Shown: positions 1 to 64,000 of the stretch, in pieces | How the letters are laid out: each line of letters starts with the position of its first letter | Numbering within the stretch: position 1 is the stretch's first letter | Assembly (NCBI GenBank): GCA_014332815.1 | Contig: JACSZT010000009.1 | Location: forward strand, 54,156 to 118,155 | Direction of reading: 5' to 3' | Origin: Weissella confusa | GTDB lineage: Bacteria; Bacillota; Bacilli; Lactobacillales; Lactobacillaceae | DNA length: 64,000 nt | The notes under the pieces: generated by a model | Databases searched by the model: none | The model's input: only the letters and a program-made list of their open reading frames with translations | Told to the model about the DNA's origin: nothing | Program-made: the position numbers and the translations under genes

Positions 1-888
1 CAACGCGATGTTTACAACGTTGTCTTGGAAGCACAATTGGCTGCCCAATCACAAGCAAAGCCTGGTATGACGGCCGGCGAGTTGGATGCGATTGCGAACA
101 AGGCTGGTGATGATGCGGATCGCGCATTCGAATTCGCCTTTGCGGCTTTACAAGAAGGCGTGTCTGAGCTTCAAGTGATGGCCAAGTTGGAATACGACTT
201 GAAGTCAATGGGCGTTGTGGGGATGTCATTTGAGACGTTGGTTCAATTCGGTGCGCACGCAGCTGAACCACACGGTGACACAGGTTCGACTTTGGCTTAT
301 CAAATGATTGCCAACTACATCAAGCAACACACGACGCATGCAACGAAGTGGGCCGTTGAAAAGGCGCAAATGACGTTGGACCGTGCTGCTTTGCTAGAAA
401 CGGCTGTACCAGAAGCTAAGTTTGTGGCTGATTTGTCACCATTGATGACTGAAATGCACTTGATCAAGACACCGGATGAAATTGCTAATATGGTGGATGT
501 CGCCTACTTCTCAGATTTTCATTCAATTGCCTATTTGACGGGCTTTGAATCTGACCCAATCGAACGTGTTTTGGCGTTGGTTGTCTTTCCACAAGACGAG
601 CCATTTATTTTTGCGCCAGCACTAGAAGTCGAGGCAGTAAAGGGCGCCGGTTGGACGCACCCTGTTTATGGTTACCAAGACCACGAGCAAAGGTTATTGT
701 ATCATGCTTTCATAAAATGTTTTCATGAGAACATTCAATATATCACAAGTTAATAGTTTAGCATAAATAATCGGTGTATTGCGTCATTTTCTGAAAATGA
801 GTGTACAATGATAGAAAAGTGAAACAAGAGGGGATTTCAGATGACTGAACAACTTACAAAAATCCAATCATGGTTGAACGACAATGAA
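1..888 (+). CDS. pepQ: Xaa-Pro dipeptidase / M24B peptidase, block-permuted; 3' part runs off the window start
   Basis: Catalytic-domain motif [16 protein letters not shown] sits near 230, while the N-terminal domain ([17 protein letters not shown], start about 841) lies downstream of it. Order is reversed in about 198-nt pieces. Confidence 0.55.
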
Positions 889-2076
889 TCTTGCTTAACG
901 TTGGCATTGCCATTGACAACACGTGAAACGGTCGCCATTGAGACTTTCGCTTCGCGGGCCACGTCATAAATCGTGATGGTCTGCTTTTCCATGCTGATGC
1001 TCCTTTATAAATCTCTCATACAGAATTTTTGTCGTTTTCATAACTTTTCAGTCATTAACCAAGTTGCATATCTGCAAACGGTTACAAAGTTAGCCAAGAT
1101 AATTTGGTAGTGGTACATAGCAGCAACGTCATCGATTCCACGAGCCAATTCGGCAAAGTAGTGGTCTGTGACGTCGGGAATCACGACACCAATTGTGGTC
1201 GTACGACGTGATGCCAAACCGCGGGCAACGGCGTTTGGACGGTAACCAAGTCGTTCGATAACGGCTTCAACCTTTTCTTTCGTTCCACTTGTGTAGTCAA
1301 TGTTTACAGAAGGTTGGTCAGTAACGTCATCAACTGAGCCTGCCAAAACAATAGGCACATCGGCCTTAGCAAATTCCTTGCGAATATCATCATCAATCAA
1401 GTTACCCATGAAGATGATACCGTCAACTTGCTTGCTCAATAGGTTTTCCAAAACTTGCAATTCCTTGGTGTCAGATTCATCTCCCATTTGGTAACCTGAT
1501 TGATAGTCGTAATCACCTTGAATAACAAGTGATTCGTCGTAATCGACACCAGCAACCGCCAAAGCGTTCATATAACCCTTAAGCTTGTACTCGCGGTTGA
1601 TGCCGTGATCCAAGCTTCCCGTTACAAAGGCGACGCGCTTGTGGCCGTTCTTCAACAACTTGGTCGTTGCTTCGCCGATACCAAGGTCGTAGATCGGTTG
1701 CGTAATTGAAGACATTTGTGGACGCGTCATAACAGCCAACTTTGAGTTGTTATTGGTAATCAATTCAAAGTCTTCAGGCATCTTAACGCCCGCATCAGTC
1801 ATGGCGTTCAACAAACCAGCAGCCATTTCGTCGTTAACAACAACAGCGGCTGTCGCCTTAGCGTCACGGACCATTTCAGAGACGAACAAGAAGGGCTTGT
1901 CAGAAGAAGCTTAATAATATGTAAAAAGAGGAACGACCATTAAGTCGTTCCTCTTTTTTTGTAGTCATTATTGCTTCGTTGAATCGCGGTCAACGTAACC
2001 GTGTGGCAAGATGATGTTCTTAACTGCCAATTCTTCACGGTTCATCAACTTCGTCAACATACGCATGGCAACGGCA
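889..2076 (-). CDS. ccpA: Catabolite control protein A (LacI family), block-permuted
   Basis: The - strand [32 protein letters not shown] starts at about 992 with an AAGGAG RBS, and the C-terminus [33 protein letters not shown] ends at about 1968. The N-terminus is at low and the C-terminus at high coordinates, as expected for a reversed-block - strand gene. Confidence 0.7.
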
Positions 2077-2670
2077 CAGTCAAAGGCAAGCGAAGTGAAG
2101 GATCAAGTTCGTGCCAAGGTTGCACCTGAACTTGAGGATGAAGACATTGATATCGTTTTGGATCCAACAGCACCTTCATTGTCAGAAGCATTTGAAGACT
2201 TGGAAGAACCAGTTGCGGTTGAAGAAGCAAAGCAAGTGACGGCTGAAGTTTTGGAACCCGAGGGTGGTTTGTCTTATCGCGCTGACGATTTCGTAGCCGA
2301 AAAGGGCTTGGACGTTAAGGTCGCTGACTTGAAGGCGCAAGCTGACGAGAAGACGGCAGGATTGCGTGCTAAGGCCGATGAACTTAAGGCTCAAGCCGAC
2401 GAAAAGACGGCCGGTTTGCGTGCTAAGGCTGATGACTTGAAGGCCCAAGCACAAGACTTGGCTGACCAAGCACTGTCTAAGGGAAAAGGATTTTTGGCAG
2501 GATTGTTGTTTAGTGGTGTAGCAGCTGCGGCTGGATACGCCTACTTCAAGAGCTTGTCACCAGCAGAACAAGAAAAGTTGAAGGCTAAGGTTGACGATAT
2601 CGTTGTTGATGTTCGCGACAAGGCAGTTGATTACACGTATGCAGCAACGGATGCGGTGGCATCTGTTCGT
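1879..2670 (+). CDS. YtxH-like general stress protein with an internal 18-aa tandem repeat, block-permuted
   Basis: N-terminal piece [23 protein letters not shown] (2473-2670); the repeat [18 protein letters not shown] occurs twice (2335-2460); the C-terminal end ...[12 protein letters not shown] lies at about 1919. Confidence 0.45.
1922..1960. terminator. Bidirectional rho-independent terminator between convergent ccpA and the ytxH-like gene
   Basis: AAAAAGAGGAACGACCATTAAGTCGTTCCTCTTTTTTT hairpin with a T-run, contained in one block. Confidence 0.55.
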
Positions 2671-3264
2671 TGGTGGCAGATTTGGGGACATCTGTGTCTG
2701 AGTTGAACGCGGCAACGCACAACTTGACGGGGAAGGTTAAGTCAACGGCTGCTTCGCGTGGGGCTGGTGTTGCATCAGCGTTCTCAGCGGTTAATGGATT
2801 CCGCAAGGCGCGCAAAGCACAATCATCAACGACAAAGTAATCAGATATAAACCAGGAGGGTATTAACCGGATTATCATTGCGGTGGCGGTATTGTTGTTG
2901 GTCTTGTTTATTGGGCTATTTTTGGTTCGATTGACACGAACTTTGGGGGTCATTACGCGTGATGTGGATATCATTGCACGTGAGGCAAACGACATTTTAG
3001 CTAACGCAAATACATTGTTGAATGATGTTAATGGCAAGGTAGCGACAATTGATCCAGCTTTCCAAGACGTTTGTAACGTTTTTATGCCGTTTACGACAGA
3101 GTCTATGAACAAAATATGAAACATTTTGATGAGAAGCGTAATTCATACATAATACAGCCGTATATCATTAAAATCACTTTCATTGAAAGGAAGCGCTTAA
3201 ACAGTTAGAATAAGACCTATAAAGGAACTTGGAGGAATAACTATGACAGCAGGTCAAATCGCGT
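2671..3264 (+). CDS. DUF948 (YtxG-like) membrane protein, block-permuted
   Basis: RBS GGAGGAATAACT plus ATG 3243 (MTAGQIA) joins in frame to IIIAVAVLLLVLFIGLFLVRL...IDPAFQDV (2869-3066), then to ...SAVNGFRKARKAQSSTTK* (about 2838). Confidence 0.45.
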
Positions 3265-4254
3265 GCAAAACCAAGAACGCTGTTCCGAAAAACTCGGCGA
3301 ACAAACGTACGACTAATGAGTGGTCCATAATTCCTCCAAATGTGAAAATAATTTTTAACTGTTTAACCAGAACAAATGTTTGCACATTTCTGTGCACAAA
3401 CGAACGCTTATCAATTTATCAAAAAAATGCGTTCAGTTCAATGTTTTTTGCGTGTTTTTAACTCAAAACCTCTGACCATGGGAAGTCACCAACAACGGCC
3501 AAGGCTAACGTAAAGGCAGGGTTGATTTGAGCTGAGAAAGCTCCGAAAGCCATAGCTGGGATAGCAACACCGGCTCCGTAACCAACGGCGATGTTCAACC
3601 AACCAGTTTCAGCTCCCTTTGTATTCTTCAACTCGGTATTGGCAACTGATCCATTACCCACCAAAGCGGCGAAGACCAAAACAAATGTTCCAACAAATTC
3701 GTTGATGAAACCGTTGAAACGTGAGTTAGCAGCGTCAGTCGTTGAGAATGGGGCGAAGACCGCATCAACGTTTGTCGTCAAATCAAAGTATGGCTTGTAG
3801 GCAGCGACAACCAAAAGTTGACCGAACATAGCACCCAAAATTTGAGCGATGATGTAAGGGGCAACCCATGCGTACTCCCAGTGTGATGATCCCTTAAACT
3901 TCAATGGCAACAAGGCGTGGACCAAACGTGGACCGAAGTCACGCGCAGGGTTCAAACCAGGACCGGTTGCACCACCCAATGATGTAACCAACGTTGCAAC
4001 AAGGACACCCAATGCCAAACCGGCAATACCCTTGTATTCAGCTGATGACGTAATTCGCAAGACACATTCAAGGTCTTCGAGGAACGTTTGAACGAGTTCG
4101 AAGCACTTGTTAACGAATTGGCCTAAAGTAAATTGCTATAAAAAAGACGCTGACTTCAAATTCTGAAGTCAGCGTCTTTTAATTTACTGTTCTTACTTAA
4201 ACAATGTCCACCACAAAGTTGAGGCGACGATACCACCGGCGATAGGTGCCAAAA
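3265..4254 (-). CDS. glpF: MIP-family channel (glycerol facilitator / aquaporin), block-permuted
   Basis: The - strand N-terminus MDHSLVVRLFAEFFGTAFLV (3328 to 3270) joins to LVGNGSVAN...NPAFTLA; NPARDFGPRL motif present; C-terminus ...PIAGGIVASTLWWTLFK* at about 4194. Confidence 0.55.
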
Positions 4255-6036
4255 TCCACACTTCTACTACAACTTCTACGTCTTCCAATATGCAACAGGC
4301 TTTGCAGCTGCAACCGCAATGGCAGACAAGATTTTGACTGAAGGTGAGCCGGCCGTGGCAGCTTACAAGGAATACTTGCAAGCTGGTTCATCAGCATTCC
4401 CAATTGATGTGATGAAGAAGGCTGGTTTGGATATGACCAAGCCAGACTACCTATACTTGGATGGCGTTAAGGGCACGGTCTTCCGTCAAACGCAATTTGC
4501 TGAGTTTGAGCAATGGATGCACGTAACGGATGCTGAGGGTACGCCTTTGACTGCTGACGTTTTGGATGAAGCGTATGGTGAGATGAACCGTCGTTACTAT
4601 GGTCCAGAATTGACGTTTGATGAAGAAATTGCCCACGAATGGGAGCGTATTAATAACTTGAGCACGCTGGTTCACGAAATGGGTCACTCAGTGCACTCAT
4701 ATTACACGCGTCAAAACCAACCATATCACTATGGTGACTACCCAATTTTCTTGGCTGAGATTGCCTCAACGACGAACGAGAACTTGTTGACGGATTACTT
4801 GTTGAAGACGGTTGATGACAAGAAGCTACGAGCTTACATCTTGAACCACATCGATTATGAATCAGCCAAGGCTGAAGCATTGCAGGCGTTGGCACCTTTG
4901 GGGGATGATTATCTTGATATCGTGAACAAGGCTTTTGATAGTCGTTGGATTGATGTCATTGAAAACAAGGGTAAGCGTTCAGGTGCTTATTCAGGTGGAT
5001 CATATGACACAAACCCATTCATTTTGTTGAACTGGGTGGATAACTTACACTACGACAATGCGCGTGAAGCTGCGTTGGCTGGTAACCATGTGCCTGAAGT
5101 TGTTTACGATACGTTGGTTGCGGAAGTGAACAAGGCATTGCCATTGCTCCACCGTTATGTTGGTTTGCGTAAGAAGTTGTTGGGCTTGGATGAGTTGCAC
5201 TCATACGATCTTTACACGCCAATTTTGGGTGAACCAGATTATGAGGAAGCCGTCGAAAATGAAAACGGTGAAATGGAAACATTGTCTAATGGTGTTTACT
5301 CACGTTTGTTGGAGTCAACGAAGCCTGAAATCCGCAAGAATGCTTTCCAAACGTTCTACAAGTCATACATGGCTTTGGAGAACACGTTTGCCTCATTGAT
5401 TGGTAACCATGTTAAGGGACAAAACTTCATGGCTGCTGCGCAATTGTCAGAAGAAGAGTTGTCAGAATTCTTTGCAGCTGAGCCTAAGCTACAAGACTAC
5501 AAGCACTACTTTGATAGCATTTTGACGCAACAAGGTCACGTCTTGCCAACTGAGCAAGAGGCACTTTTGGCAGCCGCGGGTGACGTCTTTGGGGCATCAC
5601 AACGTACATTTGGTGTGTTGGACAACGCTGATATTTCATTGTCTGCAACGGATTTGTACAACGCTTTGCAATACGGCCTAGGCTTGATGCAAGATTTGGA
5701 AAAGTTGTATGTATATGCCTCAATGAAGTCTGATCAAGACACGGCTAACACTTACTACCAAGGTTTGAACAACATGGCCGAGTCTTTGGCTGCTCGTGTG
5801 TCAGCTGCGATTGCCTTCTTTGACCCAGCCGTTTTGAGATAGAATAACAACTATAATAAACTTGAAATGAGGTTAGCTATTATGGCAAAAGAATTACCAT
5901 TGCGCGAAGAGTTGCCTGAGTCAATGACTTGGGATTTATCAACCATCTTTGCCTCTGACGAAGCGTGGGAAGATGCTTTCGCGGATTTGGAAGACCGTCT
6001 TGAATCAGCTGAGTTCTTTGCAGCAAGTGTGACGAA
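4057..6036 (+). CDS. pepF: Oligoendopeptidase F (M3B), block-permuted
   Basis: HEMGHSVHSYY zinc motif; start ATG about 5882 (MAKELPLREELPESMTWDL) with GAGG RBS; C-terminus rebuilt across 4452/4057 as ...KPDYLQDTFKVFEERLNEFEALVNELA* (stop about 4125). Confidence 0.7.
4140..4180. terminator. Bidirectional terminator between convergent glpF-like and pepF ends
   Basis: AAAAAAGACGCTGACTTCAAATTCTGAAGTCAGCGTCTTTT. Confidence 0.55.
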
Positions 6037-7026
6037 CTGCGACGCAACAAGATGATGCGATTGGGCTGTGGCTGGATCGATTGTTGGCGGAATGGGGCGC
6101 GACAAACGTGATTATGCAACGTGATGGCATGGTTTGGCTGAAGCGAGTAACAGAATGGTACCCGGATTATCAGCATAAATTGGCCGGGTTAGATTAGCAT
6201 CTCCGTTACCACGTGCAACTTCGGAACACAAAGTCGCAGAAACGCTTATATCGGTTAGGTAGAAGTTTGGTGGGCATGCCTTGGGTTTGCCATCGACTTA
6301 AGGCAATGCCAGGTGGTGCCCGCACAGCGCAATGGGAGTTATCATTGGCGGTTTTGCTGGCACTAGAGGATGGACCGCAGACTAAGACGCGATTACATGA
6401 GGTGTTGTCGAAGCAAGTCTGGTTTGAATTTGCGGCGAAGTTCGCTCGGATTCGTGGTGGACGGTTACAAGTGGCGTTTTGGCATGCTAAAGGGAACCGG
6501 GTTGAATGGCGGGAATGGTGGCGCCTTGATTGTCGCAATCGCGTAAACGCGCATGATGTGGGCGATGCGCATCGACAGCTATTGAAATTACAACAATTGG
6601 TGACGCAACGTTCGGAGGTGAGTCGTCGGTCTTGGCTACCGGAAATCAAGCAGCGACCAGACTTGGTGGTGACGTTTGACAATGTGAAAATTGCGGTTGA
6701 ATTTCAATGTGCACCAATAACAGCCCAGCGCGTATCAGAACGAACGCGTGGGTTTGAGTCGTTGGGGATGGATGTCGTTTGGGTGCTAGGCCCCACTTAT
6801 CAGCAGAAAAAGTTGCAACAAGCCACTTAGACGACGGTGTATGTTTGTCCTGGTTGTGAAGGTGAGGTTCAGGTAAAGCATGGGACAATTAATACACCCC
6901 ATTTTTCACACGTGACGTTGCGGGATTGCCAATCCCTGGCTGAGGGTGAATCGAGTGATCATTTATTGGGAAAACTACAACTAGCTGATTTTTTTGAAAG
7001 TATCGGTGGCACTGTTGAACTAGAAG

Positions 7027-12372
<5,346 letters not shown>

Positions 12373-12555
12373 AAATGTGCCTCATTTGGTAGTAAACGCT
12401 TTCATTGTTGCCATTTTAGGCTTGTTCATAAAAAAACTTACAACTTAATCACAGACTATAACCGTCAGAATTCATAATTTAGTCTTTTTGTTCGAAACTT
12501 TTACAAAATATATCTGTAATATAGTTGTTACAACGAAGCAGTAAATTGTGTTTGT

Positions 12556-12569
12556 AAACGCTTACATTG
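12556..12569. promoter_or_regulatory. Catabolite-responsive element (cre), consensus-perfect TGTAAACGCTTACA
   Basis: Matches TGWAANCGNTNWCA exactly. After de-permutation it lies about 50 nt upstream of the GH1-B start codon, that is, at the head of the cellobiose PTS / GH1 operon. Confidence 0.55.
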
Positions 12570-12572
12570 AAA

Positions 12573-12608
12573 AGCACACAACCGATTTTTCGGTTGTGTG
12601 CTTTTTTG
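12573..12608. terminator. Rho-independent terminator immediately after mecA in de-permuted order
   Basis: AAAAGCACACAACCGATTTTTCGGTTGTGTGCTTTTTTG. Confidence 0.55.
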
Positions 12609-12768
12609 TCGTGCACTCCGACCGTGAGGGATGACACAAACCACCAACTAACAAATCAAATTACTCGACCATATACAAATCTTATAAATTAAAGAAAAAG
12701 AATTACGCCAAAAACACGGTTTGTTGCAAAAGTTTTACAAATGAAAAGGTGGGCAATGTATCATATGG

Positions 12769-13560
12769 TAACAAGGCTTACTACCTTGAGTTGTCATTTG
12801 ATGATTCAGTGTCACAAACTGGTTTGCAAGACATCACCGCGGTAGCACGTGAGTATGGTGAAGTCACGCCGGTAGCAGCAGAAGTGCTTGCAGAACACGG
12901 GCGCACGATCTTCGCTGAAAACGCATTGACGCAAGTGTTGTCATATTTTAACTAGAATAAAGCCCAGGACCGTAAGCCAAAGGCTAACAGTCGTGCCCGT
13001 GCTGAAGAACAAGCTGCTAACCAAATGGTTAATGCAGCTCGTGAATTGGCACGCGACAAGCAAGGTCGTCGCCAAGTTATCTTGAAGTTTAACGACTTTG
13101 AGGCAATCATCCAATTCGCTAAGATGATGCAAGAAGAAGTTGGTGATTCAAAGATTATTGAATAGGAAAACAATGAGGCTGTCACTTTCCAAGTATTGCC
13201 AAACCGAAATGGCTTGGAGTTGTTTATTTCAAAGAACATTGGCGATAAGGCCATGATGGATGGCGTTATCAACTCAATGTTTGGAAATCGCGATGCGGGC
13301 GACGTAAACGATGATGTTTCAGACAGTTTGTTGGAGCAACTACTAGATAACGATGGAACGAAAGTTCCCGAGTAGCGGGAAGGGAAGGGGTGCCCAATTA
13401 TGGAAATGGAACGCATTAATGAGGATACAATTCGAGTTGTGGTGACAAACGACGATCTCGCAGAACGCAGTATCTCAGTGATCGATTTGCTGGGCAACCA
13501 GGAAGAAATTGAACGTTTCTTCTACAATATCTTGGAAGAAGTTGATGTCGAGCACGATTT
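12769..13560 (+). CDS. mecA: Adaptor protein MecA, block-permuted
   Basis: ATG 13400 [54 protein letters not shown]; C-terminus ...VTPVAAEVLAEHGRTIFAENALTQVLSYFN* at 12955; an upstream TATAAT at about 13737 joins a GGAAGGG RBS after de-permutation. Confidence 0.65.
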
Positions 13561-14154
13561 TTTCGTCGCTTCTTGCCACACGAGGTTCGTCAACAAGAAC
13601 TTAAGCGTGCAACGCTCATGGTGGATTTGTAACATCCCAACCCATACATAGAAAATGAGGCTGCTGGGTGTGGCCTCTTTTTTAGCCCAAATTGGTGGTT
13701 AAAACACTAATATATCGACTATTAATCAGTAACTTTGCTATAATGGTTAACAAAGATATACATCCTCCGCATGACGGAAGATGGGACCGAAGAAATCATC
13801 TCAACACGATCAAAGCTATTTGCTGAATTGGATGTGAAGCTAGATGACTTGTCATTGAGTCAATTAATTGAAATGATTCAACAGCAACCTGCGCTATTGA
13901 AGCGCCCATTAATGATTGATGAAAAGCGTATGCAGGTTGGTTACAATGAGGATGAGTCACATATTGACGGTTATAATAGGAGCCATAGGTAGCAGTAACA
14001 CCGTAGAAGCCGGAAGGAGGCACATATGGTCACGTTATATACATCACCTAGTTGCACATCATGCCGCAAAGCGCGTGCATGGCTCGAAGAAAACGCCATT
14101 CCCTATACTGAGCGTAATGTCTTCAAAGAGCCATTGAGCCGAGATGAGATTAAG
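13561..14154 (+). CDS. spx: Spx (ArsC-family redox regulator), block-permuted
   Basis: ATG 14027 [33 protein letters not shown]; [39 protein letters not shown]; C-terminus ...[22 protein letters not shown] at about 13640. Confidence 0.65.
13652..13683. terminator. Putative terminator after spx
   Basis: GAGGCTGCTGGGTGTGGCCTCTTTTTT. Confidence 0.4.
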
Positions 14155-14352
14155 AAAATTGAGGCGGTATGAAATAAATACAAAAGGATGTGATAACTGT
14201 ATCATTTCGTGCATGAACCCCATTAAAATAATAGCGAACAAGTAAACTCGACCTTAATCATTTTTTAATAATTTGTGGTCGCGATAGACGATTTGGTTGT
14301 CATGTTTCTGTAATTTGTTCGCAATTTTTCGTAAAAATGGGGGGTTACATGT

Positions 14353-15540
14353 CTGCAAATACAACGCGATGGTCGCGCTAAGCGTGCCGATGCTGAGCAA
14401 CAAATGCAAGTGATGGAGAATGAGTTGAAGGAAAAGTTGTTGGGGATGGCCGAAGAACAAGGCCGAAAAGACATTAATTAAAAAAATTTTTTCGCGGACA
14501 TTGTCATAGATGTCCGCGTTTTTTATCACGATAAATTCACGTTTTGCGCTTTGACGTTGTTGAAGCAAAAGAATGCGGTTATCGCACAACGCGCTGTGGC
14601 TGATACGACCAATGAACTTTTGCGTGCCAATGCAGATATGCTTCACCAAAGTGCGGTTGAAACGGCTAAGGAAAATGAGCGCGGTGTTGTCGATATTGAG
14701 ACACTTCAAGAGACACAAAACAGTTTGATTGCAACGATTCAAGAGACGAAAAAGGTTCAAGATTTGGTGCAATTTGAACAACGTTTGGAAAAGCGTACCA
14801 ACGATTTGAAGTTGACTCGTCAAATTGCGCTACAACAAGCACCACAAATCCGATTGATCCAATCAACGAATCAAGTGTTGGTCGAAAAGATTCAAGCATC
14901 TGTTTCAACGGCTATTCCATTGTGGAAGAATCAAGTTGCGATTGCGGCGCGTTTGGATCGCCACAAGGATTCATTGTTGGCTGATAATAAGATGTTGGAT
15001 GGCTTGTTCCAAGAAAACCTCGACTTCTTTAACCAATTGAATGTATATATTGGTGGAGCGGAGATGAAGTTGAGCGATGTCCGTCAACGTGAATTGCCAG
15101 CTGCCCAAGAAAAGGCACGCCAAACGAACAATCAACTTGATGTGCAGGTTCAAAATCAAGATGTAGGCCCAATTGGTGATTCGTTGACTGAGTTGATGAA
15201 TACCTTGAATCAAGCTAGCCCAGATGATTTGCGTCCGGAAAAGCAAGGATTCTTTGCCCGTATCTTTAATCGCGTCCAAAAGTCAGTCTATGAAATGACG
15301 GCTAAGTACCAACAAATTGGTGCCCAAGTTGATAACGTGGCTTGATAAAAAATGACAGAAGAAGTAATGACAAAAGAGACGGTGACGACACCGGAGTTAA
15401 CGGATACGTTGACGTCTGAGGAAAAGTCAAAGGCGTTGCAATTGGCCCAAACATTGGATGTTGCAACGAGCGATTCAGTGTTAACGTACGGTGCAGATGC
15501 ACAAAAAAACCTCTCTGCTTTCTCGCAAGGTGTATTGGAT
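14353..15540 (+). CDS. TelA-like / YaaN-like toxic-anion-resistance family protein, block-permuted
   Basis: ATG 15352 MTEEVMTKE...[23 protein letters not shown] joins to [21 protein letters not shown]...[13 protein letters not shown]...[13 protein letters not shown], then to [42 protein letters not shown]. This is collinear with B. subtilis YaaN. Stop at about 14480. Confidence 0.6.
14482..14525. terminator. Rho-independent terminator after the telA-like gene
   Basis: AAAAAAATTTTTTCGCGGACATTGTCATAGATGTCCGCGTTTTTTA. Confidence 0.5.
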
Positions 15541-16332
15541 CATGGAACAAATTCTGGTCACGTATCAAGAAATTGCAAACCATGAAATGATTGATGAGTC
15601 GGACAAAGCACACTTGAAGGCGGCACGAGAAGTGTTGCGCCAACTTGCTGACCAAATTCAACAAGACTACCGTTTAATCACGCGCGATGATTTAAACTCA
15701 CTTCGCGATCAAATTGATGTGGCGAAGCGAACTATGGGGGTGTTTAAAGCAACGTTCAATCGGACGCTGGCCAGTGTTGATCATGTGGAAGAATTGTTGC
15801 AGTTGACAACGGGATTGCGTAAAATTGCGATTGAGACCGATGTGATGCGGTTTGCGCGTGGTATTCTGAAAGAATTAGCTGATGATCCAACCCAATTAAC
15901 AGAAGCAGATGAGTTTGTTTATACACATTTGCCGAAACTATTACCACTAATGCTAATCGGTGTTGCCTGGGCGATCCCAGGAATCGGCTGGCCAGTGCAA
16001 CTTTTGCTATCAGGCGTTGTTCTGGGTGTTCGTCAAGTGGTATTTACGCCGATGAAACAGACCAAGCAACGGATTACGACCGCAAAACAAAAATTAACCA
16101 TTAATACTGATAACCTGTCGAAGCGTGATGTCACCGCATTCGAGAGGATAAGAAAAATGCTGGATTTAGATAAAATTCCAAAAAAGACATTAAGGCGCAG
16201 TAAGTGGCTAACCGTTCTGATGCTGTTTTTAGCGATTGGGTTTACGCCAGCCTATCTAGATAGTATTTCAAATGTGTTGGTGTTCGCATTCCTGGTTAGT
16301 TTGGTTACTAAGCCAACCTTTGTATTTCGTTG
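15343..16332 (+). CDS. XpaC-like (5-bromo-4-chloroindolyl phosphate hydrolysis protein) membrane protein, block-permuted
   Basis: N-terminus MLDLDKIPKKTLRRSKWLTVLMLFLAIGFTPAYL at about 16157; the stop TGA overlaps the telA ATG (ATGA at about 15351-15354), as in the B. subtilis xpaC-yaaN pair. Confidence 0.45.
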
Positions 16333-16926
16333 AAGCTGCGATTGCAATTTTGATTCTAGTGTTGGTTGTTTACCGCTGGTCACGTCGCTATCTAGCAGAT
16401 TTAGCGCACCGTGAAGAGCGTGAAGAGTTGGTGTTTGCTGAAGAGCATCCCGATGCAACGAAGTAGGTCAATGACCTGCTTTTTTTCTACCATGACAAGA
16501 GTTGTCGATTGCACGTATAATTGAAATAGGGTGATTTAGCGACGGATTTCTTTGGTGTAGCGGAACGCATCTTGGAAACATTCTTGTTCTTCGAGTTTGT
16601 CGTGCTAACACGTGAGTACTTTATCCAAGATCGCATTTCTCTGCAGAACTTTATGTATATTGGGATTACTGCATTGCTCCGTAATCTATTGGTATATCAC
16701 GCCGACACGATTGGCATTTTGATTCAAGAGGCGATTGGACAAAGTTTGTTTCAGACTATTTGTTTGATATGATGGAGAAAAGAATCGCGAGGGTGAGTTA
16801 TGAATCGAAAAATTATTGAAAAAGGTTACGCCATCATCCTTGATTTGGCGATGCTGGTGCTGGGTATTGTGATGATTGGGTTCTTTGTGAAAGAACTCTG
16901 GGAATTAGTGACAATGTTGATGCATG
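16333..16926 (+). CDS. PsiE-like small membrane protein, block-permuted (tentative)
   Basis: ATG about 16800 MNRKIIEKGYAIILDLAMLVLGIVMIGFFVKELWELV joins to ...LYIGITALLRNLLVYHADTIG, then to ...YRWSRRYLADLAHREEREELVFAEEHPDATK* (16466). Confidence 0.3.
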
Positions 16927-17534
16927 AAGAATATCGACCACGAGCCCAACGTGATTGATCACGGGAATCCATGATAACAAGATGCCAATGAACGCAATCG
17001 TTAAGGCTGCAATTTTTGTTTTGAAGTAAGGTTGTTTTCCTGTCATATAAGTTAAGTCTCCTTTTTTCAAAACTTTACCGTATTTATTAGTTGTTGACTG
17101 ACGCTAATTTTTTAAAACATGAATGCAATCAAATCCATCCGCCTGCTTATCGTTAATGTGCACAGACAAATGCTTGCTTTCGTGGCTGATTGAATTGCCA
17201 TAGTAGTTTTGGTTAATACTTACTAAGCCAATGCCTAATAAGCTCAATAATGCCGTAATAATTGGTAATGTCTTATCGCCATGTCGATCTAGCCATAGAG
17301 CGAATAGGGCGAATGCAAAAGCGGTTTTCGCAAAAGTCAGCGTCACAGTTTTTGTTTTATTCCCATTACGCCAAATTGCCACGCGTGTCGTTGGGGATGC
17401 GGACGTGTCATCTTCTTGTTCGTTTGGCTTGCCGAGCATGTCACGAATGTCCTGATAGGTGTCACCACCACGGCCAGTTTTGCTATCACCAACGGTCAGA
17501 TTATCAAAGTCGGCGCGAACCCTGTTATTGATAT

Positions 17535-17618
17535 GCCGCCGTGGCGGAACTGGCAGACGCGCACCGTTCAGGTCGGTGTGAGAGCAATCTCGTGCAGGTT
17601 CGATTCCTGTCGGCGGCA
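17535..17618 (+). tRNA. tRNA-Leu (anticodon CAG), intact within one block
   Basis: GCCGCCGTGGCGGAACTGGCAGACGCGCACCGTTCAGGTCGGTGTGAGAGCAATCTCGTGCAGGTTCGATTCCTGTCGGCGGCA has a 7-bp acceptor stem, D-loop, an anticodon loop TTCAGGT reading CAG, a long variable arm and GGTTCGATTCC T-loop; no encoded CCA. Confidence 0.85.
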
Positions 17619-17623
17619 TAAAG

Positions 17624-17660
17624 AAAAGGATGATCCTCATAATCGAGAATCATCCTTTTT
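17624..17660. terminator. Terminator hairpin downstream of tRNA-Leu
   Basis: AAAGGATGATCCTCATAATCGAGAATCATCCTTTTTT. Confidence 0.5.
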
Positions 17661-17916
17661 TCGTAAATTACTTTAGCCCTTCAGCATGCTTACTGGTTAA
17701 CTTGAAGTCGCCTGATGTTCAAATTGTGATGCTATCAACGTGGAACATGAAGTCTGACTGGGAGCTATGGCATGCCAAGAATGACTTCCCACTCCGTCAA
17801 TATGAGAGTTCAAACAGTTTGTACGGTTTGATGCGTAAGCAATACAGCTTTGCCGCGTTCTCAAAGCAAAATATGTAAATAATCTATTCAATAACAGGAT
17901 AATTTGATATAGTTAT

Positions 17917-19302
17917 GGCAATGCCAACGACGTATGAAATTCTTGCTAGTCGTGGGGAAACGAGTGATATTCGTGGCTGGATGAATTTTACGTTCATCAC
18001 ATTGAATGATGCAGAACGTGATAACTTCATTCGTCGTTATAACGCATATGAAGAGGGGATGGATGAGCACGGCTTTATCAGCTCATTCTTGTTGCAACGT
18101 AACGATAATCAACAAATGTTTTTAATCTAATTGGGGAATAATGTGGAGGAAAACATAATGACTGAATACTTACATGTCGCCTTTGGTTCAAAGGCAGTGT
18201 TGCAAAATGTGCGTAACGAACACTTGGATCACAAGTTGTTGATGATGGTTGATGACGAAGATAAGTCTCGCTATCAGTTGCTTGAAAAGACAACGAATAA
18301 GAAGTCGATTTTTAAAACATGCAACTTCGTAAGAAGAATAACTTTGGTGGTTTGGCACTTGATTCAAATGAACAAGGCCGTTTGGTCGAGAGTGTGGCTG
18401 TTAAGGATGCGACTGGCGTTGATATTGCCGCATACGATGCTAATCAAAACGGACCAGAATATAAGTAAAGCGGATAGTTTTGACGGGTATTTTTGATATA
18501 AATTGGTTATCCCGAGACCCAAGTGATTTTGTTCGCGGTGGAAGATGGTATTAGCCCATACAATGACCCACTAGATGTCACGATGGAAACAAGCTTTACG
18601 ATTAACATCGTTAACAAGGATGTCCCATACCAACGCTGGTTTGATATGCCATTGGAAACCAGCTTGGGTACTTGGTACATCAAGAGCACGTCAAAGTCTT
18701 TGCTAGCTGAAACGACGTCACGCGGTTACATCGCCCGTCAACAATCAGAAGGTAACAACTAATAGAAGAGGGACCGGCATATTGCCGGTCCTTTTTTTGA
18801 CCAATAAAGCTGAAATTATTCTAAGATTAAATCAAAAGATGAGGTGATGAAGATGTATATTGAACTTGATGACTACGCAACGAACCGTGTGATGAACAAC
18901 TTTGATGACTTTACGTTTGAAAAGGCCGACAACGAGTTGGTTATGCGTAAGGGTAAGGACTTTTACCAATTGATCCGCCAAATTCGTACGAAGGTTGATT
19001 CAGAAGTGCCTGCCGATGTTACGCCATTGGTCGCACAAACAATCAACCAAAACGTTCAACAAAACTTGCGTATGTGTATGCAAATGCAATCAGGACCTTT
19101 TGCAGTAAATAAGCACGGAAAGAGGATTTGGCACATGGCATTCATGGTTAACTTGAAGGAAGTTTACATCGACCCAGCAGACGTTGAGGCTTACTTGACG
19201 GAAATCGCTAACCTTTGGCAAGGTGAAGAAGACAACTACGAGAACGAAGCTGTAACGTCACAAATTATGGACTTTGTTTACAACAAGGACACGGATGACG
19301 CA
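17917..19302 (+). other. Cluster of three small hypothetical proteins, block-permuted (about 124 aa MTEYLHVAFGSK...QMFLI*; about 89 aa MKMYIELDDYATNRV...; about 56 aa MAFMVNLKEVYIDPADVEAYLTEIANLW...TDDA*)
   Basis: ORFs rebuilt across piece junctions with RBS-like motifs and an internal terminator AGAAGAGGGACCGGCATATTGCCGGTCCTTTTTTTG (18768-18800). I recognise no family. Confidence 0.3.
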
Positions 19303-20292
19303 TAATTCAATATTCGATGATGACGCACATGCTTAATAATGCCATTGCGTCATTGTCATTAATCTCAATGGCGTTGCATTAATCGTTACACCGTGTGTTT
19401 CGAAAATGCAACATAAAAGGTGTTATGCAAACTCCCTTTATCAGTGAATATTTAATGTTTTTTCGCTAAACTAATACTTGTAATTAGTAAGTATGCGAAT
19501 TACCGCTAGTGGAGGAATTGATCTTCCGTGGCATCGTTCTGAACTACTTCTTTAAGGATGGACCATGGTGGCTGAACGTCGTGATTTCAGGTGTGCTGTT
19601 CGGGTATTTCCACGTCTTCCAAGATTTCCAAATTTTCGCCCTTATTCAATATTCACTGATGGGTGTCGCTTTAGCTGTGGTTTATAAGAAGACGAAACGC
19701 AAATTTAACGGGCATAAAGCCAATTGGATTTGGCGTGGGTACTTGATGATTATTGGTGCTGGCGTGGTGAGCGTGCTCCTGCAATATGTTTTCGCAGGCG
19801 GTGTACAAACCGCGACAAATCAACAGGCGCTTGAAAAAATGGCTAGCGCGGGTGGTGCAAACTTGGTGTTTGTCATCTTGTTAGCTGTTGTCGTGGTCGT
19901 AGGTGTTCTGTTGGACTTTGCGATTCAGGTAGCGGGGATGTACAGCGCACGTAGCATGGCTAGCTTGCTACATGTTTCGCCAAATAGTGCCGGTCCGATT
20001 ATAACGATGCTATTGTTTTTGGCGGTCTTTACGACAATTGCAGTATTAGTTGTGGGTTACGGTGTTCGTCAGCGATCACCTAAGATGGGCTTACAGCAGT
20101 CGCGAAAATAATGGCGTGGCCACTCTGGGTGTCAATCCCAGTATTCTTGCTCCTATTCGTCTTGATGACAGTTGTCATGTCATGGTTGACGGTAACGTTG
20201 CGATTAAAGGCGGAAAAGAAGGAGGAAGAGGCTAATCATGACTAAAGAACATAACTGGATTGGCGATATTATCACGGGTTTGATTTGGATTA
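19303..20292 (+). CDS. CPBP-family (CAAX/Abi) intramembrane metalloprotease, block-permuted
   Basis: ATG 20238 [20 protein letters not shown]; motifs EELIFRG and FGYFHV; C-terminus ...SMMTHMLNNAIASLSLISMALH* at about 19382. A 44-aa membrane ORF MAWPLWVSIPVFLLLFVLMTV... sits intact just upstream (20099-20233). Confidence 0.5.
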
Positions 20293-21282
20293 TTGGGACT
20301 AGGTGTCAGTGTTGCGAATGGTATTCCAGCAATTAAGGAAGCTGCTGATGTTGTGACGACGAAGACAAACAACGAAGGTGCGATTGCGGAAATTCTTGAA
20401 AAATACGTACTGTAAGGATAGGTAAATAATGGGATTAGCGTTGCAGATTGGCACGAGTATAATTACGGTGCTACTTTTTGTCGGGCTGGCCTTCGTGATG
20501 CAGTTCTTGCAGCGGTTGGTGCCGACCAAGTTGAAGCCACATTCTCATCTTCACGTTATGTTGAATTTAACAAGAAGGGTGTTGATAAGGGATCAGCATC
20601 ATTGCTGTTGGGTGAGAAGCTCGGTATTGCACGTGATGAAATTATTGCCGCTGGTGATAATAATAATGATTTGAAGATGCTGACTGCTTACGAGACGGTC
20701 GATGTGCACGTTTACACGGTCGACACACTATTCATCTACAACATCTCGCCAACTGATAAGCAATACATGGCTGAGCGTGGTGTGCCATATGAACTAATGG
20801 CGACGGATGACTTGGCATTCTTGGCTAATGAGCAACCGGTTATGAAGGTAATCTTTGAACACCCTGATGAGGCTGTGCGCGAACAATAGTTTGTGCCCAA
20901 CACTGGTCGTTCTTTCAAGTCAGTTCAAGAGCTGTTAAAGACTTTGGGGCTATATGATCAAGCTGGGCAATATGTTATCTCATACAATGGGGCAGCCATT
21001 GTTGAAAATAAAGACAACCAAGTCTTGTTGACGCGTGGTATGGATCTTGCGCTTGCTGAGAAGATTTTTAAGGCCGGTTTGGTGTAAAAATCAAATAATT
21101 ATTCATGAATTGGTAATAAGCGGTTGCCTTTATTTGTTACAATAGGGATAAACACACGGGGGATAATACAAATGGTATATAAAATGCTAGTTTCAGACTT
21201 AGATGAAACATTGTTAAATGATGATGGAACCGTCCACGAAGCCAATTTGGCGGCAATTAAGCAAGCTGTGGCGGCGGGATTT
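20293..21282 (+). CDS. Cof-type HAD-IIB hydrolase, block-permuted
   Basis: ATG about 21172 [37 protein letters not shown]; [20 protein letters not shown]; C-terminus ...[33 protein letters not shown] at about 20415. Confidence 0.6.
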
Positions 21283-21876
21283 AACTGATTTAACAACAGT
21301 TTGGAAAGCAGCACCCATGATGAAGGCGACAGCTAGGTCCATGACGTTTCCACGCATAATAAAGTCGCGGAACTCATTAATAAAATTACGCATCTGAATA
21401 CTCTCCTATAATCCTTTTGTTACTCTGATTATAACTGTTTCAGAAATGTGACAGCAAGCAAAAGCATTTGAAAAACAAAGTTCCTTTGACGTCAATGCTT
21501 GTGCCTTACGGATAGCCTTCAAAATCAAGAAGACCGCAAAACTAGTCAACAAGAATGTGATTAACGTTGAGATGAAAGCACCAATCTTGATGTCGGCAGA
21601 TCCCACGTGCCAGACGATGGCTGAAAATGAGATTGACCCCGTGACAATACCAACAAGTGGCATAATCAAGTCATCAACAGTCTTGACAAATAAAAAAAGA
21701 ATGCCAAGTAGGGATAAACCCCACCGTTTAGGCATTCCTTAGAAAGTGAATAAAATATGTCTATTTTATGTCGAAGATATCGTTCGGGTTTAGTCCTTCT
21801 TAGCGGCCAAAGCGTCACGGATTTCTTGCAAAACGCCAAGCTCTGTTTCGATCGTTGCTTCTTCCTCTTCTTCGAC
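21283..21876 (-). CDS. mscL: Large-conductance mechanosensitive channel MscL, block-permuted
   Basis: The - strand RBS TAGGAGAG plus ATG about 21396, [37 protein letters not shown], joins to [25 protein letters not shown]...FLILKAIRK; C-terminus ...[27 protein letters not shown] at about 21790. Confidence 0.7.
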
Positions 21877-22668
21877 GCAAAGAATGCTTGCGTCCCCAAA
21901 TGCTTTGCAATCAAATCAGTCAATGTCGTCTTACCAACACCAATCATACCTGCCGTGATAATCACCATGGTAGTCCTTCTTCCTTCAGAATTTTGTTTCA
22001 AGAATCGTCAACTACAGCATAAGCTGCGTTGAATAACTGATAACTATCTTAGCCAAAATATGAATTTAATTCAAAAAATGTTACCTTCGCGGTGGTTCTC
22101 TTGTGTGAAGAGGGCATCTTCATAAATTGAACGATCAAGGACATTGTTGTCGTCGGTCAAGGCCTTCTTAATCATCGCAAATCGCTTGTTCAAGAAGTAA
22201 ATTTGCAATAGGAAACCGTATTGCTTTGGATCAGCGTAGTATAGGGGCAAAACCGGGTTTTCGCCAACTGGCCTCTTGAAGTAGTAGCTACGCAATTCGT
22301 CATTATCTTCGAATTGTTCGTAGTCACGACCACGCTTCTTGATACGGTACAAGATCGTGTCAAAGTCAGCATCGGCGAAGACCATCAAGTCAGGACGTCC
22401 CTTTTGCATCGTTTGAATTTCGGCCATCATGTTGTTCAACAAAGTCATGTAAACATCAAGTTCGGCGTCTTAAAAAAGCCGTTAGCGCAGTGCTAACGGC
22501 TTTTTCAATCGTTACTTAACAGTTGCATCAAGTTCAGCCAAACGGGCGTCAATCGTCTCTAGGACGGCTTGACGGTTGGCTTCATCCTCAAGGTCAAATT
22601 GTTGCAAGTCGATTTTAATCTTTGGTGAAGCATCATATTCTTCATACCACTTTTGGTATGCGCTCCAC
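21877..22668 (-). CDS. Deoxynucleoside kinase (dCK/dGK family), block-permuted
   Basis: The - strand MVIITAGMIGVGKTTLTDLIAKHLGTQAFF starts at about 21968; NVLDRSIYEDALF; C-terminus ...KIDLQQFDLEDEANRQAVLETIDARLAELDATVK* at about 22518. Confidence 0.65.
22473..22505. terminator. Bidirectional terminator between the convergent dNK and P60 genes
   Basis: AAAAAAGCCGTTAGCGCAGTGCTAACGGCTTTTT. Confidence 0.5.
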
Positions 22669-24054
22669 GGTTGTTCTGGGGTGGTCACGGTGCTTCATGG
22701 CACGTTGCAATTTATATTGGTAACGGTCAATATGTGGCAGCGCCAGCACCAGGTTACAATGTCCGTGTGGAAAATGTGACAACTGGATTCATGCCTGACT
22801 TTGTTGGATCATATAACGCATAATATTAAAAACACAGATGATTAGTTGTCTGTGTTTTTTTATGCAAGTACGCTGGTCAAGACATTCCATACGTATGGGG
22901 TGGTAAGACACCAGCTGGTTTTGATTGCTCTGGCTTGGCTGCTTGGGTATTTAATGATGCGGGGCTAACGCTTCCTTCATATACGGTTACGGAAGAGTCA
23001 TACGTCTCAACGACTGACGTTAAGACGCCAGCTGACGTAATGGCGGTTGCCCAACCAGGTGACTTATCATCAGTAGTTGCATCAGAAGCGCCTGTTGAGG
23101 CACCAGCAACCTCTGCAACGCCAGCACAACCTTCAGAGGCGCCGGTCTCAGAAGCGTCAGTTGCGTCAGAAGCACCAGCTTCTGATTACGTGAATGCACC
23201 GGCAGCTGTGCAAGGTAGCTTGACGGCGGCACAACGTACGGCAATTGTTAACGCAGCATTGATAATTGGGCAAACCGTCTTTATTCCAGCAGCAGGGGCA
23301 ACGATTGCGACACCAGTTTCTGATGTGGCATCAGAAGTTGCTAGTGTGGCACCATCAGAAACGCCAACAGTGGCTGATTCTTCGGTTGCTTCACAAGCGC
23401 CAGTTGCATCAGAGGCACCAGTTGTTTCAGAAGCACCGGCCGTTTCAGAGACACCAACTGTAGTAGCGGAAAGCGCAGCGGTGACGCCAGCTGAGCAAGC
23501 TGTCGTATCAGAAGCGAAGGCAACGCCAGAGAAGCCAGCTGACACAATCACGTATACGATTAAGGATGGTGACACGCTAGGTCAACTAGCTGCGCAATAC
23601 GGGGTTTCAGTGGAGGCTATTCAAGCCTTGAACCCAGGCGTTGATGTCACAATGTTGCGTAAGCAAGTAACGACGAAGTCAGATGTTGTGCGCGATAAGG
23701 TGTTGGCAACATCACCAAAGATTTCTTTGCGTGCAGTTACTGATGTTGCACCAGTAGCGTCAGCAACTGATAAGGTGGGGGATATTGAGTTGCTAGCTAA
23801 CTCGGAGGCTGTATCACCTTCATCAGCTACGACCGTATACACGCCAGCGGCATCTTTAATCCTGAGAGGAGTAGTTCATATGGGACAAGTATCAACTAAA
23901 GCAATCGTTGCTGGTGTTGCTGGTGCGCTAGGAGTTGTCGCAACAACGCAAGTGCCAATGGTACAAGCAGCGGTTGATCAATTAGCAAACATCACAACTG
24001 ATTCAGAACATGTTGCGACGACACATGAGGCGTCAGCTGTTTTGACCGATGATG
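22669..24054 (+). CDS. NlpC/P60 peptidoglycan hydrolase with LysM domain and Ser/Ala/Pro/Glu-rich linker, block-permuted
   Basis: GAGAGGAG RBS plus ATG 23880 MGQVSTKAIVAGVAGALGVVATTQVPMVQAAVD (signal-like); LysM TYTIKDGDTLGQLAAQYGVSVEAIQALNPG; catalytic PYVWGGKTPAGFDCSGLAAWVF...WHVAIYIGNGQYVAAPAPGYNVRVENV; stop about 22813, followed by terminator AAAAACACAGATGATTAGTTGTCTGTGTTTTTTT (22824-22858). Confidence 0.6.
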
Positions 24055-24252
24055 TCCTGTGACACTTTTTTGATTGGCGTGATTTTTCTAAATTTTACCA
24101 AAACATAGATTTTGTATTTGACATCGGAAATTGTGAATATTTCTATCAGAACGTTTGTTCCCCTAATTTTTAAAGTAAAAGTAGGGTATTATAGAGTAGT
24201 CGAGATATTATTTAAAACTTTCTTAACACTTTTTCTGTAGACGAGAGTATAT

Positions 24253-26232
<1,980 letters not shown>

Positions 26233-27220
26233 CTTGTCACGTTATGAATTAACTGAAATGGAGCGTTTGACGAAGTCAGTTGATCCAGATGCGTTTATTA
26301 ATATTGTTAATACAGTTAACGTCTCAAGCAATTTCTGGAATGAAGATTTGCAGAGCCAAATTCGCCGTGAGCGACTAGCTGCACAAGCACAAATTACCGA
26401 GGCATTGAATTTGGATGCTGAGGCTGATAATACGATTATTGGTATCTATGCGACGTCGGTTGCGGTTGATTCAATTCACACGCGTCACCAAAAGCTGACG
26501 GCATTCATTGTTACGAAGCGTTCTGATGAAGTTGTTAAGGCACTTCAAGAAAATTTGATTCGCGGTATTACGATTTTGCCTTCAGTGGGTGCGTACACAC
26601 GTGAACCAAACACGACGTTGATGATGGTGGGTTTGTTTGGGGGGGTGCTACTAGGGGTGGCTATTGGTATCACGTTTAAGTTGGGATTCTCAACGGGTGG
26701 TATGGATATTGTGGCGATGATTGTCCAAAAGACGACTGGTAAGTCAATTGGGTTCATCAACTTGTTTATTAACGGGTTCGTTGTTGTCATCGCTGGTTCA
26801 TTTATTGGTTGGCAAAACGCGATGTAATTCTTTAAAGCAGTGTTTGGTATCAATGTTGAAGTTGGAGCCATTATCATGGCTGTTAATATTCCACTAGCAA
26901 TTGCCGGTTGGATTTACGCTGGACGAGAATTTACGATTCTATCATTTTTGAATAACTTCTTTGCGTCGTTCATGCAAATTATGTTGCCAAAGCAAACGCT
27001 GGTTGCACATGAGCCAATTTTGGCCTGTGATAATATAGGGACGATTAAAAAACGACGTAAGGAGGCGGCACTTGTGAACATTGCACGTGTACGTGAGTAT
27101 GGACTAAAGGCAATTGTCTTCGTAACAGCATCGGTTTTGGTTGCTATTTCGATGAATAATTTCTTTATCCCAAATAATATCTTCTCCGGCGGATTTAACG
27201 GAGTTGCGCAGCTGCTTAGT

Positions 27221-28805
27221 TTCTAATTCAGCTGCATCAATCGTTATTTCAAAGTCAGAAAAGGACTTTGACGAAGAAAAGAGCTTGCGTTATGTCGCAG
27301 CAATGAACGACTAAAAGTGATGACGGAATCTTGCTAATGCAAGGTTCCGTTTTTTGGTAGTTTGAAGTGTTTCAATATGTTGTCAAACCTGACATCTAGT
27401 GTGGTCTAACCATGAAAACTCCTTGTCTATTGAACACCAATTGACGTTGTTGGTTGTGTTGATGATTACCTCAAAGGGAATGGCTGGTGTGCCAGGAGCA
27501 TCATTCGTAGTGCTGTTGGCAACTGTTTCAACTATTGGTGTGCCAGTACAAGGTTTGGCCTTTATCGCTGGTATTGATCGTTTGGTTGACATGGGTCGTA
27601 CAGTGGTTAACGTTGTTGTGGAAGAAATTATTTTGGCCTTTACGACGGCATCTTCAGAAGCAACTTTGCCACGTATCGTGTCAAAGATGGAGAAGTTTGG
27701 TGTTAGCCAAGGTGTTGTGTCATTCGTTGTGCCAACTGGCTACACGTTTAACTTGGATGGATCTGCCATTTACCAAGCGCTGGGTGCGTTGTTTATGGCC
27801 CAAGCTTACGGCATTCTGGTTATGCAAGTTGCGCCAATTGGTGTTGGTGCCTTGATCGGTGCAACGGTTGCCCAAATGGGTGTTAGCTCATTGGGGTCAC
27901 TTGGCTTCTTTATCTTCATCGCCTACGTCACGATGATTTTCTTCATCTTGGTTGTCTTGGGTGGTGTCTTACACTTCTTCGGTGTCAACATTTGGACATT
28001 GATCAAGGTGTTGACTGAACACGGTGTTTGGGCAACGTTGATGGATATTATTCCAACGAACTTCTTCGGCTCATTGGCTGAAGACAAGATGTTGCAAGTT
28101 ATCTTCTTCGCTGTATTCTTTGGTTTGGGTACAGCAGCCATCGGTCCTAAGGGTCAAATTATTATTGACTTCTTGGACGCTGTTGCCGAGGTGATGTTTA
28201 AGGTAACCAACTCTATTGCCAAGATGGGTGATATGCACAAACTAGGCCGTATCGGTGGTAAGACGATTATCTACTTCGAAGTGTTGTCTACGTTGGCGAT
28301 TGTCATTGGTTTGTTGGCTGGAAACATTTTCCAACCAGGTGCCCATGTTGATATTCACAACTTGCAAGCATCAAACATTAGTTCATACTTGAGCTCCGCT
28401 AAGGAAGCTGCGCAAAAAACAAAGAAGCAAAAGCGAAGCATTGGGCTTGGCTGGCGTATTTTGTTAGGGCTGGTTGTGGGAATTATTTTGGGTGTGATTT
28501 TCTACCAAAATAAGACTGCGATTACGGCCATGCAAAATATCGGATCAATGTTTATTGGATTGATTCAAATGATTGTGTTGCCAATTGTGTTGTCTAGTTT
28601 GACGGCGGTGCAATAAGAAAGCTGATTCCGTTTGGAATCAGCTTTTTTTGTTGCATTTCACGTATATATAATTAGTAAAACGTTTAATGATAAAAATATA
28701 ATTTTATTAGGGTTAATTTCATAATTTGTTATGAAAAAGGCGTGAAATAGTGTAAACTATAACGAGTGATATTTTCTATAAGGATTTGGTTTTCATATAA
28801 TGAGC
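27221..28805 (+). CDS. Na+:dicarboxylate / amino-acid symporter (DAACS, GltT-like), block-permuted
   Basis: ATG 28800 MS joins across 28806/28411 to [67 protein letters not shown]...; C-terminus ...[21 protein letters not shown] at about 27315, then hairpin GGAATCTTGCTAATGCAAGGTTCCGTTTTTTGG. Confidence 0.6.
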
Positions 28806-29202
28806 GTTACGTACACTGTTCGTAAGATTTCTAACGGTGTTGGTGTGGAGCGTACGTTCCCATTGCACTCACCACGTGTTGACAAGATCGAAGTGACTCG
28901 TCACGGTCGTGTACGTCGCGCTAAGTTGTACTACTTGCGTGCATTGCACGGTAAGGCTGCTCGTATCCGCGAAGCACGCCGCGCCTAATGACATTACGTC
29001 ATTAGTTGTCGACTAGGAGATTTGATTATGCGTCAAAACGCTTTGCTAGAAAAGTTGGTTGCTGATCAATTGCGTACGGACATTCCTGAGTTCCGTGCCG
29101 GTGATTCAGTTCGTGTCCACGCTCGAATCGTTGAAGGTTCACGTGAGCGTGTGCAAATGTTCGAAGGTGTTGTTATCAAGCGTAAGGGTACTGGCATCCA
29201 AG
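28806..29202 (+). CDS. rplS: 50S ribosomal protein L19, block-permuted (two pieces)
   Basis: ATG 29028 [58 protein letters not shown] joins across 29202/28807 to [60 protein letters not shown] (28988). Confidence 0.75.
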
Positions 29203-30192
29203 TTATCTTCGTCGCCCAGATTTGCTTGAAAACTATGACTTCACAAAGGAAGAGCGTCAATTGCTCAACGAAGTGAAGGATGAAGAAGCGAATAAGTAGG
29301 ATTAATACTTGTTAAAGGACACCAGAGATGATATTATTATTTCTGGTGTTTTATTCACCAAAAAATAAACCCGATAATCCGCTGGCCAGGTGGTGAAATG
29401 CGCCACGGTTCGTTTGTTGGATGAAGCTTTGGGTGATCGAATGTCAGCCGTTGATGATTCATTCTCAACTGGCTTGCTTGAGTATCCACAATACACGCGT
29501 CCTGCTGATTTCCGTGGGATGAAGGTACCTGATGTGTTGATGTCAGGCCACCACGCTAACATTGCGAAGTGGAAGAAGAAGGAGGCCTTGCGCCGTACAG
29601 TTATTTTGATGGACCCAGCTGGTAAGACGTTCAACCAAGAGATGGCTGAAGAACTTGCTAAGGAAGATCACTTGACGTTTATTGCAGGTCACTACGAAGG
29701 GTATGACGAGCGTATTCGCGATTTGGTAACCGACGAAATTTCACTTGGTGACTTTGTACTAACTGGTGGTGAACTTGGTGCGATGGTGGTCATCGAACGT
29801 GAATCAATCATCGGTAAGACCATTGAACGTGGCTTGGTAGATTTTAAGGTGACGGACTTCCGTGACTATACTGATAACAAGCACAACAAGGTTGATGACG
29901 AAATTTATGGTGGTGGCCAAGGCATGTTGTTGATGCCACAACCTATTTTCGACGCAATGGATGCCATTGAGTCAGAAGCAGGTTCACGTGGTCGCAGAAA
30001 TCATGGAATTGCCAGCCAACGATGTTTGGGTCGTGAAGGCCAAGGGACAAGATGATATTTTCTTGCCATACATTGAAAACGTTGTAACGGAAATTGATCT
30101 TGATGCAGGTGTTGCTAAGGTCAACATGCTTGAGGAAATTTAATCATGCGCATTGATGTTTTAAGTTTATTCCCAAATATGTTTACGCCAAT
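29203..30192 (+). CDS. trmD: tRNA (guanine37-N1)-methyltransferase, block-permuted
   Basis: ATG about 30146 [17 protein letters not shown]...; [51 protein letters not shown]; C-terminus ...[30 protein letters not shown] at about 29297; hairpin 29322-29356 precedes rplS. Confidence 0.75.
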
Positions 30193-30588
30193 GTCGTAAC
30201 CACAAGCAATTCGTGTTGTTGTCATTCAAGGATTTGCAAAACATTAACTTGGTTGAGCAATACAAGACGCACGATTTGATGGTGCCTGAAGAAGCACTGC
30301 AAGACTTGGCAGATGATGAATACTACTACCACGAAATCGTCGGTTTGGATGTCGTAGACAATGCGACTGGTAAGACGCTTGGTAAGGTAGAGGGTAAAGA
30401 TGAAACTAGTATTAAGAGGAAGACTGATATTATGGCTTTGTACAAAGTAGGAACAATCGTTAATACACACGGTATCCGTGGTGAAGTCCGTGTGATTGCA
30501 ACGACTGACTTTCCTGAAGAGCGTTTCCAAAAGGGCAGCAAGTTAATCATCGATGGCAAGACGCCAGTTGAAGTTGAGATTGCAACGG
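29995..30588 (+). CDS. rimM: Ribosome maturation factor RimM, block-permuted
   Basis: ATG about 30433 [52 protein letters not shown]; ...[29 protein letters not shown]; C-terminus ...[45 protein letters not shown] at 30143. Confidence 0.65.
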
Positions 30589-31380
30589 AGTCCAGCCTTG
30601 CATACGACGATACTTGTTTAGATAAGTTTGGCCGTGTCGAACCATATAGACATTTATGCTCATAAAAATTTATCCCCCGTGTATATGCCTTTAGTTTAGC
30701 AAAGATGGTCGAATAATTCTTGTTTAGTTGGGATAAAAATTAAGGTATACTAGAAGTTAGCAAATTAACCGAAAACTTTACTGTAACCCGAAAAATTGTT
30801 CGCGGAAATCAGGTAGTTCAACCAAATCTTGGCTGTCGCCAGTTAGATTGGCATCCATCACATAACGAGCCGTTTGTGCCGCGCGGGCTAGGTCTGAAGA
30901 GTACACGCCGTCAAAGTGGACGTGACGCAGACGTTCACCGGCTGCTTGACCGTCCGCAATCCCTTTTTCCGTTAGCGGTGCGTTTTCGAGTCCGTTATTA
31001 ATACGTGTCCAAAACATATTCGCGTCCTCGGCGTCACCGGCCGGATCAGCCTCGCGGAATGCGTCCATCAACGCATTGCTGTCCATGCTTTGAATCAAGT
31101 CACCGTATGTCGTATCAGCCGGTAAACCAAGTACGTTAGCTAACTCATGACCAGCTTCAACACCAGATAGCCCGTCGAAAGACTACCATTCAGTTGTCGT
31201 GTCGTTAAACGTATCGATGTGCAAGCCGTCTTCGTCGAGTTGCCACGTCGTAACGGAACCGTTTTCCGGTTCAACACCTTTGTAGTCAGGGCCAGCAAAA
31301 CGGTTGGTTAGGTTAATCAACAAGATACCGTGAACAACCAGCAGAACATTATCGCCGTCTTTGTGGGTTTGTAACAGGGT
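30589..31380 (-). CDS. Histidine phosphatase (phosphoglycerate-mutase family), block-permuted
   Basis: The - strand N-terminus [19 protein letters not shown] starts at about 30655 and joins to ...[44 protein letters not shown]...REQFFG, then [21 protein letters not shown]...; C-terminal region ...[12 protein letters not shown]... lies in 31182-31379. Confidence 0.5.
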
Positions 31381-32370
31381 AGTTGATGCAACAGGTAACT
31401 AACGATGGGATTCTTTATTTTTAGAATTATTTTAGCGATTGCGATTATTGCAGCAGTTTACATGGGATACAAAGCCTACGAAGCGTACAAGGGTGATCAA
31501 AACCAACAAGATAAGCACCATCACGAAGACGATATATAGTTAAAGCCCTGATGATTTTGCGGTCATCAGGGCTTTTGTCAAGAAGGCTGAATTGGAAGCT
31601 AAGACAAAGGAAACACAAGCTAAGGCTGATGCTGACGCTAAGATTACAGCAGCGAACGCCGAAGCTGAAGCTAACAACAAGATTAATGCGTCAATCAACG
31701 ACCAAACGATTGCTTACATGGAGGCACAAGCCCGCTTGAAGCATGGTTGGGTAACGGTGCAAACAAACGATGCCATGGAATCAATGGCACAATTTACATT
31801 GTTGGAAGTCGTTGGAACTGATTCAACGAAGGCACAAGCAGGTATCTTGAAGGGCTTCCAAAAGTCGGCAGAACCTTATGGCTTTGTGATTGAAGATTTG
31901 TCATTCGGAACGCCATCAATTGATGAGCAAACGCAAAAGTCAATTGATGATATTATCAAGGCTGGTCAAGACAAATATCCAATTAAGACGCAATCTATTA
32001 AGCAAAAGGTTGCGGTCGCCACTTCTGATGGTAAGAAGACGGATGTGAAGATTAGTTATTCTTACCACGTTGATCCATCTAAGGCAGTTTCAATCTACAA
32101 GAAGTTTGGATCAGCTGACATTCACACCATTGAAACTGGCTGGTTGGCACAGAAATTGCAAAAGGCAGCGCGCGGGAGAAGTATGGGTAAACAGATTAAG
32201 GTTATTGCTTGGGCAGTTGTGGTAGTATTGCTAGCCATCGTTGGCGGATTCAAGTTTTTTGAACGCGTTGATAATGGTAACGTTGGTATCCGTTATGCCA
32301 TTTCAGGTGGTGTACGTGATAAGGCGCTCTCACAAGGAATTCGCTTTGTTGGATTGGACTATGTGACCCA
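31381..32370 (+). CDS. SPFH / band-7 family membrane protein, block-permuted, with an overlapping small membrane ORF at its 3' end
   Basis: N-terminus MGKQIKVIAWAVVVVLLAIVGGFKFFERVDNGNVGIRYAISGG at about 32182; C-terminus ...NDAMESMAQ..VTNDGILYF* at about 31410; an intact 48-aa ORF MGFFIFRIILAIAIIAAVYMGYKAYEAYKGDQNQQDKHHHEDDI (31383-31530) precedes terminator AAAGCCCTGATGATTTTGCGGTCATCAGGGCTTTTG (31541-31576). Confidence 0.45.
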
Positions 32371-32964
32371 CATCATGAAGAAGTTCCACGAAGCTAAGTT
32401 CTCAAAGTAATTTGAGGGTTCAGTTTTGAACTTCTTAAAAGAGCTGATCCATTTGGGTCAGCTCTTTTTTCATATCTTAAAAATGTTTGGCAGCCTCTGT
32501 TCAGGCTCTGTTATTTCCGGTAAACTATTTAGTGTAACTAAAAAAATATCTTTTTGGAGATAATATCAGAAGAAGCGCCCATTCTACCGTGTGGTAGTTG
32601 CTGACTCACGTTCACCACGTGATGGTCGATTCATCGAAACTGTTGGTACGTACAACCCATTGGTTGAGCCTGCCGAAGTTAAGTTGAACGAAGAATTGGT
32701 ATTGTCATGGTTGAACAACGGTGCTCAACCATCAGATACTGTTAAGAACTTGTTGTCTAACGCAGGTATTGCGCTAAAATATTAACTTATTGCAAGTGAA
32801 GTAGCGCCTTGAGACCGCTAAAACGTTGATTTTTGAAGAAATTTCAACGTGTAAAGGAAAAACACTTTACAGGCACTCAAGAAACTGTTATTATAATTCT
32901 TGTAGAAAAACAACTGGAGGAAAATAAACATGGCTGTTAAGATTCGTTTGAAGCGCATGGGTTC
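32371..32964 (+). CDS. rpsP: 30S ribosomal protein S16, block-permuted (three pieces)
   Basis: ATG 32930 [11 protein letters not shown] joins across 32964/32569 to [68 protein letters not shown], then to [11 protein letters not shown] (about 32430); terminator AAAAGAGCTGATCCATTTGGGTCAGCTCTTTTTTC at 32438-32472. Confidence 0.75.
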
Positions 32965-34152
32965 CGATGGGAATAAATTAATTGTCTTAAAGTTTATTGA
33001 CGGCACAAAGCGAACGGTAACCTTTATGGATGGTCGAACCGTTGATGTCGACCTGAACCAAGCGTATGCATCGTTACATGCGACGCAAGCATATCGTGAT
33101 TTGACGGATAACATCATTGTTGAATAACTGAAAGTGGCTATTTTCTATTTAAATTTTGTACAAGCATTGCCAATTAAGGTAGGATCGGCACAACCGCTTA
33201 AGCTAGCTGATACGACGGTTAAAGTTGACCCACATGTCCAACATTTAACAATGGAACAGCGTATTGCGCTGATGATGCTATCTGCTGGCGCAACTGTCGC
33301 CGATGAGACTAAGCTATATGCTTCACCACAAGGAAACGGTGAGACGTGGCTGCTTGATGCCGCTCAGGCGACTGAGTTTATTTTTTTGATATGGTACGTG
33401 CGTATGAAACAAAAGATGCAATTGAAAGAAGCAAGCAAGTGGTTTAGTATGGGACTGCTGTTGGGGATGGTAGGTCTTGGGCTGACCATTGGTGGGGTAG
33501 AAATTAAAGAACGCCGTGCAGAAGCCCAACGCGTAACTATCGATCATGATGAAAAAAATGACGCACGCGAACGATTGCTGCGACGTTGGTCTTGTTGTTT
33601 GGTTTGTTGCTTTTCGCTGGTGTTGTAACAGCGTTGGAAACAACTGCGATTGCTGCCCAACAAAGTAATGATTTAGTTACATCTGAAGTATTAACGACTA
33701 TGTCGACCTCAGAAGTGACGGCTGAACCAGTTGTTGCAAAATAAGAAAGTTAGGTAGTCAACGATACTTTTGGTACGGATTGTTGGTAAGTCTTTTATTT
33801 TTTGAAAACGTTTTCAAAAATTCATAAATTAAGTGATTTACATTAACGCTTTAGAAAAGCAATCGTCGTTATCTAGTTGTAAACTAACTGTAACAAATAA
33901 AGTTAGGACATATCTAGGGGGAATACGATTATGGAAACACGTGTCACACATGCATTGTTCGGAGTTTATTTACAGTTTCATCCTGAAAATATCGCACCTG
34001 TCAGCGATACTATAAACATCGATCACCCGCTAGCGACGAAGCAAACTCATGCGCATGGGTTTGTTTCACTTATTGTGATCACAATTTGCAAAAGGCTCAA
34101 TTGTCGCGACGGTGATAATCGGGTCTTTTGTTTTGAAAGAGATTTATCAGCA

Positions 34153-35934
34153 AAAGCGTCGTTAATTATGGGTCGTTATTTACTAGATGATAAGACGAAG
34201 GCTATGAACGTTAAGTACCAATCTGAAAAGAAGGGTGCCGTTTCAAAGGCTGATAAGGTAGCTATGTTGCGTGAGCAAATGCTAGCTAAGAAGAATAAGA
34301 AGTAATCAATTAGGTCAGAGATTCTTTCTCTGGCCTTTTTTGTCGGTGTTCCAATTCAACGAAATGAAGAAGATGATGAGCGGTATGATGAACGGTAACA
34401 TGGCCGGCATGGAACAAATGATGGGTGCCATGGGTGGCGGCATGCCAGGAATGCCAGGTGGAATGCCTGGTATGGGCGGTGGCCTAAAGGGCAAGATGGC
34501 AAACATGGCGATGAAGCAAATGGCTCGTCGTATTCAAAAGAATAAGAACATGATTCCAGGTATGGCTAACAATCCAGCTTTGGCCAACGTGAAGGTTGAC
34601 CCTAAGGATATGGCGCACATTAAGGCCATTGTGATGTCAATGACACCTGCTGAGCGTGAGAATCCAGATTTGTTGAACCCATCACGTCGTCGTCGTTTGG
34701 CGGCTGGTGCGGGACGCCCAGTTGTTGAAGTTAACCGTTTGATCAACTATCCAGATCGTATGGCCAGCCGTATCCTTGGTATGGGTGACTTGTTGACGTT
34801 GATTGAAAAGGCCCAAAAGGACTTTGACGAAAAGCAAGCTGCCGAGACAATGGAAAAGATGAAGTCAAACACGTTTGACTTTAACGATTTCATTGCCCAA
34901 ATGGATCAAGTGCAAAACATGGGACCAATCGAAGACTTGTTGAAGGTTGTCGATGCCATGACTGGACAAAACGCGGTGGAGACGGCTGAAGGTTTTAACG
35001 AGCGTTTGGACGTTACCGGTGTTGTTTTGACTAAGTTGGATGGTGACACACGTGGTGGAGCGGCTTTGTCAATTCGTGCTGTTACGGGTAAGCCAATCAA
35101 GTTCGTCGGACAAGGTGAGAAGATGGCAGATTTGGATGTCTTCCAAATTGATGTCCCTGTTTTTGAGATGGGAACAGACGCTGACCCACGGGACATCGTG
35201 CGCCAAGGTTTGGCCAAGGCGGCTGAATTGAAGTCAGATTATGTCTTCATTGACGCGGCTGGTCGTTTGCAAATTGACGAAGCGTTGATGCAAGAGTTGG
35301 CTGACGTTAAGGAAATCGCCAACCCAGATGAAATTTTGTTCGAGTCAGATGTGCCTTTGAACGTATCTGACAAGATTCCAACGGTTATCATGATGGTTGG
35401 TTTGCAAGGAGCTGGTAAGACGACTACGGCCGGAAAGCTAGCTTTGAAGTTGAAGAACGAAAAGAACGCACGTCCATTGATGATTGCGGCCGACGTTTAC
35501 CGTCCTGCTGCCATTGATCAATTGAAGACGTTGGGTGAAGTGACAGATGCGGACTTGCGCGAGACAATGCGCGAGATTCGTCTAGCATTGTTGGAAGCCG
35601 ACGTTAACTTCACGGTTGTTAAGGACTTTGTTCGTAACGTTCGTGAAAAGGCGGCTGGTGCTAAGGTGTTGGAAGGATTGAATCCTGCCCAACAAATTGT
35701 TTCGATTGTTAATGATGAATTGACTGCCATGATGGGCTTGTTTGCTGATTATCTTCAGCGCCAAGCTGCGGCCGAGCAATTAAACGACTATATTCAAGAA
35801 AAGTATCCCAATGACGCTGAGCTAACTCGTTTAGCTGAACGTTTGGTGACATTAGAAGAGGAGTAAACCATGGCCTTTGAAGGTTTGACGGAGCAATTGC
35901 AAAACGCCTTGAGCGGATTGCGTCGCAAGGGAAA
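34153..35934 (+). CDS. ffh: Signal recognition particle protein Ffh, block-permuted
   Basis: ATG 35870 [22 protein letters not shown] joins to ...[40 protein letters not shown]; GTPase [20 protein letters not shown]; the M-domain and its Met/Gly-rich tail [32 protein letters not shown] sit at the low-coordinate end (34351-34548). Confidence 0.75.
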
Positions 35935-36330
35935 GAACACGCGCTTGAATGCCTTGTTTGATTTCTATCAACCATTGCTGACGTCTAAGCAAAACGACTA
36001 TTTGCAGTTGTACTACGCTGACGATTATTCACTTGGTGAGATTGCTGAAGAATTTGAGGTCTCACGCCAAGCCGTGTATGATAATCTAAAGCGCAGCACA
36101 CAATTGCTAGAAGATTATGAAGCCAAGTTACATGGGAATTGTTTTGACTAAGCTTGATGGTACTGCCAAGGGTGGTATTATCTTGCCAATTCGAAACGAA
36201 TTGCACTTGCCAGTTAAGTGGGTCGGTCTTGGTGAACAAGTCGGTGACTTGCAACCATTTGACGCCGATGATTTTGCGAAGAGTTTGTTTGGTAGTTTGT
36301 TGGAGGATGAGAAGTAATGGAGCTAGAAAA
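35737..36330 (+). CDS. ylxM: YlxM / UPF0122 (SRP-associated HTH protein), block-permuted
   Basis: ATG about 36317, overlapping the ftsY stop (TAATGG), MELEK, joins across 36330/35935 to [66 protein letters not shown], then to ...[39 protein letters not shown] (about 35866). Confidence 0.65.
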
Positions 36331-37518
36331 GTGCCGATGTGCTATTCGTTGATACAGCTGGTCGTTTGCAAAACAACGTGAACTTGATGCAAGAGTTGGC
36401 TAAGATGAAGCGTATTATCACACGTGAGTTGCCAAACGAGCCCCAAGAAGTTTTGTTGGCTTTGGATGCGACAACCGGACAGAACGCTTTGCAACAAGCC
36501 CGCTTGTTCAAGGATTCAACTGACGTGATGATTGGTAAGATGTCTGCCCGTTACAAGGCAGAAGGTAAGAAGGTATTGTTGGCTGCTGCGGACACGTTCC
36601 GTGCGGGTGCAACACAACAATTGCAAGCCTGGGGTGAGCGTAACGATATTCCAGTTGTTGCTGGTGAACCAAATGCTGATCCGGCCTCAGTTGTGTATGA
36701 CGGTGTGAAGACTGCTATTGAGACGAGATTGACGGATGAATTGCGTGATGAAGTGAAGCTACAAAATGCGAAGAGCAAGGCTGAAATTTCACGCGTGATT
36801 GTCGATAAGCTAGTTGAACATTATCGTTCACAAGGTGTGAATGAAGATGCGTCAATGCACTTTGCGCCTGAAGGACCAACGGTTATTTTGTTCGTTGGTG
36901 TGAATGGTGTTGGTAAGACGACGATTGTTGCAGAGTCTGAAGCACCAGTTGCTGAAGTAACTTCTGAAACCAACTTGGACGAGGGATTGACGAAGACGCG
37001 CAAGACTTGGTCAGAACGTTGGAACGCCTTTATGGCTAACTTCCGTTCAGTTGACGAAGATTTCTTCGAAGACTTGGAAGAGACGCTAATCGGGGCCGAC
37101 GTTGGTGCTGCCACAGCATTGCAAGTGTTGTACCCAAACACTTGGGAAAATGGGGAAGCACCAGCTGAGCCGACATCACTAGCGGCTGAAGTGTTGCAAC
37201 CAACTGCCGGTCAAGCGGTTGAGATTGTGTTGCCAACGCACGAGGAAGTTGCGCCAGTTGTGACGGAACCGGTAGCTGAAACGGAAACGGTTGAAACGGT
37301 TGCAGAACCTGAAGAGGCGGTTTACTCACCGTAAGGGTACGATGACGAATGCCGATGTGCTATATGGTGTTACTATGCAAGAACCGGGTGTCTCAACGAT
37401 GGTATCGGTTAACTTGCAAGAGCTAGATAATACGCTAGCAGAAAATTAATGGGGAAATGAACAATGGGATTGTTTGATTTTTTTAAGAAAAAGCCTGAAA
37501 CCCCAACTGTCAAAGTTG
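36133..37518 (+). CDS. ftsY: SRP receptor FtsY, block-permuted
   Basis: ATG about 37464 [26 protein letters not shown]; acidic A-domain ...[20 protein letters not shown]; NG domain [14 protein letters not shown]...; C-terminus ...[60 protein letters not shown] at about 36316. Confidence 0.7.
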
Positions 37519-40500
37519 TAGAAGTTCCAGCAAATGAGCCTGTTATCTGGTGGTGAAAAGGCGCTGACAGCGATTAGTTTGCTGTTTGCGATCCTTGAAG
37601 TACGTCCGGTACCGTTTGCGGTTTTGGATGAAACGGAAGCAGCGCTTGATGAAGCCAATGTTGACCGTTTTGCACGTTATTTGCATGAAGTTAATGATCG
37701 TACCCAATTTATTGTGTAAGATAATCTCCGTCAAACGATGTCAGAGATGGATGAAGAAGTTGAGACGCGCTTCAAGGAAACCTTTGATGCGATTGCAGCC
37801 CACTTCTCAGAAATCTTCGTGAAGATGTTTGGCGGTGGTCAAGCTAAGCTCGAACTCACTGACCCAGAACACTTGTTAACAACAGGGGTTGATATTAAGG
37901 CGCAACCGCCTGGCGCGTATGACACATCATTTGAGTTTGCTAAGGCTGAAATGTCTGACATGCCAATTGATAGCATCCGCACGCAATTGAAGTTGTTGAA
38001 GCAAGGTTTGGCTGAAATCGGTAATGTTAATTTGAACGCTATCGAAGAGTATGCTGAAGTTAAGGAGCGTTATGACTTCTTGACGCAACAACAAACTGAT
38101 TTGATTGATGCATAAGAGGCAACTACTGAATTGTTGTCTGACTTAACAGAAAAGTTGACTGACTTGAATGAACGCATTAACGTGGCGGAGGGGATGCTTG
38201 TCCAAGCGCAAGAAGCTCAAACCGATGCCATGTCGACGTTAAGCAAGTTAAGTGGTCGTCAAGGAGAATTGCGTGCGGCTATTCAAAACGGCGAACGTGC
38301 GTTGGAAGAATCTGAATTGCGTGCTGAATTGGCAACGGCGCAAGCAAATGTGCAAGCTGCCCAAGTCCGTCACGAAGATATTGTTGAACAAATTGAGGCT
38401 GAGCAAGCTCGCTTGAACAACTATCAACAACAAATGACAGATTTGACGTCTGATCAAAGTGACGTGCAACAACGTTTATCAGCTGAACTGGCGACAGCAA
38501 ATGCTGATTAAGAGAAGACGGCATTAAGTTATGAATTTAATGTTTCAAGCTCTGGCACGGCTGATCATGAAACAATGGTTGCCGAGAATGCTTCTGAAGT
38601 CACTAATTTGACGGAGAAGCAAGCTAAGTTGCAAGCACAATTAGCTGAATTGACCGACGAGCGCACGGAATTGTTGGCTCGCATTTCAGATGCTGATACT
38701 GAGTTGTCATTGACGGCGCAAGTTGCGACGTTGCATGATGAAACGGCAATTTTGGAACGCCAAGTACGTGAAATTGATGCTGAATTGCAAAATGTGACGG
38801 CATCATTTAATGAGCAACAAGCTAAGGTGCTAGCAGCGAATGAGCGTGCCCAACAAGCAACGGCCAAGTTGCAGGTTGCGGAAGAACGTTTGACCCAAGT
38901 GCAATCAGTAGTGAAAAACTTGTTGGGTACGACAGTGATTGCTAAGTCAATGGACGAAGCGGTACCAATGGCTCGCGCGTTGCAACAACGTGTTCGCATC
39001 GTGACCCTTGATGGTCAAGTGATGAATGCCGGTGGTTCAATGACCGGTGGTGCAAACCGTAACCAAGGTAACGGTTTGCTTTCACAACAAAACGAAGTGG
39101 AATTGATTGTGACTGATGAACAAGTTGGTAAGCAAGCTATTCGCTATTTGACAGAACACCGTTTGGGACGTGTGACGTTCTTGCCATTGTCAACGATTCG
39201 TTCACGCGAGTTGCAACCGGGTCAGATTCAGACTGCACAAAGTCAACCTGGCTTTATCGGAATTGCGGCTGACTTGGTGAAGACTGATGTTACGTACAAC
39301 CACCAACGATTGTCAACGCGTTTGCAGTCGTTGAGTCGCCTATCAGAAAACTACGATGGTTATTTCCAAGGTGTTCGTAACTTGATGAAGGCTAAGGATA
39401 ACTTCCAAGGCATTCACGGCGTTTTGGCTGAGCTGATTTCAGTTGAGACACCTCATCAAACGGCGATTGAAACAGCCCTTGGTGGTGCGTTGCAAAACCA
39501 ACAACGTAGTACATTGCTAGATGAGCAAATCGCCTCAGCAACGGCCAATGTAACGACTGCGCAGGCTGAAGTTGATGACGCAACGACCATGCTTGCAGAT
39601 GAACAAGCAGAATTTGTCCGTTTGCAAACGGCTGGTAAGGAGCTTGAAGCTAAGAGCCAGGCACAACGTCAAGAGTGGTTCAGCAAGATGGAAGAAGCTG
39701 CGGACGAATTGCGATTGCAGATTACTGAATTGACCGCGTCACACCCACGCCAACAAGAAGCAGCGGTTAGTGAGGAAATTGAACAAGTTCGTGCGAACTT
39801 GGTTGACGCGATGCAAGCGTTGACGACGGCGAAGAACCAACAGTCATATTTGGCTCAAGAACACGAGCGCAATGATGCTGAATCTGCGCGCCTGTCGCAA
39901 GATAAGTTGTTGGCCTTGACGACTGCTGTTGAGCAATTGAGTGGTGAACAAAAGTTGCAGGCCGAGCGTTCGGCCAATCGCTCAAATGCAACGCGTGAAT
40001 TGAAGGCGCAAATTGCGCAAGTTGAATCACGTTTGGCTGACTTGCAGGTGACGGAAGCGACGCGCCAAAAGAAGGTGGCTAGTCAAAAAGCACAGCAATT
40101 TGACAAGCTTGACCAATCACGTTTGGTATTGGAACTAACAGATTGGTACAACGAGCAAACTGAAATTGCCCGTGAGCTGGCTGGCGCTGAGCAAGCTAGT
40201 GATGAACAAGCGAAAGTTGTGAAGCAACAGACGGACTCGTTGACGGCGATGAAGGATGAGCGAACACAAACGGAAACAGCCCGTCAAGAATCTGAAGATC
40301 GACGAACGATTATCGAAGATGTTGCAGGTGTTTATAAATACAAGCAAAACAAAGATAAGGCTGAAAAAGAGCTAACTGGTGTGCAAGAAAATTTGAATCG
40401 TGTTCAAGACATTTTGTATGAATTGGAAGGACGCGTTGAGCCATTGGCTGAGCAATCAGCGAAGGCGCAAGATTATCTTGAAACCAAGGACCATTATTTG

Positions 40501-41082
40501 AATTCAGAATATTCTGAAATTCGAATCACCCGTACACTGTACCGTAATGGTGATTCTCGTTACCAAATTAACGGTACGACAGTACGCTTAAAGGATATCC
40601 ATGAGTTATTCATGGATTCTGGATTGGGACGTGAAAGTTTCTCAATCATTTCGCAGGGCCGTGTGGAAAGCATTTTTAGTGCTAAGCTTATGCCAGGAAT
40701 CACAGGGGTTGTTGGACCGAATGGTTCTGGTAAATCAAACATCATCGAATCGATTCGCTGGGTTATGGGTGAACAATCCGCCAAAGGATTGCGTGGTGAC
40801 AAAATGTCGGACGTCATCTTTGGTGGAACGGCACAACGCGCACCACTTAATCGTGCAGAAGTGTCAATTACGTTCGACAACACCAAACAAATCTTTACGG
40901 TTGAGGTATCGGTCAACGAGCAAGCTTTGGCGACTGGAGAGGGAAAGTCAACGAAGGAAGCTGAAAAGGCAGCCGCTCGTGCAGCTTATCAAACTTTGAC
41001 GAAGAACTAGGGAATCGGTATGAAATTAAAAACATTGGAGATTGGTGGATTTAAATCATTTGCCGATCGTACCAAGATTGAA
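37321..41082 (+). CDS. smc: Chromosome partition protein SMC, block-permuted across about 19 pieces
   Basis: ATG 41020 [21 protein letters not shown] joins across 41082/40687 to [45 protein letters not shown] (Walker A), then ...[30 protein letters not shown]...; hinge [10 protein letters not shown]...[12 protein letters not shown] at about 39250-39500; signature [40 protein letters not shown] at 37534-37716; C-terminus ...[39 protein letters not shown] at about 37447. Confidence 0.75.
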
Positions 41083-41676
41083 CTTATTGGCGCCTTGTAC
41101 CTGGACCAGGGACAAGAGGTCGTCATGAACTTCCTTAGTGAAATTATGTTTACGAAGATTGACGAAGGATTCTATGATCAATTCGTTGATTACAAGTCTA
41201 AGCTGCAAGAACACTTGCAACGTCATGGCAGCGTAAAGATTGCTTACACGAAGCTATCTGAACGCCCAGTTGAGAACAATACGGTGTACTTGTTCAAGCG
41301 TTATCCAGATTGGGATGAAGGTCGATTGACAGAGTTGCGAATTTCTATGGTCCAAACTCGCGCTTTTGCAGCTTTGTCACGTGAGTTGCATCTTGATCAA
41401 TATGTCCAACTGGGACGTGGTGAAGAATTGTCCGGCGCACGAAACCGTGATTCATTGCTCGAAGATTTGTGGGAAGCCCATATCTAGAAAGGACGGCTTA
41501 TGTTTAAACAACTTCAAGCAGAATTAGCACTTGCCCATAATATCCATTTTAATGACGTGTCATTATTGGAGGAGGCATTAACACAAGCAAACTATATTAA
41601 CGAACATCCAAATTACACTGGTCGCGATTACCAACGCCTAGAATTCCTTGGGGATGCGGTTATGCAACAATCAACG
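40885..41676 (+). CDS. rnc: Ribonuclease III, block-permuted
   Basis: ATG 41500 [37 protein letters not shown]...[11 protein letters not shown]; ...[34 protein letters not shown]...LEDLWEA joins across 41478/41083 to [14 protein letters not shown]...; dsRBD C-terminus ...[36 protein letters not shown] at 41010. Confidence 0.7.
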
Positions 41677-42072
41677 AAATTTGGTGCTGAAATTTCTGAC
41701 GAAGACGCTGAAAAGTTGATCACGATCAACGACACTGTTGATTACATCGCAGCACGCGTTTAATATTTGTAAATTAAAGGCAAGGACACTTTGAGTGCTC
41801 CTTGCCTTTTTTCAATCTTGTGACACAACAAAAAACGTCGTTATACCAACGGTTTCTCTGGTATAATTGACTAGCCGTTACACTAAATAACGTTAAATAT
41901 TCGAATAGGAAACGGAATAATGGAACGACAAGAAATCATGAATAAGGTTATCGAATTGGTTGCGGACCACTTTGAATTGGACCCAGCTAAGGTAACCGGT
42001 GAATTGAACTTTTTGACTGATATTGATGCTGATTCAATTGACTTTGTTGAATTGGTTTTGGAGATGGAAGAC
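41677..42072 (+). CDS. acpP: Acyl carrier protein, block-permuted (two pieces), with downstream terminator
   Basis: ATG about 41920 [51 protein letters not shown] joins to ..[27 protein letters not shown] (41763); terminator AAAGGCAAGGACACTTTGAGTGCTCCTTGCCTTTTTT at 41778-41812. Confidence 0.65.
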
Positions 42073-43260
42073 CGCCGTAGTTATCGGTGTTAATGCGCCA
42101 GTTGTTAAGACGCACGGTTCAGCTGGACCAGATGCCGTTGCTAACACGATGAAGCAAATCCACACGATGTTGGAAGCTGATTTGGTGGGTAAGGTCCAAC
42201 AATTCGTTGCTGACCATAAGGAAGATTTGTCTGCTCGTCCAGAGAATGAAGTGGACGGTTCGGCCGAATAACCTGCCGATGTTGTGATCGCTGACGGATT
42301 CTCAGGAAACGCAACGTTGAAGTCAATTGAAGGTACGGCTTTGTCAATGTTGAAGTTGATCAAGGATACCATCATGAACGGTAGTTTGAAGACAAAGATG
42401 GCCGGCGCCATGTTGAAGCCAGCGTTGAAGGGCATCCAATCTCGTTTGGACTACTCACAACACGGTGGTTATGGTGTGTTGGGTTCATTCTACGCCCACG
42501 AAATTTTGGACTATGACCAACCACGTGTTGGTTTGTTGAACAACGGAACTGAAGAAGACAAGGGTGACCAAGTCCACAAGGAAGCGCACCAATTGTTGCG
42601 TTATGGCTCAGACAAGAACTTGTTGAACTTCGTTGGAAACGTTGAAGCACGTGACGTTTTGCAAGGTGGTGACGCTGATGCGGTCTTTTCAGCTGGTAAC
42701 ACTGGTGCTTTGTTGGCAGCCGGTATCTTTATCGTTGGTCGTATCAAGGGAATTGATCGTCCAGCTTTGATGACGGCTTTGCCAGCCTTTGATGGTCCTC
42801 ACGATGCCTTCGTGATGATGGACATGGGTGCTAACGCTGAAAACCGTCCAGCTCACTTGTACCAACTAGCGCGTGACCAAATGCCTGACACAGAGTTCTT
42901 GTTGTTTGGTCAATTGGATAAGGTAAAGCCTTTCGTTAAGAACGAAGAGCGTTTGACGTTGGTCCAAGCTGATGAAGTGATTGCCATGGCCGATGAGCCA
43001 GTTAAGTCAATTCGTCGTAAGAAGCAAAGCTCATTGGTATTGGCTGCGCAAGCGGTTAAGAATCGCGATATCGTAATTTTGATTAAAAAAGATACGCCTT
43101 TTACTTTTACCCACTCCTAAAAGTGTGTTAGATTTGTTCTAGCATTTATTTATTAAGTTATTATTTTTTGTGAATTCGAGAGGGAATTAATGATGTTTAA
43201 GATTGCCATTGATGCAATGGGTGGTGACAACGCCCCTGAAGCAATCGTTGCTGGTGTTGA
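42073..43260 (+). CDS. plsX: Phosphate acyltransferase PlsX, block-permuted
   Basis: ATG about 43190 [23 protein letters not shown] joins across 43260/42865 to [57 protein letters not shown]...; C-terminus ...[51 protein letters not shown]...DGSAE* at about 42270. Confidence 0.7.
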
Positions 43261-45438
43261 CATCTGGAACTTCGTGGTGCTGGTGATATTTTGGGTAACC
43301 GCCAATCTGGTGTGCCTGAATTCCGCGTTGGCGATCCGGTAGCTGACTTGGCGATGATGACCGTTGCCCAAGAAGAAGCCATTGAAATTGTTTCGAAGCC
43401 TGATTGGGATAAAGATCCGGAACTGGCACCATTAGCAGATATGTTGTCAGAAACAATGCTGCCAAACTCAACAGTGATGCTGATTTTGGATGCGGACCGA
43501 TTTGGTTTGTCACAGTTGCACCAATTGCGCGGTCGTGTTGGACGAGGAAGCCGGCAATCATATACGTTCCTGATTAGTGACCCGAAAACGCAATACGGAA
43601 TTGATCGCATGGAAGCGATGGTGGGAACTACCGATGGCTTTATTCTTGCGCAAAAGCAAGAGTCAGAAACGTTGGATGTGCAAAATGCTGAGGCTGTTTA
43701 TGCTGAATTGTCTGAGTACTTTGCACCGACGTATAAGGTTGGTTTGCTACATGGTCGTTTATCAAATCAAGAAAAAGAAGATGTGATGGCCGCCTTCAAG
43801 GCAAATGAGTTCCAAGTGTTGGTTTCAACGACGGTTATCGAAGTCGGGGTCGATCCGGCCACGCCAATTCCGCGTACTTTGGCGATTACAGCGTATGGTG
43901 AAATGGATGTGTCCATCATCGATCAATTGCCAGCTGGTCGTAAGCAAATTAAGACGTACTGGCTCCGTAGTAATGAGATGGAAAAGACGATTGCATTTAT
44001 TAAGTCACAGTTGCAAGAAGGCGCACAGGCCTATGTTGTCACACCTTTGATTTCTGCCGCCCGTCGTCAAATTTTGGAAGATTTGGAAAATGGTGATATC
44101 GATATTTTGATTGGAACCCATGCTTTGATTCAACCAGACATCGCGTTTAGAAATCTTGGCTTGGCGGTTATTGATGAGCAACACCGTTTCGGGGTACAAC
44201 AACGTGCAACGCTACGTGAAATTGGGATGAATCCTGATATTCTTGCAATGCATCGTTTGCTTCAGGGAGATGTTGGTTCTGGTAAAACGGTTGTGGCTGC
44301 CTTGGCAATGTACGCGGCGATTACCGCCGGGATGCAAGCCACTTTGATGGCGCCGACCGAAATTTTAGCGCAACAACACGCGAAAACAATTGGCAACTTC
44401 TTTGATCCAGAACAGGTTCGCGTTGAACTACTAACAGGCTCAACTAAATCATTTGAAGAATTCTTCGTCTTCCAAATGCGTCTGCAAGTGATTAAGTCAA
44501 TGGACCGTGATAACCGCGGACGGGCGATTGCGTTTAATAACGATGAACTAAAGGCCTTTATTGCAACGCTGCCGTTTGAATTAACGGATGCACAAAAGCG
44601 AGTGGTGAATGAAATTGTGCGTGATATGAAACGCCCAATTCACATGACATCAAAGGAAATTAAAGCGAAGACAATCAAGGATTTGATTATCCAAGCCTTG
44701 GGTAAGTATGGTGAATTGCTACGCACGGATATTGTGCCAAGCAATTTGCGCACTCGTTATAAGCTCATGAATCATCATGACACGGTGTTTGGCATGCATG
44801 CGCCAACCGATGGTCAGGTGGCGACTGAAGCACGTCGCAGTGCGACACGCACAAGTTTCCGTTTGACGGTCGAACATGACACAATCATGGTGTCATTTTT
44901 CAATCAGCCGTGGATTGGCAAGAATCTTGAAATCGGCCAAGAAGTTGCGGTGCATGGGACGTATGACAAAACGCGTCAAAGTCTATCTGGCATTAAATTA
45001 ATGTCACGCAATGGCGATGATGAAATGGAAGCTGTCTATCCATATGGTGTTGGCCCTAAGCGTGTGCAAGCGCTGAATAAATTGGGCATCTTCACAATCG
45101 ACGACTTACTCGGCTACTATCCAATGCGCTATAACGACTTAGCGATGAAAACGCCTGCCGAAACGCAAGATGGCGAAAAAGTAACGTTCAAAGGCGTTGT
45201 GACATCGCCACCCGTGGTTAATCGCTTCGGGTATAAGAAACGAATCTTGATTCTTTCAATCAAGTCAGTTAAGCGTTAATAATAATTAAGACAGCAACTC
45301 AGATTTGGGTTGCTGTCTTTTTGTGTTTGCGCATGAATCAAACCCGATATTCAGTAAAACCTAATTTTGCGGTATAATGGTACATCAGAAAGGAAGGTGT
45401 TAAGCATGGCTAGTTTATTAGATTTAGTTGATGAGCTT
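43063..45438 (+). CDS. recG: ATP-dependent DNA helicase RecG, block-permuted
   Basis: Promoter GGTATAAT plus RBS GGAAGG plus ATG 45406, [11 protein letters not shown], joins to [33 protein letters not shown] (N-terminal wedge domain); helicase motifs ...[18 protein letters not shown]...[10 protein letters not shown]...; C-terminus ...[19 protein letters not shown] at about 43084. Confidence 0.7.
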
Positions 45439-46824
45439 CGACTTTGGAACTCATTGGACAACTTGCTAAACTTGGAAGTTGTGCCTGATCGCAACCGTGT
45501 TGCCTTCTTCTTGGGTGTTTACAACCTAGGAAACACGGTAACGCAAGCATTGGCCCCAGTTTTGGCAGCCGTTGTGATTTCATTCTTCGGTTACTCAGCT
45601 ATCTTCATCATGTCATTCATCTTTGCCATGATCGGTCAATTGATTAACTTGATTATGTTGGTGTTCGGTATTGCAATGGGATTCTTGGCTGGACCATTTG
45701 CTGACAAGTTCAAGTTGTTGAAGTTGCCAGTTGGTTTCTCAACAATCTTCTTGGCAATTGGTGCGTTGGCAATGTTCATCTTGCGTAACGACATGGGTAT
45801 CATGATTTACGCCTTGATGGCTGGTTTGGGAATGGCGCCAGAAGTTGAAGAAAAGAAGTCATTGAAGGAAGCTTTGGCTATTTTCCCAGCTTGGCGTGTT
45901 GGTCGTGACTACTACCTGGCCTTGATGGGTAAGTTGTTCCAAGGTGTTGGAAACTTTGCCATCACAGGGTACTTGTTGTACATCATGACGGACTTCATGC
46001 ACAAGGGAACAAGTGCAACGCAATCATCAATTTGTGCCACGGCATCATCAGCTTACGGTGGTTTGGGAATGGCGTTGGGTAACAACGGATTCACAATCTT
46101 TGGAGCCATGATGTTGGGATCATTCCGTTTGGGATTTGTCGTATTCGGAATTATCACATTCATCGGAACGTTGATTGCCGCAGCAATCGTTCGTGAGCCA
46201 TCTAACTTGGATGCCGACGATGAAGCGGTTGACAAGACGAAGTCACGCTTTGGGCGTCGTACACCATGGCTTGTTGGTGGTGCCTTTGCCTTCATGCTAG
46301 CCATGATTGGTTCAGCGTTAGCGCCAAATGTTTGGCTATTGTTGGCCGCTTGGATGTTTGGACAAGTTGCATTGAACTTTATCGTTGCACCTATGGTGGC
46401 TTGGTTGGACATGGCGCCTGAGTCAGGGCCATTGCGCCGATTGGTGCCGGGACTAATTATCGGACCAGCGACTTGGCTTGGCCCATACATCGTAGCGTCA
46501 AGTTTGTTCTTGCCAGCTATGTTGCAACAACTTGATAGTGCGCACAAGGTGCAATTGGTTGCGATGTTTTCAACGCTTGCGATGATTGTCGCAGCGATTT
46601 CAAACATGGTTGCCGGTGCCTTGTCAGTGTCTGACGAAGGTGTTAACGGTGAGCCAGGTGAAATTGGTGGCTTTACAGGATTGTTCAACTTTATTGGATC
46701 AGTCGACGCCCACCAACACGACAGCTTTGCTGATTTTGACTACTACTCAGTAAAAAATAACTAATACAAATCAAATTCGGGGATTCATTACCACGGGGAA
46801 ATTATTATGAACATTAAAGAAATT
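45241..46824 (+). CDS. GPH-family glycoside (xyloside-type) cation symporter, block-permuted
   Basis: ATG 46807 MNIKEI joins to [25 protein letters not shown]...[15 protein letters not shown], then [23 protein letters not shown] (GPH signature region), and so on; C-terminus ...[20 protein letters not shown] at about 45279; terminator AAGACAGCAACTCAGATTTGGGTTGCTGTCTTTTTG at about 45290-45320. Confidence 0.45.
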
Positions 46825-48408
46825 ACACTTGGTACGACGACATTGGGCGTGTTGCAAGCTAAGTTGGGCGAGCGTGTGGAATACGTCTTCAACAAGGTTC
46901 CAATGCCAGAGGGCCACGTTGAATTGCGTATGCATTACGACTTCGGCCGTGCAACAATTTCATACCGTCGCAACGCTAACGAAGAGTGGACGGTATTGGT
47001 AGCTGACATCGACGTTGCTTACAGTCACATGCGTATCTACGGTGGCAACTCATTCTTCTCACAAATGCAACCAAGCATTATGGCAACGCGCGCAACGTCA
47101 TTTGTTTATGATGTTGAGACGGCCGTAACGTTCCAACCAGATCACTATTCAGAAACGGCTGGTTTGGGATTGTACTATGATGCCAACAACTGGTTCTACG
47201 CACGTTTGTACAAGTCAGAGCCGGCTGATGGCTGGTTGCAAATGGCTGACGGTTCAAACTTGGCTAAGATGGAAGTGCCAGGCATGACTGGTGTTGAGTT
47301 TGAGAACACGGCATCTGAAGATATTAATGAAACGTTTGATTCAGAAACGATTGATAATCACTTCATGACGCCTTACCGTGATCAAACGGCGGCTTGGGTA
47401 AACACGACAGAAAACCCATTGTTCTCATTGGGTGATCCAGATGCTGGTCAATTCCAAATGTACAACCCTAACTCAGTGATGCAAAAGGCTGGTCACGGGT
47501 CATTGGTTCAAACACAAACCGGTGAATGGTACATCGCGCACTTGATGTCACGTCCTTTGCCAGACACGACGTTGAACCCATTGGGACGTGAGACGTCATT
47601 GCAAAAGATGGCATGGATGACGCAAGGCTTCACAACACGCGGCGCTGCTGAAGCACCACAAATTTACAAGCGTGATGATTACTACTACTTGTTGATTGCT
47701 GCCGGTGGAACGGGTTACGGTCACGGTGTTGAAATCGGTCGTTCAAAGAACGTCTTCGGCCCATATGAAGCCCACCCATCTGGTGAGCCAATCATTACGT
47801 CTTCACCACAACACCATATTCGCGGTCCTTGGTCAGAGCCAATTTACCTAACGTCAATTGGCTTTGACCCAGCTATCTTCCACGATGAAGATGGGAAGCA
47901 CTACGTTTCAATTTTGGAATGGGAGTCACGTACCGGTTATCAAGCACCAGGTCACATTGTGATTGCAGAAGTCGACCTTGAAAATGGTGGTATCATTGGT
48001 GATTGGCACCGTCTGGCAAATTGGACTTTGATTGACCAAGTGTTGAAAAATGGTGAAATTAACTTGCAAGGAACAAACACACCAGCAGGTATTTGGGCAC
48101 CGCACTTGTCTTATGATGAAGCAACTGGCCGTTACTGGTTGGCATACTCACACATGTTGAACATGGCCGGTCGTGAGTTTAACTCAGACTCATACGCGAT
48201 GTGGGCTACTACTTACATTGTACTCTTGTTAAGTAATAACGAATGAAGAGATGACCCAAAGGGGAATATAAAAATGACAATGATTCAAAATCCAGTAATT
48301 CCAGGAATGGCACCAGATCCATCAATCATCCGCGTGGGCGAGACGTTCTACATTGCAACGTCAACTTTCCACTGGACACCCGGTGTTCAAATTTTCGAGT
48401 CAACTGAC
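46627..48408 (+). CDS. xynB: GH43 beta-xylosidase / alpha-L-arabinofuranosidase (XynB-like), block-permuted
   Basis: ATG about 48274 [45 protein letters not shown] joins to ...[11 protein letters not shown]...[23 protein letters not shown], and so on; the C-terminal beta-sandwich ...[22 protein letters not shown]...HMRIYGG joins across 47022/46627 to [41 protein letters not shown] (46764). Confidence 0.65.
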
Positions 48409-49398
48409 CCCAGGTTCATCCATTTTTGAATAGTAAAAGCGGACCCCAACATCAGGGTTGTGTTGGACAGTCTCGTGATAAGTCTTTTTTGTCATAACCC
48501 TATTATCACCGATCAATAACACAAAAACAGGTCAAAAAGGTTACAATTCTCACTTTTGAGAGGTATCTTTTTAACCAACGCTCGGAAATGTATTGTCAAT
48601 GTATCCCTTCTTAATAAAGTCTATAGGAATCTGGAGAACGTAAGCTTCGTTTGGCGTATTACTGACAGCGTGAATTGCCCCAGATGGGACAACGATAAAT
48701 TGCCCGTCAGAGATTTGGGTCATCGCATGGTTCAACGTAAACGTTAGCTCACCGTGAATCACATAAATAATTTCTAAACTGCGGTGCCAGTGAAAAGGCA
48801 CCAATGGTGTCGTGACAGGGGCTGAAAACGTTGTAAATAACGCAAACAACATCTGTAAAATTGTTGCCTGAAAAATAAAGGGGTAACCTGGAATCTTTGT
48901 GTCATAGATATCACCTAAGACTGGAAAGTAGTCGGCAATTTTTTGATAATCAGAATCAGTTAAATCGAGATTGAAGGTTGTGTTTTCCGGATCGGGCCAG
49001 TATAAGTCTTGATAGAAGTGGGTGAGACGAACCTGGTAGATGTATTGCACCGGTGATAAGGCAATTTCTTGCTTAAATAATCGGCTCAAATAATTTGGAT
49101 TATATGAAAACATGTCTGCAAGTTCGCTGATTGGTAGCTGTTCGGCGTAGTGGTCATTAATATAACCGAGGACTTCCTTGAGATGATCTGTTTTTGTTTC
49201 GAGCAAGCTATGCTGGCATTCAATGCTATATAAAGGCCAGTTGAGAACAATCTGACCTTGATTTTAAAGTTCGCTATGTTGCTTGCGAGCCTGGAGCGGT
49301 GTTGTCCCATACGCTGCTTTGAAGTATTGCATGGCCAGACGTTTATTAGTTAGCCCGTTTTTCGTTAATAGTTCCTTGACGGGTTCGTCGGTTTGTAA
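48409..49398 (-). CDS. AraC-family transcriptional regulator (cupin N-domain plus C-terminal HTH), block-permuted
   Basis: The - strand start MDEP.. at about 48425 joins to [49 protein letters not shown] (cupin); HTH ...[40 protein letters not shown] at about 49100-49206; C-terminus ...[25 protein letters not shown] at about 49265. Confidence 0.55.
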
Positions 49399-51378
49399 TC
49401 AGGCCACCGCCGACAATATGAGCTGACTTCTTATCGGCATCAGCCGGCTTACGTGGGTGAGCAAATGCTTCATAGTTACCATTTGAATATCGCATATGTA
49501 TCCTCCATAAATTTCACTTTCCATGCAATGTGTTGTATGCAGTCAGTGTACGGAAACGTCATAACGTTTCCATAACTTATCGGGGAAAGTTGTATGGTGG
49601 AATTGAACGATACATGTCCCACATCGTTTCGAAGTGATTTTCCATTTCACGACCACCACGAATGACAAAGCCTACGTTCGGACGGTTGTCACCATCGAGC
49701 GATCCACCGGGGATGGGGAGCTCTTCGTAGATGTGAATTTGACGGCCAGGTACTTGGGCATCACGGACTAAAAAGACCGCTGTAGCTAAACCAGTTGTTT
49801 GACGTCCTAATTTTGATTCAGGTGTCATGACAAGCTTCACGAGTTCCATCGCCTTGTCATCAAGTTCGTACTTGCCATCAGTTGGGACGCGCTGTCCGCG
49901 CTTGTAAATGAGGCGTGTGTTAGATGAATTTGGATCATCTTGGTCCAGCCAATAAAACTCATCCAAGTAGGAAGCACCTTCGATTTCCAAAGCCAAAACC
50001 ATTGAATCATACTGGTTATACTTGTTGAACTTTAGTGCGGTAAAGTCAGGCAACCCATCAATGTGATGAATGAATCGCATTGCATAACGACGCATCTCAA
50101 CCGCTGAATGCCATTTTTCAAAGGCAAACATGGTTGCCCAGTAACTCCAAAAATTACTCTCGAAAAAATCAGGTGTGAAGAAATCTTCAACTGAGCTCTC
50201 GGTGATTGAACCGTTTGTGACAAAGACCAAATCGTCAGCTGTCAAAGGAATGGCTTGCTCCGTGCCGTCAATTGTCACCACAAGTTCTGTAGCCGTCTTT
50301 TTGTCTGCTTGCACATCGACAACGACATTCGTCACTTGGGCGTTGTAGACGAAGTTCACATCGTGTGATTCCAAGTACTTGATGATTGATCGTTCAATGT
50401 ACGGTTCGATTTCAGGCACCTTGATAGTGGCCGTCGCCGAGATGAACCAACTGCGGTCGGGCAGATTCTCACAAAAGACTTCAGGATGGCCGAATTCATC
50501 AGACTGGGCAGCTAGGTTTTGCCACAAGCGCCAGCTACCACCAAGCTCTTTCGATACGGGTGCTGCTTGATGGTGTGAACCATAAGCTTCCACGATTGTC
50601 TTATCAACATAGTTCCCCTTAGTGTCAGAGTACAAACCGTAAATCCAAACGACCGTCTCGTTTTCTTTTTGCGTTTTAAAATGAGGCTGACGATGAATCG
50701 TGAAACTCATCATCCAGTTTGAATCAGTGATGGTGATAATGCCGCCGGTGTTGACCTTGTGATCATGGAGACTGCGGTTTGTGAGAATGAAAGCTAGATT
50801 TTCTGAATCGTTAGGTACAACGGCTGGGCGATCGCCAGCCTCACGTGGCATGAAGTATGACGTGATGAACGGCATGTATACCGGTACGGTGTTCACGTTT
50901 TCTTGCTTAGCGAGTTCTTTGATTTTTACTTCGGGAACGCCAAGGTGGTAGAGCAACTCTTGCGTGATTTCCTCACCAGTTGGATCCATCTCATCGAGCT
51001 TCTTTTTGTCTGACATGTAGTAGAAGGCTTTCAGTAGTTCGCGGATATCGAATACTGAACCGTACACTTCAGGCACCGCACGGTCGACGTCCATTAATGT
51101 ATAAACGGCTTCCATCGCAGTGCGAATTGAGTATTCGGTCGTAAAGACGGTGTCGCGGCTAGGCGATTCAGCAAAGTTACTGATGGTGGTCAACCATTGT
51201 ACCCAATCTTGATGTCAGTCGAATAATAGAGTAAATACGAAAGCGCCAACACGCTCGGAATTTCCGAATGTGTTGGCGCTTTTTGATTACAGTAGATGTT
51301 GTTCCTTCAGCAACTCTTCAATCCAAGTGCCCTTAATTTTCTTGTTGAGCGCAAGTTTAACGAGCTTCGGCATGTGCA
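49399..51378 (-). CDS. ohyA: Oleate hydratase (myosin cross-reactive antigen family, FAD-dependent), block-permuted
   Basis: The - strand RBS GGAGGATACAT plus ATG about 49495, [32 protein letters not shown], joins to [63 protein letters not shown]...; C-terminus ...[36 protein letters not shown] at about 51282; shared terminator AAAGCGCCAACACGCTCGGAATTTCCGAATGTGTTGGCGCTTTTT (51240-51285) with convergent yloV. Confidence 0.7.
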
Positions 51379-53160
51379 GTTGTTTGACGGTGAAATCGTC
51401 GTTTCAGTACCAAATGCCGACATCCACCAAGCTGCAGTAGAATTGCTAGGCAAGATGATTGACGAAGATTCAGAACTTGTGACGGTGTACTACGGTCAAG
51501 AGTCATCTGAAGACGATGCTAATAAGCTTGAAGAAGCTGGTTTGGCTATCGACGAAGATTTGGAATTCGAGATTCAAGTTAAGGTTGTACGCACGCGTAC
51601 AGTCCAACAAGGTTTGACAGCGCTTGTTTTGGGTTACAACCCTGAAGGAACGCTTGAAGATAACGCTGAAGCAATGACGGCTGCTTTGGGTGATGTGAAG
51701 TCTGGTGCTGTAACGACGTCTGTACGTGACACGACGTTGAACGGCTTGGAGATTCACTCAGGTGACGCAATTGGTACGGCTACTGGTGAAGGAATCAAGG
51801 AATTGTTTGCTTCATCAGGTGCAACGGTTGTTATTGATGCCGAGCAAGCACCATCTACACAAGATTTGGTGAATGCCGTTAAGGAAAGTGGCGCTAAGGA
51901 AGCGTTGATTTTGCCTAACGACAGCAACATCTTTATGGCCGCTGACCAAGCAGTTGAAATTGCTGATGTGCCCGTCGTAAAGGTGCACGTGCACACTGAA
52001 GACCCAGGTGAAGTTATCAACTGGGGAACGCACTTCGGTTCATTGCGTAAGGTTAAGGTTGATAACATGCGTGATCAACAAGCTGAAGCTGCTGCCGCGG
52101 CTGAAGCACAAAAGGAAGCTGAAGCTAAGGCCGAAGCTGAAAAGCCTGCAGTTGATTTGGCAGTTATCACTGATGCGATGGTGATGTCTTTGCACAACGC
52201 CGGTGTTCAAGGTGACTTGAACCCTGAAGATATCCAATTCGGATACTGCACGGAAATCATGGTTGATATTGCAAAGGGAACGACTTACGATCAAGAATTT
52301 GATTACGACAAGTTCTACGAGCACTTGGCAGCCATGGGTGACTCATTGTTGGTTATCAACGATGATGACGATGACGCAGTTGTTGTCATGAAGGAAACTT
52401 TGGATGCGGCTGAAAAGGCTTTGGCATCTACGCCTGACTTGTTGCCTGTTTTGAAGGAAGTCGGTGTTGTTGACTCAGGTGGTCAAGGACTTGTTATCGT
52501 TTTGGAAGCTTTCTACGCTGTTTTGTCTGGTGAAGAAATCACGACTGAAATTGATAACGCTGCTTTTGTTATCTTGTCACAAATCTTCCGTGGATTTGCG
52601 GCTAAGATTGCCGACAAGGAGACGTTGTCAGCCCGTGACTTGGCTGATGCCTTGATGGGTGGTGCTGAGACGGCTTATAAGGCTGTTATGAAGCCAACTG
52701 AAGGAACTATCCTAACAGTTATCCGCGAAGCCGCAGCAGCCGCTAACCGTACGGCAAAGGAGTCAGATGCGCTGAAGAATAACGCGGAAAAGATTAATAA
52801 ATTGAATGTGTTCCCAGTGCCAGATGGTGACACGGGAACGAACATGACGTTGTCAATGGCAAGCGGTGCTGAGTACGAGCGTAACGAAACGGATACGCAC
52901 TTGGGCGCTTTGGCACAAGCAACGTCAAAGGGCTTGCTAATGGGAGCTCGTGGTAACTCAGGCATTTCAAAGAGCGTCCAAGCTCGTGTAAAAAACGATT
53001 TGAATGTCATGCTTGGTATTGTTGCTAGCGAAGTTAATGTAACGGTACAAGGTGTGCGCATGCTAGGAGACTAAAAACCTAGTTATAAGGAGTTGAGAAA
53101 AGTGGAAGTTGTAACGACTATTACCAACGTTGAATTTGGTAAGATGATCAACGCGGCAGC
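51181..53160 (+). CDS. yloV: DAK2-domain fusion protein YloV (Dak phosphatase / DegV-like), block-permuted
   Basis: AAGGAG RBS plus GTG 53093, [22 protein letters not shown], joins across 53160/52765 to ?[66 protein letters not shown], then [18 protein letters not shown]...[21 protein letters not shown]. This is collinear with B. subtilis YloV. C-terminus ...[27 protein letters not shown] at about 51226. Confidence 0.65.
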
Positions 53161-53556
53161 TATTGCGACAATCGTTGGGGGCGCAGCTACTGACAACTAT
53201 GGTGTTGTTGGTATGGCCAGCCAAAACCCACTACGCGATGGTGTTAACCAAATTTTGAATGGCGACAACTTTTCAAAGGGTGTCGTTGTTCGTCAACAAG
53301 ATAATGGCGTTGTTGTCGACGTCCACATCATTGTTGGGTACGGTATGAAAATTTCTGAGTTTAATAGATAAAGCTACCGTTTACGGTGGCTTTTTTCTTT
53401 ATACACGGTATTTGTTCAGGGTATAACGAAATTGGCTATAAGGACCTATTTCTACGCTACGATATGGTAGAATAGATATAGTTTTATACGGAGGTCATAC
53501 AAGATGGCAGTTAAGATTCAAACAACGCAAGGTGCAATTGAAATCGAAAACGAGGT
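52963..53556 (+). CDS. Asp23 / alkaline-shock family protein (YloU-like), block-permuted
   Basis: GGAGG RBS plus ATG about 53504, [19 protein letters not shown], joins to (A)[63 protein letters not shown], then to .[36 protein letters not shown] (about 53074). This is collinear with B. subtilis YloU. Confidence 0.6.
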
Positions 53557-53754
53557 CATATGGCAGTTGATGCAGTCAACGGAAAGCGTACTCGCTTCGG
53601 TAACCAACGTTCACACGCCCTTAACTCAAGCCGTCGTAGCTGGAAGCCAAACTTGCAAAAGGTGACGGTTAAGATTAACGGTTCAGCACCTAAGAAGGTG
53701 TACTTGTCAGCTCGTACTTTGAAGGCTGGTTTGAAGAACGGTTCAATTGAGCGT
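53359..53754 (+). CDS. rpmB: 50S ribosomal protein L28, block-permuted (start piece plus 2-codon tail), followed by terminator
   Basis: ATG 53560 [65 protein letters not shown] joins across 53754/53359 to V* ; terminator AAAGCTACCGTTTACGGTGGCTTTTTTC at 53372-53400. Confidence 0.6.
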
Positions 53755-54744
53755 GAGTCGGGGATGGTTGCGGTCATTGAAAGTCGGGACCTAACTGGTC
53801 AAACGGGCGATTAATTCGCAATTCCGACACAGTTTAATCGTGTAAAGTAAAAATACTTTACACAAAACCCTTGCACATCGAGTAAGGGTTTGATATTATT
53901 ATTCAAGTAAATAAAAGCACTGAATTAAAAGAGCTTAAGATTGGAGGGTAAACATCGTGTGTCGTTCTATTTACCTGGCACACACGCGATTACGCACACG
54001 CCGGGCATGAATTATTTAGGATTCATGCCACTAACACCGGTTACAGGCTTGACTTTGATCGATGAAAAGTACAAACTAACTAACTGGCAAGGCAATCCAT
54101 TCTCGTTCTCATCGAATGAATTTGACGGCGACGTTAATCATTTTTCATTTTTGAGTGCCAAGCCGGAAAAGGATGAGACGGACACGGAATTGCTGTTAGA
54201 TATCGTTGAACGAGAGCTACAACCTGACCTGATTGAAATATATGGGGCAACAGGTGGTCGTATCGATCAATTGCTATCTAATATTTGGATTTTTACGCAA
54301 CCGCGTTTTCAACAGCTAGCAACGAAAGTTATCCTGATTGATCGCACACGCCTACTAGTCGGTGGTCCTATCTCGGAATGGCCGGAAGAACTTGCAAAGG
54401 GGACGCTAGCCGGTCCATGGGCGGCTGCTGATCGTGGCGCACATCGTTTGTTAGCCTTAGGTCACGTGCCAGTCCTGACCGTTGGTGATTTTGACTCGAT
54501 GACACCAAGCGAACGTGAACAAACGTTGGCTCAGTTACCTCGAGTCGTTGGCTGAAATCAAGCGCGAAAAGGGCTATGACTACGACATCGAGATCGATGG
54601 TGGTGCAAACGACGAAACGACTAAGTTGGCCTACGAAGCTGGGGCAACGGTTGCGGTCGCTGGTTCATATGTCTTCGATAAGGTTGACCCAGCAGCTAAG
54701 ATTGCTCGTTTGAAGGAAGTGACGTCAGACTAATGGAACGCTTG
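53755..54744 (+). CDS. thiN: Thiamine pyrophosphokinase, block-permuted
   Basis: ATG about 54724 [11 protein letters not shown]...; N-terminal region ...[45 protein letters not shown] at about 54400-54540; C-terminus ...[26 protein letters not shown] at about 53814. Confidence 0.5.
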
Positions 54745-55338
54745 AGCAACGCCACACATTCACCGTGCTTTGCAACAAATCAAGAACCACGGTATCAAGG
54801 CTGAAGTTGTTATCAACCCTGGTACGTCAGTGGCTGCTATCGAACCTGTTTTGCACATGGTTGACCAAGTGTTGGTCATGACGGTTAACCCTGGTTTCGG
54901 TGGACAAAAGTTCTTGCCTGAAACGTTGGAGAAGATTGCTCGCGCAGGAGCAGAATTTGTTCACATCGATGTTATGGATGGTATGTTTGTACCATCAATT
55001 TCTTACGGTCCAGCCTGGGTTAAGGCCTTGCGCCCAGTAACTGACATGGTCTTGGACGTTCACTTGATGGTTGAACAACCAGAACGCTACATTGACGTTT
55101 TTGCTGAAGCTGGTTCAGATATTATCGGTGTGCACTACGAAGGTCAAATCATGCAATCACGTTACGACAACTACAAGTTGTTTTACGATTTGATTGAGGG
55201 TCGCCGCCCGGTTTATAATAAACACGATAAGAAGCACTAGAAAAATACGAGGTTTTTTGAGATGACGATTAAGGTAGCACCATCAATTTTGTCTGCAGAT
55301 TACATCAATTTGCAAAAGGACATCGAGTTGATTGAATC
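54547..55338 (+). CDS. rpe: Ribulose-phosphate 3-epimerase, block-permuted
   Basis: ATG 55262 [25 protein letters not shown] joins to ..[63 protein letters not shown], then ...[43 protein letters not shown]; C-terminus ...[49 protein letters not shown] at about 54730. Confidence 0.7.
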
Positions 55339-56328
55339 GCAGGTTGGCTTGATTAAGCTGTTTGGCGGTTTTGTGGCCGATACCCCAGGATTCTCAGCGT
55401 TTGAAGTATTCGACATGGAAGCACGTGATTTGACACGTTACTTCCGCGAATTTAACGAATTATCACCAAACTGCCGCTTCCGAGGATGTGTTCACTTGAA
55501 CGAACCCGGTTGCGCAGTGAAGGAAGCGTTGGCCGCACAAGTTATTTTGCCAGAAAAGGCCTTTGACGAGCCAAGTTTGACGGCTGTTAAAGACATGCTG
55601 AGCGATAAGTTGTCAGTTGTTATGGGACAAACTGGTGCGGGTAAAAGTACGTTGCTTAACCACATCGCACCGGAATTGGACCTGGCAACAGGTGAAGTTT
55701 CACAAGCGTTGAGTCGTGGACGTCACACGACCCGAGCTAACGTTGATCAAGCAATTGTTGTGACGGCGGTTAAGATGCCAGATTGGTCAAGCAATTTGCT
55801 TGATCGTCAATTGGTCGCACTTGAAGAAAAGGATATTGAACCGGTTATTTATTTCACGAAGACCGACTTGCTTAATGAGCAAGAAATGGCTGAAATGGTG
55901 ACGGTTGCCGATGGTTATCGCCAAGCTGGATAACAATTAGCGTTGGCAGGCTTTTATGACGTGTTAACTGATGACGGAGAATTATTCCGCACACGCGCAC
56001 GTGGTAATTTCCGCAAGCGTGACATGAAGCCTTTGGTTGGCGACTGGGTAACCTTTAGTGCCGATAGCCAATCTGAAGGATATATTTTGGATATTGATGA
56101 GCGTGATAACAGTTTGGTACGCCCACCGGTACATCATCGTCTTCATCAAGTTCGTCATCTTCATCAAGTAGCAATTCAAGTTCGTCGAGCGCAAACAGCA
56201 CGGCAACTGAATCTTCTACTCATCAATAAGATTAGATAAAGCAGAGTGGGAATGTCGGAGGTTTTAGACCAACACCTGCTGTGACAAAAATAAATAGGAG
56301 AGTAAATGGCAAATTATCATGGACAAAT
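55141..56328 (+). CDS. rsgA: Ribosome small-subunit biogenesis GTPase RsgA, block-permuted
   Basis: AGGAGAG RBS plus ATG about 56306, MANYHGQI, joins across 56328/55933 to [41 protein letters not shown] (OB fold); ...[12 protein letters not shown]...; ...[40 protein letters not shown]; zinc finger [20 protein letters not shown] joins to [32 protein letters not shown] (about 55240). One junction (55932/55537) reads TAA under strict 198-nt periodicity and is unresolved. Confidence 0.6.
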
Positions 56329-58110
56329 AGTGGAACCGTTGATGCTTGGGCACATGAAAACGGCATCAGTGTCACGTATAATGAAATTTACTCAGATAGT
56401 ATGAGTAAGGATCAAATCGTGGCCCAATCGATTACGCCGGGCACGAAGATTACGTCTAACGAGATGTTGTTGATTTATATTTCGAAGGGACAGAACCCTG
56501 ATGCTGTGTCATCAAGTTCGTCATCTGCGGTTGCTGAAAACCTAAAGAACAAAGGCTACACAGTTGAACAGACTGAGGTCGCCGATGATACGATTCCGGC
56601 AGGTTACATCGTATCGCAAAATATTGATGCTGAAGATAAGGTTGTACCATCAAAGACAACCGTTAAATTCAAGGTATCAACTGGCGTAAGCCGATACACA
56701 GTACCTGACTTCAGTGGTAAGACATAGCAAACGCTCAAGGACAATAATTTGAAACTTGGTGACGTGACAACAACAAACTCAGCGACGATTGCCCGTGGTA
56801 AAGTTGTGCGATCAACGCCTGCAGCCGATAAGACAGTAGAGGCAGGCAAGAAGGTTGATTTGGTCGTTTCCAAGGGTGTCGCGAAGGTGCGCTTTGGTGA
56901 TTATGTCAACGAGAAGTACACACAAGACCAGTTGGCTGACAAGGTTGCACCGTTGAACGATGCTACAGTCACGTCAAAAAAGAAGCGTTCGCCATGGCGC
57001 TTTGTCTGGCTTGTGCTTGGCTTTGTTGTGGCGATGGTCGTTGGTTTTGCAATTTATGGGGCAATGCAACCAAGTAAAGTCCACGTGCCAAATCTGCGTG
57101 GCTTAACGCAAGCTGCTGCCCCCAAGAATCCATTGAGCCGTTATACGTCTGCAACTGAGATGGCAGGTGATTTGGCGACAGCACTATCACCTAATCGCGT
57201 AGATGAAGAACGCTGGGTCGATCCAAATGAAGATGCGGCTGATGGTGCAACAAAGGTAGTGCCGTTAGCACAAATTCAAGATATGGCGGCTAAGCGTCCA
57301 AAGACAACTTCTGAAACCCGTGATATTGCAACTGTTCGAAGTGACATTTATTCACTTGGTATTATGTTGTACGAAATGCTAACTGGTCATGTGCCATTTG
57401 ACGGTGAAACGGCGGTGGCAGTCGCTGTTAAGCACACGCAGGATCCGATGCCTTCGATTCGAGACTTTGACCCACGTATGCCACAAGCGCTTGAAAATGT
57501 GATTCTTAAGGCAACGCTCTTATCAGGTGTTGCTGAAGCGCATAAAAACGGCATCGTGCACCGTGACTTGAAGCCACAAAACATCCTGATTGATTTAAAT
57601 GGTCAAGCAAAGATTACTGACTTTGGCATTGCTCGTGCACAGACGTCATTTGGTATGACGCAGACGAATACGGCAATTGGATCGGTTCACTACATGGCAC
57701 CCGAACAAGTGAAGTTGCGTCGTCGCTTTGAAAATGAAATTTCAGCGACAACTGCTTTAGTGCATCCAAATATCATTCAAGTGTATGATTACGGTGAAGA
57801 TGGTGGTTCACAATATCTGGTAACTGAATATGTTGAAGGCATGGACTTGAAGCGATACATTGCTGAACGTCAGCCGATTCCAGTGACACGCGTCATTGAA
57901 ATTATGAGTGACCTGTCACAGTCTTGATCGGCCGACAAGAAAGTGAGGCACGCTAACATGGAAATGAATCAAATGATTGGCGGGCGTTACCGAATTGTCG
58001 AACCATTAGGCGAAGGTGGCATGGCGAATGTTTATCGCGCCCATGACATTATTCTTGATCGTGATGTGTCAATTAAATTGATGCGTCTTGATATGCGTGA
58101 TAACCAGGCA
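56131..58110 (+). CDS. pknB: Eukaryotic-type Ser/Thr protein kinase with PASTA repeats (PknB/StkP), block-permuted
   Basis: ATG 57958, overlapping the prpC stop (TAACATG), [49 protein letters not shown]; catalytic loop [33 protein letters not shown]; TM segment [22 protein letters not shown]; PASTA pieces at 56330-56920; Ser-rich C-terminus ...[31 protein letters not shown] at about 56235. Confidence 0.7.
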
Positions 58111-58902
58111 TGGGCGTGACTGAAGAGGCAGAACCGGATGTATTTGAATTTGCAACCCGTCCCGGTGATATGTTGGTTTTGACAACTGATGGTATGCCAA
58201 AGCACGTGTCGGATGAGGAAATCTTAGCTAAGATTAATGACGCACCGACAATCACAGATGCAGTTGCTGAATTGATTAGTGCAACAAATGAAGCTGGTGG
58301 ATCAGACAAGCTAGTGATTGCTGTCATTTTGGTAGACCAGTTAGTGATTGCTAATTTAGGTGACTCACGCGCTTATCTCATTCGAGAGGGGCAATTGCGT
58401 CAACTGACAGTTGATCATAACCTGGCAAGTGAGCTGGTGCGTCGTGGCGCAATTACTGAAGATGAAGCAGTTAAGCACCCTGGTCGCCACGTGATTACTC
58501 GCCAGTGTGATGGCGTTGGAGGCGAGAACGGTGGGGATGTTGCTGCAACCATGGCAGTTTCACACATTGGTAATGAGTGGCAGCAAACCGACATTCATGA
58601 TATTGTCGCGGCTCGTAACTGGCTCTTAAGTCAGGCGGCCCAAGAAAATGAAACTATTTTAACGACGTCAAATCGTTACCGAACATTGCGTGGTATGGCA
58701 ACGAGCAGATGATTTTGAATCTGATGGTTTCTTCATTGCAACGTTGCAAAAGAAGCAAGCCTAGTTAACAAGTAACCGCTGAAAGGAAGGCGTATTTTTA
58801 TGAAAATTGCGTATGCGTCCGATACTGGTCGTGTTCGTGCCGACAATCAGGATTACGTGGGCGTCTTTATTAACGAAGCTGGTGCCCAACTAGCAATCGT
58901 TG
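57913..58902 (+). CDS. prpC: PP2C-family Ser/Thr phosphatase (PrpC/Stp), block-permuted
   Basis: ATG about 58800 [34 protein letters not shown] joins to .[24 protein letters not shown]...; ...[55 protein letters not shown]; C-terminus ...[21 protein letters not shown] at about 57956. Confidence 0.65.
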
Positions 58903-60288
58903 GTGGGTATCTTGGAAGCAGCAGCACCTAAGCTAAAGGCTGGCGGACGTATGGTTTACGGTACTTGCACGATTTTGCGTTCAGAAAACGAAGATGTCGT
59001 TGACATGTTCTTGGCTGAGCACCCAGATTTCGAGTTGGTACCAACGTACACGGCCTACGATTTAGATGCTCGTGACGATCGTGGTATGGTCCACATGTTC
59101 ACGGAACGTTTGCACGTGGCTGACCGTATCAATGCACGTACGCTAGACGCTCGCAAGGTTGATGAAGCGTTTGCGGACGGTCAATTTGACCGTATTTTGG
59201 TTGACGCGCCTTGTTCAGGCTTTGGCCTATTGCGTCGTAAGCCTGAAATTCGATACGATAAGAGTATTGAAGATAGCTTGAGCTTGCAAAAGATTCAACT
59301 GGTTACGTTGCAAGACGAGTCTGCCATGTTGATGGCACCTAGTTTGGACATTCAACCAGATGATCAAGTTTTGGATGCGGCCGCGGCCCCTGGTGGTAAG
59401 ACGACACAAATTGCAACGTACTTGAACGCTGCAGAAGGTGGTCATGTTGAAGCGCTTGATATCCACGATCACAAGGTTGGCTTGATTAATCAAAACAAGG
59501 CATCACGTATTGCGATGGCAATTAACGATGCTCCTGCCCAATCAGCTCGTGTGAACTTGGCAGTCACAACGGTTGCGGATGCAACGAAGATTTTGGAAGA
59601 AGAAGGCTTTACAGTCACACCTTCAAAGGTGACGCCAGATGCCTTGCTACTTGCCGGTGGTCACGTTGCCAGTTCACAAGCTTTCAAGGATGGTTTCGAC
59701 GAAGCCATTAATATTGCGAAGCGTCGCGGTCACGATGGGGTTCGTAAGTTTGTCACAGGTGTTCTCCACGCGATTGACCGTGAAGGTGTGCGTTCATTTG
59801 ATGAAATTACAGACAAGGTTGAACGTTTGTCTGTTGAAGCGTCATTGCCAACTTGGTTGATTAACCAATTGACGGAAGAGTTGGGTTGGGAAAAAGCTGA
59901 ATTGGATGAACGTGATGTTCACTTGATGACAACGATGGTTTACGGTGTTATTCAACGTCGCATGACTTTGGAGTACTGGTTGAAGCCATTCGTGAAGAAG
60001 CCGGAAAAGTTGGACCCATGGGTGCGCGAATTGTTGTATGTCTCTCTTTTCCAAATGAAGTTCTTGGATAAGGTGCCAAATCACGCTATCGAAAAATGGA
60101 CGTAACGGCGTACCTAAATGGACACGCTAAGTTCGAAGAAGGAGACATGGTGATTACTGATGAGCAAGGGAAGTAGTAATAAAGTCGCCGAATGGGAGTT
60201 GCACAATGCACGTGCCATGGCCATTCGAACGCTTGAGAAGATTCGTAATGGTGCCTATTCAAACTTGCAACTGAACAATACGGTTAAG
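58705..60288 (+). CDS. rsmB: 16S rRNA (cytosine967-C5)-methyltransferase RsmB/Sun, block-permuted
   Basis: ATG 60160, overlapping the fmt stop, [43 protein letters not shown]; NusB-like ...[19 protein letters not shown]...NHAI joins to .[31 protein letters not shown]; MTase [21 protein letters not shown]; C-terminus ...[13 protein letters not shown] at about 58760. Confidence 0.65.
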
Positions 60289-61278
60289 GGCGTGGCTTGT
60301 ACCCATTCCCAATCGCGCACACGACGATTAATGGCGTACGCACAAAGATTCAACGCACGCACTTGGTTGATGAAACAACAACGGCACCAGCCGGAACGGT
60401 TGTTAAGAAGGGCAAGCACGATTTGTGGCTAGCTGCCGGTGATGGCAACATCATTGCAATCGATGAATTGCAACCAGCTGGTAAGCACGATAACACCGGC
60501 ACGTTGTTTGATAAGTTGAGTCTATTGGGACGTGACTTGTTGATGGAAACGTTGCCTAAGTTGATTGCTGGGGATGTACAACCTGAGCCTCAAGCTGAAG
60601 AAGATGTAACCTTCTCACCAAACATTTCACCAGAACAAGAAATTTTGGACTTCAGCCGTTCAGCACGTGAGATTCACAACCATGTAACGAAACTATTGGA
60701 ATCAGCACAAATTGCGGCCATCAATGTGCACGCATCATTGCTACCAAAGTATCGTGGTGGGGCACCTATTCACTATGCTGTACTTAACGGCGATGCTGAG
60801 ACTGGGGTCTCAATCATGTACATGGTGAAGAAGATGGACGCTGGTGATGTGATTTCACGTGCCACGTTGCCTATCTTGGATGGTGCTGCTGTAATGACGC
60901 AACCAGATCGTCCAGTTGGCCGCAAGCGTGTATTGACGCCAACGCCAGTAAAGGAAGCTGCCGTTGCGGCTGGCATTAAGGTGTTGCAACCTGAAAAGCT
61001 TTCTGGTTCAGATGAAATGGCTGAAGTCATTGCCATGCAACCGGATTTGTTGATTACAGCAGCTTATGGTCAATTCTTGCACTACAAAAACAAGGGGTTA
61101 CGTTAACGATTGATCGTGACCCAGTAAACTTCATTTAGAAAATAAACGAGGCGTTTTTATGCGCCTCATACATATAAAAAGGAGACTGGCAACATGACAA
61201 CTAAGATTGTATTTATGGGAACCCCAAACTTTTCTGTGCCAATTTTGAATGCATTGATTGCAAATGATGATTACGAGG
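60091..61278 (+). CDS. fmt: Methionyl-tRNA formyltransferase, block-permuted
   Basis: AAAGGAGA RBS plus ATG 61194, [29 protein letters not shown], joins to ..[36 protein letters not shown]...ITAAYGQFL, then ..[45 protein letters not shown]; C-terminus ...[33 protein letters not shown] at about 60173. Confidence 0.7.
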
Positions 61279-63654
61279 TGATGAGGCAGCTAAGGTTGCT
61301 TATCAGACGGCCAACTGGCTAAAGCGTCACTTGGCATCGGATTCAGTTTTACTCGGTCCTTCGACAGGTGCAATCGCACGCTTGAAGAATAAGTATTATT
61401 ACCGAATGGTGATTAAATTTAAGCATGATGATGGGTTAGAGGAAGCGCTAACGGAACTTGTTTCAGCCGGTCAACGTGTGGCTGGTCGTGCCGGACGTGC
61501 TGATAAGGAAGGTGAAGTGGTGATTCAAACGTTTAATCCCGATCACTATGCCATTCAGTTAGCCAAGACACAGGACTATGAATCATTCTACAAGCAAGAA
61601 ATGAATCTACGTCATACTTGGCAGTATGCGCCGTACTTCTATACAGTGCAGATTAAGATTGCCCACGAGCGTCATACGCGTCGCAAGGGTGCAACGGACA
61701 AGATGTTGAATGATTTTGGTGAGAAGAAGGCGGATATCTTATTGGGTACCCAAATGATTGCCAAGGGTCTGGATTTTCCAGATGTTACATTGGTCGGCGT
61801 ACTAAATGCTGATACCACACTGGGCTTGCCAGATTATCGTGCCTCAGAGCGTACTTTCCAACTACTGACGCATGATTTGGCCTTGACGGTGCACAAGGAC
61901 ACGGGCCGTTTGGAATGCCACTACTGTGGTTATAGCGAACCAATCCCAACGACTTGTGCCAACTGTGGTTCTGACCGTATTCGTCCTTATGGTACGGGAA
62001 CTCAAAAGGTTGAAGAAGAATTGCAACGTATTATGCCTGATGCACGCATCATCCGCATGGACGTTGATACATTGCCAAAGGCAGAAGTTGTGGACATGCG
62101 TGAAGCAATGAAGGCCGGCGGGGATGATATTTTCTCACCACAATTGTTAACGCAGCTCCGTGATCGCATGGACAAGCAAGAGCAAAGTGTCTTGATGTTG
62201 AATCGACGCGGTTATGCCAACTTTATGATGTGTCGTAATTGTGGTTATACGCCACGCTGTGTGAACTGCGATGAAGAGCACGAAGCAACTTATAAGCAAG
62301 AAGAAAACCCACGTTACCACGCCCGCGATGTCGCACTTTGGCGTGCCGAGTATCACAATGCAACAGTTGTCTTGGGCTCAGCCACACCGTCGTTAGAAAG
62401 TCGTGCGCGTGCCCAACGTGGTGTTTATACGTTGCTGACGTTGACGGAACGTGCGTTGCACAATCCAGAAATCACGTTGACGCCACAAATGGTACGTCGT
62501 GTGAAGGGACGCTTCGGTGATAATGTCGCAGTCATGCACTCAGGACTATCGGATGGTGAACGCTACGATGAATGGCGTCGCGTTGAGCGCCACGAAGTAC
62601 AGGTGGTTGTGGGCGCACGTTCAGCAATATTTGCACCGTTGGAGAACATCGGACTTATCGTCATACCAGTTGCTGCAACTGAAGCATTGACGTTAAACCC
62701 CGAGCAAGAAGTGGCTTATGAGGCCATTACGGCTAGCTTGAATAAAGCTGAGAATGACACCTTTTTGCTAGAAGGGATTACCGGGTCAGGTAAGACGGAG
62801 GTCTACTTGCAAAGCATTGCGCATACATTGGCCAACGGTAAGACGGCTTTGATGTTAGTGCCGCGTCGTCAGTTACGCAAGACGGCGGTTAAGCAAGCAC
62901 GGTTGTTGACGTTCTTGATGACGGCACCGCGCGATTTTATGCCAATTAAGACTGTTATAGATGAACAACATCTTGACTATCCAACGATTAAAAAAGCTGA
63001 GGAACAGGGCTGGATTACGCGTGACGAAATCGAAGAATACCGTTTGCCACGTTTGAGCAGCGCTGTAGCCTTGTTGTTTGCTGATCGTTCTGAAATTCCG
63101 TTTGATGAACATGAGATTGAACCAGCGCTATTGCCTAAGTTGCAACGTTTGCAACGACAAGGTATTTTGCAAGTTGGCTATGTCGTAGATAATCGCGCAA
63201 CGGCTAAAACAGTGTTGGCAATGAAGCCTACACAAGACGCAGATTTCTATGACAATGAGAAGTTGAAAGACATTGATAGCGTTGTGGAACTAACGCCAGT
63301 CTTAAACGATGAATTATTGCAACTGGGCGGTTGGCTAGCGGAAACGAATTTTTCATTCCGTATTAGCGTGTTGCAAACGATGCTACCTAATGTGATGCGC
63401 GCCAAGTATTCGAAGACGCTTCAGTTGGTTGAACCGGATGCAATTACGGACGATGCGAGGAAAAAATACATGTATGCACAAGTGATTGTCGATGTACCGG
63501 CAATGCAGACAAACCAGCCATATACCTACCGTATTCCGGCTGAGTTAGCAGATATTGTCGTTGATGGTATGCGCGTTGTTGTACCGTTTGGCCGTGGGAA
63601 TCGCTTGATTCAGGGGTTCGTCGTCGGCCTCGTTGATGAGGCTGAAGATGCTGA
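61081..63654 (+). CDS. priA: Primosomal protein N' (PriA helicase), block-permuted
   Basis: Promoter-like TTGCCT-17-TAAAAT at about 63791-63813 (upstream in de-permuted order); ATG about 63469 [62 protein letters not shown] joins to ...[36 protein letters not shown]; Walker [17 protein letters not shown]; Zn-binding CHYCGY...CANCGS / CRNCGY..CVNC; C-terminus ...[24 protein letters not shown] at about 61138; attenuator hairpin GAGGCGTTTTTATGCGCCTC at 61148-61170 before fmt. Confidence 0.7.
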
Positions 63655-63852
63655 TAAGTTAACAATGACGCGATTTAAAAATCAACGTGAATCATGATGA
63701 AAATTGGTCAGGGTGGCAACACCTTGGCCTTTTTTGTTGGCGTAAAACCAAAGGAAATATAAAGCGTATCGGGCGTCATTAGGGGGATTTGCCTAAGTTT
63801 GGTAAAATAGAGTGAGCAAATTTTAGACTTATTGAATATATAGACCAGATGA

Positions 63853-64000
63853 CAATCCAGGCTTGCAAGGTGAAATCGAATTACTATTGCGTCGTCGATA
63901 TGAATTGAACATTACATATATTGATGACCCGACGGTGGCGGATGCTATTATTGCAGACCACTTAATGCTATTGGCACCGTACAAGCGTCTGTTCGTTTGG
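63853..64000 (+). CDS. Partial C-terminal coding piece of the gene upstream of priA in de-permuted order (possibly CoaBC-like), continuing beyond the window
   Basis: Open frame ...DNPGLQGEIELLLRRRYELNITYIDDPTVADAIIADHLMLLAPYKRLFVW with no stop before the window end; family assignment tentative. Confidence 0.2.

Follow-up and report, generated by a model that had tools for sequence, protein, structure and literature searches.

The window, by which we mean the whole 64,000-nt stretch of DNA that was analysed, draws its content from a chromosomal region with an Mga-like regulator gene and priA at one end, smc-ftsY-ylxM-ffh inside, and ccpA and pepQ at the other end. In the raw window, this content is cut into chunks of 197 nt, and none of the genes longer than one chunk is intact. 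The raw ORFs matched Pfam profiles only in 3 to 5 stretches of approximately 66 aa each, with the domain order reversed. After the order of the chunks had been restored, all 50-odd genes matched family profiles from end to end. PriA, GlpK, GH1, PepF, and TelA each gave one end-to-end Pfam stretch, and Fmt, RsmB, Stp1, PknB, RsgA, S16, RimM, TrmD, L19, a GltP-like protein, MIP, CcpA, and MscL each gave one end-to-end NCBIfam stretch, this second set covering stretches that have no DNA reference. Over its full length (100%), the restored PriA shared 99% identity with P0001. All ten genes that a first-pass annotation had expected from the restored sequence (PriA, Fmt, RsmB, PknB, SMC, RecG, Ffh, GlpK, PepF, and OhyA) were recovered. 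A tRNA-Leu(CAG) is intact and on the strand it has in the real genome, because it lies entirely inside one chunk; Rfam at gathering thresholds gave zero matches in the window, but also zero in two real loci. The coordinates of all features are summarized in Table 1.

Table 1. Features of the 64,000-nt window. Coordinates are those of the raw window; k is a running integer, and restored coordinates are given in the remarks.
Feature	Coordinates	Strand	Remarks
Window as a whole	1..64000	.	322 complete 197-nt chunks, 323 single bases, and two truncated end chunks
Complete chunks	98+198k to 294+198k, k = 0-321		Each reverse-complemented in place relative to one W. confusa chromosome strand
First complete 197-nt chunk, example unit	98..294	+	197 is the modal HSP length in raw-window comparisons
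First of 323 single bases (97+198k, k = 0-322), unflipped	97..97	.	On the coding strand, complementary to the base in the genome
Truncated chunk, low-coordinate end	1..96	+	Final 96 nt of its 197-nt chunk; codes for a portion of an M24 Xaa-Pro peptidase (PepQ-like)
Truncated chunk, high-coordinate end	63854..64000	+	Initial 147 nt of its 197-nt chunk; lies at the 3' end of an Mga-family regulator gene that precedes priA
tRNA-Leu(CAG)	17534..17619	+	Wholly within chunk 88 (17522-17718)
smc footprint	37321..41082	+	19 chunks, grid cells 188-206; raw protein runs backwards in ~66-aa units
Single base making a false SMC stop under the 198-nt join	38509..38509	.	SMC intact under the corrected rule
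Stretch checked base by base against L002	33164..55140	+	Restored 8727-30761; rsgA end to ffh and beyond
Stretch checked against L033	4453..25440	+	Restored 38469-59575; glpK to pepF
Stretch checked against L111	56131..64000	+	Restored 1-7791; Mga-like regulator 3' end, priA, fmt, rsmB, stp, pknB

The first-pass annotation, made from the letters alone, had described a 198-nt grid with same-strand pieces in reversed order and a preserved reading frame. This pattern is present across the whole window, and the junctions that had been named as examples all lie on the grid and within the named genes (16/16). The period never varies and takes no account of where genes, codons, or operons begin and end. 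Compared with one W. confusa chromosome strand, every chunk has been reverse-complemented at its own place; compared with the opposite strand, it is the order of the chunks that runs backwards. The earlier wording of a reversed block order is therefore equivalent, though in-place reverse-complementing on the opposite strand is the more economical description. Since 198 is a multiple of three, reading frames continue over the junctions and long chimeric ORFs arise. ORF length was dropped as a discriminator, because with the frame preserved the raw sequence, the sequence restored by the earlier recipe, and the corrected sequence were all rich in long ORFs, and homology was needed instead. The sequence had also been said to look like a codon-usage-preserving scramble or a processing artefact. 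An intent to preserve codon usage cannot be demonstrated from the sequence, as the continuity of the frame follows from the divisibility of the period.

For the comparison with real DNA, three references were used, namely the type strain W. confusa NBRC 106469 (L002), the metagenome contig ERZ772879 NODE-7 (L033), and the Logan contig ERR9295478_615 (L111). Against the type strain, the raw window gave 110 HSPs of at least 150 nt, exactly one for each of the consecutive grid cells 168-277. All of them were plus/plus, the longest measured 214 nt, the subject position stepped by -198 in 106/109 steps, and query and subject starts were correlated with r = -1.00000. The same reversed pattern of one HSP per cell appeared against the metagenome contig (cells 22-127) and, at the high-coordinate end, against the Logan contig. 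In all raw-window comparisons with real W. confusa DNA, the modal HSP length was 197. No collinear same-order alignment of the raw window was found against any of the three references, only reversed HSPs of approximately 197 nt, and the same-strand, anti-diagonal order that had been foreseen for such an alignment was thus observed.

When the window was cut on the grid (at 96+198k) and its pieces were put in the opposite order, as had been proposed, these fragments merged. The 110 anti-diagonal HSPs against the type strain became a single HSP of 22,035 nt (identity given below after the single-base correction), the metagenome contig gave a single ungapped HSP of 21,107 nt with 18 mismatches, and the Logan contig a single HSP of 7,841 alignment columns. 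The identities of 98.99%, 99.915%, and 97.7% over 22.0, 21.1, and 7.8 kb, respectively, identify the sequence content as that of W. confusa, which narrows the earlier expectation of a Weissella or Leuconostoc source down to the species. The three HSPs jointly account for 257 junctions and approximately 80% of the window's sequence, while the remaining 20% or so (restored 7792-8726, 30762-38468, and 59576-64000) was compared at the protein level only. The ungapped 21,107-nt alignment, with its 107 junctions, shows that the pieces tile the genome exactly, with zero loss, gain, overlap, or duplication at the junctions. Three independent natural W. confusa sequences are collinear with the restored order and not with the window.

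The proposed recipe of 198-nt pieces cut after 96+198k was nearly right, its grid and reversal standing as described, but its piece size was not. When the pieces were joined in this way, 87/111 junction bases disagreed with the type strain and SMC was truncated. A scan of the grid offset placed the minimum number of mismatches at 96/97, and each further nucleotide of shift added approximately 70-90. Offset 97 was rejected as an improvement, being as imperfect as offset 96 (308 mismatches each), and this equality exposed a separate single base. Each unit consists of a 197-nt piece and a lone base, located at 97+198k, and not of 198 nt in one piece. Uncomplemented neighbors from x(k-6) to x(k+6), placed in slot k, agreed with the reference at chance level only (16-30/111) and were dismissed, with the exception of x(k+1), which equaled the reference base in 0/111 cases. 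This complete disagreement revealed the rule, as the complement of x(k+1) always fits. With the single bases complemented, mismatches fell to 0/111 against the type strain, 0/107 against the metagenome contig, and 2/39 against the Logan contig; the single base is accordingly the complement of the genomic base at 255/257 tested junctions, and both exceptions belong to the 97.7%-identity reference.

The 198-nt join leaves 11 false in-frame stops within genes, and alternative junction rules gave 11-21 stops inside genes called on the restored sequence; the count of zero under the corrected rule is partly circular, as the genes were called on that same corrected sequence. SMC reaches 750 aa with the 198-nt join versus 1185-1188 aa with the corrected rule. 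The 197+1 structure looks more like an off-by-one error than like a clean design.

At both ends, the window stops inside a chunk, and these truncated chunks leave small gaps in the restored sequence. At the high-coordinate end, the remaining 50 nt of the chunk lie outside the window, and the alignment to the Logan contig has one gap only, of exactly 50 nt and exactly after restored position 147. Pfam found zero families on the 49-aa fragment at this end, which was settled by the DNA reference. At the low-coordinate end, approximately 101 nt of genome appear to be absent, in genome order, between the truncated chunk and base 97, as judged from frame and profile positions: the reading frame is displaced by 2 at the join, where the match to the Peptidase_M24 profile also skips ~35 residues, from position ~66-70 to 106. 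The two gaps predicted for the ends are thus supported, the 50 nt at the DNA level and the 101 nt at the protein level only. The window is accordingly a slice of something longer that had undergone the same operation.

Could the arrangement exist in a living cell? Formally, the pattern equals a series of in-place inversions as made by invertases, and hundreds of such inversions, be they shufflon-like or Hin/Gin-like, or a ciliate-style scrambling could be invoked. Multi-inversion shufflons are present on IncI plasmids (PMC5430464), and scrambled and inverted segments occur in Oxytricha germline DNA (PMC9797194, PMC5940158). However, we consider a real biological rearrangement extremely improbable. 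It would have to produce 322 equal segments of 197 nt on an exact 198-nt stride, blind to gene and codon boundaries, and the segment ends carry none of the expected signatures. Terminal inverted repeats at the chunk borders had a mean length of 0.35 nt, equal to shifted-grid controls; no motif was found at the junctions, where the maximum information was 0.03 bit; pointer-like overlaps of at least 4 nt occurred at 3/320 junctions, which is chance level; and no eliminated spacers separate the segments, the tiling being ungapped. No recombinase, integrase, or transposase family was found among the restored genes scanned with Pfam and NCBIfam, which comprised all but a few small ORFs below 100 aa. 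Moreover, every essential gene, among them smc, ffh, ftsY, priA, and the ribosomal protein genes, would be lost, and no cell could live with such an arrangement; the three natural references follow the restored order and lack the junctions of the window. The first-pass view, in which the pattern has no known biological origin and was made by a deliberate scramble or by faulty processing, agrees with every test, including the exact period, the lossless tiling, and the zero junction signatures.

A fault in sequencing or assembly, with short reads or ~198-nt tiles joined in the wrong orientation, would suit a piece size near common read or tile lengths, and orientation errors are typical in read handling. 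Yet real reads overlap and start at random positions, while here 322 consecutive, gap-free, non-overlapping tiles of identical length stand in exact order with one untouched base between them, which is not assembler output. We hold this origin to be highly improbable, if slightly less so than a biological one. Since the pattern requires a finished genome as input, it would in any case amount to processing after assembly and thereby fall under the preferred reading instead of forming a separate one. A physically synthesized construct that was subsequently sequenced, for instance a scrambled gene-synthesis control, would account for the regular and deliberate-looking design, and synthetic rearrangement systems do exist. 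Against it, there are no scars of synthesis or assembly, no adaptor or recombination sites, and zero loxPsym matches in the window with up to 3 mismatches; a construct of more than 64 kb of non-functional DNA would be needed, as the window ends inside chunks, and nothing sets such a construct apart from an in-silico product. It is the least probable of the alternatives. Taken as one question, the presence of the arrangement in physical DNA, either through an unknown natural inversion on a strict 198-bp ruler or as a very large synthetic scrambled construct, is as improbable as the biological rearrangement.

The reading we prefer, with a probability of about 0.99, is that the window was derived computationally from an ordinary 64-kb section of the W. 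confusa chromosome and has no biology of its own. Among the tests run, no data argued against it. Direct observation covers the grid with its tiling, the rule for the complemented bases, the truncation of the end chunks, and the species of origin, and the operation itself was presumably performed in software. In such a procedure, the non-coding strand with respect to most of these genes would be taken and traversed with a stride of 198 nt; at each step, 197 nt would be reverse-complemented in place and the one base between chunks left alone, and a 64,000-nt window would be cut from the longer product. On the plus strand of the window, the chunks read as genuine coding-strand text in reversed genomic order, with the untouched single bases seen as complements. 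The purpose may have been a deliberate decoy or control, or the pattern may stem from an off-by-one bug introduced while the sequence was chunked or its strands were handled; the sequence cannot decide between the two.

The arrangement is thus a synthetic or artefactual feature and not a biological one, and it is without biological importance. The window is best handled as a control, a decoy, or corrupted input, and other readings taken from its raw form, including long ORFs, odd domain orders, and apparent gene fusions, should be viewed accordingly. Inverting the transformation exactly gives back an ordinary stretch of W. confusa DNA. Should the transformation have been unintended, an off-by-one error in chunk-wise strand handling is what the 197+1 structure suggests, and if this is true, other windows of the same source may be affected.

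Among known systems, the shufflon of R64 (Rci/sfx) comprises a few unequal segments bordered by sfx repeats within one pilV gene and adjoins the rci recombinase gene (PMC5430464, PMC11852207). The segments of the window are likewise formally inverted in place, but they are 322 in number, equal in size, free of repeats and recombinase, and spread across 64 kb of housekeeping genes. In the scrambled germline genes of Oxytricha, segments of variable size are joined by pointer repeats with elimination of spacers, in a eukaryotic germline nucleus (PMC9797194, PMC5940158, PMC2394655). The window shares with them gene segments whose order or orientation departs from that in the functional gene, whereas its source is bacterial, its segment size constant, and pointers and spacers are missing. 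Unlike in SCRaMbLE-type synthetic rearrangements, its borders carry no loxPsym sites. The native W. confusa chromosome (priA-fmt-rsmB-stp-pknB ... smc-ftsY-ylxM-ffh ... ccpA-pepQ) is matched in that every 197-nt chunk is genuine, and the restored window has a gene content and order typical of Lactobacillales; the raw window differs from it by the chunks flipped in place and the one base per 198 left unflipped. In-silico block shuffles and reversals serve as composition-preserving negative controls. As in these, the block size is fixed, the grid blind to biology, and the tiling exact, the window being a slice of a larger transformed whole; codon usage and local composition are retained, as are k-mers no longer than a block. 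In contrast to random block shuffles, its order is strictly reversed, which equals the in-place reverse complement. The constant period, exact tiling, deterministic leftover base, and cut ends of a computational fixed-block transformation are all present.

The window is a chunk-flipped derivative of a normal Weissella confusa chromosomal region, built from units of 197 + 1 nt. The raw sequence holds many long ORFs on the + strand, the products of which run backwards, one unit of about 66 aa after another, while each unit reads forwards, just as the first-pass annotation had described. When the sequence was cut after positions 96+198k and the order of the pieces was reversed, PriA, SMC, RecG, PepF, Ffh, GlpK, and OhyA, among others, became recognisable as proteins with their N- and C-termini in place, and the likewise predicted Fmt, RsmB, and PknB were recovered as well. 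ORF length was rejected as a discriminator: because 198 is a multiple of three, frames continue either way and long ORFs occur in both the raw and the restored sequence. Homology was therefore chosen as the test.

The restored RecG (residues 1–678) showed 99% identity to the type strain W. confusa NBRC 106469 (L002, 22 kb). Against this locus, the raw window broke into 116 HSPs, most often 197 nt long and arranged anti-diagonally, whereas the restored sequence gave one HSP of 22,035 nt. The raw HSPs of at least 150 nt fell exactly one into each consecutive 198-nt grid cell from 168 to 277, all plus/plus, with a correlation of query and subject starts of r = −1.00000 and a subject step of −198. 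A metagenome scan with the restored TelA as query led to the contig ERZ772879 NODE-7 (L033), on which raw grid cells 22–127 repeated this one-per-cell anti-diagonal pattern and the restored sequence matched as one ungapped HSP of 21,107 nt. The expectation that a relative's genome would break the raw window into short same-strand HSPs in anti-diagonal order was thus borne out by both references, at about 197 nt. Furthermore, the restored PriA was 99% identical to protein P0001 over 100% of its length, and the contig encoding the latter (Logan ERR9295478_615, L111) matched restored positions 1–7791 as one HSP. Together, the three references cover approximately 80% of the window and 257 junctions. 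The identities differed markedly between them (99.9% for L033, 99.0% for L002, and 97.7% for L111); judged by 99.9% versus 99.0%, the source strain is much closer to ERZ772879 NODE-7 than to NBRC 106469.

The exact unit differs from the block reversal of about 198 nt proposed initially, of which the order reversal, the strand, and the grid stand. The HSPs were mostly 197 nt long, not 198 nt, and under the simple join L002 disagreed at 87 of 111 junction bases. In an offset scan against L002, 96 and 97 tied at 308 mismatches, with the other offsets being worse, and therefore the base at 97+198k suits neither adjoining piece. Shifted slot assignments of these single bases gave only chance-level matches (16–30 of 111), and the uncomplemented window-adjacent single matched L002 in 0 of 111 cases, which indicates a deterministic non-identity mapping; the base compositions fit a complement rule. 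The sequence was consequently rebuilt from alternating pieces of 197 and 1 nt, all reversed in order, with the singles complemented. No single was then mismatched against L002 (0/111; total mismatches reduced from 308 to 221, 98.99% identity) or L033 (0/107; 18 mismatches in 21,107 nt), and 2 of 39 were mismatched against L111, a reference that is itself only 97.7% identical. Under the simple join, a spurious stop at window position 38509 ended SMC at 750 aa; under the corrected rule, its frame stayed open for 1188 codons, and the called protein has 1185 aa. Within the genes called on the corrected version, other junction rules introduced 11–21 in-frame stops, a test which is partly circular, as the gene calls themselves derive from that version. 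All 16 junctions listed by the first-pass annotation fall on the grid and within the genes it names, and the only correction concerns the joining base: the one following 7224, for example, comes from position 7027, complemented, rather than from 6829.

If the window was cut from a longer transformed sequence, partial chunks are expected at both ends, and with them gaps of 50 nt and 101 nt at fixed points of the restored sequence. The alignment to L111 had only one gap, which measured exactly 50 nt and lay directly after restored position 147. At the low-coordinate join, a PepQ-like reading frame shifts by 2, and the Peptidase_M24 profile skips from about 66–70 to 106 (approximately 35 residues), which fits 101 nt. 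In the related strain, genes for a WxL-domain surface protein and an Mga-family regulator lie upstream of priA; the high-coordinate end of the window holds only the 3′ end of an Mga-like gene. Coordinates are collected in the table.

Coordinates of window ends and individual features
Feature	Window	Other coordinates	Remarks
High-coordinate end piece	63854–64000		147 of 197 nt present
Low-coordinate end piece	1–96		96 of 197 nt present
WxL and Mga genes upstream of priA		L111 925–3269	
3′ end of Mga-like gene	63655–64000		
tRNA-Leu(CAG)	17534–17619	L033 7827–7912	+ strand; ARAGORN, both sequences
AraC/GH43/MFS block	~45279–49264	restored 14665–18600	between ohyA and recG
PknB/Stk1 poly-serine tail	56134–56172	restored ~7680–7770	continues in next chunk rightwards
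GH1/PTS group	8611–12372	restored 51678–55362	
LysM + NlpC/P60 hydrolase	22669–24054	restored 39969–41288	

For stretches lacking a DNA reference, restored Fmt, RsmB, Stp1, PknB, RsgA, S16, RimM, TrmD, L19, a GltP-like transporter, a MIP channel, CcpA, and MscL each gave one near end-to-end NCBIfam match. With Pfam, restored PriA, GlpK, a GH1 enzyme, PepF, and TelA were each matched in one stretch, whereas the raw ORFs over them gave three to five stretches of about 66 aa in reversed domain order; the raw priA ORF carries PriA_C at residues 6–49 and the 3′ DNA-binding domain at 717–777. The other restored genes serve ordinary housekeeping and sugar use (including rpe, thiN, asp23, fakA, ohyA, plsX, rnc, ftsY, ylxM, spx, mecA, coiA, and genes for an AraC regulator, a GH43 enzyme, an MFS transporter, a deoxynucleoside kinase, a HAD hydrolase, PTS IIA/IIB/IIC, and a DUF948 protein). 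The tRNA-Leu(CAG) lies intact within one chunk, on the same strand as in L033. An Rfam scan of the window, L002, and L033 at gathering thresholds gave no match, tRNA family included, an outcome that probably reflects the tool or its thresholds and not biology.

Some restored genes have features of their own. The block of genes for the AraC regulator, a GH43 beta-xylosidase, and the MFS transporter resembles a variable island; when aligned to Weissella fermenti, the sequence fragments and restored positions ~14.7–18.6 kb are skipped, while collinearity with W. confusa L002 is retained. After its PASTA domains, the PknB/Stk1 kinase carries an unusual poly-serine tail at the C-terminus (about 20 Ser, then N, then more Ser). 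On either side of the cellobiose-type PTS IIB and IIA genes lies a GH1 6-phospho-beta-glucosidase gene, and IIC follows downstream; the two GH1 genes are paralogous and give rise to extra internal HSPs of 518 and 342 nt. In the LysM plus NlpC/P60 cell-wall hydrolase, a long linker of low complexity is rich in Ser/Glu/Ala/Pro/Val and contains SEAPV-like repeat units.

With regard to its origin, the pattern could be produced by taking the opposite strand as starting text and reverse-complementing each 197-mer in place at a stride of 198 nt, while the single bases in between would be left alone. This operation is algebraically identical to reversing all pieces and complementing the singles, and is the more economical description, since the singles need no special rule. 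It resembles a strand flip applied chunk by chunk, in which chunk length and stride are off by one.

A search for biological junction signatures found no terminal inverted repeats at the segment ends (mean 0.35 nt, as in the shifted-grid controls), information of no more than 0.03 bit at junction positions, pointer-like overlaps of at least 4 nt at chance level (3/320), no loxPsym site in the window, and no recombinase or transposase family among the scanned genes. These results support the earlier interpretation as an artefact or decoy, with the block pattern itself being confirmed; the transformation may have been deliberate or a bug, and the arrangement is without biological novelty. The GC content of about 45% and the uniformly positive GC skew are the values of the source strand, and the arrangement would destroy all essential genes of the region. 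Without border repeats, variable segment size, or dedicated machinery, the window differs from shufflons, a natural inversion system with all three (PMC5430464, PMC11852207), and it differs equally from ciliate scrambled genes, in which pointers accompany variable segment sizes and dedicated machinery (PMC9797194, PMC5940158).

Follow-up and report, generated by a model that had tools for sequence, protein, structure and literature searches.

Long open reading frames in a 64-kb Weissella confusa window are chimeric products of a fixed 198-nt block reversal

The stretch of DNA analysed here, 64 kb in all and referred to below as the window, raises a simple question: do the long open reading frames (ORFs) that run across it encode proteins? 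Read at face value they might be novel ones, circular permutants or domain-shuffled SMC-RNase III or RecG fusions, and they are indeed long, stop-free, equipped with plausible start codons and rewarded with significant Pfam matches. The first-pass annotation had instead described them as chimeric read-throughs of real genes, assembled backwards in 66-aa units, and had warned that any annotation, domain prediction or novel-protein claim made from the ORFs as given would be wrong. The mapping of the ORFs onto native proteins and the reversed order of their Pfam domains, both described below, support the description as well as the warning. The window is almost certainly a stretch of W. confusa chromosome that was transformed in silico, rather than a natural sequence.

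Results

Long ORFs consist of descending units of native proteins

We mapped the ORFs as written to the restored proteins by exact 6-mers, gapped blastp being noisy in the SMC coiled coil. The longest chimera of the SMC region (ORF 38575..41010) opens with SMC 770-813 at its aa 1-44, which is the first of twelve descending units and starts partway into its unit. The units that follow, each of 65 or 66 aa, are SMC 683-747, 617-681, 551-615, 485-549, 418-483 and 353-417, and the remaining ones are SMC 287-351, 221-285, 155-219, 88-153 and 23-87. RNase III 193-232 makes up the final 40 aa, after the SMC Walker A head, and the ORF is thus what it had been said to be, reversed SMC pieces followed by the dsRBD tail of RNase III. 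Pfam recovers only fragments in the wrong order (SMC_hinge 177-241, SMC_N 704-791, dsrm 769-808), and the SMC architecture of Walker A head, coiled coil, hinge, coiled coil and C-terminal head is not found in this ORF, which has no C-terminal head at all. The true SMC start, at 41020, lies downstream of the SMC-rich ORF in the ORF list (36-54.5 kb).

The same pattern is found in RecG, where ORF 43291..45279 runs through residues 629-684, 554-618, 488-552, 422-486, 356-420, 290-354, 223-288, 158-222, 91-156 and 26-90. It had been presented as RecG read backwards in 66-aa units, which is correct from 629-684 to 26-90 and incorrect for the last 11 aa, these being the C-terminus of the neighbouring MFS transporter. 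Its Pfam matches are fragmentary and reversed (Helicase_C 141-188, DEAD 316-387, RecG_wedge 583-639), and the RecG order of wedge, DEAD lobe 1, Helicase_C lobe 2 and C-terminal domain 3 is absent from it. Likewise, Pfam places the C-terminal domain of FakA/YloV first in ORF 51296..53074 and Dak2 last, followed by the Asp23 tail.

The apparent Asp23 protein of ORF 53093..53371 had been read as the YloV N-terminus running into the middle of Asp23. We found that its aa 2-23 are FakA/YloV 2-23 and its aa 24-89 are Asp23 19-84; instead of a complete contiguous Asp23 domain (Pfam PF03780, 108 positions) it covers profile positions 7-77 only. The two ends of the real protein, placed beforehand at about 53504 (start) and about 52963-53074 (C-terminus), do flank this ORF: the start occupies 53504-53560, and the C-terminus (aa 85-120) occupies 52964-53071, has its stop at 53074 and has become the tail of ORF 51296..53074 by fusion. 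Both checks that had been proposed for these ORFs gave the anticipated outcome, dot-plots showing an anti-diagonal staircase in steps of 65 or 66 aa and profile searches returning Pfam domains in reversed N-to-C order, and no collinear full-length alignment of the ORFs as written was found.

That these ORFs are real novel proteins is extremely unlikely. Length, start codons and Pfam scores speak for it; however, none of the Pfam matches is more than a fragment of ~90 residues, their order is reversed, and the 66-aa units descend through the native protein in a way that cuts secondary structure as well as the Walker and helicase motifs. The pattern is the same in every tested gene of the window, on either strand. 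The exact sequences are not in the public collections: ORFs 38575..41010, 43291..45279 and 53093..53371 as written are absent among ~15 billion proteins from ENA, NCBI, JGI and Logan assemblies. The coordinates of the chimeric ORFs, and of the genes that they were made from, are collected in Table 1.

Table 1. Chimeric ORFs of the window and footprints of the restored genes.
Feature	Position	Strand	Content or evidence
Region of the first-pass finding, exactly 41 blocks	37321..45438	+	Scrambled ftsY (end), smc, rnc, acpP, plsX, recG, MFS transporter gene end
SMC read-through fragments, ORFs 37738..38115 and 38131..38511	37738..38511	+	ORF list, join codons
Chimeric ORF, 811 aa: SMC units, then RNase III tail, native rnc stop codon	38575..41010	+	6-mer mapping, Pfam
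Chimeric ORF, 155 aa: true SMC start (aa 1-21), RNase III 127-191, RNase III 61-125	41020..41487	+	6-mer mapping
Chimeric ORF, 662 aa: RecG 629-684, nine descending units to 26-90, MFS transporter end and stop	43291..45279	+	6-mer mapping, Pfam
Chimeric ORF, 592 aa: FakA/YloV 486-550 descending to 24-89, then Asp23 85-120 and stop	51296..53074	+	6-mer mapping, Pfam
Pseudo-complete 'Asp23' ORF, 92 aa: FakA/YloV 1-23, then Asp23 19-84 (block 53162-53358)	53093..53371	+	6-mer mapping, Pfam
True Asp23 N-terminus, 19 aa, parted from the rest of the gene by scrambling	53504..53560	+	6-mer mapping
Restored smc footprint, 1185 aa	37391..40948	-	De-scrambled frame, same blocks; Pfam, exact match
Restored rnc footprint, RNase III 232 aa	40958..41656	-	De-scrambled frame; Pfam, exact match
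Restored recG footprint, 691-aa ORF, true start codon may lie further in	43238..45313	-	De-scrambled frame; Pfam
Restored asp23 footprint, 120 aa	53050..53412	-	De-scrambled frame; Pfam, exact match
Restored fakA/yloV, 565 aa	51334-53031		De-scrambled frame

A single rule restores the native chromosome

With the 811-aa ORF as query, a search of genomes, one per species, led to Weissella loci. Against Weissella confusa NBRC 106469, the window as given produced 118 blastn HSPs of ~197-200 nt at ~99% identity, all plus/plus and together spanning window positions 28412-51180. The sum of query start and subject start is constant across these HSPs (50896/50897), which is an anti-diagonal staircase at the nucleotide level. 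The inverse rule that we applied is to reverse-complement each 197-nt block in place. Under this rule the 115 HSPs found by megablast (median 197 nt) became one HSP of 22,611 nt with 98.95% identity and one gap. This direct comparison with a native reference covers window positions 28482-51092; for the rest of the window the evidence consists of the restored proteins and a weak phase scan.

The structure behind the staircase is strictly periodic. There are 323 joins, from window position 97 to 63853, each at p mod 198 = 97, and between them lie 197-nt blocks that keep their native orientation in reversed order. The repeat unit is therefore 197 nt plus one complemented spacer base, with a period of 198 nt or 66 codons. 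Tracing shared 15-mers along the native locus showed 77 joins in a row, each displacing the diagonal by exactly 396 nt (2 x 198), a regularity that is not due to chance. Assigning the join base to the start of the following block or to the end of the preceding one gave 15 matches out of 77 either way, which is chance level, and it was this failure that led to the complement rule: at 77 of 77 joins the base is the complement of the native base separating the two blocks, and at none of the 77 is it identical. Where blocks meet, no sequence has been added, dropped or duplicated, as a single gap remains in 22.6 kb after restoration, and the 198-nt period is indifferent to gene boundaries, intergenic regions and strand.

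These data refine two statements of the first-pass annotation. The 66-codon unit holds as a period, and consists more precisely of 197 nt plus one complemented base. The scrambling placed at 37321-45438 is real and is not limited to that region, since it covers the whole 64-kb window; of the two limits, 37321 is itself a join and 45438 falls one base short of one. Beyond the aligned part, the extent rests on Pfam and exact protein matches rather than on the ORF-length phase scan, a weak metric in which phase 97 ranked first or second in seven of eight 8-kb sub-regions and eighth in 40001-48000.

Fixed-size block reversal anchored at the start or end of the window, with sizes of 30-1200 scored by ORF length, had given no signal. 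This is accounted for by two properties: phase 97 is not tied to the ends of the window, and ORF length has little power to discriminate where blocks keep the frame. Such an unanchored phase also implies that a longer sequence had already been transformed when the window was cut from it. At either end a partial block is left (1-96 and 63854-64000) that is not restorable, the remainder of each lying outside the window.

Several observations concern the underlying DNA. The block at 39499-39697, which encodes about aa 418-483 of the SMC coiled coil, shares no more than 90% identity with NBRC 106469, compared with ~99% for the neighbouring blocks, and has the look of a natural patch of allelic variation or recombination between strains; the restored SMC, this block included, is nevertheless identical to the SMC of other W. 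confusa strains. The genes for an MFS transporter, a GH43 beta-xylosidase-like protein and an AraC regulator (window 45440-49193) are present in W. confusa and have no counterpart in W. fermenti (locus 4296-4321), and this stretch, which separates recG from the oleate hydratase gene, looks like a natural accessory island. W. fermenti for its part carries ~1.4 kb of extra DNA between rnc and the acpP/plsX region (locus 7909-9331) that is absent from W. confusa and from the window, and one window block (41678-41874) aligns to the W. fermenti locus in two separated pieces. In the window as given, every 2-kb bin has a positive GC skew, which fits blocks that keep their native coding-strand (leading-strand) orientation on the plus strand despite their reversed order.

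Restored genes encode known W. confusa proteins

The restored sequence contains 55 non-overlapping ORFs at 87% coding density with a strong strand bias, 87% of coding residues being on the minus strand. The gene order is the canonical one of Lactobacillales, rpmB-side/asp23/fakA/recG/plsX/acpP/rnc/smc/ftsY/ylxM/ffh. The restored genes include those for a CcpA-like LacI regulator, PepF, two GH1 6-phospho-beta-glucosidases, MecA, TelA, GlpK and the rplS/trmD/rimM-side genes; Ffh, FtsY, SMC (1185 aa), RNase III (232 aa), PlsX (353 aa), RecG (691 aa), the MFS transporter, GH43 and AraC; oleate hydratase (590 aa), FakA/YloV (565 aa), Asp23 (120 aa), Rpe and RsgA; and a PknB-like kinase, a PP2C phosphatase, RsmB, Fmt and PriA (806 aa).

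Nineteen restored proteins, from position 984 to 63642, show near-complete Pfam coverage in a single stretch with the canonical domain order. Restored SMC matches SMC_N over 3-1168 with the hinge at 519-635, and restored RecG has the wedge at 26-172, DEAD at 268-428, Helicase_C at 472-581 and RecG_dom3_C at 609-681. Restored Asp23 covers profile positions 2-108 of the 108 of PF03780, a restored GH1 covers 4-452 of 453, and restored PriA has its domains in the order 3'BD, DEAD, Zn ribbon, Helicase_C and PriA_C. Furthermore, all five proteins compared (SMC, RNase III, Asp23, PriA and the 6-phospho-beta-glucosidase BglA) are residue-for-residue identical to public W. confusa proteins, with exact matches on 22 contigs for SMC and on up to at least 1000 contigs for the others. 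This identity validates the treatment of every join codon inside the five proteins.

COI51096.1, an SMC that clusters with the W. confusa SMC at 90%, bears the source name 'Streptococcus pneumoniae', and the listed accessions of the exact Asp23, RNase III and BglA sequences likewise include some of the COI series; the source is probably a mislabelled or contaminated public assembly. The PknB-like Ser/Thr kinase (restored ORF 56231-58081, de-scrambled frame) has three PASTA domains and a C-terminal run of ~30 serines, which is a low-complexity tail of the native protein and is unconnected with the scrambling. ARAGORN finds an intact tRNA-Leu (anticodon CAG) at 17534-17619 on the plus strand, which survives because it lies wholly inside one block (17522-17718), while Rfam at gathering thresholds returned no matches over the window as given.

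Read-through ORFs follow from a frame-preserving period

The way in which such ORFs arise can be set out from the rule itself. On one strand, every 197-nt segment has been reverse-complemented in place and one base per 198 nt left untouched; seen from the other strand, this is equivalent to reversing the order of 198-nt blocks while keeping the orientation of each. Because the period of 198 and the jump of 396 are both multiples of 3, the pieces of a gene stay in one frame and six-frame ORF finders cross the joins.

A read-through ends only at a native stop, within an intergenic stretch, or at a join whose complemented base makes TAA or TAG. Using only the window codons and stops of the join-codon table, since the bases after a join belong to a different block, we found join-made stops at 37519 (TAG), 37717, 38113 and 38509 (TAA at each) and 42269-42271 (TAA). 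Such stops are the reason why SMC is split into several ORFs: the fragments 37738..38115 and 38131..38511 are bounded by those at 37717, 38113 and 38509, each formed by a complemented T followed by AA. Where no stop arises, the join base alters one residue per 66-aa unit. What results are long ORFs without stops that string 66-aa pieces together from high to low positions and fuse neighbouring genes, and none of them is a protein.

The joins carry no recombination signature

We examined whether the block ends resemble sites of DNA rearrangement. Inverted repeats at block ends are at chance level, with 3.11 of 12 inside the blocks against 3.02 in a shifted control and 2.91 against 3.00 just outside, and so are pointer-like direct repeats at the joins (1.99 of 8 against 2.12 in the control). 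With neither kind of repeat above chance, the joins are without a recombination signature.

These results bear on a real biological rearrangement, in the manner of the scrambled genes of ciliates or of invertase flipping at shufflons, which permutes or inverts gene pieces and to that extent resembles the window superficially. Ciliate segments vary in size, carry short pointer repeats and are unscrambled by an RNA-guided process, and shufflon-type inversion needs inverted-repeat recombination sites flanking each segment. The window has no pointers, no variable segment sizes and no eliminated intervening sequences, nor are its segments flanked by inverted-repeat sites. Every block over the 323 joins is 197 nt plus 1, regardless of genes or strand, and the joins are free of spacer DNA, duplication and loss. 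Moreover, every tested gene is disrupted, including ffh, ftsY, smc, plsX, priA and fmt, which are essential in bacteria, and a cell with this chromosome would not be viable. The chimeric ORFs occur in no public assembly, while the restored proteins are exact W. confusa proteins. Taken together, we regard a biological rearrangement as exceedingly improbable.

An artefact of sequencing or assembly in the public record, such as a mis-assembly or scaffolding error, would agree with the finding that the underlying DNA is real W. confusa sequence at ~99% identity. However, assembly errors occur at repeats and irregularly, and the chimeric proteins are absent from ENA, NCBI, JGI and the Logan assembly collection. 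A perfect 198-nt periodicity that persists over 64 kb, with a single base complemented in each period, is not known to us from any recombination, sequencing or assembly process. Such an artefact is accordingly very unlikely. The chance that the sequence exists as physical DNA, in a living Weissella with a 64-kb periodic 198-nt inversion or in a built construct, is vanishingly small; if it did exist, it would imply a new ruler-like recombination process or a deliberate recoding experiment.

The features found are those of a block-permuted decoy made in silico: a fixed period that is blind to gene boundaries, and one deterministic rule that restores the native sequence. No observation contradicts this explanation. 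We infer a deliberate transformation, intended as a decoy or negative control, or else a software bug upstream.

Discussion

Our results define this window as a matter of quality control, not of biology. There is no real biological feature here, be it a new protein, a new element or a new mechanism, and the underlying DNA is an ordinary, well-known Lactobacillales neighbourhood of W. confusa. Every ORF, domain match or 'novel fusion protein' called from the window as given is spurious and should be discarded, even though the chimeric ORFs pass naive filters by their length, their start codons and Pfam E-values that reach 1e-58. To survive intact in the window as given, a feature must be shorter than one block, as the tRNA-Leu gene is, and other observations on the window have to be weighed against its 198-nt block structure. 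A block permutation that preserves the reading frame makes a demanding decoy, and this one was recognised from the sequence alone, to the exact block boundaries.

Compared with the native asp23-fakA(yloV)-recG-plsX-acpP-rnc-smc-ftsY-ylxM-ffh region of W. confusa (NBRC 106469, NZ_BJZE01000002.1), the de-scrambled window is the same at 98.95% over 22.6 kb, whereas the window as given differs in its reversed block order, its 198-nt period, its one complemented base per period and the destruction of its genes. The micronuclear genes of ciliates such as Oxytricha share with it segments in permuted or inverted order; they differ in having variable sizes, eliminated spacers and pointers, whereas the window has a fixed segment size, neither pointers nor spacers, and a bacterial source. 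Shufflons and phase-variable invertible segments similarly share segments inverted in place relative to the native strand, but involve few segments at one locus, in contrast to the 322 adjacent inverted segments found here without flanking inverted repeats above chance. Block-shuffled or segment-inverted decoys, which serve as negative controls in sequence analysis, have in common with the window a fixed block size, a fully reversible deterministic rule, the preservation of local composition and codon usage, and a disregard for gene boundaries. The window differs from them in a block length that is a multiple of 3, which keeps the frame and thereby yields long, misleading ORFs with significant domain matches.
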